Positions 1 through 64,000 of a stretch of DNA of 64,000 bases are shown here, piece by piece. The notes beneath the pieces were generated by a model. The model did no database searches. It saw only the letters and a list, made by a program, of their open reading frames with translations, and had not been told where the DNA came from. Source of the DNA: Sedimentisphaerales bacterium (lineage in GTDB: Bacteria > Planctomycetota > Phycisphaerae > Sedimentisphaerales > SM23-30); NCBI GenBank assembly GCA_963666285.1, contig OY762711.1; one strand, given 5' to 3'. Both the position numbers and the translations under genes were made by a program. Every line of letters begins with the position of its first letter. The first letter of the stretch is position 1.

Positions 1-58
1 CAAAAACAACAAACGCTCCCAATAACAGAGAAACAAGTAACCTGGATTTCATATTCAT
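1..58 (-). CDS. 5' end of a gene running off the window (signal-peptide-like start MNMKSRLLVSLLLGAFVVF)
   Basis: ATG at 58 on - strand preceded by GAAAGGA; hydrophobic N-terminus; too short to assign a product. Confidence 0.5.
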   Translation of the reverse strand, partial: MNMKSRLLVSLLLGAFVVF

Positions 59-204
59 ATTCCTTTCGTATCAGTACACCCTGGTACCTATATATTTTAA
101 AGCTCAAAAATATTTAATTTTAGTTGAACAGGTGCAAGTAAAACTCATGTTTAGGACAAGCACCAATAATATCGTAAAAAGATTATCCTATAAAGATGTC
201 GTAA

Positions 205-1416
205 TTATTTTTTCTTTTTACGAACCTTTTTAGCTTTAGTTTTTTTCTCTTTTTTCTTAGATACTTTTTCTTTTTTGGCAGGTTTGGCTTTAGCAGGTCT
301 TCCGCCGCCACCGCCACCGGACATAACAAGCCCAATAACGAGGAAAAGCAGAGCAACAACGCCAGCACCAACAGTAACCCACATCATGTTATCATTAACA
401 ATCTTGAGAATACCGGGGTTTGTACCACTGGCAAAAGCAACAACATTGAAAGCCATGTAAACCAGCATGACAAAAGAAATGAACATCATGAACCCGAAAG
501 CACTGCTAGTACGATCATAGATCTGCATAGCAGCAGCACGAGGACCACCGGCACCAGGCACAGCACCAGCCATAACAACCGGAGAATCGAATTCGTCAGT
601 TGATTCCTCTTCCACAATAGGTTCAGCAATGGCCTCGGCATCGTCATCATCATCGTCAACAGCTTCCAGCATAGGAGCCTTTTCATCATCACCGCCGAGG
701 TCGCCAATACCTTCATCGTAAATATCCTTGAGAATATCAGCACCAAGACTGGTATCATCAGCTTCACGCGAAAGGTCGAGCAACCCGCTACCGCTACTAC
801 CGGGATCAAGCGAAATTTCATCATCTAACTGCATTGGAGAAGAAACTTTTGTCTGTGCCAGAGGATCGGCGTCCGCGTCAGCTTCATTATCTTCTAGAGC
901 ATCAATCCCATGAGTGGTAACAACAGTGTCATCCTTGGTCGGCTTGCTATCTTCTGCCATCTGGGCATCAAGATTAACCGAGCCCTCTGAGGATGCATCG
1001 TTCAGCCCATACATTCCGGCTTCGCTTTCGGTTGGAGCCAGCCCAATAGAACTGCCGTCCAGATTTATAGCTTCAGACCCGGCGAGCAAATCGTCATCGT
1101 CGCCGGCAAGAGGCTCTAAATCACCAGCCGCAGTAGCATCAGCAGTAAAACTATCTTCGGGAGCGAGTCCGATAGAGCTGCCGGCAAGCCCGATAGAGCT
1201 ACCGTCAAGGTCCAGCCCTAAATCAATATCAGCATCCGGGATAGCATCGCCGCCAGAAGAAGCGACAAGTGAATCGACCTCGTCAACCTTGAAAAGTATC
1301 TTAGAGCCGTCACGAAATTCCCTCAGCTGTCCGTTCTGGACATATTCCTTAATCTGTGCTTCAGTACAGCCCAGTTTTTCCTGAACTTCCTCCATAGAGT
1401 AAAACATTTTGGCCAT
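205..1416 (-). CDS. Excisionase-like HTH protein with acidic low-complexity middle, two C-terminal TM helices and Lys-rich tail
   Basis: N-term MAKMFYSMEEVQEKLG...GQLREFRDGSKILFK resembles an HTH_17-like domain; GGAGG RBS before ATG 1416. Confidence 0.65.
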   Translation of the reverse strand: MAKMFYSMEEVQEKLGCTEAQIKEYVQNGQLREFRDGSKILFKVDEVDSLVASSGGDAIPDADIDLGLDLDGSSIGLAGSSIGLAPEDSFTADATAAGDLEPLAGDDDDLLAGSEAINLDGSSIGLAPTESEAGMYGLNDASSEGSVNLDAQMAEDSKPTKDDTVVTTHGIDALEDNEADADADPLAQTKVSSPMQLDDEISLDPGSSGSGLLDLSREADDTSLGADILKDIYDEGIGDLGGDDEKAPMLEAVDDDDDDAEAIAEPIVEEESTDEFDSPVVMAGAVPGAGGPRAAAMQIYDRTSSAFGFMMFISFVMLVYMAFNVVAFASGTNPGILKIVNDNMMWVTVGAGVVALLFLVIGLVMSGGGGGGRPAKAKPAKKEKVSKKKEKKTKAKKVRKKKK

Positions 1417-1519
1417 TTTTGATGGTCCTCCATGCCCGAACCAAACGGGCAAAGCAAAAATAATGCAGTTTTAAGTTTTATAACACAGCACCGGGCACAA
1501 AGGCCAGATGACAAGTATC

Positions 1520-1906
1520 TTATTTATTATCGTCACCAGCTTCAGAATTCATATCAGCCTCAAGCTGTTTTTCCAGTATCTTCAAAATATCATCCGGCGT
1601 CGGCGGTCCGGTATTATAGTCTTTGAGCAGCATGTCATAGCCGTAATACCTGGTGGCCATAAGCCTGAACCGCTGATAATCCGGCCTGCTCATATCATAA
1701 GCATAAAGGCAAATAGTCTGTTTAGACTTATGTACCATCGCCAGCAGGTCGAGTCCATTTATATTCAAAGTAACCAGTTCCAAATCATTGTCACTGACGC
1801 CGGCAGGCTGAGCTATTGCAGCAGACTCATTATTGCCTGGCCCTGTGGTAATCATATAAACAGAGATACAGGCAAAAACAACAAGCAAAATTTTCATACA
1901 TTTCAT
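1520..1906 (-). CDS. Hypothetical exported protein
   Basis: 128-aa ORF with signal-peptide-like N-terminus. Confidence 0.55.
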   Translation of the reverse strand: MKCMKILLVVFACISVYMITTGPGNNESAAIAQPAGVSDNDLELVTLNINGLDLLAMVHKSKQTICLYAYDMSRPDYQRFRLMATRYYGYDMLLKDYNTGPPTPDDILKILEKQLEADMNSEAGDDNK

Positions 1907-2455
1907 GCCGTAGAAATTCCGATCATCTGGATGCTAAGTTGTCTAATAATAAGTATCTATACCGCGCTCTACTGAGCAAATTTAACTGTTGGCACAACAA
2001 AGGCTGGTTTGCAAGGGGAAAAAACATTGCAAGGTAGTTTAATCTGTGTGCCTGGCAGGTTCAATAACTCTTTTATTTACATGAGTTTATACAATAAGCC
2101 CATAAATACAAAATTTTAACAGATGAGTGTGTTTTTTGCAAGAGAAAAACCGATTCATGCTTATTGGTAAAAAGCATAAAATTGAGCCAGGAAATTCGAT
2201 TAAAAAGAGAAGGATTTTGGTGTCAGAGCCATGAGCAAAATAAAATCACTGACGGAAAGTAAAAAAAACAAACAGCACACAAAGCACCGAGACTCATAAG
2301 AAGCAATTTAACTTATTATTTATAAGATACTTAAGTGATTAACGCCAAGAATCATAACTGAAATTCACCAAGCTAACCGGATGCTATTTTGGCAGGCCCA
2401 CACATGGTGTTATTTTACAATTTACCTTTTACATTATTAACATTATCATACTGAC

Positions 2456-3505
2456 ATGAGTTATTTAGAAATAATATCAGGCACCAGTAAAGGCCCATTA
2501 GCCCGACTAGTAAGGTTGCTACTGGTAGTACCTTCCATAATATATGGGTTTATTATCCGTATCCGCAACCTTGGATATAACCTTGGAATACTGAAAGTGA
2601 CCAAGTTTAATATACCTATTATATGTGTAGGTAATTTGACAGCCGGCGGGACAGGAAAGACGCCTATGGTGATATGGTTATGTAAGTATTTACAGAAAAA
2701 AGGTTTATCAGTAGGTTTACTAAGCCGCGGCTATAAGGGAGATGCCGAAGGAACTAATGATGAGATGCGGCTGCTGGAAGAGGCACTTGGTAATACCAGA
2801 TTTTATGTCGGTTCAGACCGGGTAACCTCAGCACAGACCGCAATTGACGAAGGTGTAATGACACTGGTCATGGACGACGGTTACCAGCATCGTCGACTGG
2901 GACGTTCACTGGATATATTAATGATAGACGGTCTATGCCCGTTTGGCTATAGAAAGATGCTACCGGCAGGTCTGCTGCGTGAGCCAGTTTCGGGAGTAAA
3001 ACGAGCAGAAATAGCGGCCATAAGCCGGGCCGACCTGGCAGGCGAAACCGCAATTGAACAAATAAAAGCAGCCCTAAAGAAGCATACTGATATTCCGGTA
3101 GTGACATGCTCACATAAGCCGGAGGCGATATACAGCTGCGATGGAGTAAAAGTACCATTAGAAGAGCTGTCAGGCAAAAAAGTAACCGCATTCTGCTCAA
3201 TCGGCAACCCGGGCGGATTTGTAGCAACGCTTGAAAAACTAGGAGCAGAAGTTCGCGGCAGATACTTTTTTGACGACCATAGTGACTATGATAACGAGCG
3301 AATAGATATTTTGCGACAGCTATCGGAAGATACGGGCGAACAATGGCTTATAACAACCGAAAAAGACTGGGTAAAACTGCGTGAGCTACCGGAAGTATCA
3401 ACGGTAAACAGGCTTTACTGGCTAAAAATTGAACTTGCAATATTGAGCGGCCAAGAGGAACTTGAGCGTGTAATTGACGAATCATTAAAGAAATTCATGC
3501 CGTAA
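2456..3505 (+). CDS. lpxK: Tetraacyldisaccharide 4'-kinase
   Basis: VGNLTAGGTGKTP Walker A, LSRGYK, MDDGYQH, LPAGLLREP, ITTEKDWVKL motifs. Confidence 0.95.
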   Translation: MSYLEIISGTSKGPLARLVRLLLVVPSIIYGFIIRIRNLGYNLGILKVTKFNIPIICVGNLTAGGTGKTPMVIWLCKYLQKKGLSVGLLSRGYKGDAEGTNDEMRLLEEALGNTRFYVGSDRVTSAQTAIDEGVMTLVMDDGYQHRRLGRSLDILMIDGLCPFGYRKMLPAGLLREPVSGVKRAEIAAISRADLAGETAIEQIKAALKKHTDIPVVTCSHKPEAIYSCDGVKVPLEELSGKKVTAFCSIGNPGGFVATLEKLGAEVRGRYFFDDHSDYDNERIDILRQLSEDTGEQWLITTEKDWVKLRELPEVSTVNRLYWLKIELAILSGQEELERVIDESLKKFMP

Positions 3506-3718
3506 CTTACCTGCCACATAAAAACCCAAATCTCCAAACAAAAATGTTACAATAATGACACATTTTTGATATAATTGATAATCTAGATTCGCTTTTACTA
3601 TAATATCTACAAAAACTTAGCAACACAATCCTCCTCAGCGAGCCACGGTAAACATAAGGCGTACAACCGCCCCCACAAAAATTGACACACCAAATAAAAC
3701 AGCAAAGGACGATACCAA

Positions 3719-5254
3719 ATGATCAAAATCAGATTCAATTTTTTGTATATCACTGTCTTATCTACACTTATATCATGGTGTCCGGCATTAGCAGAAGAAA
3801 CACCCAGCCCGGCAAGCAAGTATGTCTTTTTGTTTATAGGCGACGGAATGGCAGCAGCACAAGTACATGCAACAGAAGCATATCTATCCGCAACGCAGCC
3901 AGAGTCGGAGCCGGGTAAAGAAGCGATACTAACAATGGATACATTCCCGATCCATGCGATGCAGATCAGCCATTCCAACAACAGCCTGATAACGGATTCT
4001 GCTGCGGCAGGAACCGCCCTGGCATGCGGGCAGAAGACCAATAACGGCGTATTAGCAAAATCGCCAGACCTGAAACATAATTATCGCAGCATTGCCGAGC
4101 TGGCAAAATCTAAGGGAATGAAAGTTGGAATTGTAACAAGCGTATCGCTTGACCATGCAACACCTGCATCATTTTATGCCCACCAAAACAGCCGCGAGAA
4201 TTACGAACAAATTGCATTTGAACTTTTAGAGAAAGACTTTGACTATTTTGGCGGCGGCGGCTTTAAGGTTGACACATGGCGCAGCAGGAAATACAGGAAA
4301 CTGTCATTAAGCCAACGATATGAAGTAATAAAAGAGGCAGCAACCGCAAATGGTTTTACATATGTAAATAATCGCGAAGATTTCGCGAAAGCAAATTCAG
4401 GTCGAGTGTTAGCAGTGAACCGATACCTGGATGGGCTGAACTCATTGCCGTATAATATCAATATTGAAAACGCAGGCGGCGAAGGAGGGAAATATGACGG
4501 CTCAATATCGCTGGCAGAATTTACCCAGAAGGGAATAGACCTGTTGGAAAATGAGAATGGATTTTTCATGATGGTAGAAGGCGGTAAGATCGACTGGGCC
4601 TGTCATGCCAATGATGCACGAGCGGCAATAGATGAAACAATAGCCTTTGATGAAGCGATTTCAGTGGCGTTAAAATTCTACCAGGCACACCCGGAAGAGA
4701 CAACAATAGTAGTAACCGGTGATCACGAATGCGGCGGAATGGCGTTAGGATTTGCCGCAACCAAATACACCTCATTTTTCCATATACTAAGCAAACAAAA
4801 GCTGGCCTTCGACGAATTTAACAGCTGTATAATACCGGCATATAAAGAATCGCATGACACCTTTACAGAAAATATCGACCAGGAGATGTGGCAGATAATA
4901 TTTGACTGTTTCGGATTGGACGGAGCAGATATTTCACCGGAGAAATCAGACAATCTCAGTGAGTATCAGAAGATTATGCTGGAGAACGCATACGACAAAC
5001 AATTCAACAAGACATCCGATATGCCAAAAGAGCAGGAGTATATTCTTTACGGCAAACTGCAACCTATGACAATATCCCTGACACATATAATAAACCAGAG
5101 AGCCGGACTGTCGTGGACCTCTTATGCCCATACAGCGATCCCGGTGCCGGTAAGAGCGATAGGCAAAGACCAGGATAACTTCAGCGGGTATTATCAAAAT
5201 GTCGAGATACCCAGAAGACTGGCCACAATAATAAACGGATCACTTACGGAATAA
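3719..5254 (+). CDS. Alkaline phosphatase (PhoA family)
   Basis: FIGDGM, TDSAAAGTALA (catalytic Ser), HATPASF, VEGGKIDWACH, TGDHECGG; signal peptide. Confidence 0.93.
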   Translation: MIKIRFNFLYITVLSTLISWCPALAEETPSPASKYVFLFIGDGMAAAQVHATEAYLSATQPESEPGKEAILTMDTFPIHAMQISHSNNSLITDSAAAGTALACGQKTNNGVLAKSPDLKHNYRSIAELAKSKGMKVGIVTSVSLDHATPASFYAHQNSRENYEQIAFELLEKDFDYFGGGGFKVDTWRSRKYRKLSLSQRYEVIKEAATANGFTYVNNREDFAKANSGRVLAVNRYLDGLNSLPYNINIENAGGEGGKYDGSISLAEFTQKGIDLLENENGFFMMVEGGKIDWACHANDARAAIDETIAFDEAISVALKFYQAHPEETTIVVTGDHECGGMALGFAATKYTSFFHILSKQKLAFDEFNSCIIPAYKESHDTFTENIDQEMWQIIFDCFGLDGADISPEKSDNLSEYQKIMLENAYDKQFNKTSDMPKEQEYILYGKLQPMTISLTHIINQRAGLSWTSYAHTAIPVPVRAIGKDQDNFSGYYQNVEIPRRLATIINGSLTE

Positions 5255-5267
5255 TACTATCAAAGCC

Positions 5268-6407
5268 ATGAGAACAGCAGACGCAATTACAACAGGATTG
5301 TTTATAATCGCATGCATTGTCCTGCTAGTTATACCGACCGGCTTTGAGAACAGGATTCCGGATGGTTCGTTTTTGGTGAAGGCAAAAGTTCTGGAAGTTA
5401 ACAACTCGGCAGTTGAGCAATACCAGATAGTAACAACCGGCAGCCAATACCTGGAAGTTGAAATCCTTGAAGGAGAATTTGCAGGCACAACAACCCAGGC
5501 CATTAACCAGCTGACCGGCAGAATGGAATTCGATGAAGTTATCAGGCCGTATTCGATTATTATGATCGAATACAAGCTTAATGATGATCACGATATCGAG
5601 ATAGCCTATTCGAGGGGATATTACCGACTGCAATACGAATTGCTCCTGATACTACTTTTTGCCGGTTTCCTGATAGCGGTAGCAGGATGGACGGGGCTGA
5701 AGGCGATAGTGTCATTTGCATTTGCGGCGTTAATGATATGGAAGATACTGATACCGTTATTTCTCAAAGGAGTTGACCCGATACCATTATCACTGGCGGT
5801 AGTCGCACTGCTGACAGCATCGATAAGTTTCCTGGTTGGCGGGCTGACACGTAAAGGGCTGACAGCGTTTGCCGGATCATTTTCGGGGCTGTTGCTGACG
5901 TGTATCCTGGCGAAGCTTTTTGCACCCGGTTTTGTTATTCACGGGGCAGTGAAACCGTTTGCAGAGACCCTGCTGTATTCGGGTTACGAGCATCTGAACT
6001 TGTCGGGAATATTCCTGGCAGGGATATTTATCGCGTGTTCGGGGGCGGTAATGGACCTGGCGATGGATGTGTCAGCTTCAATTTATGAAATAAAACAGAA
6101 GAAGCCAGAGATAACATTCTGGCCACTGTTTAAATCGGGTATGGCTGTAGGCCGTTCGGTTATAGGGACGATGACCACCACGCTGCTGCTGGCATATTCC
6201 GGGGGGTATACCGCGATGATGATGTGTTTTATGGCCAAAGGACTGCCGGTGGCACAGATACTTAACAAGACATATGTCGCGGCAGAAATATTAAACATTA
6301 TAGTAGGCAGCTTTGGGCTGGTAGCGGTGGCGCCGCTGACCGCCCTGATCGGCAGTATGCTGATGAATATGGGAAATTGCGGGGATGATAGTGAAAGCAC
6401 AAAATAA
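5268..6407 (+). CDS. YibE/F family membrane protein
   Basis: Multi-TM protein with GAVMDLAMDVS and GRSVIGTMTTTLLLAY motifs. Confidence 0.88.
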   Translation: MRTADAITTGLFIIACIVLLVIPTGFENRIPDGSFLVKAKVLEVNNSAVEQYQIVTTGSQYLEVEILEGEFAGTTTQAINQLTGRMEFDEVIRPYSIIMIEYKLNDDHDIEIAYSRGYYRLQYELLLILLFAGFLIAVAGWTGLKAIVSFAFAALMIWKILIPLFLKGVDPIPLSLAVVALLTASISFLVGGLTRKGLTAFAGSFSGLLLTCILAKLFAPGFVIHGAVKPFAETLLYSGYEHLNLSGIFLAGIFIACSGAVMDLAMDVSASIYEIKQKKPEITFWPLFKSGMAVGRSVIGTMTTTLLLAYSGGYTAMMMCFMAKGLPVAQILNKTYVAAEILNIIVGSFGLVAVAPLTALIGSMLMNMGNCGDDSESTK

Positions 6408-6470
6408 CAACCACTACCTCAACAAAAGCAATTTTCAGAGGTAATCATTAGAGATAAACCGAAACCGCTC

Positions 6471-7757
6471 TTAACGTTTTATGAGCCAGTGTTGAGCAAA
6501 AACGTTGAGGTCTTTCATGTCGATGAAATTTTCGCTTTTGCCTTCGGTATCCAAATCGCACAGGCTGTTCCAGCCGATGCCGCCTTTGTTTGTTTGCCAT
6601 GCGGCACTGAACGCACCGAAATCAATCATATTTACGCCATAATCTCCGGCAATATCGCCGGGGATAGTTTCCTGAAAGCGTAATGCCGGGGAGTCGAAAC
6701 CTTCGCGAATCTTCCATACATCATCGAAGTCCCAGTTGGTGAAATTAGACTGATGGGTCATCTGTTCAAAAGAAAGGTAGTCTGCACCCCCGGAATAATC
6801 AGGATTGCAATAGAAAGAATCCGTACACGGGATATATGCAGTACCCCATAGACCGCCATAATAAGCCTGAGCAGTTAACGAACCAACGATTGCATAGCAG
6901 TTGCTGACAAATCCGGCGTCAAGCTTGCCGCCAAAACACCCGACCCTGACACTGCCGGAAATTTTATCACAAATGGAATAGCAGTTCTGAATATTGCCGT
7001 TACTAAAGCCGCAAAAACCTCCGGTCAAATCATCACAATAAAAATATGAGACACGGGCATAACATTGTTGAATACTACCGGAATTTCTGCCGCAGAAACC
7101 ACCAAAAGAATGGGCACATCTGGCTTGAGGCTTTTCAACACCTTCAACAAAACTGTTTGTTATACTGCCGGTATTGCAACCACAAAAGCCGCCATAAACA
7201 GTATTGTAATTACTGCTGGTATTGATCGTTACCGACCGGATAGAACAGTTGCTGACAGCTCCGGCATTACACCCACAGATCGGACCGACAATTCGAGAAT
7301 CGTAGGCACCGTAAATGGTGACATTTTGCAGGTGCAGGTTGGAGACAGAACCAGATGAACCAATCTTGCCAAAGATACCGAGGTAGCAGCAGCTAACACT
7401 TAAAGCTCCTATGGTAGTATTGCTGATCGTGCAACCGTTACCGTCAAAAGTACCTTCGTATGGTGTACCATCAAATGCTTCCCAGTTGGTATTGTCTGTA
7501 TCGGGAGCAATATATGCCCGGGGAGATATAGGATATTCGCTGAAATCGAGCGGGTTGGTCAGCCGGGCGTAGGTGCCTGCGGCCCAGAAGACCCCGGCAT
7601 TTTCCTGGCTGCTGAATTCGAGGAAATCCTCTACGTCGTGGATAAGGAAAGGCGAATCGAGAGTGCCGGTGCCGGTGATGATGCCGTTAGCTGCTGTAAG
7701 TGGAGAAGAAATAATAAGTAATAGAAACAGAATTTGAATTGAGATAGAGAATTTCAT
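6471..7757 (-). CDS. Secreted GLUG-motif beta-helix protein with C-terminal dockerin-like domain
   Basis: Repeated GGFCGxN units, GTFDGNG, WDFDDVWKI, C-term GDIAGDYGVNMIDF...DLNVFAQHWL; start after GGAGGA. Confidence 0.7.
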   Translation of the reverse strand: MKFSISIQILFLLLIISSPLTAANGIITGTGTLDSPFLIHDVEDFLEFSSQENAGVFWAAGTYARLTNPLDFSEYPISPRAYIAPDTDNTNWEAFDGTPYEGTFDGNGCTISNTTIGALSVSCCYLGIFGKIGSSGSVSNLHLQNVTIYGAYDSRIVGPICGCNAGAVSNCSIRSVTINTSSNYNTVYGGFCGCNTGSITNSFVEGVEKPQARCAHSFGGFCGRNSGSIQQCYARVSYFYCDDLTGGFCGFSNGNIQNCYSICDKISGSVRVGCFGGKLDAGFVSNCYAIVGSLTAQAYYGGLWGTAYIPCTDSFYCNPDYSGGADYLSFEQMTHQSNFTNWDFDDVWKIREGFDSPALRFQETIPGDIAGDYGVNMIDFGAFSAAWQTNKGGIGWNSLCDLDTEGKSENFIDMKDLNVFAQHWLIKR

Positions 7758-7977
7758 GCACATTCCTCCAGAACTTAGAGAGATAAACCAAAATACATAC
7801 ACTAACAAATTTTTGCACTCTAAGGTTTCAAGAACCATTCAATATTAACAATAGGCCGGTACGAAGGAAATTTTCAAATGAAAGCATGATAAATAAAGAC
7901 CATAAGGAGCTATCTGTCGCATGATACGAACTTTATCGTTGATAAAAAGCGGGAATTAACGTACATTAATTAGTACT

Positions 7978-9483
7978 ATGCACCAACGACTATTGACTAT
8001 AGTAGAAAATATCGGCAAGCCGAAAGTACTGCTGGCGGGCGACTTTATGCTCGACCACTACCTGCTCGGCAATATAGACCGGATCTCGCCAGAGGCGCCG
8101 GTATCAATATTAAACGTATGCGACCGTCAGGCCCAGCCAGGCGGCGCAGGCTCGGTAGCGGTTGACCTGGCGACGCTGGATGTTGACGTTCGCTGCCTGG
8201 GCGTTGTAGGCGATGATATCAATGGCCGCCGTCTGAAAGAGATGCTGGATGAGTATCCGACGGTTGATGCCGAGTATATGGTAGTTGACCGGAACCGCCC
8301 TACCACGAGCAAACAGCGGATAGTAGGCCTGGCACAGCACAGGCACCGTCAGCAGCTGATGCGGATTGACGAGGAGGATTCCGGGGCGATCAGTGATGAG
8401 ATTCAACAGGAGCTGATGAAGCATTTCCAGGCGGGCCTGGAGTGGTGCGATGTAGTCTGCCTGGAGGATTATAATAAGGGAGTGCTAAACGATACATTTG
8501 CCCAGAAGCTGATCCAGGCAGCCAAGGCAGCCGGTAAAAAGACGATAATCGACCCGGGTGCGGTAGCGGACTATTCGCGATATAAAGGTGCGTGGATGGT
8601 TAAGCCTAACCGTCGTGAGCTGGCAAAGGCAACGGGTATGTCGCTGAACGGTGAGATTGAAGATGTCGGGCAAGCGGCGGCGAAGCTGGCAAGTGAAATG
8701 GATATTGCCAACTTGGTAGTGACACTGGACAAGTCGGGTGCGTACCTGTACCAGTCGAACCAGAAGCAAGGCGACCTGGTACCGACCCGCGCGAGAAGTG
8801 TTTACGATGTGACCGGTGCCGGTGATATGGTACTGGCGATGCTGGGAACGCTGTTTGGTGCGGCATTTGCAGATATCAAGCCACCGACAATGATCGAAAT
8901 GATAATGCTGGCAAATATAGCCGGCGGGCTGGAGGTTGAGAAGTTCGGCTGCGTGGGAATAAGCCGAGGCGAGATAATGGCGGAGATATGCCGGGACCAG
9001 CGATTGAGCGTTGGCAAGGTATGCACTACGGAAGACCTGCTGAACCAGTTGAAATGGCGCAGCGGTAAAAAGGTTGTCTTTACGAACGGGTGTTATGACC
9101 TGATCCATCCGGGCCATATAGAACTACTGAAATTTGCGAGCAGCCAGGGAGATATCCTGGTAGTCGGCCTGAACAGCGATGATTCAGTTCGCAGGCTGAA
9201 AGGCGATAAGCGGCCGATAATGGGCGAGAGCGAAAGAGCCGCGGTATTGGCCGCGTTGGAAGTGGTTGACTATGTGGTAATTTTTGACGAAGATACCCCG
9301 GAACGAATAATAAAGGATATTACCCCGGATGTTCTGATAAAAGGTACTGACTGGCAAGGCGATGTTGTCGGTCAGGACTGGGTTGAAGCTAACGGTGGAG
9401 AATGTGTGCTTATGCCGCTGGTTGAGGGTATGAGCACAACTGGTATAGTTGAAAGAGTTATCGAAAGATATAAAAACAGTTAA
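7978..9483 (+). CDS. hldE: Bifunctional heptose-7-phosphate kinase / heptose-1-phosphate adenylyltransferase
   Basis: RISPEAPV, DVTGAGD ribokinase motif, FTNGCYDLIHPGH, VGLNSDDSVRRLKG. Confidence 0.95.
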   Translation: MHQRLLTIVENIGKPKVLLAGDFMLDHYLLGNIDRISPEAPVSILNVCDRQAQPGGAGSVAVDLATLDVDVRCLGVVGDDINGRRLKEMLDEYPTVDAEYMVVDRNRPTTSKQRIVGLAQHRHRQQLMRIDEEDSGAISDEIQQELMKHFQAGLEWCDVVCLEDYNKGVLNDTFAQKLIQAAKAAGKKTIIDPGAVADYSRYKGAWMVKPNRRELAKATGMSLNGEIEDVGQAAAKLASEMDIANLVVTLDKSGAYLYQSNQKQGDLVPTRARSVYDVTGAGDMVLAMLGTLFGAAFADIKPPTMIEMIMLANIAGGLEVEKFGCVGISRGEIMAEICRDQRLSVGKVCTTEDLLNQLKWRSGKKVVFTNGCYDLIHPGHIELLKFASSQGDILVVGLNSDDSVRRLKGDKRPIMGESERAAVLAALEVVDYVVIFDEDTPERIIKDITPDVLIKGTDWQGDVVGQDWVEANGGECVLMPLVEGMSTTGIVERVIERYKNS

Positions 9484-9676
9484 GAACTCCAAACTGACCG
9501 ATGGGACCGGTTAAGTGAAAAACGAATAATGAAAATTGAAAAATTAAGGAGTTCGACTATCGTCTCATGCTTTGTTTAAATTTAAGGTTTTGCAAAAAGG
9601 CCCTTTTAGGCGATTTTTGCAACTAAAAAACTGCAAAAGTTAACTCTGATTAATAAGATTATGACAGGAAAGTATT

Positions 9677-10894
9677 TTGGCAAATAAAGCAGTATTTTGG
9701 GATCGTGACGGCACACTATTAAAACACCACGACTATTTGACAAAGGTTGAAGAGGTCGAACTGATAAGAGGTGCGGGAGGGGCAATAAAATACCTGGCTG
9801 ATCGCGGATACAAAAATGTGGTCATAACCAATCAGTCGGCAATAGCGAGAGGACTATTGTCCGAGCAGGGCCTGGCTGATATTCATAAGAAGATGGCTTC
9901 TATGCTGGTTCGGGATAAGGCTTATATCGATAAGATTTACTATTGCCCATTTCATCCAGAGGGAGCGATCGAGCAATATCGCAAGGAAAGTGAGCTGCGT
10001 AAGCCGGAGCCGGGTATGTTGAAACTGGCCGCAGAAGAGCTGAACCTGGACCTGGAGCAGTGCTGGATGATTGGTGATGATGACAGGGATATTCTGGCGG
10101 GAGAAGCTGCGGGATGCCGAACGATAATGATAAAGAACCAGGGAAGCGAACTGGTACGAAAAGGTGAGGCTAACCCGGACTATACGGCGGGAAGCCCGCA
10201 GGAAGCGGCAAATATAGTAGCCCATTACGGCAAGCAGAGCAAAAGTGAACCGGAAAATGAGCCGGAGCCGGAAGATGGGGATAAGAACAATACGAAAGCA
10301 AAAATATCGGGAAAAGTAATCATCCCGGTCGGCGGAGCTTCTAAAGCTGTTGACGAGGAAGAGGCGAAAAAGAAAGGCATTGTCGACAAGCAGGACGAGC
10401 CGGAAAGCGAATCTGATAGCGACGATGAAGTTGTTCCTGAAGAGGAGGTAATTGAAGAAGAACCGCTGCATGTAAGCAAGGTTCGCAGCCAGGCCAGGGA
10501 GAGCAAGCCAAAAGAGATACAGATATCTGATGCGGCAGAAGAACAGCAGGAGCCGGAAAAGGAGTTGGAAACAGAGCTGCCGGAGGTAAAGGACAAAGCA
10601 GAGAATGCAATATCGCAACCGGAAAGAAGGGCCAGCGATACGAACCAGCTGCTGCAGGAAGTATTGCGAGAGCTTAAGAGGCATAATATACGGGAGGAAG
10701 ATGCGAAGGCCGAATTTTCGGGAGCTTCGCTGCTGGCGGGGGTAACGCAGATTGTCGTGATATTGTGCCTGGTGATGGCATATGTGGCGACCGGCGGCAC
10801 AGAAACGAATTATGATAAGCTGCAAAGCTGGCTATTGGGTGGAATGATATTCCAGACGATGACGGTTGCCCTGCTGATGATGAATAACAGGTAG
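9677..10894 (+). CDS. gmhB: D-glycero-D-manno-heptose-1,7-bisphosphate phosphatase domain fused to an acidic linker and two TM helices
   Basis: DRDGTL, ITNQS, YYCPFHP, RKPEPGM, MIGD motifs; directly downstream of hldE. Confidence 0.8.
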   Translation: MANKAVFWDRDGTLLKHHDYLTKVEEVELIRGAGGAIKYLADRGYKNVVITNQSAIARGLLSEQGLADIHKKMASMLVRDKAYIDKIYYCPFHPEGAIEQYRKESELRKPEPGMLKLAAEELNLDLEQCWMIGDDDRDILAGEAAGCRTIMIKNQGSELVRKGEANPDYTAGSPQEAANIVAHYGKQSKSEPENEPEPEDGDKNNTKAKISGKVIIPVGGASKAVDEEEAKKKGIVDKQDEPESESDSDDEVVPEEEVIEEEPLHVSKVRSQARESKPKEIQISDAAEEQQEPEKELETELPEVKDKAENAISQPERRASDTNQLLQEVLRELKRHNIREEDAKAEFSGASLLAGVTQIVVILCLVMAYVATGGTETNYDKLQSWLLGGMIFQTMTVALLMMNNR

Positions 10895-11003
10895 TTTGGT
10901 GGTGTAATAATGAATGGGCGGAGCGGATGAATATGCCGGGGGGCAGCGGAGGGAGTGTGTTTTTAGCTGGAAAATACGGGATAAATGACTATACTTTTGG
11001 CCT

Positions 11004-11414
11004 ATGGAAAATCCGCTAAGCAAAATAGAAGCATTTGAAAAACTGGGGATGCGAGTCGTTGAGGACGGCCCTGATGCGGTGGTATTGGAGATGCCGCTGG
11101 CTGGTAATACCAACGATAAAGGGACAATGTTTGCCGGCTCGCTGTATTCGCTGATGGTGCTGGCGGGCTGGAAACTGTCGATTAATGTATCTGAGAGCAA
11201 TAATTGCTTTGGCAATGCGGTAATAAGTAAGGCACAGATAAATTATTTACGCCCTGTGCCGGAAGATTGTGTGGCGAAGGCGGTAATGGCGAAAGATTTT
11301 TACCTAAACCTTTATGGCAGCGGATGTTGCGAAGTTTTAGTACAAATTTGCGGGGCCAATGGTGCGGTTTGCGTGGAGCTGGACGCTCATTATCGCGTAG
11401 TAAAGGACAAATAA
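11004..11414 (+). CDS. YiiD C-terminal-like hot-dog fold thioesterase
   Basis: PLAGNTNDKGTMFAGSLYSLMVLAGW and INYLRPV motifs. Confidence 0.8.
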   Translation: MENPLSKIEAFEKLGMRVVEDGPDAVVLEMPLAGNTNDKGTMFAGSLYSLMVLAGWKLSINVSESNNCFGNAVISKAQINYLRPVPEDCVAKAVMAKDFYLNLYGSGCCEVLVQICGANGAVCVELDAHYRVVKDK

Positions 11415-11448
11415 TCCAAGAAGAGTTAATCTTTTTGAGAAATATTGC

Positions 11449-11477
11449 TTGACAATATGATGGCATTATATTACATT
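11449..11477 (+). promoter_or_regulatory. Sigma70-type promoter of tRNA-Val
   Basis: TTGACA-N17-TACATT about 30 bp upstream of the tRNA. Confidence 0.5.
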
Positions 11478-11507
11478 ATTTAGCTCGCAAGTCGAGAAAA
11501 ACGACCC

Positions 11508-11581
11508 GGGCGGTTAGCTCAGTTGGCTAGAGCACCTGCCTTACAAGCAGGGGGTCACAGGTTCAAGTCCTGTACCGCCCA
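11508..11581 (+). tRNA. tRNA-Val(TAC), CCA not encoded
   Basis: Cloverleaf GGGCGGT...ACCGCCCA; anticodon arm CCTGC-CTTACAA-GCAGG; T loop GGTTCAAGTCC. Confidence 0.97.
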
Positions 11582-11584
11582 TTT
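11539..11584 (+). repeat. attL core (46 bp, 3' part of tRNA-Val)
   Basis: CCTTACAAGCAGGGGGTCACAGGTTCAAGTCCTGTACCGCCCATTT, identical to 59033-59078. Confidence 0.95.
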
Positions 11585-11656
11585 CTTTTAATCCCGGTAA
11601 TAGCAAAGAGTTATGATTGACTATTATCGGTTAATAGCACCCTTGTAAGTCTTGTA

Positions 11657-11679
11657 AAAAAGTACACTGTGTACTTTTT
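11657..11679. repeat. Palindrome / candidate integrase arm or accessory binding site (left end)
   Basis: AAAAAGTACAC-T-GTGTACTTTTT; the 16-mer AAAGTACACTGTGTAC recurs at 58898-58913. Confidence 0.6.
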
Positions 11680-11701
11680 GTACTTACAGAAGGCTATAGT
11701 C

Positions 11702-12853
11702 ATGACCAATCAGACCCTCCCCTCTTATTGTCGTAAAAGAAATTCAAATGGAAAATACTATGCTTTTGTCGCTATTAATGGCAATCGAATCAGCCTGGGG
11801 CCAGACGGAACAAAAGCAAAACAGAAGTATGATAGAATAATTGCCGAATGGCTGGCAAATGGCAAACATCTCCATTTTGATGATTCTGCTATTACTATAA
11901 AGAACCTATGCACAAGATATCTTGAATTTGCTTATGAATATTATTCTGGATCTATTGAATACGAGAATTATGAACGGGTGAGCAAAATACTGATAAAGCT
12001 GTACGGCACAACAGAGGCTGATGATTTTGGCCCTAAAAAGCTAAAGGCAGTTCGTGAATGCATGACTAGAAAAGGCTGGCAGCGAAAATCTATCAATAAA
12101 CAAATCCAAAGAACCAGAGCTATTTTCCGATGGGCAGAAGCAAACGAGTTGATAGAGCGGGGAATGTCGGAATATCTGTCAACACTTGCCCCGCTAAAGA
12201 AAGGCAGATGCCCGGGAGTACCTGAAGGTAAAAATGTTAAACCGGCACACATCGAAGACATTGAAGCAATCCAGCCATATGTTAGTCGTCAGGTTTGGGC
12301 TATGATACAATTACAGCTACTTACAGGAGCCAGGCCGGGAGAGATTGTTCTATTGAATCTAGCTGATATTGATCGTTCGGAAATTGTATGGATATTCAGA
12401 CCTGAAAGGCATAAAAATGAATATCGAGATATCGAACGGGAAATCTACATTGGCAAGCAGGCACAAAGTATCATTACAAACTTTCTTTTTGGAAAACATC
12501 CCAGCGATTACATATTCTCCCCTGCCGATGCTAACAGGGAAGCAAAACAAAGAACCGCAGCGGGCAGCCGACGAAAAAACCAAAAAGCTAACCTAAAATC
12601 AACTGACCGAACTATAGGCAGTCACTATACAACTCACTCATATAGAAGAGCAATTAAACGCGGTTGTGAAAAAGCCGGTGTTGAAAGCTGGAGTCCAAAT
12701 CAACTTCGTCACAATGCGGCAACAATTATTCGTAAAGAATATGGACTGGAAGCCGCTCAAATTATACTTGGGCACACTAGAGCAGATGTAACCCAAATAT
12801 ATGCTGAAAGAGATAGAGAAAAGGCCGTTCAGATTGCTGCGAAAATTGGCTAA
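11702..12853 (+). CDS. Tyrosine integrase (Int1)
   Basis: GARPGE, WSPNQLRH, ILGH, TQIY catalytic motifs; adjacent to attL. Confidence 0.95.
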   Translation: MTNQTLPSYCRKRNSNGKYYAFVAINGNRISLGPDGTKAKQKYDRIIAEWLANGKHLHFDDSAITIKNLCTRYLEFAYEYYSGSIEYENYERVSKILIKLYGTTEADDFGPKKLKAVRECMTRKGWQRKSINKQIQRTRAIFRWAEANELIERGMSEYLSTLAPLKKGRCPGVPEGKNVKPAHIEDIEAIQPYVSRQVWAMIQLQLLTGARPGEIVLLNLADIDRSEIVWIFRPERHKNEYRDIEREIYIGKQAQSIITNFLFGKHPSDYIFSPADANREAKQRTAAGSRRKNQKANLKSTDRTIGSHYTTHSYRRAIKRGCEKAGVESWSPNQLRHNAATIIRKEYGLEAAQIILGHTRADVTQIYAERDREKAVQIAAKIG

Positions 12854-13007
12854 CAGATACTTATAAAAAAGTCAAGAATAGTTCCGGCATCAGTTCCGCA
12901 GAAAATATGCCGAGATATGCCAAAGACACCCTGAACTTTAACAGGTCATTAATGCTTGGCCTGATTTGTCTATGAATGTCAAAAACGATATATTAGTTTT
13001 TGTCAAT

Positions 13008-13225
13008 TTATAATATGCCGATTAGATACTTGCTAACGCCTTCAACTAATACTCTATGCCTGAACTGAGTCCATTGTTCCATATCTGTGTACACATCTTA
13101 ACTACCTCCGTATCAATTAGTTATCTTTTTTTGACCGATAACTAAATCTACGTCGGCATTTTTATAAGAACGCTACACTTTTACTCCGCCACTGCAGGCG
13201 CCACACTTTTGCCCCGGCGTTTACA
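13008..13225 (-). mobile_element. IS21-family left-end remnant with truncated istA
   Basis: - strand TGTAAACGCCGGGGCAAAAGTGTGGCG...GGCGGAGTAAAAGTGTAGCG (TG end with reiterated subterminal repeat), then GGAGG + GTG at 13094 encoding MYTDMEQWTQFRHRVLVEGVSK. Confidence 0.7.
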
Positions 13226-13480
13226 AGCATTTTCACTACCTCCTTCTACGTGACCCTTCTTAAGCTGTTTCCTGGGGACTTTTTAGCCCCTCTTGACACC
13301 ACAAACGATATACTCACTTGAAATTAACCAGCCAGACGCTTGCGTTACCTGCCTGTGAGATACTCAATTACCTTTTGATGTTCATTAGTTCATAGCAACT
13401 AGAAATCACTCCCAATTTATAATTAACACACCAAATAGACTTTCGGGTGATTGTAGAATTTGTATCACTTAATGGCATAA

Positions 13481-13551
13481 ATGTAGGCAAATTTGCTTAC
13501 ATCTAAAATAGAGCGTAGTCTGACATACAAATAAATGTCTGTGGCTATAAT
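13481..13551 (+). promoter_or_regulatory. Promoter with near-palindromic operator upstream of radical SAM gene
   Basis: ATGTAGGCAAA/TTTGCTTACAT, then N16-GTCTGACATACA-N16-TATAAT; same spacing as motifs at 20825 and 48242. Confidence 0.5.
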
Positions 13552-13717
13552 TAGTTAATGCTGGTTACTACTGCAAGATATCTCAATTAAAATAACAATA
13601 TAATCTAATGAGTGTAGATTTTAAAGATCATTAGAGCTGAATTATGGGAAAAAGGATTTATAAAAGTAACAATGTGGTAAATATTTTACTTTATTTAAGA
13701 GAAGAGATGAATGGAAA

Positions 13718-15199
13718 ATGAAAATTCTACTAATCAATCCGGAAGTCCCTGACACATTCTGGAGCCTTAAGAATGCCTTGGAGTTTGTTTCCAAGAAAGC
13801 CCTTCTTCCGCCTTTGGGACTACTAACAGTAGCGTCAATGCTGCCAGAATCGTGGGAAAGGAAGCTCATCGATATGAATACTACCCGCTTACTGGATTGT
13901 CACCTTAAATGGGCGGACATGGTCTTTCTGACGGGAATGGCCATCCAGAAAAAATCCGTCGACCAGGTTATTGAGCGATGTAAAAAACTGAACTTAAAAA
14001 TTGTCGCTGGTGGCCCGCTCTTTACTGCGTTTCCGGAGGGGTATTTAAATATTGACCATCTTGTCCTTAAAGAAGCGGAAATCACGCTGTCTGCTTTTTT
14101 GAAAGATTTGGGAACAGGACACCCTGAACGCTATTATACTACGCGTCAAAGACCAGACTTGAAAGGGACGCCCATCCCTCAGTGGAATCTGATTAATATG
14201 AAAAAATATGCTATCATGGGCATTCAGTATTCCCGAGGATGCCCGTTCGATTGTGATTTTTGTGATGTAACAAGGCTTTTCGGACATGAGCTTCGAACCA
14301 AAACAACAGAGCAGATTCTCGCAGAGCTTGACAGTTTGTACGATGCCGGATGGCGGGGAGAATTATTTTTTGTTGATGATAATTTCATAGGCAAAAAGAC
14401 CATCTTGAAAAAAGAGCTACTTCCGGCGATGATTCAGTGGATGGAATCGAAAAATTATCCATTCTGTTTTAATACCCAAGCCTCCATGAATCTTGCAGAT
14501 GATGAAGAACTAATGAACTTGATGGTTCAAGCAGGGTTTGATTGTGTTTTCGTTGGTATCGAATCGCCGGACGAGATAAGCTTGACCGAGTGTAACAAAT
14601 CTCAAAATACCGGTCGCGACCTTGTAGCTGCAATCAAAAAGATCCAACAGTTCGGTTTACAGGTTCAGGCCGGTTTCATAGTCGGATTTGACAGTGACAC
14701 CCCGGGCGTATTTGACAGAATGATAAATCTGATTCAGAAAAGTGGAATAGTAATGGCCATGGTGGGGTTACTCAACGCGCCGCGTGGAACCAAGCTCTAC
14801 AAGCAGATGATGACTCAAAATCGGCTAACAACCCCACCGACAGGAGACAACATGGATTGTACCATGAATTTTATTCCGCAGATGGAGATAAATGAACTTC
14901 TGGGCGGGTATCAGAAAGTACTCAATACGATCTATTCGCAAAAAAACTATTACGGACGGATTCGAACATTTCTTGAAAATTATAATTTCAACGACACGAT
15001 GCCACTCAAAATTCGGTGTTCAGGTGTTATAGCATTTTTAAGGTCAATGTGGCGTATCGGTTTGATCGAAAAAGGAAAGATTCATTATTGGAAACTGATA
15101 CTCTGGTCGCTCAAAAAACCTCAAAGACTGCCATTAGCTGTGCGTTATTCAATCTATGGTTTTCACTTTCGTAAGATGTTAAAAAAGCTTTATCCTTAA
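13718..15199 (+). CDS. B12-binding radical SAM protein (DUF4070 type), copy 1
   Basis: PPLGLLTVA, SRGCPFDCDFC (CxxxCxxC), VDDNFIG, GFIVGFDSD. Confidence 0.9.
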   Translation: MKILLINPEVPDTFWSLKNALEFVSKKALLPPLGLLTVASMLPESWERKLIDMNTTRLLDCHLKWADMVFLTGMAIQKKSVDQVIERCKKLNLKIVAGGPLFTAFPEGYLNIDHLVLKEAEITLSAFLKDLGTGHPERYYTTRQRPDLKGTPIPQWNLINMKKYAIMGIQYSRGCPFDCDFCDVTRLFGHELRTKTTEQILAELDSLYDAGWRGELFFVDDNFIGKKTILKKELLPAMIQWMESKNYPFCFNTQASMNLADDEELMNLMVQAGFDCVFVGIESPDEISLTECNKSQNTGRDLVAAIKKIQQFGLQVQAGFIVGFDSDTPGVFDRMINLIQKSGIVMAMVGLLNAPRGTKLYKQMMTQNRLTTPPTGDNMDCTMNFIPQMEINELLGGYQKVLNTIYSQKNYYGRIRTFLENYNFNDTMPLKIRCSGVIAFLRSMWRIGLIEKGKIHYWKLILWSLKKPQRLPLAVRYSIYGFHFRKMLKKLYP

Positions 15200-15457
15200 T
15201 CTAATAAATTACGCTGTTTACAAGCATTCAACTAAGATTTGAAATAGAATATACAACAGAAAGATACCTTAAAACACAATCTAAAAGTGTAGTAACTGTA
15301 TTGTTTATATTAAATTTCCAGCGAGCAGTATACGGTACTCTCTGGATAATACACAATAAAATGAATTCAGAAGTTGTAATCCTAACCATGCCCAACAAGC
15401 TTCCGCTTGTCAGGCTAGCTGGTTTTTCTCTATGTCAACATCCATGCTATTCATGGT

Positions 15458-16069
15458 CTATCTTTTCCTGTGTAACAGTCCCACTGCACCCAAAGCCAGT
15501 ATACTCATAGTTGCCGGTTCAGGTACGCATACTTCTCCTGCCCAGATATCTGTCACATTGGTCATGCCGGAGACGGTAAAAGTCAGACGTACAAAGTCAG
15601 GCTGAGGACGTATTTCACCTTGCAGAAGATATGACCAGACGCCGTTGCCATCTATTGACCAGGACTCTGAACCAGTGAATATCCCTTCAGCTGTATCCAG
15701 AACCGATTCAACATTGTCTACCGTACTGACTGTATTGCCGGTAATATAAACAAAAACTTTTTTGTACAGATCGGAGCGACTAACATTGTCCAAATCCAAT
15801 GAAATGGTTTCATTCTGGATACCTATAACTCCTACAAAATCAGTGTTTTCTAAAAAGTTAGAAGCCCAGTGGCTGGCATCATCTGGCGGAGAAATCTGTG
15901 AACTGCCGCCGATAATATCCGATGACCACCATCCAAAAGCATAGTTTTCATCTACCTCTGAGTTCCACCAGATCGGTGATTCAGGAGGTGCGGTTACCAA
16001 AGCAGCATTGGCAAAACTCGCTATTGTGAATATCAAAATCACAACTGCAGAAAATAATTGTTTCATCAT
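15458..16069 (-). CDS. PEP-CTERM sorting domain protein
   Basis: Signal peptide; C-terminal VPEPATMSILALGAVGLLHRKR. Confidence 0.9.
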   Translation of the reverse strand: MMKQLFSAVVILIFTIASFANAALVTAPPESPIWWNSEVDENYAFGWWSSDIIGGSSQISPPDDASHWASNFLENTDFVGVIGIQNETISLDLDNVSRSDLYKKVFVYITGNTVSTVDNVESVLDTAEGIFTGSESWSIDGNGVWSYLLQGEIRPQPDFVRLTFTVSGMTNVTDIWAGEVCVPEPATMSILALGAVGLLHRKR

Positions 16070-16113
16070 GTGTTAACCTTTCTAATTTGAATATTAAAAT
16101 AATCTGTGTCATT

Positions 16114-17539
16114 GTAAACATTCGCACTTTTAATAGTATAATTAAGCCGCAGTAGCCAGAGCATCCAGCAGAAACGTATATTTTTTATCATGAACGGCCG
16201 AATTACCGAACATATATTTAATTCTTTCGCTCCAAAGCTCTCTGCGGAGGTCAGCGATAGCATCGGCAAAGCTTGGTGTCTTTTTGTGCTGATACCAGGG
16301 CTGGACAAAGAAGTATTGTTCATTGGGTTTCTTGGTCAGATACCTCAGCCAGACCATAGAGTACAGCCAGAGTCCAAAACCTGCGGCTCTTTCTGGTCCT
16401 TTGCCTTTATATGTCTGCGGATGCTGAGCACCGAGCAACTGTTTGGTGTTCTTGAATGTATCTTCAATAGCCCAGCGGTCGGCATAACAGGCCAAAACGT
16501 CCTCAGCAGTCATAGCAATATCTGTAGTAAAGAAAAAGTCATCTTTTTCCTTACCTTCAGGATCTCGACTGACAACGACAAGGATTGGTTTGCGAGTTAC
16601 CTTATACCAGAGAGCTACACGGGTATATACCAACCTCTCAATAATCGTACCTCTCTGGCAAAATTCAACCATTCTCCAGTTTTTGACATGGGCAGCCATT
16701 TTTTTCAGTTTGGCCAGTTTTTGACCTCTGCAGCGAGGTCTGCCACGCTTTTTCTCTTCAACTTTAGGTGGCAGCTCAAACAGGTCGGCATTACGTCTGA
16801 TTCGGGAGATAATGGTAATATTCTCAAGGTTCTTTCCGGCCAGAGTTGCGTAAAAACCGTCTGCAACAAGCCTTATCTGCCTGTTTGGAAGCCATTGGCA
16901 TATTTCATTTATAATTTGTACCGCCAGTTCAATCAAGGATTCTTCTCCTTTGCGATGCAATCTCATATTGACCGGCAGTGCCAGAGGTTCTCCACCCCAG
17001 GGCGGTTGGATTTGCAGGCATGTCACTACCAGATTCAATCCCCAGGCATAAACAACCTTCTTGTTTGTAGAACGAACGGCATCTCTCCAGAATCCGGCTC
17101 CGTTGACTTTTGGACCGCTGTGATGGAACAGAGTGTCGTCCATAGACAGAGTTATTATTCCTTTTGGGTAGAATCTTTGCACCAGGACCAAAGTAAGCAT
17201 TTTCCACATCTGACTCAGAGACCAGCGGCAATCTGGAAAGAAACGGTGGTAAGCATCGTGAGCTCTCTTGCCCAGCGGGTCTGCAAAGGGAATTATGCCT
17301 GTTATCGTACGACGAGTAGTGCACAATATCCAGCCAGTTACTATCCGGCAGAAGATTTGAGCTCCAGGTTCTGTAAATATTGGAAAAAATTGTTGAATAA
17401 ATTGCGTCCATGTCGAATAATATTCATAGTACATATCGGCCTCCGTGTCCTATATTTGTTGACATTAAAGACATCGGATCGCCGATATTTTTTTGTTCAT
17501 ATTTTCAAAATTTAACCCTCAAAATGTGCGAAAGTTTAC
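16114..17539 (-). mobile_element. Complete insertion sequence (IS701-like DDE transposase), 1426 bp
   Basis: Terminal IRs GTAAAC(A/T)TTCGCAC; 5-bp target duplication TCATT at 16109-16113 and 17540-17544. Confidence 0.85.
16142..17434 (-). CDS. DDE transposase (IS701/IS4 superfamily)
   Basis: SMDDT, VADGFY, YADRWAIEDTFKNTK (YREK-like) motifs. Confidence 0.9.
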   Translation of the reverse strand: MYYEYYSTWTQFIQQFFPIFTEPGAQIFCRIVTGWILCTTRRTITGIIPFADPLGKRAHDAYHRFFPDCRWSLSQMWKMLTLVLVQRFYPKGIITLSMDDTLFHHSGPKVNGAGFWRDAVRSTNKKVVYAWGLNLVVTCLQIQPPWGGEPLALPVNMRLHRKGEESLIELAVQIINEICQWLPNRQIRLVADGFYATLAGKNLENITIISRIRRNADLFELPPKVEEKKRGRPRCRGQKLAKLKKMAAHVKNWRMVEFCQRGTIIERLVYTRVALWYKVTRKPILVVVSRDPEGKEKDDFFFTTDIAMTAEDVLACYADRWAIEDTFKNTKQLLGAQHPQTYKGKGPERAAGFGLWLYSMVWLRYLTKKPNEQYFFVQPWYQHKKTPSFADAIADLRRELWSERIKYMFGNSAVHDKKYTFLLDALATAA

Positions 17540-18106
17540 TCATTCATGACACGAAAAAAGACTTTGAACATAAAAAAGTTAAAAGAAATAGAATTACAGA
17601 AAGTAACCTTAGATCAGAACAGACTTTATATTTGTCTGAAACCAATCATCATTTCTTATAACGTTCTCAACTAAATCTATCATATCCGAAAGGTTAAATA
17701 AGTAAATCATCCCAGAAGCTCTTTCATCTGTAAAATACAGCTCTTAAACGCCTGTGGTCACAATCACCTACAGAATCCGGCTTGACAGGAAAATCCCATA
17801 TTATAAAAATAACTAAAACATAATAATTTGCTTTGTCATGGTATTTGCCCATCTTTAAGCATATAATATACATATGTCGCTTCTACAGACAATTCTGACT
17901 TAAAGTATAGATACAATTGGAAATCATCAAAAGAGTGGCAGTTTTCTGAAGTTAGAAGTTAGTAACGACTGGTTGTATTTACCCCTTAGGCCACTGAGAG
18001 AAAGACAGGCCTGACACTGAAAACGAAACAAAACAAATCAACAAATACAACAGAAGATAATATTGGGCAGGTTTACAATTCCGACGAAGGGAATTATCGC
18101 GAACTG

Positions 18107-19459
18107 GTGGAAAATGCCAACTGCATTATTATGCGAATTGACACCAAAGGCCGAATCAAGTATTTCAATGAATATGCCCAAAAAATCTTCGGTTACAGTC
18201 TGAAAGAAATTATCGGCAAAAATGTTGCGGGAAAAGTCATCCCAAAAGTTGACAGGTCCGGCCACCCGTTTTCTGAAGTGGTTAAAGCTATTCACCTTAA
18301 TCCAAAACGTTATCAGAATTTTGAAAACGAGACCATCAATAAAACAGGTCAATTCTTCTGGATATCTTGGGCGAATAAAGCTATTCTGGACCGGTATGGC
18401 AATGTAAAGGAAATACTATGTGTCGGTCATGACATCACACATCGTAAATATATGGAAAATCAGTTAGAACTGCTGGCTACTGTTGTACGCAACTCCAATG
18501 ATGCTATTATCGTTCTCGATATAAAAGGCAATATCATCTCCTGGAATCAAGGTGCTGAGCAAATCTATGGTTATAGCCAGGCCGATGCAATTGGTATGAA
18601 TATTAAACGACTTGTGCCGGAATATAAACAAGATGAAATACGATTATTGATAGAAAGATCGCTCAATGGCGAAGTGATCAAGTTATTTGAGACCCAACGA
18701 ATCACAAGCACCAACCAAATACTAGATATTTCCCTGACCGCCACATTAATCAAGGATGAGCATGGGCTGCCATTTGCTATCACTATCACCGAACGAGACA
18801 TCACCGAGCGTCGACGTATGGAAAAAGAGATTCTGGATATCACCGAAAGAGAAAGAGAACAACTTAGCCAGGATATACATGATGGCATGGGACAAGCATT
18901 AACCGGTATAGCAGTCAAGTGTAAAGGCCTCGCCTTGAAGCTCAAGCATCAGGCCCCGTCGGAAATGAAAGATGCTTTGATCATAACGAGACTGGCTAAT
19001 GAAGCCATAGCCCACACCCGCGACCTGGCCAGACTGCTCTATCCAATTGATATTCAAACCGGCGGGCTGGTATCGGCTTTAAGCTCGCTGGCAGCCGACA
19101 CAAAAAGAGTAATGGGGGTAATGTGCAAATTCAGTTGCAGTAAAAATGCCTCAGTGAATAACATGAAAGAAGCCAAGCAAATATATCGTATTGCTCAGGA
19201 AGCAACAACAAATGCAGTCCGACACGGCAAGGCTGCTCATATCAATATATCACTACGAATAACAAAAACGCATGCAATACTTTCAATAATAAACGATGGT
19301 TTGGATTTTCCCGTGCTCGAATCAAAAAATAAAGGGTTTGGCCTGAAAATCATGGAGTATCGCTCTGACTTGATTGGCGGGACCCTAGATATAAGCAAGG
19401 GTAAAAAAGGCGGTACTGTGGTAACCTGTATTATTCCAAGAGAAAGGCAGGTAAATTAA
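18107..19459 (+). CDS. Cytoplasmic double-PAS histidine kinase (HisKA_3 type); true start may be up to ~100 bp upstream
   Basis: Two PAS/PAC domains, IHDGMGQAL H-box, RIAQEATTNAVRHG, GFGL; frame is open back to 17990. Confidence 0.9.
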   Translation: MENANCIIMRIDTKGRIKYFNEYAQKIFGYSLKEIIGKNVAGKVIPKVDRSGHPFSEVVKAIHLNPKRYQNFENETINKTGQFFWISWANKAILDRYGNVKEILCVGHDITHRKYMENQLELLATVVRNSNDAIIVLDIKGNIISWNQGAEQIYGYSQADAIGMNIKRLVPEYKQDEIRLLIERSLNGEVIKLFETQRITSTNQILDISLTATLIKDEHGLPFAITITERDITERRRMEKEILDITEREREQLSQDIHDGMGQALTGIAVKCKGLALKLKHQAPSEMKDALIITRLANEAIAHTRDLARLLYPIDIQTGGLVSALSSLAADTKRVMGVMCKFSCSKNASVNNMKEAKQIYRIAQEATTNAVRHGKAAHINISLRITKTHAILSIINDGLDFPVLESKNKGFGLKIMEYRSDLIGGTLDISKGKKGGTVVTCIIPRERQVN

Positions 19460-19463
19460 TCTG

Positions 19464-20162
19464 ATGACACCAGCAAAAATAAATCCATCAAGTACAATCA
19501 ACAACAAGAAAACCATGCAGATATTCATTGTTGATGACCATCCGGTTGTCCGTGACGGTCTGTCTACAATTATTAACCACGAAAAGGATATGAACGTCTG
19601 CGGCGAGGCAGAAAGTGAATACCAGGCAATTAAAGATATTTCTCGTCTTATGCCAGACATCGCAGTGATTGATATTTCACTCAAAGACTCAAACGGTATT
19701 GACCTAACTAAAAACATCAAAATCAATTATCCTAAAATAGAGATTATCGTCTTTTCTGTACATGATGAATCAGTATATGCTGAACGTGCCCTGATCGCAG
19801 GTGCCAAGGCATATCTAATGAAAGATACTATCTCAGAAAATATTATTACAGCTATTCGCTCTGTCGCAAAAGACAATATATATATCAGTACAGCTATGTC
19901 CAGAAAACTGTTGCATCGCTTCACCGGTGAAAAAACTGCAATAAAAGGATTGTCCATCGAAAATCTCAGCGATCGAGAACTTGAGGTATTCCGTCTTACA
20001 GGCCAGGGATTCAAAGCTGGTGAAATTGGCAAACAACTATTTCTGAGCGTTAAAACCATCGAAACTTATCGTGCCAGAATAAAAGAAAAACTAAACCTCC
20101 CAAACGCCTCGGCGCTCCTGCAATATTCGATTAAATGGGCAAAAATGGAAAAGGATTCATAA
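19464..20162 (+). CDS. NarL/LuxR-family response regulator
   Basis: VDDHPVVR receiver domain; LSDRELEVF...LSVKTIETYR HTH. Confidence 0.93.
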   Translation: MTPAKINPSSTINNKKTMQIFIVDDHPVVRDGLSTIINHEKDMNVCGEAESEYQAIKDISRLMPDIAVIDISLKDSNGIDLTKNIKINYPKIEIIVFSVHDESVYAERALIAGAKAYLMKDTISENIITAIRSVAKDNIYISTAMSRKLLHRFTGEKTAIKGLSIENLSDRELEVFRLTGQGFKAGEIGKQLFLSVKTIETYRARIKEKLNLPNASALLQYSIKWAKMEKDS

Positions 20163-20455
20163 AGGATAAATCCAAGATTTGTATCAATTGTTAATTCCGT
20201 GATAGCTTTTTTCTATTTTCGATATCAATTAAAGTCAAATTACTTTATAATAAAACAACCCGGGAGCTATAAATTCAAACCCCTGGGTCATTTTAACCGG
20301 CCCCTCCATATGCCGGTGCATCAATGACAGTCCATTCTCTCCTTAAAAATTACCTGCAGCCTTAATCTCCTTTTGAAACCCATATAACCTGCAAATAAAC
20401 TCATATTAGCTGAACTATCTCTTAATGTCTAACACTCATCCAATTCTTCTTTTGA

Positions 20456-20671
20456 TCATTGTTTTCGATTATTAACTTCATCTTCAGCTTGAAACCAGTT
20501 TGTTTCGGACCGACCTTGAATATAATCACTTAATCTATAGATTTCATAAGCTCTTTCGGCAATTCGGCGGTGTCTTGCCACACACCCATCCTTTTCATTC
20601 CCAGATGTATCAACTTCGCTAGCAAAATGAGCTTTTGGATTATACTTTCTTTTTAATAGTGTTTTTTTCAT
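20456..20671 (-). CDS. DUF2934-like small protein
   Basis: RIAERAYEIY...GRSETNWFQAEDEV. Confidence 0.75.
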   Translation of the reverse strand: MKKTLLKRKYNPKAHFASEVDTSGNEKDGCVARHRRIAERAYEIYRLSDYIQGRSETNWFQAEDEVNNRKQ

Positions 20672-20824
20672 TTGAATTTCACCCCCTTGATATTAGAGAA
20701 CAATATTATATTTCCATTTGACAACTATTTAAATCAATTGGTTTATATATAAAAGTAATTGGCTACACTCCGATTTTATTAACCTTATTTTTCAAATATC
20801 ATTTATACCATTTAGCCAAACTAG

Positions 20825-20882
20825 TGTAAATCAGAGCGAACACCTTGTTTGTTGTAGGTGTCAAAAACTATACCTTTGTCAG
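20825..20882 (-). promoter_or_regulatory. Conserved island promoter motif upstream of the DUF2934 gene
   Basis: + strand TGTAAATCAGAG-N16-TGTAGGT-N19-TCAG, same phasing as 48242-48299. Confidence 0.55.
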
Positions 20883-20911
20883 AAAAAACCACTACAGAGA
20901 AAGGAATTAGT

Positions 20912-20949
20912 TAATTAGACAGCTTATGCAAGAATAAGCTGTCTAATTA
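20912..20949. repeat. Perfect 16-bp inverted repeat in a divergent intergenic region
   Basis: TAATTAGACAGCTTAT-GCAAGA-ATAAGCTGTCTAATTA. Confidence 0.8.
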
Positions 20950-21149
20950 TATCAAATACCATTACAATTGATATATAATGTTTTTTACTATAACATTGTT
21001 TGTTTAGAGGACATTAAACATCATATTTAATAATGCGAGTTATTTGGCTAACACCTTCGCAAAAAATAGTCAGATTATGATAGTTCGGCTATTATTTGGG
21101 CCAATAAGTAAATTAACAAATGTATTGGTTGCCAGAAATGAGGTTCATA

Positions 21150-23420
21150 ATGAACCATTTAGACAATTCAATTCTAAATAGAATTGCATTTATCGGGAAC
21201 TATTTGCCTCGACTATGTGGTATAGCAACATTTACTACAGATTTATGTGAGGCCATTGCCAGCCAATATAGCCAAACCAGCTGCATTGCCATCCCGGTCA
21301 ATGATATTGCAGACGGATACTCTTATCCCCCTAGAGTACGGTTTGAACTCACCGAAAAAAATATTGACTCATATCGACGAGCTGCAGACTTTTTGAATAT
21401 CAATAATGTAGACATGGTGTCTTTGCAACATGAATATGGTATTTTTGGCGGATGTGCCGGCAGTCATATTCTTTCTCTATTGCGAGAATTAAGGATGCCC
21501 ATTGTAACAACGCTACATACCATCCTGGATACCCCTGATCCAAATCAGAAACGTGTTTTAGAAGAAATTGCGTCTCTGTCTGATCGGTTAGTAGTGATGA
21601 GTTATCATGGCGTGGAATTATTACATGAGATTTATGGAGTTAGTAAAGATAAGATTGACATGATACCACATGGCATTCCAGATGTACCTTTTGTAGATTC
21701 AAGTTTTCATAAAGACATATATGGTGTTGAAGGGAAAACGGTTTTGCTCAGCTTTGGCTTACTTTCAGCCAGTAAAGGCTTCGAGAATGTCATTGCAGCT
21801 CTACCGGAAATATTGGCACATCATTCTAATGTGGTATATTTGATTCTTGGTGCAACTCATCCGCATGTTCTACTGAAAGAAGGTGAAATGTATCGTCAAT
21901 CTCTTCAGTGGCTGGCACAAGAGAAAGGAGTAGAAAGTAATGTAATTTTTTATAATCGCTTTGTTACTTTAGAAGAGTTAGTTCAGTTCATCAGTGCTGC
22001 CGATATTTATATTACTCCGTATCTCAATGAATCGCAAATTACTTCGGGTACTCTTGCTTATACCCTGGGGGCAGGTAAGGCATTGATCTCGACACCATAT
22101 TGGTATGCCAAGGAATTGTTAGCAGATGGACGGGGGCTGCTGGTGCCATTTAGAGATCCGTCGGTGCTTGCAGAACAGGTTGTCAACCTTTTAAATAATG
22201 ATGCTCAACGTCATGCTATGCGTAAGCAAGCCTATATATTTGGCCGGAAAATGATCTGGCCGGAAGTGGCACATCAATATATTGCGAGCTTTGAACGTGC
22301 CCGGATTGAACGCCGACATTTTATACCGTCAGGATTCGCAGTCAAACCTCTGGATAAACGCCCAACAGAACCACCACCTCTTAAGCTCGACCATCTGCTT
22401 CATATGACCGACGACACGGGTATGTTACAACATGCTACTTTCACTGTTCCAAACTATAATGAGGGATACTGCATTGATGACAATGCTCGCGCTCTGATAG
22501 TAAGCACATATCTGGAAATCCTGGGTAATAAAGCAGCTTCCAGTTTGAGTACACGCTATCTTGCATTTATCTGGTATGCCTTTAACACTACAACAGGTCG
22601 ATTTCGAAACTTTATGGATTTCCAGCGTAACTGGTTAGAAAAAGATGGTTCTGACGACAGCCAGGGCCGAACTTTATGGGCATTGGGATGCGTCTTGAAC
22701 CACTCATATACGCCTGCATTGCAAAAAATGGCTGGATGGGTATTTGAACAGGCATTACCGTCTATTACCAATACCACAAGCCCACGCGCCTGGGCTTTCG
22801 CAATCATTGGCTTACAGGAATACCTGCACCGTTTTTGCGGAGACAGACGAGCCGGTCAGGTAAGATATGAATTAGCCGGGCGATTACTCACCCTTTATCA
22901 GCACAATCGCACTGATGGCTGGCTATGGTATGAAAACGAACTAACATATTGCAACGCCGCGTTACCCCACGCCTTATTATTATGTGGTAAAACAATTTCC
23001 AACACTGCTATGGCTGAAGCTGGATTGGAATCACTTAGCTGGCTGGTCAAATTACAGCAGACTAATACGGGACATTTTGTTCCTATTGGATCAAACGGAT
23101 TTTATCCCAAAAATGGCGTAAAAGCGAGGTTTGATCAACAGCCAGTGGAGACACAAACCATGGTTTCCGCATGTCTCGAAGCCTATCGAACAACATTAGA
23201 TAGTAGTTGGCGTAAAAATGCCCGCTTAGTCTTCGATTGGTTTTTAGGACGCAATGACCTAAATCTATCTGTCTATGATCCTACAACAGGTGGGTGTCGG
23301 GACGGCTTGCATCCTGACAGTGTAAATGAAAATCAAGGCGCTGAATCTACGTTAGCATATCTCCAGGCACTTCTGGAATTGCAATTAGCTGAAAATCCTT
23401 TACTACCTGCTGAGGCATAA
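21150..23420 (+). CDS. GT4 glycosyltransferase fused to a C-terminal helical (six-hairpin-like) domain
   Basis: YLPRLCGIATFT, QHEYGIFGG, TSGTLAY, STPYWYA; C-term DDNARAL, FDQQPVE, NQGAESTLAY. Confidence 0.85.
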   Translation: MNHLDNSILNRIAFIGNYLPRLCGIATFTTDLCEAIASQYSQTSCIAIPVNDIADGYSYPPRVRFELTEKNIDSYRRAADFLNINNVDMVSLQHEYGIFGGCAGSHILSLLRELRMPIVTTLHTILDTPDPNQKRVLEEIASLSDRLVVMSYHGVELLHEIYGVSKDKIDMIPHGIPDVPFVDSSFHKDIYGVEGKTVLLSFGLLSASKGFENVIAALPEILAHHSNVVYLILGATHPHVLLKEGEMYRQSLQWLAQEKGVESNVIFYNRFVTLEELVQFISAADIYITPYLNESQITSGTLAYTLGAGKALISTPYWYAKELLADGRGLLVPFRDPSVLAEQVVNLLNNDAQRHAMRKQAYIFGRKMIWPEVAHQYIASFERARIERRHFIPSGFAVKPLDKRPTEPPPLKLDHLLHMTDDTGMLQHATFTVPNYNEGYCIDDNARALIVSTYLEILGNKAASSLSTRYLAFIWYAFNTTTGRFRNFMDFQRNWLEKDGSDDSQGRTLWALGCVLNHSYTPALQKMAGWVFEQALPSITNTTSPRAWAFAIIGLQEYLHRFCGDRRAGQVRYELAGRLLTLYQHNRTDGWLWYENELTYCNAALPHALLLCGKTISNTAMAEAGLESLSWLVKLQQTNTGHFVPIGSNGFYPKNGVKARFDQQPVETQTMVSACLEAYRTTLDSSWRKNARLVFDWFLGRNDLNLSVYDPTTGGCRDGLHPDSVNENQGAESTLAYLQALLELQLAENPLLPAEA

Positions 23421-23425
23421 ACATT

Positions 23426-24364
23426 ATGAAATATCAATATCAGGAACTATTTTGCCGTCATGAATCAAATCCCATATTAACCTCCAAAGATTGGCCCTAC
23501 CCGGCACATAGCGTCTTTAATCCAGCCGCAACATTATTGCCTGACGGAACCACACTGCTTCTGTGCCGTGTAGAAGACCGACGCGGGCAATCACACCTTT
23601 GTGCAGCCCGTTCTGCCAATGGTATTGATGGCTGGAAAATTGACAAGCAACCTACTCTTAGCCCAGACCCTGAAAACTTCCCAGAAGAACTTTGGGGAAT
23701 TGAAGACCCTCGAATAACATTCATCAATGAGTTGAATAAATATGCAATCGTCTATACTGCCTATACTCACGATGGTCCAGGAGTGTCAATGGCACTTACT
23801 GAAAATTTCTGTCATTTTGAACGATGCGGATTGATTATGCAGCCGGAAGACAAAGATGCCGTACTCTTACCTTATCGCATTGATGGTAATTGGGCTTTGA
23901 TACACCGACCAGTAAGCTCTATAGGCGCACATATATGGATATCATATTCAACCGACCTACGGCAATGGGGCAATCATAAGTTAATGTTAAAAGCAAGAAA
24001 AGGCGGATGGTGGGATGCAAATAAGATTGGCATATCTCCCCCTCCTATTGAAACCAAAAAAGGGTGGCTGGTAATATACCATGGAGTACGACAAAATGCT
24101 TCTGGCAGTATTTATCGACTAGGAATGGCATTGTTTGATCTACATTCTCCAGAGATTTGTATTAAACGAAGTAATGAGTGGTTTTTTGGCCCAGAAAAAC
24201 AGTATGAAAAACAAGGTGATGTTGATAATGTTGTTTTTCCATGTGGTTATACAATAGCGCCTGACCATGATACAATTTACATGTATTATGGTGCAGCTGA
24301 TATGAGTATCGCCTTAGCTACAGGCAGTATTATCGACATGCTTCAATGGCTTGATCAACAATAA
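23426..24364 (+). CDS. GH130-family glycosidase/phosphorylase
   Basis: VFNPAA, GIEDPRIT, EDKDA, YHGV, GDVDNVVFPCG, YYGAAD. Confidence 0.85.
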   Translation: MKYQYQELFCRHESNPILTSKDWPYPAHSVFNPAATLLPDGTTLLLCRVEDRRGQSHLCAARSANGIDGWKIDKQPTLSPDPENFPEELWGIEDPRITFINELNKYAIVYTAYTHDGPGVSMALTENFCHFERCGLIMQPEDKDAVLLPYRIDGNWALIHRPVSSIGAHIWISYSTDLRQWGNHKLMLKARKGGWWDANKIGISPPPIETKKGWLVIYHGVRQNASGSIYRLGMALFDLHSPEICIKRSNEWFFGPEKQYEKQGDVDNVVFPCGYTIAPDHDTIYMYYGAADMSIALATGSIIDMLQWLDQQ

Positions 24365-24445
24365 TAGATCGTGTAATATTAATTAAACTTGATATTTACC
24401 TTATACAAAAAATGTAATGAACAAATGTTGTTTTAAAAGGACAAA

Positions 24446-25957
24446 ATGATGAATGCATTACTGATATATCCTAAATATCCTGAAACATTTTGGAGTTTCA
24501 AGTATGTTTTAAAGTTTGTCTCTAAGAAAGCTGCATTCCCTCCTTTGGGATTGTTAACCGTAGCTGCTTTACTTCCCGAAGAATGGAATAAAAAGCTGGT
24601 TGACGTTAATGTTAGAGAACTTAAGGCTGAGCAGATAATATGGGCGGACATTGTTTTCATTAGTGCAATACTAATACAGGTCGAAAATGCTCAAACAATA
24701 ATTGACCAATGTAAGTCTCTTGGCAAAATTGTGGTCGTTGGAGGACCGGCAGCCACAACACAACCAGAAAGTCTTACCGGGGTTGACCATTTTGTACTAA
24801 ATGAAGCCGAAGTGACATTACCTGTGTTCCTTGAAGATTTGATGTCAGGGAAAGCTAAACCGGTCTATTCAAGTACAGATCGGCCAGATATCCAGCAAAC
24901 TCCTTTGCCTCTGTTCTCGCTTATATCATTTAATGATTATGTGACAATGCCAGTACAGTATTCAAGAGGGTGCCCATTTAATTGTGAATTTTGTGACATA
25001 ATTGTGCTTTATGGACAAAAAACACGAACAAAGACACCAGAACAAGTAATTCAAGAAATGCAGTTACTTTATGATATGGGTTGGAGAAATGATGTATTCA
25101 TTGTAGATGATAACTTTATTGGCAATAAGGTTAACGTAAAAAAAATGCTTGCTTCGTTAATAGTATGGCAAAATAAACATCATTACCCATTTAAATTCAC
25201 AACTGAAAGCAGTGTTAATCTTGCCGAAGATGAAGAATTGATGCAAATGATGAGTGCCGCCAATTTTCATAAAGTCTTTGTTGGCATAGAAACACCAAAT
25301 ATAAATAGTTTACAGGAATGTGGAAAGTATCAGAATCTTTCCTGTAATCTGGAGGCTGCCGTCAATATCATCCAGAAAAATGGTATGCAGGTTACAGGTG
25401 GCTTTATCGTCGGCTTTGACAGTGATACTGAGGAAGTTTTTGATACTCAATTTAGATTTATTCAAAAGGTGGGAATAGTGACCGCCATGGTCGGTCTGCT
25501 TACGGCTTTGCCTCAAACCAGGTTATGGTACCGGCTTGAGGCAGAAGGCAGGCTCCTGGGTGAAAGTACAGGAGAAAATACCAGTATTAGCCTTAATTTT
25601 ATACCAGTACTAACCAGAGAAAAATTACTAGCTGGTTATCAAGAAATAATGAGGGAACTATATTCTCCAAAAGATTATTATGCGAGAATAAATACTTTTA
25701 TCAGAAACTATCATCCCTGTATTAAATCGAGAATAACTGGAAAGGATGTAGTCGCCGCAATTAAAAGCGCCTGGTATATAGGAATCCTATCTCATGCTCG
25801 ATTTTTGTATTGGAAACTCTTAATCCGAACATGTTTTAAAAAAATCAAAGCGGTTCCCATTGCAATTGAGTTGGCCATATATGGATTACATTTTGAAAAA
25901 ATTAGTAAAAAAATAGTACATAGATGGGAATTGTACTATAGAAACTTCAGTCATTGA
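24446..25957 (+). CDS. B12-binding radical SAM protein (DUF4070 type), copy 2
   Basis: PPLGLLTVA, SRGCPFNCEFC, VDDNFIG; paralogue of 13718-15199. Confidence 0.9.
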   Translation: MMNALLIYPKYPETFWSFKYVLKFVSKKAAFPPLGLLTVAALLPEEWNKKLVDVNVRELKAEQIIWADIVFISAILIQVENAQTIIDQCKSLGKIVVVGGPAATTQPESLTGVDHFVLNEAEVTLPVFLEDLMSGKAKPVYSSTDRPDIQQTPLPLFSLISFNDYVTMPVQYSRGCPFNCEFCDIIVLYGQKTRTKTPEQVIQEMQLLYDMGWRNDVFIVDDNFIGNKVNVKKMLASLIVWQNKHHYPFKFTTESSVNLAEDEELMQMMSAANFHKVFVGIETPNINSLQECGKYQNLSCNLEAAVNIIQKNGMQVTGGFIVGFDSDTEEVFDTQFRFIQKVGIVTAMVGLLTALPQTRLWYRLEAEGRLLGESTGENTSISLNFIPVLTREKLLAGYQEIMRELYSPKDYYARINTFIRNYHPCIKSRITGKDVVAAIKSAWYIGILSHARFLYWKLLIRTCFKKIKAVPIAIELAIYGLHFEKISKKIVHRWELYYRNFSH

Positions 25958-25976
25958 AACATAATTTGAGGTTATT

Positions 25977-27713
25977 ATGAAAATACTAAAAGGAATTGGC
26001 GTATCTCCAGGTATAGCAATAGGCAATATTATCATTATCGATTCAGATGAATACCTTGTTCCACGCAGAACAGTTCATAAGGATAGTATTCCAGATGAAA
26101 TCAGAAAACTTAATCATGCTTTTGAAATATCAATTAAGGAGCTGGCAGATTTAGAACATGAGTATAATAAAATTGGTGAGATCGACACAAGAGACATATT
26201 TGCTGTTCATAGATTTATTCTTCAAGATATATCCTTAAAGCAAAATGTAGTCAATAAAATTAACCAGGAAATGGTGACTGCTGAATTTGCAGTTTTTTCA
26301 ATACTTTATGAGATACAATGTCATCTAAAGAACCTTAAAGAGCCTTACATCAACCAAAGAGCATATGATTTTGTAGATATCAGGAAACGCCTGATAAAAA
26401 AACTGGTTAGTAATGAATGGTTTGACCTTGCTAATATCAATGAAGAAGTGATTGTTATTGCAAAAGAGCTTGTTCCTTCCCAAACAGTAGAGCTCAATAC
26501 AAAACACATTCAAGGTATTGCTACTGAGCTTGGTGGAGAAACTTCCCATGCATCAATTGTAGCTAAATCATGTAAAATACCAGCCGTTGTCGGTGTGCAA
26601 GATTTAACTAGCATAGTAAGGTGTGGAGACACTATTGTTGTTGATGGTATACATGGCAAAGTAATCGTTAATCCAGACAAGAAAATGCTTGAAGAATGCG
26701 TTAAAAAAAGAGAACTATATTTAGAATATGAAAAAAAACTAATTGCCAGCACGTTCAATAAGCCTTGTGTCACTAATGATGGAGTTACAATCAGCCTTCT
26801 TTCAAATATAGAATTTCCTGAAGAAATTGAAAGAGTACTTAGATGTGGTGTAGATGGAGTTGGTTTATTTAGAACAGAGTTTTTGTTTCTAAATAGTGAT
26901 AATATACCAAATGAACAACAGCAGTTTTTAGTGTATAAAAAATGCCTTGAACAATTAAATGGGAAGCCTCTTGTTTTCAGGACTATTGATTTCGGCGGGG
27001 ATAAATTCCCCAGAAATCTACCTTGGGATATTGAGAAAAACCCCTATTTAGGACTAAGGTCAATTCGATATTGCCTCAGAAATAAAAGTATATTCAAAAT
27101 TCAATTGAAAGCGATATTAAGAGCTGCTATTTATGGAAATGCTAAAATAATGTTCCCTCTAATTACAAAAATACGGGAGCTGCATCAGATAAGATCTATT
27201 ATAAGTGACGTGGTAACTGAACTGGAACAGCATTCTATAGAATATAAATCTGATATAGAAATAGGAATGATGGTTGAAACACCATCTGCAGCGTTATTAT
27301 CGAAGAAAATGGCAAATCATGTAGATTTCTTTAGTTTAGGTACAAATGATCTTATTCAATATACCCTGGCTGTAGATAGAGGTAATGAACAAGTTGCTTC
27401 ATTATATTCCGCTGCTGACCCTGCGGTATTAAAATTAATTCAAATGACAGTTGATAATGGTTATGATGCCGGTGTTGATGTAAGCATTTGCGGTGAAATG
27501 GCATCTGATCCCAAATATGTTATGTTATTATTAGGCATGGGAATTCGTACCTTTTCTGTTAACCCTGGCATGATTACTGAAATTCGCAGTATCATTTGCG
27601 ATTCATCCATCGATGAGTGCAAAACTATAGCAAAAAGAGTGTTAGCAATGGAAGATGATGCAGATATATTAAATCATCTTGCAAATATTGCGAAGAGATT
27701 TATATCTATATGA
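25977..27713 (+). CDS. ptsI: PEP-protein phosphotransferase (PTS enzyme I)
   Basis: GGETSHASIVA phospho-His motif, GVGLFRTEFLF, MVETPSAA, GTNDLIQY, CGEMA. Confidence 0.92.
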   Translation: MKILKGIGVSPGIAIGNIIIIDSDEYLVPRRTVHKDSIPDEIRKLNHAFEISIKELADLEHEYNKIGEIDTRDIFAVHRFILQDISLKQNVVNKINQEMVTAEFAVFSILYEIQCHLKNLKEPYINQRAYDFVDIRKRLIKKLVSNEWFDLANINEEVIVIAKELVPSQTVELNTKHIQGIATELGGETSHASIVAKSCKIPAVVGVQDLTSIVRCGDTIVVDGIHGKVIVNPDKKMLEECVKKRELYLEYEKKLIASTFNKPCVTNDGVTISLLSNIEFPEEIERVLRCGVDGVGLFRTEFLFLNSDNIPNEQQQFLVYKKCLEQLNGKPLVFRTIDFGGDKFPRNLPWDIEKNPYLGLRSIRYCLRNKSIFKIQLKAILRAAIYGNAKIMFPLITKIRELHQIRSIISDVVTELEQHSIEYKSDIEIGMMVETPSAALLSKKMANHVDFFSLGTNDLIQYTLAVDRGNEQVASLYSAADPAVLKLIQMTVDNGYDAGVDVSICGEMASDPKYVMLLLGMGIRTFSVNPGMITEIRSIICDSSIDECKTIAKRVLAMEDDADILNHLANIAKRFISI

Positions 27714-27946
27714 TAGGTTCTCAGAGAAATATAGCTTTCACTTTGATAGTGCTACAATAAGATCAAATATACGACATGCGAAGATATATGCACAATCGAA
27801 ATGAAAGACTCTTTCCATAATGAAATATATACCAAAAGTTTAAACCACACCAACAACTCCCAGTACCATATGCATACTCCATGCCTCAGCTATTTGTTCT
27901 TATAATGAACATTGTCATAAGCAAAAGATACATGACCATCTCAATT

Positions 27947-28834
27947 CTACTCTGTGCTCAGCGCTTCAAATCCAGAAATAATATCGAACAGTTCCTCATC
28001 GATGCTACTCTGGCGTAAACGATGAAATGTCCCGTTGAGAATCTCAAGCAATTCTTCGATATTTTTGTCGGCACGTTGCATCGCCGCCAGGCGACTTGCG
28101 TTTTCGCTGGCGAGCGATTCGGCGCACGCCCTAAAGAGCGAGATAAAAAGGTATTCGCGGATGAGCGCCCGCAAAGTCGTGGCGTCGTCCCCTATGATCT
28201 CAGGTAAGCTATCTGTCGGCCAGGTAAGTTCGGCCAGTTTGTGTCGCCATCTGTCGTCAAGCGGCAAAAGTCGCTGACTGACCGGTGAATAAACCGCCCC
28301 GGACGTGGGGCGATTGTAGAATAGGTGTAGTTGGGTGCCTTCACCCTGACTGAATAGTGACTCGCTCTCTACGAGAATCTGTCCAACGAGCGGGATGATG
28401 CCCTTTACGGAGTTCGGCACAGAAAAAAGCCCCATCAGCGGCAGGTCCGCGTCCATCAGGCGTGCATTAATCCGCTCACCTACGGTCCAAACTTGGGGTT
28501 TGCTGGGTAGAGCAAGTAATGTCTTGACTGCATAATCGGCCACCACATCATTAAACTGACCCACCAGTCCCTGGTCGGAACCAAAAATGATCACGCCAAT
28601 AGTACCGGCAATTATTTGTTTATTCTGTTTTTCATTCAAGGGTGTCGGTCCACTTTTCCGAAAGCACACGCCCAATCCGAGTTCCACAGTGCGATAGTAG
28701 TCAGCTAATGCGTGTACTGATTTCTCATATTGTCCAATGCTCGAGGCAGCTACTGCCTTCATCGTGCGGACGACGGATTGGAGATCACCGGCCCCATTGA
28801 TCTTCCGCTGCAGACTTGCTGTAGTATCGCTCAT
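27947..28834 (-). CDS. atpG: N-ATPase gamma subunit
   Basis: [42 protein letters not shown]. Confidence 0.93.
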
Positions 28835-30471
28835 GACTTCTCCTCGGATGACTCATTGAAACTTGTTTTAGACTTAAACTTCCTTGTCTTGGCAACGGGA
28901 CCAGACTTTAACTCGGTCTTAGGTTCGGTTTTGGCTTCGGGATTGGATTGGAAACGATCAAGTACGATGCGGGCGATTTCGATGATCTTTTCACGGTCCT
29001 CATCGCTCAATTTAGCGGCTGTTTGGAATCGAGCACATATCTCCACCGGGATATTCGCCGCCGCTTCGTGCAGGGCGTTCTCGGCATCGGCCATGAAGTC
29101 AAGAGGCACGCGGTCAAAAAGTTCTGCGGTCAACGCCAGCAACACGGCAATTTGCGCGGGCACAGACACTGGAGAAAATTCCGGCTGCTTGAGGCAGGTA
29201 CGAATTCGCCGGCCATGCTCGATGATTTTGCGAGTGCTTTCATCCAGACGAGCTCCAAATCGAGAAAAGGTTTCGAGCTCCTCAAATTGTGCATAGGCGA
29301 GCTTGAGGTCGCCTGCCACTGCGCGGTAGGCTGCCTGTTGTGCCTTGCCTCCGACTCGCGAAACGGATTTTCCGACATCGACCGCGGGTAGCACGCCCAA
29401 TTCAAATAACGACGGCGAAAGGTATATCTGCCCATCCGTGATGGAAATCAAGTTGGTCGGAATATAGGCGGAAATATCCTGCGCTTCGGTTTCGATGATA
29501 GGCAGCGCAGTAAGGGAGCCGCCGCCGAGTTCCTTACACAAGTGTGTTGCACGTTCAAGCAGTCGCGAATGGATATAAAAAATATCGCCGGGGAAGGCTT
29601 CGCGCCCCGGTGGTCGGCGGAGTAGAAGGGAAAGCTCGCGATAAGCTCTCGCGTGATGAGTAAGGTCATCATAAACGATCAATACATCTCGTCCAGCTTC
29701 CATGAAATACTCCGCAATACTAGTAGCGGCATAAGGAGAGATATACGCAAGACCCGGCGGATCATTGCCTTCAGTGACGACGACGACAGTGTAATCCATC
29801 GCTCCCTTTTCCCGCAAGATAGCCACGGCCTTCGCAACAGCAGACGAACGCTGACCAATGGCACAATATACACACAGGACATTCTTGTTTTGCTGATTAA
29901 TGATGGTATCAATTGCAATGGCTGTCTTGCCTGTCTGGCGGTCACCGAGAATCAACTCACGCTGGCCACGACCAATAGGAATGATCGCATCGATGACTTT
30001 GATGCCAGTCTGAAGAGGAACCGTGACCGGTGCGCGATCCATAATGGGTGCGGCAGGACGCTCAATGGGCAGTCGTTTGCCAGCAGTCACCTGTCCCTTG
30101 CCATCAAGTGGACGACCAAGTGGGTCGATGATACGTCCCAGCAATCTATCACCCACAGCTATGTCCATAACCCGGCCCGTTCGCTGGACTTCATCTCCCG
30201 CATTGAGATGCCAGTATTCGCCGAGCAGAACGACACCAATTTCATTTGCATCCACGTTAAAGGCAATACCGAGCACATCGCCGGGAAATATCACCAATTC
30301 ATCAAAGCCCACGCCGGGAAGCCCAGACACCTTAGCGATGCCGGTGGAAACACTGGTGATCATACCCACCTCTCTTGGCGTCAGTTGCTGTGTGAATACA
30401 TCTCGAACTTGGCTCATACCAGCAAATGTGCTGTCAAAAACGTTTTGGATACTCTCTGGTACTATATTCAT
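28831..30471 (-). CDS. atpA: N-ATPase alpha subunit
   Basis: [27 protein letters not shown]. Confidence 0.95.
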
Positions 30472-31289
30472 TAAATCTTCGTTTCTAGCTTATGTTCTTC
30501 GAGCTTAGACTCATCTTTAGTGATAGATTTACACTTCTCTTCCAGAAGTTCATCGACGACTTTTTCCATCGAACTGAGGTAGTCCGCGATACTCCACGCC
30601 ACTTTTTGTCCATTTATGGTCAGTTCAATACCACTGATCATGTCCGGCTCAGTCTCGAACCGGACATGAATTTCAGCGGAGAATGTTTCATTAATCGCAT
30701 TTTGAATCGCCGTTCGCTGTTCGGCAGGCAGATCAAACGCGCTGCGTATAAGGGCAGAGTCAGACGGTACCTTAAAAAATTCAACGATATCTTCTTTCGC
30801 CTTGACGTCGATCTCTTGCAAGCGGTGAGTGAATACCTCACTCATTTGTTCTTCCAAACTTCTCGTGGCGAGTTCTGCCAGCGTCTTACGTGCGATAGCA
30901 AACACTTCCTGCTTGGTTTTGTGACGGATGGCCTGATTTAGATTATGAGCGTCGTTCCTCTGTGCTTCCTGCTGTTTTAATCTCAATACCACAGCCACCT
31001 TCCTTGCTTCGTCAAATAGCCGTTGGCGTTCGGCTTTCGCCTGATCGACAGCTTTGCTCAAAAGTGCAGCACGCTGCTGATCGAACTTTTCGTTTTTGTG
31101 AAGAAACTCGTCGCTCTCCTTTTGGGCTTCTGCCTTTTTTGCGTCAGCGTCAGCGAGTTCTGCGGCAATCCGCTTCTCCCTTGCATCGATTGCGTTGAGA
31201 ATGGGCTTATAAAGAAATCGCTTCATCAACCATACCAGAATGATGAAATTTATTACTTGCGCACTGACAGTGAACCAATCGATTAACAT
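30471..31289 (-). CDS. atpF: N-ATPase b subunit with delta-like C-terminal extension
   Basis: [17 protein letters not shown] helix, coiled coil, GIEL...[10 protein letters not shown] tail. Confidence 0.9.
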
Positions 31290-31293
31290 AGGT

Positions 31294-31575
31294 TTACTTT
31301 CCTGTAGCTTGGGTGATAACGTGATTCCAGAACGGATTGGCAAATATGAGAATCATCGAAACCACAAAACAGTAAATAGCCGTGGACTCAATCATTGCCA
31401 GCCCCACAAATAAAGTTCGAGTGATGGTCTTGGATGCATCAGGCTGCTGTGCCAGTGAACTTAGCGCTGTTGCTACCGCCTTTCCTTCACCCAATGCAGG
31501 CCCCATGGTACCAAAACCGGTGGTAATGCCGGCGGTGACAATTGATGCTACCGCGATAATAGTCATATTATCCAT
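31294..31575 (-). CDS. atpE: N-ATPase c subunit (Na+-type signature)
   Basis: PALGEG (Glu in helix 1) and IESTAIY (ESTxxY). Confidence 0.93.
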   Translation of the reverse strand: MDNMTIIAVASIVTAGITTGFGTMGPALGEGKAVATALSSLAQQPDASKTITRTLFVGLAMIESTAIYCFVVSMILIFANPFWNHVITQATGK

Positions 31576-31609
31576 AATATTTCCTTTCGTTATTGTTGTT
31601 TTAAGTCTT

Positions 31610-32296
31610 TTACTTTGATTTAGGCTTGGGTTCACGGACTTGTGTGGCAGCTGCAATGTAAACCGCGGCCAGGATACTGAAGATGTAGGCCTGTACCATG
31701 CCGGTGAGCAGACCGAGAGTTGTCATGACGATTGGGAAGATAAAGGGTGTAATCGTGAGCAGGATACTAATAATCATTGCCCCGCTCATCATGTTACCGA
31801 ACAGACGGACAGCCAGGGCCAGTGTACGCGAAAGTTCGCTGATAATATTAAACGGCAGCATAATGAACGTCGGCTTCACATAGGACTTGAGATAGCTTCC
31901 CAAACCTTGTTCCTCGATACCAAAAAACGGCACGGCCACAAACACACACAAAGCCAATGCAACCGTAGTTGAGAGCGAGCCGGTCGGCGGCTCGTAGCCG
32001 GGAATGACAGTGCAGAGGCTGGCTGCAGCGACAAACAGGAAGAGTGTTCCCAGAAATCCGAGATATTTCCGCGGCTTACTCAGGCCTACCTCCTCAATTT
32101 GTTTCTCGATGCCAGTGACGACGATTTCCAGAAAATTCTGCCAGCGGGAACGTTTCAGATCCATGGAAAGCTTGCGGGTGATGAGTTTTGAACCGACGGT
32201 CAATACGAGCATCAGTCCCCACGTGAAAACAATGGTGGAGTTGAGTTTAAGAAACCCATGTTGCCAAAATATCATCTCATCCGGACTAAGACGCAT
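31610..32296 (-). CDS. atpB: N-ATPase a subunit
   Basis: SRTLALAVRLFGN, QAYIF. Confidence 0.93.
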   Translation of the reverse strand: MRLSPDEMIFWQHGFLKLNSTIVFTWGLMLVLTVGSKLITRKLSMDLKRSRWQNFLEIVVTGIEKQIEEVGLSKPRKYLGFLGTLFLFVAAASLCTVIPGYEPPTGSLSTTVALALCVFVAVPFFGIEEQGLGSYLKSYVKPTFIMLPFNIISELSRTLALAVRLFGNMMSGAMIISILLTITPFIFPIVMTTLGLLTGMVQAYIFSILAAVYIAAATQVREPKPKSK

Positions 32297-32603
32297 GATT
32301 GGACTCCTGTACCTGGAGAGTGGTTTCTTTCTTCGCTCGGGTGAGCCGTGTTACGAAAAGTCGGGCAATGACAAATCCAAGAAAGCACACCAGCATCCTG
32401 TCCCAATGACCTCGCCCGATAAAATAGAAACCAGCCAGTGCAATGTTTGTTCGCAGCAACAGGCTGCCAAAGAACCATAACGCCGGGTGTTGAGATGAAA
32501 CACCTTTCTGAATCGTCCACCAAAGTCCGCCAAAAAACATCGAACCAAGCAAAACTCCTGTTACCAAAGCAAGTACCAAAGTCAAAGTTTCATTTATCAT
32601 CAT
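32286..32603 (-). CDS. atpR: N-ATPase AtpR subunit
   Basis: FFGGLWWT, SLLLR; lies between atpQ and atpB. Confidence 0.85.
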   Translation of the reverse strand: MMINETLTLVLALVTGVLLGSMFFGGLWWTIQKGVSSQHPALWFFGSLLLRTNIALAGFYFIGRGHWDRMLVCFLGFVIARLFVTRLTRAKKETTLQVQESNHAS

Positions 32604-32923
32604 TATTCTCCTGTTCGTCATGCATTTCCTTATCTTCCTTACTCACCCAATGCCAGGCATTAAGACAGCCGAGACCTAAGCCGATGAACAGCAGCATCAA
32701 TGTCCAGGAATAACTTCCCGAATGTTGATTGTCCAGCCAGATGCCAAGCGCCGCACCGAGCAGTGTAGGAACCGCCACTGACCAACCGATAAGCCCCATC
32801 ATACCAAGACCAAACCAGACGCCCTGAGTAGAGTTACGTCTCGCCTTAAGCTTGCGTGTAGCCTTCATTCCGACTTCTTGACTTAGTGGCGGCCTGGTCT
32901 TTAATGGCTTTTTTTTAAGTTCT

Positions 32924-32931
<8 letters not shown>
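32590..32931 (-). CDS. atpQ: N-ATPase AtpQ (AtpI/AtpZ-like) subunit
   Basis: GLGMMGLIGWSVAVPTLLG...GCLNAWHW. Confidence 0.85.
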
Positions 32932-34826
<1,895 letters not shown>

Positions 34827-34999
34827 TCACTCCGTAAATGTGCTGCCTGTGACGGGAGGAGGGCAAAATCCCCCCCCGCTAGACGCGACGAACATCCCTG
34901 GTATAACAAATTCACAATATGGCAAGTAGTCTGTTGCAGATTGAATTCGCCAACAGATTATTGCGGAGGCGACCAGCTTGTCTATAAGCTCTTGTGTTT

Positions 35000-37402
35000 T
35001 CATTTAAAATTATTCCATTTCCAATTCCGGATTTCGGGTATATCCAATCCGGTCTTGTTAATATGTTTTCTATGTTCAATAAGTTTTTCTTCAAGCATTT
35101 TTTTCAGTTTAGTACCTTTATCACTTAATTGCGGCAAACGATTTATTACATCTATTACCAGGTGAAATCGATCGAGATCGTTGAGCACCAGATTGTCAAA
35201 ATAAGTAGTAATTGTGCCTTCTTCCTTATACCCACGAACATGAATATTTTTATGGTTTGTACGGCGATACGTCAACCTATGCACCAGCCAAGGGTAGCCA
35301 TGAAATGCAAAAACTACCTGCTTGTCTTTGGTAAATAAAGCATCGAAGTCACTATCACTAAGTCCATGGGGATGTTCGGTATCCGGTTCCAGTTTCATTA
35401 GATCAACAACATTAACCACCCTAATTTTCAGTTCAGGTAAATGTTCCCGAAGGATGGAAACTGCTGCCAAGGATTCGAGTGTTGGCACATCACCGCAACT
35501 GGCCATTACTACATCCGGCTGCGAACCTTCATCGTTACTTGCCCATTGCCAGATACTTATTCCTCTGGTGCAATGGTCTATTGCTTCCTCCATATTTAGC
35601 CATTGTGGCGACTGATATTTGCCGGCAATCACAACATTTACATAGTTTCGACTCCTTAAACAATGATCCATAACGGATAATAAGCAGTTGGCATCTGGTG
35701 GCAAATACACCCGAACAACGGATGCTTTTTTATTTACCACATGGTCAATGAATCCCGGATCCTGGTGAGTGTCGCCATTATGTGCCTGTTGCCAGACATG
35801 TGAAGCAAGCAGATAATTCAGGGATGCTATTTTTTTTCTCCAGGGCAATTTATTACTGACTTTCAGCCATTTTGCATATTGATTAAACATTGAATCAATG
35901 ATGTGAATAAACGCCTCATAGCAGCTAAATAGCCCGTGTCTTCCAGTGAGTAAATATCCTTCGAGCCAACCCTCACATTGATGCTCGCTCAACATTTCCA
36001 ATACGCGTCCTTCAGGTGCGAGAAATTCATCATTCTCCTCCATTTGGGCTTCCCACTGCCGGTTGGTGACCTCAAAAATGGAATTCAACCTGTTTGAAAG
36101 TGTTTCATCTGGCCCAAAAACCCTGAAGTTTTGTTTCTTTTGATTGAGAGCAATTACTTCGCGAAGAAATTCTCCAAGTTCGTGTGTGTCGGATGTCTGA
36201 ACCGAACCAGGCGATGGAACACAAACAGCACAGTTCCGAAAATCAGGCATAATCAGGTTTTGCAGTAACAACCCGCCATTTGCATGAGGATTATCGCTCA
36301 TTCTTCGCTGGCCTTTAGGTGCCAGTTCGGCCAATTCAGGCAAAAGGCGACCATTTGCATCAAAGAGTTCATCCGGTTTATAACTTTTCATCCAGTTTTC
36401 AAGAAGTATAAGATGATCGGGATGATCAGAGTCAACCAATAAGGGAATTTGATGTGCTCGAAATGTCCCCTCAATTTGGATACCATCGACAATTTTCGGC
36501 CCTGTCCAGCCCTTTGGTGAGCGAAGTACTATCATAGGCCAGTGTGGACGTGAAGCATCATTATTTCCCCTGGCATGTCTTTGTATTTTTCGGATTTTCA
36601 CAACAGCATTTTCTAATGCAGCAGCCATAGCCTGATGCATTTCTTCTGGCTCATCTCCTTCCACAAAATATGGCATCCAGCCGTATCCCTGAAGCAGATG
36701 CTTCAATTCTTCATGCGTAATACGAGCCATCACAGTAGGGTTTGCTATTTTATAGCCATTAAGATGCAGGATAGGTAGTACCACACCATCGGTTATCGGA
36801 TTGAGAAATTTATTGGAGTGCCATGCTGTAGCCAGCGGACCTGTTTCCGCTTCTCCATCCCCGACAACACAGGAAACTACCAGATCGGGATTGTCAAAGA
36901 CAGCCCCAAATGCATGACTGAGTGAATACCCCAGCTCCCCTCCTTCGTGAATTGATCCGGGGCAATCCGGTGAAACATGACTTGGAATTCCTCCTGGGAA
37001 TGAAAACTGGGTGAACAGTTTTTTTAATCCGGACATATCCTGCGTGATATCTGGATATATTTCGCTATATGTACCTTCAAGATAAGTATTGCCCACCATC
37101 GCAGGGCCGCCATGACCGGGACCAGTAATGCAGATCATATTCAAATCATATTTCTTGATAAGCCGATTCAAGTGCACATAGATAAAATTCAAACCTGGCG
37201 TTGTGCCCCAATGTCCGAGCAACATTGACTTTACATCTGTCAATTTCAGCGGCTCTCGAAGCAAAGGATTGTCACAAAGATAGAGCTGCCCAACTGCTAA
37301 GTAATTGGCTGCTCGCCAGTATGCGTTTATCTTTCGCAGCATATCGAACGACAATAGCTTGTTATTTCCATTTATATCTTCCAATACTTTATTTAATTTC
37401 AT
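35000..37402 (-). CDS. xfp: Xylulose-5-P/fructose-6-P phosphoketolase
   Basis: [40 protein letters not shown]. Confidence 0.95.
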
Positions 37403-37479
37403 GAACATTTTCCTTCGTAATGCTAGTTGATTCATTGAGTCAGTATCCCTGACAATCATAATGTAAATATAGTGGAGTC

Positions 37480-37985
37480 TCATAATCCCGATTCAACAGA
37501 GCCATCTCCATCTGCGGCCATGATGTGATGACCACCCACATCATAATTGTTGCATAAATGAGGCTCCCAAGCTTTCTTACCATGGGTCAATTCTTTCCAT
37601 TTTTCACGGTCACGTACAATGTATGGATAGGGTCCCCACATGTAGAGGCCGCTCCAATATATCGGATATCCATAATACCCGTAGTAAGTTTCTTCGAATT
37701 GACGCGAGACAGGCTTGTCACTGTCCAAGGATGAACTATCCTCAATCTGCTTTTGGGTCAGGTCGATAGTAATATTTTGCTCCTTTTCATTAAAGACGAC
37801 TATTGCATACAAAAAAATCAACACCTGCATGATCTTAAGCCAATTTTCTGTCTCGGCAACCAAGTAGCGAATCGTCCAGTAATAGTCATCGAAGTAGAAT
37901 TCACAAACCTTCCCTATTTCTCCATCAAAACTAAGTAATTTATAGTTATTTAAGATAACTGAATGCCTTTAATAATTGTTAACAT
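37480..37985 (-). pseudogene. PRC-barrel protein pseudogene
   Basis: DGEIGKVCEFYFDDYYWTIRYLVA lies in frame upstream of the listed ORF but is cut off from the ATG by a stop/frameshift; second barrel truncated. Confidence 0.7.
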
Positions 37986-38029
37986 TTATGTTCATAATTA
38001 CTACGGAACATTAAATGGTTACTTTTCAT

Positions 38030-39223
38030 CTATTTGTTCAGGTCTAAAATACGATAAACAATATTTGCAATCATCAATTCTTCATCCGTGTCAATAACGC
38101 GGACCACAACCCGACTAGATGCAATGGAAATTATACCTTTATTAACAATGTTCAGTTTTTCTTCGATTTTAATTCCTAGGAATTCCAATTTTTTACAGAT
38201 TCTGGCACGCACTTCTGGTGAGTTCTCACCTATACCGCCAGAAAATACCAGCGTATCCAGACCGCCAAGTGCTGCTGCAAACGCCCCAATCCATTTTCGA
38301 GTATAATAACAAAATAGCTCTACTGCTTCAGCTGCCCTAACGTCGCTCACCTGACACGCTAATAAATCACGCATATCCGAGCTGATTTGAGAAATACCCA
38401 GAAGGCCCGATCCATGATTAACTAAATGATTAAACTGTTCTGGCGTCATATTTTCTATCTGCATCAAATACCATATCACACCTGGGTCCAGATCGCCTGA
38501 ACGAGTACTCATTGGTAGACCGGAACTGGGCGTAAATCCCATACTGGTGTCTATACTTTTGCCCCCAAGAACTGCGGCCAGGCTAGCGCCATTACCTAAA
38601 TGAGCCAGTATCACTCGACTCTGAGATGCTTTTACACCGGCAACATGAGCAAGTTCTTCCAGCAAAAAGGAATATGATAAACCATGGAACCCATATCTAT
38701 GAATTCCTACCTCATCAAAACGACGAGGGATAGGCAGGAGTTGAGCAACACGCGGCATAGTATGGTGAAACGCTGTATCAAAGCAGGCAACTTGACACAG
38801 CCTGGGATATCGCTGTCCAAAAGCCTCAATCAATTCAATTTCGATTGGCAAATGATCCATATCGTAAGGGCAAATACGGTGCAGTTCAGTAAGTAAATCC
38901 GGTGTGACACATTCAGGTTCAGTGTGATTCATGCCGAAAACGACTCGATGGCCAATCCCATTGATTGACGAGAAATCAATCAACTCTTCAAGTCGGTCAA
39001 TCAGAAAATTAGGTATTGAACTTAAATCCAAAGGTTCAAGAATTCGACTGTTTTTCTGATTTCCTGATAAATCACTAAAAGCGAATATCGTATCCGATAA
39101 ACCGATACGTTCAATACTTCCATAGAAACATCGTTTTATAGATTTACCTGACTGATACAATGCAAACTTGACACTCGATGAGCCACCATTGATTGTCAAA
39201 ATAAGCGGATTAGCTGCTTCCAT
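38030..39223 (-). CDS. ackA: Acetate/propionate kinase
   Basis: INGGSSSVK, GHRVV, FDTAFH, RYGFHGLSY, HLGNGAS, TRSGDLDP, GGIGEN. Confidence 0.93.
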   Translation of the reverse strand: MEAANPLILTINGGSSSVKFALYQSGKSIKRCFYGSIERIGLSDTIFAFSDLSGNQKNSRILEPLDLSSIPNFLIDRLEELIDFSSINGIGHRVVFGMNHTEPECVTPDLLTELHRICPYDMDHLPIEIELIEAFGQRYPRLCQVACFDTAFHHTMPRVAQLLPIPRRFDEVGIHRYGFHGLSYSFLLEELAHVAGVKASQSRVILAHLGNGASLAAVLGGKSIDTSMGFTPSSGLPMSTRSGDLDPGVIWYLMQIENMTPEQFNHLVNHGSGLLGISQISSDMRDLLACQVSDVRAAEAVELFCYYTRKWIGAFAAALGGLDTLVFSGGIGENSPEVRARICKKLEFLGIKIEEKLNIVNKGIISIASSRVVVRVIDTDEELMIANIVYRILDLNK

Positions 39224-39857
39224 GAACGCTCCTATCTTCATTATATAATCCAAACGAAGCCAGTTTGGTGCACGTTGACTTATAATCCGTGTGACAAATA
39301 CTCCTGATCCCCAAGTCTTCCGCGACCTGGACTAACTTTGGGAGATTCTCAATATAGACCACCTGATCGGCTTGGACTTGTGCGATATCAAACGCCATCC
39401 GAAAAATATCGGCGTCAGGCTTTCGCAGATGGACGAAACAGGAAGAAATGAATAAATCCACAAAATCATCAAGCCTGAACGTTTGAATCCGATGTAAATT
39501 AAGTTCTCGTGCCTCGTTACTAACCACAACTATCTTTAATCCATACCGTGCTTTAACTCGACGAACCAACTCAATCATTTCCAGATATGGCTTTGACTGA
39601 GCGAAAATGAATTTCTGAAACTGAGCTCTCTCGAATGGTCGCTTCTTGTAAAACACCACGCGTCCAAGGTATTCATCAATGGTAAGTTCACCTAACTCGT
39701 ATGCATCTAAAACAATATTATGCCTGCTATTTATCTCATCAAGTTCCAGATTAAATGTTTTTGCCGCTAATTTTCGGGATTGATGCCCAAACCCATCGGT
39801 AAGTAATACACCGCCAACATCGACAAACAAACTTTTGATACCAGTTATTTTACTCAT
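39210..39857 (-). CDS. HAD-family hydrolase
   Basis: FVDVGGVLL, VSNE, RKPDADIF. Confidence 0.85.
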   Translation of the reverse strand: MSKITGIKSLFVDVGGVLLTDGFGHQSRKLAAKTFNLELDEINSRHNIVLDAYELGELTIDEYLGRVVFYKKRPFERAQFQKFIFAQSKPYLEMIELVRRVKARYGLKIVVVSNEARELNLHRIQTFRLDDFVDLFISSCFVHLRKPDADIFRMAFDIAQVQADQVVYIENLPKLVQVAEDLGIRSICHTDYKSTCTKLASFGLYNEDRSVHGSS

Positions 39858-39881
39858 AATATTTAATTCCGTAGGGTTATA

Positions 39882-42425
39882 TCATCGATGCCATAGTATG
39901 TGAGCAGCTTCCAATGGGACAGCAGCATTTTCATAATAAGGTATCACCCTTGCAGTATAGTCTGTAGCAGGTCGGGTTGCAGCTATCGCTATACTGTAGT
40001 TGCTGCCCACGTTTGCGTCCACAGTTTGCCCATTTTGATTCATTCCATGCTGTTCAGGACAATGGTCATTTAATCCATCTGCAAATAGCTCCACTCGAAT
40101 TGCATTCGAGTCAATGCCGTTGAGATGAACCTCGACTCTAAATAGATGCTGTTGCCCTCTGGTCTCAACCGAAACTTTGCCAAAATGGATTGCCGCCCAT
40201 TTTTGTTTAAGAGTTTGCTGCCAATTTACCAGCTGATTTCCCATTTCCCCATTATTAGACGCACGCGATTGATAGGAAGCTGATGCCGGAAGATAATACT
40301 TCTCTGTATAATCCTGCACAGTGCGATTGGCCGAAAACCGAGGTGAGAGTTGCGACATGCTTTCTCGCATTCGCCTGACCCATGCAGTAGGAATACCGTT
40401 TTCATCTCTATTATAAAACTCCGGAATAACCTCCAATTCAAGCAGTTCATAGAGTTCCTCAGCTTCGACAGCATCCCAGGCAGGATCTTTGCCATGCTCT
40501 TGACCGTCACCGATTGCCCAGCCAACTTCCGGGGTGAAAGCTTCCGCCCACCAACCGTCCAACTCTGATAGATTAATGCCTCCATTGACTAGTACTTTCA
40601 TGCCACTGGTTCCACTTGCTTCCCATGGACGTCTTGGTGTGTTAATCCAAACATCCACCCCACGTACCAGGTGCTCTGTCAAATGCATATCATAGTCACT
40701 GAGAAATACCGCATTAAATCGCACTTCGGAACGCCGGATAAAACGCACCCATTCCTGAATCATTTTTTGACCGGCCATGTCATTCGGATGAGCTTTACCG
40801 GCGATAATAAGCTGAACAGGACGATGAATGTCGGTTAACAAGCGAAGTAATCGTTCGGAATCATACAGGAGCAGATTCGGTCTCTTATAGGATGTAAAAC
40901 GGCGAGCAAAACCAAGTGTTAACGCATTTGGATTTAATAAATGCTCAACATCGTTAACTGACTCAGTCGATGCACCAGACTCTTCAAGTTGTCGAGATAG
41001 TCTTTGGCGAGCATATTCAACAAGAGCCTTGCTGGCATCTGTTCTAAATTTCCAGAGTCTGCTGTCAGAAATACATCGAATATTTTCTTTCAAGGTATCC
41101 ATTTTTCCGAGCCAGCGGTCTTTCCCGCAAGACTCAGTCCAAAGTTCATCGGCCGCAGCCGAATCCCAGGTTGGCGTGTGAACTCCATTGGTAACAGAGC
41201 TAATGGGCACTTCGTCTGCCGGCCAACGTTTAAATAGAGGTTCAAACAGATTCCGACTAACTTTGCCATGTAAACGGCTGACACCGTTTATTGCTCCACT
41301 TCCTCTTATCGCCAAATATGCCATATTAAATGGTTCTGTCAAATCTTCAGGATTTTCTCTGCCAAGTGCAAGCAAATCAAAGAGTGATATACCAAGCCGC
41401 TCTTGGGCATACCAACTTAAATATTGTTCAATAAGAGCTGGAGAAAAACGATCAAAACCTGCGGCAACAGGTGTGTGTGTTGTAAAAATGTTCCCTGCTC
41501 GCGTAACTGCCAGTGCAGTTTCAAATGACTGGCCAGAGTCTTCCATAAAATTTCTTGCTCGCTCCAGTACAGCAAAAGCAGCATGCCCTTCATTTAAGTG
41601 ACAAACCTCAGGCTTTATACCAAGCTCACAGAGCAATCTCCACCCTCCTATTCCCAGTATAAGCTCTTGTTTAAGTCGCAACTCGTGACCACCACCGTAA
41701 AGTTCACTCGTAATTCCTCTATGTGCAGGAAAGTTAGCCGCATCATTGGTATCCAGCAGGTAAAGTTTTACTCTACCAACCTGGACATGCCAGGCACGCA
41801 GCCATACCGAATAACCTGGGAGCTTTATTTCCAACCGCAGCCACTCCCCATTTGATTTTCGCAAGGGCGAAATTGGCAATTGACCGGGATCATTGTAAGG
41901 ATAGAGGGCTTGTTGTACACCATCCTTATCAATCACCTGGCGAAAATACCCTTGTTGATAGAGCAACCCAACCCCAACCACCGGAACACCAAGGTCGCTG
42001 GCAGCTTTGAGCTGATCGCCGGCAACGTTACCAAGGCCGCCCGAGTATATTGGCAGAGCTTCGCTCAGCATAAATTCCATACAAAAATATGCTACACAAG
42101 TCAAAGAAGTTTGTGGATGATTCTGTTGAAACCATGCCGGGGCTGCAGATTTACGATCTTTGAGCTTTAATAGTTCATTCACTTCGTTACGAAATTCCGT
42201 ATTCGCCAGTAATTTTCTAAGTTTTTCTCTTGAGACAGTCTGCAAAACAACCCATGGATTTTGTGTCATTTCCCACAATTCAGGGTCAAGCTGACTCCAG
42301 ACTTTATCACCATAATGACTCCATGACCATCGCATATCCAATGCAAGTTCAGCAAGACAATCGAAACCATCAACTTCTATAGGAAGAAAAGACTGTAATT
42401 TGTCAAGACATTTTCGTTTACTCAT
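39882..42425 (-). CDS. glgP: Alpha-glucan (glycogen/maltodextrin) phosphorylase
   Basis: YSGGLG, HLNEGH, ARRFTSYKR, EASGTSGMK (PLP lysine), LDGWW. Confidence 0.93.
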   Translation of the reverse strand: MSKRKCLDKLQSFLPIEVDGFDCLAELALDMRWSWSHYGDKVWSQLDPELWEMTQNPWVVLQTVSREKLRKLLANTEFRNEVNELLKLKDRKSAAPAWFQQNHPQTSLTCVAYFCMEFMLSEALPIYSGGLGNVAGDQLKAASDLGVPVVGVGLLYQQGYFRQVIDKDGVQQALYPYNDPGQLPISPLRKSNGEWLRLEIKLPGYSVWLRAWHVQVGRVKLYLLDTNDAANFPAHRGITSELYGGGHELRLKQELILGIGGWRLLCELGIKPEVCHLNEGHAAFAVLERARNFMEDSGQSFETALAVTRAGNIFTTHTPVAAGFDRFSPALIEQYLSWYAQERLGISLFDLLALGRENPEDLTEPFNMAYLAIRGSGAINGVSRLHGKVSRNLFEPLFKRWPADEVPISSVTNGVHTPTWDSAAADELWTESCGKDRWLGKMDTLKENIRCISDSRLWKFRTDASKALVEYARQRLSRQLEESGASTESVNDVEHLLNPNALTLGFARRFTSYKRPNLLLYDSERLLRLLTDIHRPVQLIIAGKAHPNDMAGQKMIQEWVRFIRRSEVRFNAVFLSDYDMHLTEHLVRGVDVWINTPRRPWEASGTSGMKVLVNGGINLSELDGWWAEAFTPEVGWAIGDGQEHGKDPAWDAVEAEELYELLELEVIPEFYNRDENGIPTAWVRRMRESMSQLSPRFSANRTVQDYTEKYYLPASASYQSRASNNGEMGNQLVNWQQTLKQKWAAIHFGKVSVETRGQQHLFRVEVHLNGIDSNAIRVELFADGLNDHCPEQHGMNQNGQTVDANVGSNYSIAIAATRPATDYTARVIPYYENAAVPLEAAHILWHR

Positions 42426-43558
42426 AGTTTTCCCATAACAGTTTCGGATGATTTTATTGTTATGACCTCCATTAACTTGTCGAAGGGAACGATAAATTTT
42501 TTAACACCTTCATCTTCAAGCTGTTGAGTTATCTTATTGATGTCTATCCCAAGTCCAGGCAAACTTTCCAAAACCAAATTTGCTTCCATTACGGCATTTT
42601 CGAGGGTTGACTTTGATTCGCCGTGGTCACGATAGGCATCAATTGTTTCTAACGGAGCTGTATTTATAGTATCCGGCCCAATGAACTGTTCTATGTATTT
42701 GACATCACTATAGCTGGAGTCTTTAGTGCCTGTGCTAGCCCATAGTAAACGCTGTGGACGGGCTCCCTGACCAGCCAGTCGCACAAAACTATCACCTTCG
42801 AAGATTTCCTTGTATATCTGATAAGCAGCCTTTGCACTTGCTATTGCCACCTGCCCATGCACTTTCTTGGCAATTTCAACTTTCTGACCACCCGACACAA
42901 AGAAATTATCCACCAGTGGATCCACCAAGGTATCAATACGGCTTAAAAAGAAGCTCGCAACTGAAACGATATGGTTAACAGGCTTTCCTTGAGCTATACG
43001 CATTTTTAAACCTGAAATGTAGTTGGCGACAACCTGTCGATAGCGATGTACCCCAAAGATCAGGGTAGCATTAACATTGATCCCTTCGCTGATTAGTTGT
43101 TTTATTGCCGGCAGACCATCGGATGTTGCCGGAACTTTGATAAGTACATTCGGCCTATCCAGAGCGACCCACAATCGGCGGGCTTCTTCAACTGTGCCCT
43201 GCGTATTGTATGCCAGATGTGGGTTAACCTCCAGACTGACATATCCATCTCCTCCATTAGTCTTGTCATACAAAGATCTAAACTCATCAGCAGCACTCTT
43301 TACATCGCACTGACTTAGAGTTTCATAGATAGATTTAGCCTCCATTTGCTTGAGTGCCATCTCGCGAATGTCCTGATCGTAAATATCACTTTCGGCAATC
43401 GCCTTTTCAAAGATGGATGGGTTAGAGGTCATCCCTCGAAGCCCATCATCCTTAATTAAATACCGAAGTGTACCATCTGATATCAAATCACGTCTGATAT
43501 AATCGAGCCAAAGTGATTGACCGAGCGTTTCCAATTTTATCAAGTGATTGTCTTTCAT
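42422..43558 (-). CDS. tal: Transaldolase
   Basis: QSLWLD, TSNPSIF, SLEVNP, IKVPAT, ASFFLSRID, LWASTGTK. Confidence 0.93.
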   Translation of the reverse strand: MKDNHLIKLETLGQSLWLDYIRRDLISDGTLRYLIKDDGLRGMTSNPSIFEKAIAESDIYDQDIREMALKQMEAKSIYETLSQCDVKSAADEFRSLYDKTNGGDGYVSLEVNPHLAYNTQGTVEEARRLWVALDRPNVLIKVPATSDGLPAIKQLISEGINVNATLIFGVHRYRQVVANYISGLKMRIAQGKPVNHIVSVASFFLSRIDTLVDPLVDNFFVSGGQKVEIAKKVHGQVAIASAKAAYQIYKEIFEGDSFVRLAGQGARPQRLLWASTGTKDSSYSDVKYIEQFIGPDTINTAPLETIDAYRDHGESKSTLENAVMEANLVLESLPGLGIDINKITQQLEDEGVKKFIVPFDKLMEVITIKSSETVMGKL

Positions 43559-43684
43559 GATTTCATCTCCTTCTGCTGCAATATTGCAACTTCATCCAGC
43601 CCGCCTTGTATGGTGATCAATAAATAATCCATATATTTACTCATTTCGATCTCATCTAATCATAATGACAGCACATACATCATA

Positions 43685-46381
43685 TTAGGCAGAGAATATA
43701 TTGACTCCTCTCCGAACGAAAAACTTTCTGATTTCCTCTATCCCGAATATCACAAAAGGTGACAGTACAATCACAGGCCATATCCACAGGGGAAGTGGTG
43801 CCGTGGTGAAAAAGTTACCAATTACATCCAAAGGCAGGTAAAGTACCCCAAAAATAAAGGTCAGTTCTACAAGTAAGCCGACAGTAATCCATGAGTTATA
43901 CTTGAAGATATGTCGGACAGCACTCTGTCGGTTGGTTCTACAAGCCATCACGTTCCCTATTTGACAGAAAATAATAGTGACAAGAAACCCTGCTGCTGCT
44001 TGCCGATAGAGCGTAGTTGTAGCCAATAATCTTTCCCCCCAAATCCACGCTCCTCCATTGAGAATAAGAAAAAAAACAACGAAAGAAAGGACAGCTTCGG
44101 CCGGACCTATAATGCCGTAACTTCTCAGAAAGGTCTTCAAGCTAACCAGCCGTTCAGTTCTTCTCCTGGGTGGCCGCATCATAATGTCCGGCTCAGGCGG
44201 TTCATTACCCAAACCAATAGCAGGGAGGATATCCGTTATAAGGTCTATAGACAAGATTTGTATGACGGTGATCGGTAGAGGAATGGGAAAGAGGACATAT
44301 AATATGAAGGGTAAGATCTCTGGTATGTTGCTCGTAAGAATATAGGTAATGAACTTCTTGATATTATCATAGACGGCACGCCCCTCCTCGATCGCATTTA
44401 CTATGGTAGCGAAGTTATCATCCAAAAGGATAATATCGGAAGCCTCCTTAGCCACATCAGTTCCACTCAAACCCATCGAAACTCCAATATCAGCCTTCTT
44501 TAAGGCCGGAGCATCGTTAACTCCATCACCAGTTACAGCTACGACTTCCCCCATCTCTTTCAAAACGTTTACAATCTTTAGTTTTTGCTCTGGTGCTGTT
44601 CTGGCAAAGATTATTTCATAATTATCTTTCAATATCTTCTTAAGGATATCTGCATCCATCTCGTCCAGCTTATCTCCTGTCACAATATAAGGATTCTCGG
44701 CAATTCCGACTTTACGCGTAATGCTTCTCACTGTTTCCGCTTTGTCACCACTTATCACAATCACCCTGACACCGGCATTCTTGCAAGCCTCAACCGCCTT
44801 GGGCACCTCCGGTCTAGGCATGTCCATCATGGCAATAAGGCCTGTGAATACAAGATCATAAGCCTTCGAATCAGGTTCCTTCACCTCCTTGTAAGCGACA
44901 GATAGTACACGAAGGCCATCTTCGGCATACTCATTTGCGATAGATAGTATTTTCTGTTTCTCTTCCACCTTCAGTTCCCGTATCCCAACTTCGGTGTGAA
45001 CCAGGGTACATATATCTAATAAAACTTCCGAAGCTCCCTTTGCCGTCAGGTAGTATGTGTCTCCATCGGTCTTGTAGGTTGAATACATATATTTAGCCTC
45101 AGAGGAGAAAGACTGCCCTCCAACCACCTCAAAATCTGAGCGAATACTATCATATCCCGACATTTTCGCTGCAAACTCAGCCAATGCAACCTCGGTAGGG
45201 TCACCCTTAAACGATTGTTTACCAATTTTATCTGTCGTTACAACAACATCATTACACAAGGTCATTATATCATTAAGAGGCTTCGTTACAGATATCTTCT
45301 TCAATTCTTCCGTCTTATCAGACAAATATTTTGTAAAGTCAAGGTAGATACTGACTACATGGAGCTTATTTTGCGTAAGAGTTCCTGTTTTATCAGTACA
45401 GATGACAGTAGTGGAGCCCAATGTTTCCACCGACAGAATGTTCTTTACAACAGCATGCCGCTTACCCATTCTTGCAGAGGCCTGGGTCAAAGCCAGCGTA
45501 ACAGTAGGGAGAAGTCCCTCAGGAACATTGGCTACTATAATGCCAATGGCAAATATAAGATTGGTCCAGAACGTATTGCCAATCAGGAATCCTACCAGAA
45601 AGAACGTAAAACCCAGAGCAATTGCCAGGTATGTGATCTTTTGTACAAATATCTTGAGCTCTTTCTGCATCGGAGTTAAATCACGCGTTACAGTCTGTGA
45701 CAAGTTGGAAATTGAGCCTATCTTTGTCTCTTTTGCCGTCCTGACGACAAGGATAGTTGCTGAGCCTTTCATAACTGTGGACCCGGAGAATGCCTCGCAT
45801 GATTGCTGGCCCTCTGTCCCAAACTCAGCTTTTTCCAGAGGTTCAGACTCTCCGGTCAATATACTTTCATCTACCATCAGCCCCGTGGACGAGAGAATTA
45901 TCCCATCCGCTGATATCCTATCACCTTCCTGAACAAGGAGTATATCTCCCGGAACAATTTCTTTTGCATTGAGAATATTGCGATTTCCATTACGCACCAG
46001 AGCGACTTGCTTGGGAATATAATCCTGGAATGCCTGCATCAGTTTCTCAACTTTGTACCGCTGAATAAAAGATACAGATGCATTTAAAACAACTACCCCC
46101 AGTAGAGCAAAGCCGATGAAGTTGTAACCCTCACCTGAACTCAGTGTATTTGCAAAAAAACACAATATTGCAGATACCAGCAACAATATTGGAAACATAC
46201 CCTTGAATTCCTCGAACAGCATAACGAATGGAGATATCTCCCGATGAAATACAAGTTGGTTAAGACCATACTTATTCTTTCTCCTTGTCACCTCATCAGA
46301 CATCAGCCCATTTGCAGTTGAGCCCAGAGACTTTAACAATTCCTCCTTGGTTTTTCCCTCGAATTCAATAAATATACCCAT
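43685..46381 (-). CDS. P-type ATPase, Na,K/H,K-like (type IIC signature)
   Basis: TGES, IIVANVPEGLL, DKTGTLT, TGDGVND, YILTSNIPEI, ILSIDLITD. Confidence 0.88.
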   Translation of the reverse strand: MGIFIEFEGKTKEELLKSLGSTANGLMSDEVTRRKNKYGLNQLVFHREISPFVMLFEEFKGMFPILLLVSAILCFFANTLSSGEGYNFIGFALLGVVVLNASVSFIQRYKVEKLMQAFQDYIPKQVALVRNGNRNILNAKEIVPGDILLVQEGDRISADGIILSSTGLMVDESILTGESEPLEKAEFGTEGQQSCEAFSGSTVMKGSATILVVRTAKETKIGSISNLSQTVTRDLTPMQKELKIFVQKITYLAIALGFTFFLVGFLIGNTFWTNLIFAIGIIVANVPEGLLPTVTLALTQASARMGKRHAVVKNILSVETLGSTTVICTDKTGTLTQNKLHVVSIYLDFTKYLSDKTEELKKISVTKPLNDIMTLCNDVVVTTDKIGKQSFKGDPTEVALAEFAAKMSGYDSIRSDFEVVGGQSFSSEAKYMYSTYKTDGDTYYLTAKGASEVLLDICTLVHTEVGIRELKVEEKQKILSIANEYAEDGLRVLSVAYKEVKEPDSKAYDLVFTGLIAMMDMPRPEVPKAVEACKNAGVRVIVISGDKAETVRSITRKVGIAENPYIVTGDKLDEMDADILKKILKDNYEIIFARTAPEQKLKIVNVLKEMGEVVAVTGDGVNDAPALKKADIGVSMGLSGTDVAKEASDIILLDDNFATIVNAIEEGRAVYDNIKKFITYILTSNIPEILPFILYVLFPIPLPITVIQILSIDLITDILPAIGLGNEPPEPDIMMRPPRRRTERLVSLKTFLRSYGIIGPAEAVLSFVVFFLILNGGAWIWGERLLATTTLYRQAAAGFLVTIIFCQIGNVMACRTNRQSAVRHIFKYNSWITVGLLVELTFIFGVLYLPLDVIGNFFTTAPLPLWIWPVIVLSPFVIFGIEEIRKFFVRRGVNIFSA

Positions 46382-46687
46382 TGACCTTACCTTCCTGTCG
46401 AAAGACTATCATTACTCTCCTAGCAGGAATATCTTCCATCACAAATAAAAATATCGTACAAATTGGCCTTTACCTCCGAAAGTAATTGAAGTAATATGTC
46501 GCAATATTACATAAAGTTATCACACAACTCATTCTATCATTGCTAACTCAGAACCTTTCGACATCTTCGCCGTAAACTATTAATTACCTCTAGTTTCCAA
46601 AATTCCCATCAATACATTAAAACAACATAAAATAAGACATATACCCACATATAGTCAATAGCATTAAATGCATAAATTTAGATTAAT

Positions 46688-46912
46688 TCAGCTATTTTCC
46701 TTAGACTTAGCTGGTATATGTAAAACATGGCTGGCTATAATAAGTCCTCCAACAATCCCCATTACAAATGTCAGTAAAAGCAAAAGGACTCTCGGCATTG
46801 TTACAGTCACAAAGAGTAACCTGGTCTCAACAGCTTGCGTGTTTTGAATAGAAACAATCAGAGTCAGTAGTAAAATTCCAACTATAATAATTATTTTTAT
46901 TTTATCTTTCAC
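46688..46912 (-). CDS. LapA/DUF1049-like small membrane protein
   Basis: Two TM helices flanking QNTQAVETRLLF. Confidence 0.7.
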   Translation of the reverse strand: MKDKIKIIIIVGILLLTLIVSIQNTQAVETRLLFVTVTMPRVLLLLLTFVMGIVGGLIIASHVLHIPAKSKENS

Positions 46913-47070
46913 TGCATAATCCCCTACGATTCACATTAAAACTAGTTTGACATTGACGCCGAAGTAGAGATACGCCTTATATAGTAAATACTGAAAGCTG
47001 TATCAGAAGTTGTCAACAGGAGAGTCTGAGTCTATCAGTACAAGTCATAATTTACATTAGCACGAAATCA

Positions 47071-47523
47071 TTACTGGCTTTTTATTTTTACTTTTAATGG
47101 TTTTATTTTTTCGTTTTTGGGTACAGTTATGGTAAGTACACCGTCTTTACAAGTAGCCTCGATTCTGGCAGGATCAACTTCAACTGCCAGATTTAGATCA
47201 CGTCTAAAGTTACCATAGGACCTTTCTGTATGATAATATCCTTTCTCTATTCTCTCCTCTTCAGTTTTCTTTTCACCGCTGATGGTCAATATATTCCCGT
47301 GTACAGATATATTAACATCCTCAGCTTTGCATCCCGCAACTTCAGCCTTTACAATAAATTCGTTATCTTTTTCGGCAATGTCAATTACTGGCCAGTGACT
47401 ATCGTCCCAGACTGGCCGGCCACCGTCTCCCATAATTATTCTAATAAAATTATCCATCTCATTATGAAGTCTCGATAACTCAGCTCTACCTCTTTCAATT
47501 TTGTTTATAGGTAATAGTACCAT
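47071..47523 (-). CDS. Hsp20/alpha-crystallin small heat-shock protein
   Basis: LTISGEK, ERSYGNFRR, DGVLTITVPK. Confidence 0.92.
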   Translation of the reverse strand: MVLLPINKIERGRAELSRLHNEMDNFIRIIMGDGGRPVWDDSHWPVIDIAEKDNEFIVKAEVAGCKAEDVNISVHGNILTISGEKKTEEERIEKGYYHTERSYGNFRRDLNLAVEVDPARIEATCKDGVLTITVPKNEKIKPLKVKIKSQ

Positions 47524-47609
47524 GATAAGCCCCTTTGTTGAACATTTACATATTCTGTTTGGTTAAATATAATTTATATTTCGATTTGTTTACTTAGATT
47601 AGTACAAAG

Positions 47610-48125
47610 CTAAACTTTATGAAATTCTGTCTCAATAACATTTGTATTCACTAGTATCTGACTGGCTTTTTCTACTTCCTCTGATGTGCCATGAACAATC
47701 AAAAGAAATTTATTTGATTTAAGAGAAGTTTCGTATTTCAGGACACTATCTTTGGGAATACCTACGCTATACATAGCAGCCCCGACAACACTTAAGCTTC
47801 CTCCAACTGCAGCACCTTCAATCGCTCCAATTATCCAGGATACTAATGGACCTCCAACGACTATTGGCCCAATACCTGGGATAAAAAAGAATGCAGATCC
47901 AAATAGTAACCCCCACATTCCTCCCCAGAAAGCCCCAAGTTTCCCCCAATACTTAATGCGGTCACCTGAATTATAATATCCTACTACATGCTCATTAGAG
48001 TGATAATCTTTGCCTACTATAGACAACTTTTTTATATCAAATCCAGACTTCTGCAGTTCCTTAACTGCTTTTTCGGCATCTTTATGACCATCAAAAATAG
48101 CAACATTTGTATTTTTTTTTGACAT
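47610..48125 (-). CDS. General stress protein / DUF1269-like membrane protein
   Basis: AEKAVKELQKSGFD.KLSIVGKDY, WGKLGAFWGG, IPGIGP. Confidence 0.8.
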   Translation of the reverse strand: MSKKNTNVAIFDGHKDAEKAVKELQKSGFDIKKLSIVGKDYHSNEHVVGYYNSGDRIKYWGKLGAFWGGMWGLLFGSAFFFIPGIGPIVVGGPLVSWIIGAIEGAAVGGSLSVVGAAMYSVGIPKDSVLKYETSLKSNKFLLIVHGTSEEVEKASQILVNTNVIETEFHKV

Positions 48126-48241
48126 TAAACATCTCCATTCTTGTCATTATTTATTGTTATATATAATAATGTTTGCATTACAAACATACTTTGAACCTTA
48201 ATAACATAATCAGATATTAATAATATTATATTTAATGAATT

Positions 48242-48299
48242 TGTAAATCAGAGTAGACTCTTTTCTTAATGTAGGTCATATTACTTCTTTTGGTATCAG
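48242..48299 (-). promoter_or_regulatory. Conserved island promoter motif upstream of the stress/ATPase/fermentation cluster
   Basis: + strand TGTAAATCAGAG-N16-TGTAGGT-N19-TCAG, same phasing as 20825-20882. Confidence 0.55.
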
Positions 48300-48672
48300 G
48301 AATATCAGAATGTAGTTCAGACATTAGATTGCATTAGTTCTAAAATGTTTCAAATTGGTAAACGATCAAGATTTTTAAAATTTATCTTACATTCCACTAT
48401 TAATAGAATGGCACTTAAACTCAACTTTATGACACAAATATAGTCATTTTATCCGACAAAAGATTGAAACTCGTATTTGATTTACTATTACTATTTTCCT
48501 GCTATCATAAGACTATATTAAACATTGTAAGCGTTAAACTCTGCGAAAGACAAACTCTGGTATTTTTTACCAGAATAAATCATTGTCATTACATAAGAAT
48601 CAAAACCCTATAGGAATAATTGTATTGATGCTAAACTTAGACATGATTACCTAGAAGCAACCGGATATTAAT

Positions 48673-48991
48673 ATGAAAATTGCAATAATATCAACAGGAC
48701 CCAAAATAGATGATTCGATTGGAACAGTGCCTGATTCGAGTCCCTACTGGCTGTTTGTTGCTCTTGAAACAATGAAATGTGAGGCAATGCCAAACCCTTT
48801 AACAAGCATAGGTGGACCCGCCAAACTACAATTGATCATTCAACAATAGCCAAGTAAAATATATTTTTGCTGGCGGTTACGGCACTATCCAATTAAAAGA
48901 GCTTAAAAAAAACGGAATCAAAGTGCTTTTTGGACTGAAAGGGTCTGTAAGAAAAACCGTTGAAAAATCTCATCGGCGAAACTGTATTTTA
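48673..48991 (+). pseudogene. NifB/NifX-like (Mo-Fe cofactor binding family) pseudogene
   Basis: MKIAIISTG...ETMKCEAMPNP...stop, continuing in another frame as VKYIFAGGYG...GIKVLFGLKGSVRKTVEK. Confidence 0.65.
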
Positions 48992-49060
48992 GCCCCTTAT
49001 ATAAAAGGTTGATTATTTCACTGACAGACTCGTATTATATGGCATCCGTCCACCATACCA

Positions 49061-49624
49061 TTATACATCTTCTTGCTTATCACCCACTCTCTGCACAACG
49101 CGTATATTTCCCAGCATTTCCTTCAACCGTTCCATCCGTTCCTGTGGTGTCAATTCCAGAATATCCTGCCTCACTAACTGCTTACACTGCCCGCCGCTGC
49201 TTTGATTAGCATCTTTACCATACTTATCAGGCATGCGTGCTGCCAGGAACTTTGATATTGCTGAAACATTTGGTGGTACATGAACCTCCTGCTTTACAGT
49301 CTTGAGCCTTTCAATAGGAATTTGACTGCCATCATTTGCAATCACCACATCATTTACCACTTCTTCCCTGGACTTAATATAATTATACCCCATACATCGC
49401 TTAATAAGCTTGTTTTCAACTTTCTCGGTGGCAAATTCACTTTTACCTTCATTTACCGCCTCCCGAAACTCTAGATACTTTTTCATCCAGTTATCCCAGG
49501 TTCTGTGAGTTATCTCCATAAATTCACAAATACAGTTGATCTTCCAGCCCAGCTTCAATAATTTCTTGGCTATCTTTGGCATGTGATGATTATATTTTGA
49601 TTGATTATCAGTTAACTTGCTCAT
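49061..49624 (-). CDS. Small terminase-like / HTH phage protein
   Basis: HTH (ICEFMEITHRTWDNW..Y.EF.EA), KVENKLIKRCMGY, VPPNVSAISKFLAARMPDKY resemble TerS-like phage proteins. Confidence 0.6.
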   Translation of the reverse strand: MSKLTDNQSKYNHHMPKIAKKLLKLGWKINCICEFMEITHRTWDNWMKKYLEFREAVNEGKSEFATEKVENKLIKRCMGYNYIKSREEVVNDVVIANDGSQIPIERLKTVKQEVHVPPNVSAISKFLAARMPDKYGKDANQSSGGQCKQLVRQDILELTPQERMERLKEMLGNIRVVQRVGDKQEDV

Positions 49625-49730
49625 TATTTTGTTTTCTCTCTTATCTTATATATTATATTATTCGCTATAGCTCTGCTCATGGCCTAATATTATTACCAGA
49701 CCACAGAGCAGAACCATACAAAATACTGTA

Positions 49731-50819
49731 TTACAGCTTTCCCCAATCCAACTCGGATATTCTACTTTCCTGCAATCTGGCAAATTCAGCCATTGATAAC
49801 GGTTCAACATAATGTCGAACAGTGGTCATCAGATTCTTATGCCCGGCCATCTGCTGCACCCAGCATAAATCAAAACCGGCACGCTTCCACCTGGAAATAC
49901 AACTCTTTCGCAAATCATGCAAAGTGTAAAGATTCCAGCCGATGTTATCAACCAGCCCGGAATTTCGACATATAATACCAAATCTTGTACTGGCCTGATC
50001 GCTACACCGCTGTGTCATATTACCTCTGGCTGAAATATCTCTCACAACAAACTCACCAGAGAGATCACATCTCTGCAAATAACTATACAGAGTATCAAAT
50101 ATGCGTACCTCTCTGCCGTTACCGGTTTTAGTACGCCATCTTTTATCCTTATAGCTATAAACATAGATGATTCGCTTTTCCATATCTATATCACATGGCC
50201 TGAGTCCCAGAATCTCACCTATCCGCAAACCGGCATAATAGCCCAAATACAATATCAAACGCCAAGCATCTGTTGGACATGCCGAGAGTAGTTTTTCGAA
50301 CTCACTTTCTGAGATTACCCGAACAGGTTTCTCATCAACCGATAATTTTAACGGAGCTTTACAACTGGCACGTAATGACCTGCTGGCAGCTCTTGAAGCG
50401 ACCGGATTATCTTTGATATAGCCAAGATCAACTGCCCGATACAACGCCGCCTTCAAAACAGTTAACTCACTATTAAATGTTGATGCCTGTATTCCTGATT
50501 CAATACGCCTGTTGCGATATTGAAGCATCAACTCATAGCTCACATCCAACAGCAAATCAGGCTGAAACATCTCAGTTATCCTTCGATAAAGACCTTCAAG
50601 CTTAAGCACAGTACTTCCCCTTACCTGGGCTGAATAATTATTCAGGTCAAGCTCAACCCAGTCATCCCAAAGTACTCCTTTAGCTCTAACCTTTCGCATC
50701 TTGCGAATTTCACTATAATCTAACCCTTCCGGCAGATAATAAGTCTTTTCCTGACCATTTTCCTGCCAGCGTTCATAATACCGATCTTTTGATCTATCAT
50801 AAAATATTGATTTTAACAT
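49731..50819 (-). CDS. Tyrosine recombinase (distinct from Int1/Int2)
   Basis: GLRIGEI, TKTG, HDLRK, AGH, TVRHY. Confidence 0.9.
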   Translation of the reverse strand: MLKSIFYDRSKDRYYERWQENGQEKTYYLPEGLDYSEIRKMRKVRAKGVLWDDWVELDLNNYSAQVRGSTVLKLEGLYRRITEMFQPDLLLDVSYELMLQYRNRRIESGIQASTFNSELTVLKAALYRAVDLGYIKDNPVASRAASRSLRASCKAPLKLSVDEKPVRVISESEFEKLLSACPTDAWRLILYLGYYAGLRIGEILGLRPCDIDMEKRIIYVYSYKDKRWRTKTGNGREVRIFDTLYSYLQRCDLSGEFVVRDISARGNMTQRCSDQASTRFGIICRNSGLVDNIGWNLYTLHDLRKSCISRWKRAGFDLCWVQQMAGHKNLMTTVRHYVEPLSMAEFARLQESRISELDWGKL

Positions 50820-51222
50820 CGTAAAATCCTTTCGTATTTATATTCACGCAAACTTCCAGTGGAAATTTTACTGATGTCACATATAAATAGCTGGAAAACC
50901 ATACTTTTTCAGACATTGCCGAGATACTAACCTGAGCTTTTGACGTAATTTCTTTAGTATTCCTGGTTTCTCTTGCCTGTCAATAAAGCAACTATATTCT
51001 TCTATAAGAACTTTGTTACTATTTTGAAAAACCACTGCTTCCAAACCATAAAAATGAGACGCAAATATTACATAAAAACTAACAAATAATACACTTACAA
51101 ACATATAGAACCCAAGTTCAAAACAAGCATTACAAACCAATGTAATACATGTAATACTTGCAGCATTACTTGAACCTGGCTTGCAAAACTGACAACAGAT
51201 AAACACTCCATATCCCGAAACC

Positions 51223-51460
51223 TTCGACAATTCGACAATAAGACTTAAACCTCTGTCAATAAAGCAGATAAAATGTCGAACACCTTTTTCGACATTTCGA
51301 CAATAAAAACTCTTACCACTACCAATCTGGACATGCCAAAACCAATTAGCATTACCAAATCGCTGTTTTAATGTCGAATTGTCGAATTTTGGTTTTAATC
51401 GTTCTGACATTTTATCCCCTTATATATCAATGACTTATCCTTTATTGTCGAATTGTCGAA
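51223..51460. repeat. Iteron-like cluster, putative replication origin
   Basis: Nine TTCGACA/TGTCGAA heptamers, eight of them in tandem pairs with 8-bp period, directly 3' of the primase gene. Confidence 0.7.
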
Positions 51461-51466
51461 TAATTC

Positions 51467-53749
51467 CTAAGAGTACAGAAAAAATACCGGCCCACGCTTT
51501 TTACCTTTGCCATTCCTGACATGCTCCCTAATCCTGCCGACACCTACCTTTTCAAGCTGTTCAAAATACTTGCGTGCCATAGCAGAGGTGTATTTCAGGG
51601 ATTTATGGCGAACCCAATCGCGAACAGTAACCTGACCACCATTATTCTGGATCCAGCGAATATCCTTGATAAATTCTTTCTTATCATCAACCAAAATAAG
51701 ATTGTTAACCTTATAAGCCTGATCCATAAACCAAGAACACATCCTGATAGCTTCGGACATAGTTTCTTCTGAAACCATATCACCACTATGCAAACCATAA
51801 GCAGCTTTTAACTCATGCAGGATAAGAGCAATCCTTGCGGCATAACTATCAGCCTTGCCTAGTATTGACTCCAGTATGCCGCCATGCTTGATAGCCTTAT
51901 CCTTACTCTGGTCATGGAATCTGCCGAACAGACAGGATGCCTCCGGTGAAAACTTCACGGTTTCAGGAGTAACACTATCAACATGCTTCCAACTTCGTTT
52001 CAGAAGCTTCAGATATATACGCTTCAAATCATCGATCAGATATTGAGGTACTCCAGATTCTGTCCATGAAGTTCTTTTGCTCTCAGGAACAGCATACAGA
52101 AACCTCGCCGCCATTCCATTATAAGAGTTTTCACCTCTCAATGATGAAGCCAATACTTCTGGCTGAATAGTACCTACAACACTGACAAATGATTTTTCAA
52201 CAGAGATAGCTGGTTTATCACTACTCTTTCGGTCAACAGTAATTTGACTCGCTCGCCATATACTAAGCCAGTTCTGCTTATCATCTCCACCAGCTTTATA
52301 CTTATTGAATGAATTAAACCATCCAGCTAGTTCATCTCTATGTAAAAGCAGACCATGTGGATTTTCTGATAGTTTGTTGGCTAATGCCTCAACTGTAATA
52401 TCTGATACTATCAACCTCTGAGAATATGGCGGCTTATTGAATTCACCATCAATATCACCTGAACCCTGTAAATCTAACAGATTCTGATGCGATTGATTAA
52501 GAATCAGATTCTCCAGGTCATAAAGAGGCTGCAAGATAGAATTTAATGCCGGGCTTTTACCAACTGAACTTCCCGCCACTAGAGCCCCCCAGACAGCGGC
52601 AGGTTCATACCATCCTTCCTTAACCTGCAATTGCCTGGTGTTACCTATTGCAGCTGAAACCGCACACAATAAAGCCAAAGCTGGCATAGATTCATCACAT
52701 CCAATAGATTCTGCTATACATTCGATTGTTTCTTTTGCCTTTTCCGGCAGGCAATCAGTTGGAAATGGCTTGTTTTCTGTTGCTATATTACTACAAGGCT
52801 TATACTCTTGAGCCTCAGATATAGCTGATAATATCTTGTCAACTATCTTGTCAACAGAAACACCTTTTTGTTCACATTTTTCTATAAAGTCATAAGCATC
52901 TTCACCTGGCTCAGTTATTCCAAGAACGTCCGGGTCAAGTATTCTGATTTCCGACTCTGGTATCATACCATCCAGCAGCCATGCTACATTGTTGGCATAA
53001 TCCATACCAGGATCATCATTATCCGGCCAGATAATTACTTTTTTTCCTGCCAGAATGGACCAGTCTGATTTATCTGAACCATTACTGCCTCCTGCACTGG
53101 TTGTAGCAGGCAAGCCGATACTCCATAAAGCGTCGGCAGTTTTTTCGCCTTCACAGACAAACACCATAGGTACTTTGGCTATTTCAACTGCCTTATATAA
53201 TGGAATATCGCTACTTAAACCTTTAATAACATAGCGATAATCCTCTGTAATCACCTGCCTGAAAGTCTTTACACCATTTTTATCTACTAAACGATATACG
53301 TACAAAACTACCACTTCTGTATCTGGACATTCATATACATATTCATTTTCTATCTTATAACCCTGATATTCGAAAAGTCTTTCAATATCTTCCAGGCTTT
53401 CATACATTTTGTTATCACTTTGTTTATTTATCTGTTTATTGTTTACCGGCATTTTATTGCCCTCCTGTTGATTTGAATCTGAATTAACATACTTAGCGAT
53501 AACTTCTCCTGAAGTCCTGCCTTCGATTTCAGCTAATGCTGTATATACATCACCTTTTGCGCCGCAGGCATAACATTTATAGAACCATATATGGTTATCA
53601 CCCTGAAAAATATGTGCTGATGGGTTGCTGTCATTATGAAATGGGCATCGAAAATAACTGCTGCCCTCATGCCGAAATTCCGCCCCAGCTCTGATTAGAG
53701 TCTGTCTCAAAAATGATTCATCCTGCTGCAATTTAATTTTATTATCCAT
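51467..53749 (-). CDS. Primase/replication protein: CHC2 zinc finger + TOPRIM + DUF3987
   Basis: CPFHNDSNPS..CYACG, VCEGEKTAD, WPDNDDPG, GSSVGKS, DITVEAL, RDELAGW, VGTIQP, GMAARFL. Confidence 0.88.
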   Translation of the reverse strand: MDNKIKLQQDESFLRQTLIRAGAEFRHEGSSYFRCPFHNDSNPSAHIFQGDNHIWFYKCYACGAKGDVYTALAEIEGRTSGEVIAKYVNSDSNQQEGNKMPVNNKQINKQSDNKMYESLEDIERLFEYQGYKIENEYVYECPDTEVVVLYVYRLVDKNGVKTFRQVITEDYRYVIKGLSSDIPLYKAVEIAKVPMVFVCEGEKTADALWSIGLPATTSAGGSNGSDKSDWSILAGKKVIIWPDNDDPGMDYANNVAWLLDGMIPESEIRILDPDVLGITEPGEDAYDFIEKCEQKGVSVDKIVDKILSAISEAQEYKPCSNIATENKPFPTDCLPEKAKETIECIAESIGCDESMPALALLCAVSAAIGNTRQLQVKEGWYEPAAVWGALVAGSSVGKSPALNSILQPLYDLENLILNQSHQNLLDLQGSGDIDGEFNKPPYSQRLIVSDITVEALANKLSENPHGLLLHRDELAGWFNSFNKYKAGGDDKQNWLSIWRASQITVDRKSSDKPAISVEKSFVSVVGTIQPEVLASSLRGENSYNGMAARFLYAVPESKRTSWTESGVPQYLIDDLKRIYLKLLKRSWKHVDSVTPETVKFSPEASCLFGRFHDQSKDKAIKHGGILESILGKADSYAARIALILHELKAAYGLHSGDMVSEETMSEAIRMCSWFMDQAYKVNNLILVDDKKEFIKDIRWIQNNGGQVTVRDWVRHKSLKYTSAMARKYFEQLEKVGVGRIREHVRNGKGKKRGPVFFLYS

Positions 53750-54069
53750 TAAAGTACTCCTTCCTCTCTCAAAAATCTTTCTGTTTCAGTCATACGTTCA
53801 TCTTTGAACTTATCCGGTTTTACTGCCGGAACCTGCATCTGCTCCTGCTGCTCGAAATACTCAGTGTCAGCTTTTGCCAGTGAACTGAAAAACTGCTCAA
53901 TTGCATCTTCTGTCACATATATCTTGCCGCCGATCCGACAATGCTCCATGCGGACAATATTACCGTTGCGAGCCTTCAAACCTCGTCTGCACCACCGCCA
54001 GAATGCGTTGGTACTAGGCTTACTTGGGATCATCTCAACCGCTTCACTTAATGATAGATATGAAAACAT
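53749..54069 (-). CDS. DUF1580-like HTH (excisionase/AlpA-like) protein
   Basis: PSTNAFWRWCRRG...IGGKIYVTEDAIEQF; stop overlaps the primase start (TAATG). Confidence 0.75.
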   Translation of the reverse strand: MFSYLSLSEAVEMIPSKPSTNAFWRWCRRGLKARNGNIVRMEHCRIGGKIYVTEDAIEQFFSSLAKADTEYFEQQEQMQVPAVKPDKFKDERMTETERFLREEGVL

Positions 54070-54182
54070 AACTACCTCCATAGAACTATGGAATACAACC
54101 TTTTGTATTCCTGTTTGCTTTATGCCCTGCTTTACACATTTTGCAAGGCTTTCACAAACGGGTGCCTGGGGTAGGTTTAAAT

Positions 54183-54221
54183 AAAAAATGCAGCAGTAAC
54201 CCGAAAGTTACTACTGCATTT
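54183..54221 (-). terminator. Intrinsic terminator upstream of the DUF1580-primase genes
   Basis: - strand AAATGCAGTAGTAAC-TTTCGG-GTTACTGCTGCATTTTTT. Confidence 0.65.
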
Positions 54222-54346
54222 GTGATATTAAAAACATTAAAAGCCTAGAAGTACCTTACGTAAACAATTGCACCAAAAAGACTTACGTTAAACACTACCA
54301 ACCTGTAAATTTTTCATTATATTTTTTTAATTTTATTGTTTCATAC

Positions 54347-55420
54347 CTATACCTTAAAGGTAGGAAAAAGCTTTCTGAACCTTTCTTCATCTATTTCAAG
54401 GTGACCAACCACAAATCTGAACCTGTATTTTTTCTGCTTATGGTCGAAATAATATGGTTTTTTTCGGCCTACAACTCTAATCCCAATACCTGCCATTCGT
54501 TCCAATAGTTGCCGATTGATGTCATTCGCTATATTTGATGGCTGTTGCCCTTTTCCTTTTTGTAGTTTGAATTCTTTTTGTATATACTTAGTCGTCAAAT
54601 TACTTTCATTATCCAATAACCTATATAGCTTGCTTCCGGTTTTAATAAAAACTTCCTTACATTGACCATCACAAACCAAAGCATATCTATATGCTCCCAA
54701 GCCCAATAGTCTAATTAACTTGAAATCTTCCGGCCAATCTTCCAGATTCTCATCTTTTGGTATCTTCAGACCTTCTTTACTAACTCGTTCATATTCATTA
54801 TCTAAAGCCAATACTACCTCTCTGGCTGTAGCTCCAATCCTGCTATACGACCAGTCTGTAACCGGATAATCAGCCTGCATTGAATCAATCACATCTATCA
54901 TCCAGCCCCAGAAATGCTCATCACCCAGCTTTGCCTGCTCAAGTCTGGGCCACATCTCATCGTGAGCTTCCATGACAACTTCATCATCTGGATGATCTGC
55001 TCTCGGATCAACCCGGTATTGCCATGAAATATACCCCTGCCTATATCTCCAATATACATCTTTGATAAAGTCAATTGCCGCTACCAGGGCAGAGTTATCT
55101 ACCTTGGTAAAACATCTGGCAATATCCTTACCGGCAAAAACCTTCTTCCAGTCAACGAATTTACGGCAATTATCATCAATTATCGATAAACATGCATGTA
55201 ACTGGGAATAATATACCGGAAGCATATCAGTATGAATAATAAAACCGCCATCTTCCTGAATGGCATTGTCCTTTATCTGGGCAGGTAATAGCTCTGATGC
55301 CGCAAATACTCCCTGCTGGACAAAATAATAAAACTTATGCTCATCGGAATACCTTTCGATCTGTGAATACTGACCTGCAAGATATTCCTCTCTGAACTCC
55401 TCAAAACTTTGTTCAAACAT
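54347..55420 (-). CDS. Hypothetical protein directly downstream of Int2
   Basis: 357-aa ORF with a basic C-terminus; no motif recognised. Confidence 0.7.
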   Translation of the reverse strand: MFEQSFEEFREEYLAGQYSQIERYSDEHKFYYFVQQGVFAASELLPAQIKDNAIQEDGGFIIHTDMLPVYYSQLHACLSIIDDNCRKFVDWKKVFAGKDIARCFTKVDNSALVAAIDFIKDVYWRYRQGYISWQYRVDPRADHPDDEVVMEAHDEMWPRLEQAKLGDEHFWGWMIDVIDSMQADYPVTDWSYSRIGATAREVVLALDNEYERVSKEGLKIPKDENLEDWPEDFKLIRLLGLGAYRYALVCDGQCKEVFIKTGSKLYRLLDNESNLTTKYIQKEFKLQKGKGQQPSNIANDINRQLLERMAGIGIRVVGRKKPYYFDHKQKKYRFRFVVGHLEIDEERFRKLFPTFKV

Positions 55421-55456
55421 TAAATATCTTTCCGTAAATACAACTCTTAATATTAA

Positions 55457-56611
55457 CTAACCTATGTTCTTTGCTATTTCTTTTGCCTTCTCCCGGTCCC
55501 GTTCGGCATATATCTGGGTAACATCTGCCCTGGCATGGCCTAACATTACCTGCGCAGCTTCCACTCCATATTCCTTGCGAATAACAGTACCAGCATTATG
55601 TCTCAACTGGTTCGGACTCCACTTTTCCACTCCGGCTTTTTCACATGCCCTGTGGATTGCCTTGCGATATGAACTGGTAGTATAATGATTGCCTATTGTT
55701 CTGGCAGTCTTGGCCTTACCTGACTTTTGATCCTCACGACGCTTACTATCTGCATTTTTCTGTTTAGCTTCAGCATTGGCTTCTTTCGGGGAAAAAATAT
55801 AATCAGCTTCAAATCTGCCAAACAAAAAGGGTGTCAATATCTCCTGGGCTTTCAAACCAAGATAGATTTCCCGGTCCATATCTCGATGTTGGTTCTTATG
55901 TTTCTCAGGTTTATAAATCCACACCTGCTCAGACCTGTCTATATCCATAATACGAATTATAACAATCTCCCCTGGCCTTGCGGCAGTATATAACTGTAAC
56001 TGGATCATTGCCCATACCTGCCTGCTCAGGTAAGGTTTTATTGCCTCAATATCATCAACTGGAACAGGCTTAACATCTTCACCTTCTGGAATATCAGGAC
56101 AACGGCCCTTTTTCAATGGGATCATGGTAGCAAGATAATCTGCCATCCCCTTTACTATCAGCTCTTTTGACTCCGCCCATCGGAAAATTGACCTGACTCT
56201 CATAACCTGCTTATTGATAGATGAACGCTGCCAGCCTTTTTCGATCATAACCTGGCGAACTGCCTCAAGCTTTTTAGGGCCAAACTCATTGGCATTGGTT
56301 GATCCATACAAGCTTAGAAGTATCTTTACTACAGTTTTATAATTACCATACTCTGTTGACCCTGAATAATTCAACTTAGCGTACTTGAGGTATCTGGCGG
56401 CCATTTCCTGAATTGTAATCGCTGAATCACCTGTCGGAAGGAATTTACCACCTGACAACCACTCTGCGATAAGAGCTTTGTATTTTTCCTTTGCTTCCTG
56501 ACCATCCGGGCCTAAGCTAATACGTTTACCGTTTAGAGTAACATAAGCATAAGTTTTGCCAGATGAATTATTTTTGAGACAATATGATGGCAGACGGGTC
56601 TTTGACACCAC
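55457..56611 (-). CDS. Tyrosine integrase (Int2), close paralogue of Int1
   Basis: AARPGE, WSPNQLRH, MLGH, TQIY; long blocks identical to 11702-12853. Confidence 0.95.
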   Translation of the reverse strand: MVSKTRLPSYCLKNNSSGKTYAYVTLNGKRISLGPDGQEAKEKYKALIAEWLSGGKFLPTGDSAITIQEMAARYLKYAKLNYSGSTEYGNYKTVVKILLSLYGSTNANEFGPKKLEAVRQVMIEKGWQRSSINKQVMRVRSIFRWAESKELIVKGMADYLATMIPLKKGRCPDIPEGEDVKPVPVDDIEAIKPYLSRQVWAMIQLQLYTAARPGEIVIIRIMDIDRSEQVWIYKPEKHKNQHRDMDREIYLGLKAQEILTPFLFGRFEADYIFSPKEANAEAKQKNADSKRREDQKSGKAKTARTIGNHYTTSSYRKAIHRACEKAGVEKWSPNQLRHNAGTVIRKEYGVEAAQVMLGHARADVTQIYAERDREKAKEIAKNIG

Positions 56612-56828
56612 ACAACCTCCTTGCTGATAATGATTTATACATATACATTATATTATCAATCCGATTATACCTTGTCAAGACCATGGAAAACAGTGTAAAT
56701 GAGTCTTCACATATATTTAAATGCCGACATTTTTACACAGCATTTCCAAAGGCCACGCATTCAATACCCCATATAAATATATTAACAACAGATATTTACA
56801 TATCTTTAATATATTGCCACCATAACAA

Positions 56829-56952
56829 TTTTCCTAAAACAAACTACTTTCCTACTTAGGAAAATTATTTATTTTAGGAAATTCGCTATTGATACTTTTC
56901 TAAAAATACGATATATCCTATATAGGAAATTGATATTTTTTAGGAAATTCAC
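56829..56952. promoter_or_regulatory. Tandem operator (66-bp period) built of TTTCCTA/TAGGAAA half-sites
   Basis: TAGGAAA at 56857/56923 and 56875/56941; palindrome TTTCCTA-CT-TAGGAAA. Confidence 0.65.
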
Positions 56953-56953
56953 A

Positions 56954-58027
56954 ATGAGACTAACAGAACAAGAAATAATAGATAAGCTAAACACCCGAAT
57001 AAATGAATGCCTGCCGCTTTCATTAATTGAGGCTGCTCAGGAAGGTAATTACAATACCGATGCTGTAATAGACTTTGCAATTCAAGATGGGCCAAGAATC
57101 AAGGCCGCTATTGAGCTGCTCACCACCGCAACACCAAAGGCAATTATTGAGAAAATCAATACCTTAAAGAATGCTTTAACAGAAAACAGTATGCAGGAAA
57201 TTGTTCCAATGATTGTTGCGCCATACATTGGCAACAAACAGGCAGAGCTACTATCAAAAAACAATATATCATGGATAGACTTATCCGGAAATATGCTTAT
57301 CAGTATCCCTCCCAATATTTATATTGAAAGAACCGGAAACCCTAACAAGTATCCCGATACAGCCCCAATCAAAAAGATATATCAAGGTACTTCATCGCTG
57401 GTAAGCAGAGCATTACTGCTGAATCCAGATGGATTTTCTTCTTTGAATCAGATAGTTGAATTCATTAATGAAAGAAGCGGAAAAATTACTACCGGAACAG
57501 TGTCAAAAGTGCTAAAGTCACTGGAAGAAGAATTACTGATAAACCGAACCAGATCAAACATCTTGGTGAAACAGCCTGAACAATTGCTCGAAAACCTAAC
57601 TGAAGGTTATGCAGAATATGCCAGGAGCAAAAAAGAGAAAAGATACAAATACGAAGTTGAGAATATCGATTCCCTTTGTAAGATATTATCTGATTCGGGT
57701 ATTGATTATGCTAATTGCGGCTTCTATGCGGCCAGGATCAAAGGTTTTGGCATGACCGGCCAGATTACAATATTTATTAAATCAATAAATGACATAATTA
57801 ATATATCAGAAGATAAACAGAACCTAATATGTCCGGATGAAGAATTTGGACAATTGACATTCATTGAATCTAAAAATCCTTGTGTCTGGTTCAACCTGCA
57901 AGGCAACCCAAGCGATAGAATAGTAGATGATCTGGAGCTATATTTAGAAATGGTTAACGATAGGCCAAGAGGCCCCAAAATAGCTAATCAGCTTAAACAG
58001 GTCATTTTAGGGAGAAATAATGGATAA
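56954..58027 (+). CDS. AbiEi-like (type IV TA antitoxin) protein with HTH
   Basis: VAPYIG...ISWIDLSGN motif, HTH ITTGTVSKVLKSLEEE, LYLEM...RG near C-terminus; overlaps next gene. Confidence 0.6.
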   Translation: MRLTEQEIIDKLNTRINECLPLSLIEAAQEGNYNTDAVIDFAIQDGPRIKAAIELLTTATPKAIIEKINTLKNALTENSMQEIVPMIVAPYIGNKQAELLSKNNISWIDLSGNMLISIPPNIYIERTGNPNKYPDTAPIKKIYQGTSSLVSRALLLNPDGFSSLNQIVEFINERSGKITTGTVSKVLKSLEEELLINRTRSNILVKQPEQLLENLTEGYAEYARSKKEKRYKYEVENIDSLCKILSDSGIDYANCGFYAARIKGFGMTGQITIFIKSINDIINISEDKQNLICPDEEFGQLTFIESKNPCVWFNLQGNPSDRIVDDLELYLEMVNDRPRGPKIANQLKQVILGRNNG

Positions 58028-58850
58028 CATGATAATTCAACAACTGGCAGAGCTGGCAAGAGCCTGTGAGAAAAAAGATATCAAACCTATTATTTGTGGC
58101 GGGCTTGGTGTTTATCTCAGTTATTGTAATAAAGAAAACGAAATACAAAATATGATCCGGGCTACCCAGGATATAGACTTGATGCTATGCAAAGAAGACT
58201 TGCTTCAAGAATCCAAAAGAAACGCAATAGCTGAAATAATAACAGATGAGCTTAAATATAGTGTTCAACCTGAAAAACAACTTCACGGCTTCAAAAAAGA
58301 TGACAATATGGAACTGGACATCCTGGTTCCGCCCATTGATGAGCTGACCAAAAAGAATTACAGATTAAGAATTGTGAAATCTATACTGCACGGTCACATT
58401 ACAGAAGAAGCAAAGTTCATTGATGAGGACTTGAACACTATCGAATTATGCAATATTTCAGAAGAATATCGCACCAGTGACATTAGATTATATACACCAT
58501 CTCCAACAAATCTTATGATAATGAAGCTATACGCATTTAACGACAGATGCCAGGGAAAACGCCATGATCCTGATCGGGCTATGGCTCATGCCTGGGATGT
58601 TTATATAATTATCATGCTATCAGATATCGCTGATCTAAAGCCAGGGCAAAAGTTTGTTGCCAGACATTCAGAATCTGAAATACTTCAGAAAACCAAAAAC
58701 ATTGTAGAGAACCATTTCTCAAAGCCTGAACAGCTCGGATGGCAAACGATTCTAAGCAGTTCAAACTTTTATCCAGATACAAGCATGCAGGAAAAAGAAG
58801 AACAGCTCTACCAAGCCACTGCCAGGATTAAGCGATGGTTTGGAATATAG
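58020..58850 (+). CDS. AbiEii-like nucleotidyltransferase (putative toxin)
   Basis: IICGGLGVY, RATQDIDL, MKLYAFNDR...HAWDVY. Confidence 0.65.
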   Translation: MDNMIIQQLAELARACEKKDIKPIICGGLGVYLSYCNKENEIQNMIRATQDIDLMLCKEDLLQESKRNAIAEIITDELKYSVQPEKQLHGFKKDDNMELDILVPPIDELTKKNYRLRIVKSILHGHITEEAKFIDEDLNTIELCNISEEYRTSDIRLYTPSPTNLMIMKLYAFNDRCQGKRHDPDRAMAHAWDVYIIIMLSDIADLKPGQKFVARHSESEILQKTKNIVENHFSKPEQLGWQTILSSSNFYPDTSMQEKEEQLYQATARIKRWFGI

Positions 58851-58897
58851 ACTGACCAATAAGGCTCCTTAATAATAAACCTTACGGACTAATTCAT

Positions 58898-58913
58898 AAA
58901 GTACACTGTGTAC
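58898..58913. repeat. Candidate integrase arm or accessory binding site (right end)
   Basis: AAAGTACACTGTGTAC, identical to 11659-11674. Confidence 0.6.
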
Positions 58914-58958
58914 CCAACACAGCGTAAGTCATTAAAAACAAATGCAAAACATACACTA

Positions 58959-58986
58959 TTGACAAACAATACAGAATCGTTATAAT
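58959..58986 (+). promoter_or_regulatory. Consensus sigma70 promoter pointing into attR
   Basis: TTGACA-N16-TATAAT ending 46 bp before the att core. Confidence 0.6.
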
Positions 58987-59032
58987 ATTTATAAATAAAG
59001 ACTTACAATTGATATAGCTCTTAGAATATTGC

Positions 59033-59078
59033 CCTTACAAGCAGGGGGTCACAGGTTCAAGTCCTGTACCGCCCATTT
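59033..59078 (+). repeat. attR core (duplicated 3' part of tRNA-Val)
   Basis: 46-bp identity with 11539-11584. Confidence 0.95.
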
Positions 59079-59083
59079 GATAC

Positions 59084-59118
59084 AAAGCTCTGTAATTATG
59101 ATAGTTACAGAGCTTTTT
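59084..59118 (+). terminator. Hairpin with T-tract after attR
   Basis: AAAGCTCTGTAA-N9-TTACAGAGCTTTTT. Confidence 0.65.
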
Positions 59119-59365
59119 CTTTTTATATCACCCCCTGTTTTTATTGGTTTATATGCCTCTGCGCATATATAGCGCACTTTTGATCTGACTTTTGAGTGGG
59201 GAGATGGTTGGGAGGGAATAAATTACCACTGTCCCTAATTATCACATTTGACATAAAACAATCCACATCACCAAATATATAAATCAGTTGAAAACTAAGG
59301 ATATTTTTATAGACTTAATGGATGGTTTAAATTTATCCTGGTCGAAAATATATAGGAGTAGTGTT

Positions 59366-59992
59366 ATGTTGCCTAAATATTGTATTTTCATATTATCTCT
59401 CATTTGCATATGCGGATGCGAGAAGGAACCATCTGATTATCAAATAGATGAAATCGATAATACTGTGGCAGGAATGGAAAAATATGAATATCTATGCTCA
59501 GATGGCGGACCTTTTATCGTTATACCAAAGTCATTGGGAACAAAATGGAAAGGACATAAAATAAACATATTTGATCCTTTAGACCCAAAAACGGATTATG
59601 GAAGAGCCTGCTCAGTTGGGGATACTTGGGGTAAGATTAAAGTTGGTGACGGTGAAGCACTTGTCTTTGCTGATCCACCAATGATCTCATGGAAGTATTT
59701 TGAAGATAAAGAATATCTTGAAATATATGTTTTGAAGAATTGGAAAACAACGGATATGGACAGTATTCTTGACGGAGTAATTTCAAATACCAATATTGAT
59801 AGCTTCAAGGATACAAATACTACTATCCAAATTGACAACTCTGGCTTAGTTCTTCTTTTCGCAGGTGATAAGGTTGGAGATGCCATGTATGGAGAATCAT
59901 TCTTATCTGTTAATTCTGGTTTGTACAAAATCTTTATCGCTAATTTCAAAAATGAAAATGAAGAAGTCGATACATATCGACTAATGAGATAA
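59366..59992 (+). CDS. Imm21-like immunity protein, predicted lipoprotein
   Basis: SDGGPFIVIP..W.G, DYGRACSV, VGDGEALVFADP; lipobox-like ICGC; AGGAG RBS. Confidence 0.65.
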   Translation: MLPKYCIFILSLICICGCEKEPSDYQIDEIDNTVAGMEKYEYLCSDGGPFIVIPKSLGTKWKGHKINIFDPLDPKTDYGRACSVGDTWGKIKVGDGEALVFADPPMISWKYFEDKEYLEIYVLKNWKTTDMDSILDGVISNTNIDSFKDTNTTIQIDNSGLVLLFAGDKVGDAMYGESFLSVNSGLYKIFIANFKNENEEVDTYRLMR

Positions 59993-60041
59993 TTTTTTCT
60001 TTGTGGGTCTGTTAGATAATTAAAACAGGATATTTAACTCT

Positions 60042-60079
60042 TCACTCCCCCATCATCCTGTCGAGAGCTATGACCGACT
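60042..60079 (-). repeat. 38-bp repeat copy 1 (integrase 3' tail remnant)
   Basis: 35/38 identical to 62311-62348; - strand reads SVIALDRMMGE*. Confidence 0.8.
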
Positions 60080-60155
60080 ATTGTTTGTAAAAACAAATCA
60101 TGTATTGTTAGATTATGAACCAAAGACATCATTTAAGAATTGGAGTCAGGCTAAT

Positions 60156-61160
60156 ATGTCCTTCATAAACGATGAAAAAGAACGCTATGCCAAACTAAAG
60201 TCAGTTTTATTCTCCCCTGAAGCTCAACCAGATGGAACTTATAATAAGAAGTCATATCCCTTTTGCCTGGCAGATGGATATTCTCAAGAAAATCTTAATG
60301 AGTCTTTCAGAGATGAAGCTATTGAGTATTTCAAGGAAAGAAAAATCACCTGGCATGATGGAATTGATTTAGATGGAATAAAACACTGTCTCCCCAGCTG
60401 CCACCTCTGCTGCTCTCAGACAATGTGTGTAAATACATTATTCCCTATGACCACTGACCCGGAACTATTTAAAAATGTCTTTCAGGTTTATTTTCCTGAA
60501 ATGAAAGAAGCCATTCCTTTTCATACAGATCAGTCTTTATCTGATGGGAGCTACCCATATATATGTTTTGAATTTGTAGGAGAAAAAACTCATTTTGAAG
60601 GTGAAAAGAAATGGCCGCAACGAGGTGCAAACTGCACCAGTCTTGATTTTGCTTTCTTCTTCAGGAGATATGACGGTAAAAAACAACTGGTCCTGGGAGA
60701 ATGGAAATACACAGAAAAGTATAAGAGCCATAAACTACCGCCCAAAAATGAAATAAATCAGACACGATGGGATACCTATAAAGATGATTTCAAAATATGG
60801 AAGACAGATAAACCTGACATACCTACCTATGAGAATTATTTCGTTGAACCTTTCTATCAACTCATGAGACAAAGTGTTTTAGCTGATAAAATGCAGAGAG
60901 AGAAAGAAATGGACGCTGATATCGTTGTCCACTTGCATATTTCGCCAAAGGCTAATAGAGAATTTTCAGATACTTTTACATCTCCAATATTTTCTAAATA
61001 TGGTAACACCATCTTAGAAGCATGGAGAAGCATATCCCCCAAGGATAAATTTACCAGTATCAATTCTGAAAGTTTAATGACAGTAATTGAACAAGTCGCT
61101 CAAGATGATAAGAAATCATGGGCGGATTGGCTTCTTAAGCGATATGGATGGTGGAGATAA
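60156..61160 (+). CDS. PD-(D/E)XK restriction-endonuclease-like protein (PGN_0703-like)
   Basis: HLCCSQTMCVN, TSLDFAF, LGEWKYTE, FYQLMRQ. Confidence 0.65.
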   Translation: MSFINDEKERYAKLKSVLFSPEAQPDGTYNKKSYPFCLADGYSQENLNESFRDEAIEYFKERKITWHDGIDLDGIKHCLPSCHLCCSQTMCVNTLFPMTTDPELFKNVFQVYFPEMKEAIPFHTDQSLSDGSYPYICFEFVGEKTHFEGEKKWPQRGANCTSLDFAFFFRRYDGKKQLVLGEWKYTEKYKSHKLPPKNEINQTRWDTYKDDFKIWKTDKPDIPTYENYFVEPFYQLMRQSVLADKMQREKEMDADIVVHLHISPKANREFSDTFTSPIFSKYGNTILEAWRSISPKDKFTSINSESLMTVIEQVAQDDKKSWADWLLKRYGWWR

Positions 61161-61256
61161 TCCTAAAGCTGATAGGTGCCACCCATCAACGTACTTTCGA
61201 TAGACTTGCTTACTACATTTAGATAATTATATTAATTCGAAATAACGGTAAATATA

Positions 61257-62303
61257 ATGAAGAATAATTTAACTAAAATACCACTTAGAGAAGCATGGCC
61301 AAATGAGGCATATGACTTTACTCCATACCTTGCAAAAAGAATAGATGATCTGGGTCAGAAGATTGGCATGGATCTTAAGGTAGAAGGTGTTGAGGTAAAT
61401 GCTGGTGGATACTTTGTTGACATATTAGCTAAGGATAACAAAGATGGTAAAATTGTAATAATAGAAAACCAACTTGCTAGAGCAGATCATAAACATTTGG
61501 GGCAAATATTGCTTTATTGCGCACATTTCGATGCTCATAAAATAGTGTGGATAGCAAGATCTTTTAAGCCCGCCCAACATAATGCACTTTTGGCTTTGCA
61601 AACAAATGGTGTTATTGATGAATTTCATCTTATTTGCTTAAGTGCTTATCGAGATGAGAGAGGAAACATTTATCCTCATTATTGTTCACCCGAAAATATA
61701 CAAGGTGAGCCTGACATGCCAGATATTGTGAGTATTGAAGTCAGTAAAACTATGAATTCACCCCACTGCAAAAGTAGTTTTTGGTTTTGGCTAAAACAGA
61801 AATTTTGTATAAAATCAAAAAAAACGAAAAATCCTATTAATAGAGACAAAATCAATAAAGTTGATGGTGCAAAAGACTGCTTTGAAGAAGCTTCTAGTGG
61901 CTCTAGTGAAATAGTAAAAAATGAAGGAAAGTCATTGGAAGAATGGATTCAGGAAAAACCAATAGCAACTGCTTTGCTATTCGAATTACTTAATCTAATG
62001 CGAACTATTAAAGAATTTGAAAATATCAGCTTAATTTCAAGAAAATCTCATATTGATACTTCGCAAGGAAACTTTATTAAAATTCAACCTAAATCTGGTT
62101 ATTTGTATTTTTCAGCTAATGAATTTCAAGATAAAAACCATATAATTGAAAGAGCCAAAAAAACAGGTATTTATGAAGATGATAATCGTGCAAAAAAACA
62201 TAGACATAGAATTTATCTAAGACATAAAAATGCTGTCAAAGATAATGAATCACTATTAAGAGAAATTTTATCTGAAGCATACTATGACATGTTAAATAAT
62301 TGA
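61257..62303 (+). CDS. NucS-like endonuclease domain protein (DUF4268-associated N-terminus)
   Basis: EAYDFTPYL, VDILAKD, IIENQL..ADHKHLGQILLY, IVWIA. Confidence 0.7.
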   Translation: MKNNLTKIPLREAWPNEAYDFTPYLAKRIDDLGQKIGMDLKVEGVEVNAGGYFVDILAKDNKDGKIVIIENQLARADHKHLGQILLYCAHFDAHKIVWIARSFKPAQHNALLALQTNGVIDEFHLICLSAYRDERGNIYPHYCSPENIQGEPDMPDIVSIEVSKTMNSPHCKSSFWFWLKQKFCIKSKKTKNPINRDKINKVDGAKDCFEEASSGSSEIVKNEGKSLEEWIQEKPIATALLFELLNLMRTIKEFENISLISRKSHIDTSQGNFIKIQPKSGYLYFSANEFQDKNHIIERAKKTGIYEDDNRAKKHRHRIYLRHKNAVKDNESLLREILSEAYYDMLNN

Positions 62304-62310
62304 AAAAGAC

Positions 62311-62560
62311 TCACTCTCCCATCATCCTGTCGAGAGCCATGACCGCCTGTTTTTTATTCTGGTTGAGTATCCTGGATATAGAATTCCATGGTCGTCACTA
62401 TCGAGGAATGACCCATGAGTTCTTTTAAGGTCTGGGGAGGACAATGGAGATGCATATTGGAACCATAGCCCTTTCTGAGTGAATGGAGATTGAGTTTTTT
62501 ATGGGTTTTGATCCCTGCCTTTTTACAGTATCGCATGAAAAGATCTAAGGCAGAACCCAT
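62311..62560 (-). pseudogene. C-terminal fragment of a tyrosine integrase (frameshifted)
   Basis: LHSLRKGYG...LMGHSSIVTTMEFY, then a frameshift into NKKQAVMALDRMMGE*. Confidence 0.85.
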
Positions 62561-64000
62561 TAATTCCTCATTTGATATTTTTTGCGTTTTACCCCAAATA
62601 TTACTACTGCTATTAAAATTAATATTAACATACCTAACAAAACAATAGTATTTTTATTCTCCCGGATCGTCTGTTTGATCATGTCCAAGCTCATATCCTG
62701 CTTTTCCAGACGCATGCCTTCAACCTGCTCTTGGTTTTGAGCGGTGCGTACCTGATCAATCTGCTGCAGGTAGCTTGCAGCTGCTTCCGGGGTAATACTA
62801 CCGGCTATCATCTCACGAAGCTTTGCATTATCGCAGACAAAACCGCTGCATCCCGGTTTATATTCAGTAATAAGTTTGACATGCAGCTGTGAGAGCTTAT
62901 TTACTATATCCTGGTCAGCCTGCCAGTATCCCTTGCGAATAGTTTCCAGCATAACCGCAGTCATTTCCTGCAAAGCATAAGGATTCTTTTCCTTGAAGTA
63001 GTTTTCCATATCAAGGTTTAGACTATCGTCAATATAAACATCGTACAGCCCTTCCCAAAGTTCTTTATCAATAGCTCCCGGTTTAAGCACATTCCAGGCA
63101 TAAGTATTCCGAAAACTCTCAGCAAAGGTGTCAGCTGCCGAAGCTCCTTCCTGCTGCATCTCGGTTATAAACTTTGGATTCATCAGCGTTGTACGAGACT
63201 CCACCCAGATAGCTTTTTTGGCATCCTGCATTCCAGGTTGATATTTATTACGCAGGTCGCTAAACATAGCATCGGGCTCATTACCAGTCACATTTCGAAT
63301 AACAGCATTCATGCCGCCCATAAACTCATATACATGATCCAGAGAAAGCGGCCCCCAATTATTTGAAGATCTGCTATGAACAACCGTATCGGTATTTTGC
63401 AATGCCGCTTCGAATATTCCCGGTTGATAGTGCCCCCAGTTATCCTCAGTATATATTGCCCCCATATTCGTTAAATACAGATCTGTTAGCTCGGTGTCAT
63501 CCTCCCATCGATCACCGGATTCTACCATCCCCATAATATTAGAGCCATAGTTGCCGTTAACCCCGCCAAAAACCCTGGCCGTTGAGAACTTACCGGCATC
63601 CAAGGGTGACATACCTCTTTCTTTCATAACTTTTTCAGCTGCGAGCGTGCCTAGCCGGACAAAATTTTCATATTCTCCGGAATCATTAGCTTCTGAAGCC
63701 AGTTTAACTGCTTTATTTATGAGAAACAGCCTGGAAGCGGCAATATCACGTGCCTGACCCGATGTCTGAACAACAATATCAATTCTAGGCCTGTTCAGTT
63801 TTTCCATGGGAACCAGCTTTACATCATGCACTATGCCGCGAGAGTTCCAAACCGGCTCAACACCTAAAAAGTGTAATGCCATGGCAATCTGGGTTCCTTC
63901 GGCACGTATCAATTCCCCTCCCCACAGGGTAATAGCCACCTTTTCAGGATAATCGCCAGTGCTATCGAGTTTGTTCTGAATGGTTGCCTCAGCAAGTTTT
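62560..64000 (-). CDS. CobN/magnesium-chelatase-family protein, 3' part, with C-terminal TM anchor
   Basis: RPRIDIVVQTSG..RD, LDHVYEFMGG, NPYALQEM..MLE..RKGYW; ORF continues beyond the window. Confidence 0.88.
   Translation of the reverse strand, partial: KLAEATIQNKLDSTGDYPEKVAITLWGGELIRAEGTQIAMALHFLGVEPVWNSRGIVHDVKLVPMEKLNRPRIDIVVQTSGQARDIAASRLFLINKAVKLASEANDSGEYENFVRLGTLAAEKVMKERGMSPLDAGKFSTARVFGGVNGNYGSNIMGMVESGDRWEDDTELTDLYLTNMGAIYTEDNWGHYQPGIFEAALQNTDTVVHSRSSNNWGPLSLDHVYEFMGGMNAVIRNVTGNEPDAMFSDLRNKYQPGMQDAKKAIWVESRTTLMNPKFITEMQQEGASAADTFAESFRNTYAWNVLKPGAIDKELWEGLYDVYIDDSLNLDMENYFKEKNPYALQEMTAVMLETIRKGYWQADQDIVNKLSQLHVKLITEYKPGCSGFVCDNAKLREMIAGSITPEAAASYLQQIDQVRTAQNQEQVEGMRLEKQDMSLDMIKQTIRENKNTIVLLGMLILILIAVVIFGVKRKKYQMRN

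Follow-up and report, generated by a model that had tools for sequence, protein, structure and literature searches.

The window analysed here, the whole stretch of 64,000 nucleotides, lies in the 6.35-Mb genome G000 and contains an island measuring 47,540 bp from att to att. As the initial annotation had described, the island is bounded by a perfect 46-bp direct repeat (11539-11584 and 59033-59078), the left copy of which lies inside the 3' part of a tRNA-Val(TAC) gene that was the sole match in an Rfam scan. The features are listed below by position in the window and strand (a point denotes an unstranded feature).

11508..11581, +, tRNA-Val(TAC), integration target
11539..11584, +, attL core, 46 bp
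11659..11674, +, AAAGTACACTGTGTAC motif, predicted arm-type site (twin at 58898)
11702..12853 (11669..12853 at full length), +, int1, tyrosine recombinase that probably acts as site-specific integrase
13718..15199, +, B12-binding radical SAM / DUF4070 protein 1
15458..16069, -, PEP-CTERM protein
16114..17539, -, IS701-family element (transposase 16142-17434), absent from genome G003
18107..20162, +, PAS-PAS HisKA_3 kinase and LuxR-type response regulator
20456..20671, -, DUF2934 protein
21150..27713, +, GT4 glycosyltransferase, GH130 phosphorylase, radical SAM 2, PTS enzyme I
27947..34817, -, N-ATPase operon atpDCQRBEFAG
35000..43558, -, transaldolase, alpha-glucan phosphorylase, HAD hydrolase, acetate kinase, small ORF, phosphoketolase
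43685..46381, -, type II P-type cation ATPase
46688..48125, -, LapA-domain protein, HSP20, YflT-like stress protein
49061..49624, -, terminase small subunit (TerS), same family as TerS of phage contigs C2-C4
49731..50819, -, int2, tyrosine recombinase, 35-36% identical to recombinases of C2-C4
51223..51460,., predicted replication origin, TTCGACAA(T) direct and inverted repeats
51467..53749, -, primase-helicase-like replicase (CHC2 zinc finger, DUF3987)
53749..54069, -, 106-aa HTH protein, predicted AlpA/excisionase analogue (weak DUF1580/HTH_17)
54347..55420, -, orf357, conserved 357-aa protein of no known family, 94-100% identical in variants
55457..56608 (55457..56611 at full length), -, int3, tyrosine recombinase, 66% identical to int1
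56830..56955,., 60-nt repeat pair upstream of abiEi, likely operator
56954..58850, +, AbiEi_2-like antitoxin and AbiEii nucleotidyltransferase, type IV toxin-antitoxin / abortive-infection pair
58898..58986, +, second arm-type motif and 12/12 sigma-70-like promoter
59033..59078, +, attR core, 46 bp, directly followed by the displaced terminator hairpin of the tRNA (59084-59116)

The att core has just two copies in G000 even when up to eight mismatches are allowed, and at the same tolerance neither an internal att copy nor tandem elements were found in the island; the genomes inspected for uniqueness were G000 and G001-G003. The core is also absent from C2-C4. A 13-bp core of the AAAGTACACTGTGTAC motif occurs twice in the genome, once near each island end, and the promoter beside the right-hand motif is predicted to face int1 across attP.

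Genome G003, from a second species of the genus, carries the same 46 kb at ~99.6% identity in the same tRNA-Val, whereas the flanks are 69% identical to those of G000. In G003 the displaced tRNA end serves as attR and shows four differences, two forming a compensatory T-stem pair and two being common to the native tRNA of G001, while the rebuilt tRNA bears the allele of the element. The tRNA-Val site of G001 is empty. The island entered tRNA-Val by site-specific recombination and recently crossed a species boundary as one 46-kb unit. The N-ATPase operon was found in two of 25 family genomes (16 of which fall below the 90% complete / 5% contamination standard), in both via the island. The whole-unit copy in G003, the motif at both ends and the island-limited N-ATPase all strengthen the earlier proposal of a single mobile element. 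Related elements were found on six further contigs; two stand-alone relatives measure 53.8 and 54.0 kb, known sizes span 46-54 kb, and the arrangement with two integrases appears again on four other contigs. A search for the same backbone with different cargo, suggested in the initial annotation, yielded variants, but these have much cargo in common. Where terS was seen in further variants it was intact in three of four; in one variant TerS is shortened by a 33-aa deletion, and terS is the least conserved backbone gene (90-93% versus 92-98%). It should be noted that the runs of study P2 and run X2 are not independent support, because P2 shows alleles of the G003 type (12-bp insertion at 54115) and G000 may itself derive from X2. 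Five family genomes have primase relatives (34-37% identical outside G003), four of them beside tRNAs, but these loci were rejected as members of the island family, being distant kin with no terS in the stretches inspected.

The gene order int3-orf357-HTH-primase-ori-int2-terS is PICI-like (the HTH match lies below the Pfam cut-off), and the integrase-to-terS core, at 7.6 kb, is of ordinary size. All three full-length tyrosine recombinases reported in the initial annotation match PF00589 above the cut-off and keep the R..HxxR/NxxR..H..Y motifs. Int1 is identical in G003 and 68-87% identical in other variants; int3 is 92-98% identical across variants, its named relatives being mostly from Planctomycetota/Phycisphaerae. 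Synonymous to non-synonymous changes number 32:7 in int2 and 26:6 in the primase, whose earlier identification is borne out by its CHC2 and DUF3987 domains. The iteron-like repeats stand in part: all six TTCGACAAT repeats in the entire window fall within 51223-51460, beside the primase (a 14-mer of the set has three occurrences in the genome), but the 60-nt repeat lies at the AbiEi promoter and, from what is known of AbiE biology, is more probably an operator than an iteron. The TerS-like gene proved a good call, with a match to phrog_309 (E 3.6e-25) and to 14 phage records, most labelled terminase small subunit; the fold match to Sf6 TerS is weak (Foldseek prob 0.97, E 0.03-0.05), with nothing at E <= 0.001. 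Searches with Pfam (52 window ORFs), NCBIfam (40 ORFs) and PHROGs (15 ORFs without a metabolic assignment) recognised no capsid, tail, portal, lysis, relaxase or T4SS family on the island, in line with the initial annotation for capsid, tail, relaxase and T4SS genes, and PHROGs and family searches recognised no capsid-size redirection gene.

The cargo occupies 34.4 kb (13718-48125). Its previously estimated size of ~36 kb is correct if spacers are counted, but as a coherent package it is a mosaic in GC content, the N-ATPase block having 49.6% against 39-43%. IS701 is inserted between genes of the cargo, and every backbone frame is intact. The proposed two-component system and addiction-like pair are both present, the latter as an AbiEi antitoxin gene followed by AbiEii (PF08843, 27.5 bits against a cut-off of 22.5); the AbiEi_2-like call comes from Atlas features (0.96) and PADLOC did not recognise the pair. 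The N-ATPase operon includes AtpQ and AtpR and has no delta gene, and its c subunit has the full Na+ ligand set (first-helix Glu and ESTxxY). It encodes a second rotary ATPase, F-type homologues lying at C1 ~5.81-5.82 Mb. The enzyme would expel ions, most likely Na+; for this and for the salt-stress role suggested in the initial annotation the proviso is that Na+ ligands mispredicted ion choice in Burkholderia, where the B. pseudomallei ring is H+-selective despite prediction (PMC5376962). What sets the island apart is that an element with terS carries 34 kb of metabolic genes.

The same assembly holds three podovirus-like phage contigs, C2-C4 (65.6-66.6 kb), which encode TerL, TerS, portal, adaptor, major head protein and a DarB-like giant (C4 was annotated directly, the gene calls of C2 and C3 being made by homology), and the earlier description of the island as satellite-derived thereby gains a concrete candidate helper. 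Island TerS is 46-55% identical to TerS of C2-C4; it shares 54.7% with that of C4, which itself shares 49.7-53.6% with those of C2 and C3. In a maximum-likelihood tree the island TerS clade (100/100) is sister to C4 plus a 64.9-kb contig (99/99) and lies within the TerS family of the phages. Capture from the C4 lineage is likely but falls short of proof because a tree with a separate clade of phage TerS alone was not rejected by an AU test (p = 0.052). Among the packaging and structural genes of C4, terS alone matches the chromosome, and solely in the island; island TerS matched no other chromosomal locus. Relatives of C4 TerL occur in ~60-kb Vibrio phages and many Stx-converting phages, and 933W-type terminases are classed as headful (PMC7317114). 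Island, host flank and C4 were at comparable depth in run X2, and run X5 contained a G003-type island and related phages. C4-type TerL or portal is absent from the G003 and G001 assemblies, and a C4-type portal was found in one of 250 other genomes of the order, at 23%. As none of 33 CRISPR spacers matched C2-C4, the assignment of these phages to the host is based solely on shared DNA; none of the spacers matched the island either. A 96-bp repeat is common to phage and chromosome. No close TerS was present in a 400-genome sample of the phylum, IMG/VR scans gave no locus with TerS, one distant locus with the TerS alignment, one marginal locus with int3 and none with C4 TerL, and a JGI metagenome scan found none.

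We think it somewhat probable that the island is a large PICI-like satellite that excises, replicates from its own primase and origin and is headful-packaged by means of its own TerS in unmodified heads of the ~66-kb podovirus-like phages of its host, with C2-C4 as candidate helpers. Int1 would act on attP, and circularization would join both arm motifs and set the consensus promoter ahead of int1. The operon int3-orf357-HTH-primase-ori-int2-terS would be turned on by the helper and yield concatemers, on which island TerS, probably from the helper lineage, would recruit helper TerL. With no recognisable gene for capsid shrinking, each ~66-kb headful would contain the 47.5-kb circle ~1.4 times over, and, given its own TerS and headful packaging in unmodified heads, the island would be limited in size by the ~66 kb of the helper instead of by a reduced capsid; the stand-alone relatives of 53.8 and 54.0 kb would lie below this ceiling. 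The cargo may keep the element under selection: substrate-level ATP would come from glucan phosphorylase, transaldolase, phosphoketolase and acetate kinase, and the N-ATPase would spend ATP on expelling ions, and AbiE may stabilise the element or abort phages. More tentatively, and at a little under even chances, there may be a family of 46-54-kb full-head Sedimentisphaerales satellites that took TerS and a recombinase from ~66-kb helpers, abandoned capsid shrinking and use the spare head volume to carry complete bioenergetic operons (rotary Na+ ATPase, phosphoketolase fermentation) between species, in which int2 may excise or resolve the helper.

The absence of an identified pac site weighs against headful packaging, neither an excised form nor an attP junction was seen in the assembled contigs of the runs, which break at the att repeat, and the island was not amplified at sampling (depth 19-25 in X2, against 27-35 in the right flank). 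This last result would suit a replicative integrative element that spreads non-specifically, through generalised transduction of the circle, in vesicles or by conjugation driven from another community member, with terS and int2 as phage interference or relics. Such an element would also account for a terS that is damaged in one variant and diverges most among backbone genes, and packaging genes are reported missing from ~85% of tycheposons, which nevertheless spread (bioRxiv 10.1101/2020.12.28.424599). We regard this as unlikely, since an intact terS, kin to that of resident phages, is kept in most variants, all known sizes fall below the ~66-kb phage genome, the island has no relaxase, and no match to coupling protein, VirB4 or MOB-P relaxase (PF02534, PF03135, PF03432) was found in the near-complete genomes G000, G001 and G003, although these are just three conjugation families.

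A true satellite may instead depend on a helper other than C2-C4, such as a chromosomal prophage, there being two further TerL-like loci on the G000 chromosome (C1 ~5.30 and ~5.59 Mb) and others in G003, or the G000 copy, having gained IS701, may be immobile. Both seem improbable given that no other chromosomal locus resembles island TerS and that the insertion spares the backbone. Finally, paralogous integrases at opposite ends and in opposite orientation might mark two small independent elements around ancestral chromosome, the case named in the initial annotation as refuting its proposal. It is excluded by the near-identity of the G003 unit between diverged flanks, and the missing internal att, the two-integrase layout elsewhere and the lack of N-ATPase in 23 of 25 family genomes also contradict it. 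An assembly or binning artefact is countered by ~200 differing positions, the IS and the attR allele that distinguish the copies, and together these two explanations are very improbable.

Returning to the full-head satellite, the island resembles TerS-encoding PICIs/SaPIs (PMC6092414; type B PICI of SatelliteFinder, PMC10085698) in its integrase-regulator-primase-ori-terS order, accessory genes after terS, tRNA att site, lack of structural and lysis genes and TerS-directed headful logic. It differs in having no recognised capsid-morphogenesis gene, three recombinases, metabolic cargo and a Planctomycetota host, and in size. PICIs are typically 12-15 kb (PMC6092414), about one-third of the helper, whereas the island is ~0.72 of C2-C4; in a survey of 1,435, measured from integrase to last core gene, the median was 9.5 kb, with 20-28 kb as the top range (PMC10085698), against which the island measures 7.6 kb on the same basis and 47.5 kb att-to-att. 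Unlike P4-like satellites it has no psu-delta-sid and no alpha primase (Pfam, NCBIfam, PHROGs), unlike cf-PICIs no capsid, portal or TerL of its own, and unlike ICEs/IMEs no relaxase, coupling protein or T4SS. Tycheposons share the tRNA-targeting tyrosine recombinase, replication module and coherent metabolic cargo, and some have terS, but that paper reports no PICI-like (terS/MCP) member with additional cargo and puts cargo at 'up to 10 kbp or more', whereas the island combines terS with 34.4 kb. Packaging in full-size unmodified helper heads has a precedent in VEIMEs (PMC9618062) and PICMI (PMC10803314), where ~8-17 copies of a monomer of <=16.8 kb fill the head (PICMI115 is 6.1 kb and has no terS), rather than ~1.4 copies.

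We found no report of such an element in Planctomycetota, in a search that was thin on subscription journals; the island and C2-C4 form a candidate satellite-helper set in this phylum. Satellites are regarded as small owing to the shrinking of helper capsids, and compact cores are what surveys look for. A 47.5-kb terS element with likely helpers in the same assembly and a near-identical copy in a species ~69% identical in the flanks would demonstrate that the full volume of a helper head is open to satellite cargo, in which case many large islands called 'non-conjugative' might be satellites too. The N-ATPase operon itself matches known ones (PMC2881411) in its atpDCQRBEFAG order, AtpR, presence as a second copy beside an F-type synthase and c subunit with Glu and ESTxxY. 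Lateral movement of these operons as a unit was deduced from neighbourhoods and two plasmids, with GC content suggesting old transfers (PMC2881411), whereas the island is a concrete, defined integrative vehicle for a recent transfer across species.

The window lies at C1:4,832,001-4,896,000 on the chromosome (C1) of the source genome (G000; 6.35 Mb, four contigs, 41% GC), and the perfect att repeats of the initial annotation are real: the last 43 bases of a tRNA gene, its 3' part, together with 3 more bases are duplicated at 59033-59078. With as many as 8 mismatches allowed, there is no third copy elsewhere in the genome or within the island. Two landmark positions are:

11508-11581: tRNA-Val(TAC)
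51223-51460: repeats of the backbone

A 13-bp motif with just two copies in the whole genome lies ~75 bp inside attL and ~120 bp inside attR, and a sigma-70-like promoter at 58959-58986 (12/12, a consensus match only) would face int1 across attP. The three recombinases, primase, backbone repeats and TerS were all confirmed, as were the cargo package (N-ATPase operon, phosphoketolase/acetate kinase/phosphorylase/transaldolase block and P-type ATPase), the two-component pair and the addiction-like pair (AbiE). The earlier reading, which recognised no capsid, tail, relaxase or T4SS genes, also held, no structural, lysis or conjugation family being found on the island. Several smaller observations belong here. 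At the cargo/backbone border is a short ORF (48673-48849, + strand) that presumably resembles a NifB/NifX-type fragment. The histidine kinase (18107-19459) has its PAS domain at the very start and a GTG start without a clear ribosome-binding site, and may be N-terminally truncated. A 20-nt inverted repeat (95%; 53703-53722 and 56562-56581) brackets the starts of the primase gene and int3. Outside the island are a 415-aa ORF (205-1452, − strand) with an N-terminal HTH_17 domain and short internal 21-nt repeats (1037-1204) and, right of attR, a low-GC block (59288-62303, 34.6%) encoding Imm21, a REase-ARP nuclease and a PDC-S11-like protein. This block is different in G003 and has the look of a defence hotspot.

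The island is a mobile 47.5-kb unit that has crossed between species. Among 60 relatives a 100% identical TerS was found in G003, another species of the genus (98% complete), and the region there aligns with window positions 11506-59208 in segments of 99.72, 99.94, 99.64 and 99.27% identity, whereas the flanks average 69% (maximum 75.9%; 12 alignments >300 bp, 13.2 kb). An IS701 at 16114-17539 is absent from G003. The rebuilt tRNA of G003 carries the element's allele and its attR differs at positions 21, 27, 33 and 38, of which 21 and 33 are a compensatory pair in the T stem, whereas 27 and 38 match the native tRNA of G001, which has an empty site; there the tRNA runs straight into a terminator-like hairpin similar to that after attR in the window. 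Together, the rebuilt tRNA and the attR pattern are what an integration leaves when crossover takes place close to the anticodon loop and G003's own tRNA end is displaced; they suggest that G003 was a recipient. In a set of 25 genomes of the family, the N-ATPase beta subunit was matched in two, G000 and G003, and phosphoketolase in three; only nine of the 25 reach 90% completeness with contamination no higher than 5%. The listed G000/G003 differences number 235, with ~200 inside the island and 83 of these in the 49-53-kb backbone, where they cluster in int2-ori-primase. In assembled contigs of sequencing run X2 a minor int2 allele (49845-50382), at depth 3.6 and with 44 differences over 538 bp, accompanies the main one; this and the clustering would reflect recombination among related elements.

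Relatives of the island were found on six further contigs by cluster look-ups and searches; these are told from one another by size only, and on the megabase contigs the genes are co-resident, not necessarily adjacent.

Contigs carrying relatives of the island
5,914,109 bp: int1-type 83%, int3 93%, terS 93%, most cargo 92-97%
983,132 bp: two int1-type and two int3-type genes, terS 90%, primase 97%
4,267,471 bp: int1-type, int2, int3, AtpG 89%, terS with a 33-aa deletion
352,834 bp: int1 and cargo, 98-100%
53,757 bp: int1-type, radical SAM, regulator, GT4, GH130, PtsI, terS, int2, HTH, orf357, int3; both integrases partial
53,966 bp: int1-type, radical SAM, regulator

The 53,757-bp contig showed no close N-ATPase, phosphorylase or P-type ATPase; this contig and the 53,966-bp one may be circles produced by excision, or else linear pieces. 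Across variants int1 diverges (68-87%) while int3 is conserved (92-98%), as might be expected if int1 determined the target site. Other family members have small elements that encode a DUF3987 primase (L040-L044, in G020, G009, G007 and G018); four of the five adjoin tRNAs (Arg, Arg, Ser, Asp) and L043 also has an int2-like recombinase (30%).

The backbone order matches that of PICIs, and against the description in the available part of PMC6092414 the island agrees in organisation and absence of structural genes but not in size. For SatelliteFinder PICIs (n=1,435) the median length is 9.5 kb, with 17 in the range of 20-28 kb, but these lengths run from the integrase to the final core gene (PMC10085698, available part); by that rule the island core is 7.6 kb. 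Counts made in this way may miss large PICIs with cargo, and the island's claim to newness is the weaker for it. In the portions available of the respective sources, no terS-bearing tycheposon was seen to carry cargo (bioRxiv 2020.12.28.424599), VEIMEs and PICMI are packaged in full-size heads, their monomers not exceeding 16.8 kb (PMC9618062, PMC10803314), and the 11-kb EPIPs induce helper excision (PMC12822802). The island would work like a TerS-type PICI but is not classed among them.

Island TerS and int2 also match three phage contigs of the source assembly, C2, C3 and C4 (65,573, 65,644 and 66,550 bp), TerS at 48.4, 46.5 and 54.7% identity respectively. C4 encodes TerL, TerS, an SU10-type portal and adaptor, replication initiators, DnaB, a tyrosine recombinase, a major head protein (weak match, E 1.9e-5) and a 4,905-aa DarB-like protein; C2 and C3 are homologous to it. 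The one assembly thus holds three related ~66-kb podovirus-like genomes (L001-L012), each with terL upstream of terS and with PEP-CTERM and beta-helix accessory genes present on the chromosome too, and C3 and C4 have a giant gene of 4,900-5,500 aa. IMG/VR scans gave no close relatives. In a 17-row TerS tree, from which P0173 and P0174, a further two TerS of island type, are absent, the three island-type proteins form a 100/100 clade, sister (99/99) to C4 plus a 64.9-kb contig. Forcing all seven phage rows together cost 11.1 log units (p-AU 0.052), so nesting of island TerS among phage TerS is favoured but not established. Relatives of C4 TerL (426 records, best ~28-33%) include ~60-kb Vibrio phages and ~100 Stx-converting phages; headful is the class given to 933W-type terminases (PMC7317114, available part).

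Whether these phages belong to the host was weighed from several sides. A 96-bp repeat is common to phages and chromosome (C4:60099-60194; C2:32873-32967 and 43926-44021; C3:41248-41335 and 56613-56704; seven copies on C1, of which five sit beside blocks with homology to accessory regions of the phages). Each phage recombinase gene has one copy within ~1 kb, and the repeat may be the phage att site. C3 and C1 also share 158 bp at 98%. Against a host link, none of 33 CRISPR spacers matches the phages, their tetranucleotide correlation is 0.76-0.80 (0.91 for chromosome windows) and C4-type TerL is absent from the G001-G003 assemblies. One X2 contig extends 6,388 bases beyond the first base of C4, which would place the contig's own start at C4:60,163, a position within the 96-bp repeat (60,099-60,194); the C4 end likely joins its start, with the repeat as candidate att. 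Depths in X2, which are not copy numbers, were 10.7-24.5 for exact C4 contigs, 19-25 for the island and 27-35 for the right flank, with no bloom of island or C4. Run X5 holds a G003-type island at depth ~40, almost none of the G000 right flank, and related phage contigs (~84-88% identity, depth 10-12); run X9 has no related phage contigs. Two CRISPR arrays with 36-bp repeats (G000:C1:3248295-3250718, which looks Cas12a-like, and 6068784-6071900) each contain a ~1.6-1.7-kb gap. Two spacers match C1 at 5,307,714 (1 mismatch) and 5,309,989 (3 mismatches); a TerL-like locus lies close by at ~5.296 Mb, so a prophage may be the object of self-targeting.

As to the route of transfer, searches of G000, G001 and G003, in which the controls matched, gave no coupling protein, no VirB4 and no PF03432 relaxase, which makes conjugation from within these hosts unlikely. 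Packaging by a helper, argued from homology, co-occurrence and size fit, seems to us somewhat the better bet. PICI TerS recognises its own pac site and directs headful packaging (PMC6092414, available part). No capsid-shrinking gene was recognised on the island, and its 47,494-bp circle would fit a ~66-kb head ~1.4 times without shrinking. Since packaging from the integrated copy, if in the terS direction, would not carry the whole unit, the island would excise and replicate to concatemers beforehand. Int2 has intact catalytic motifs and is under purifying selection; because the 96-bp repeat is not present on the island, int2 may, speculatively, work on the DNA of the helper or serve to resolve multimers of the island.

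The cargo can be read as the breakdown of stored glucan via phosphoketolase and acetate kinase, an established pathway logic, feeding an ion-expelling N-ATPase. Its c subunit carries the helix-1 Glu and ESTAIY, which together make up the full Na+ set of PMC2881411 (available part); the B. pseudomallei ring is H+-selective, contrary to ligand-based prediction (PMC5376962, available part). Because the N-ATPase block has 49.6% GC and AtpG relatives at 78-87% occur in many unrelated bacteria, the block likely came in as a module of its own.
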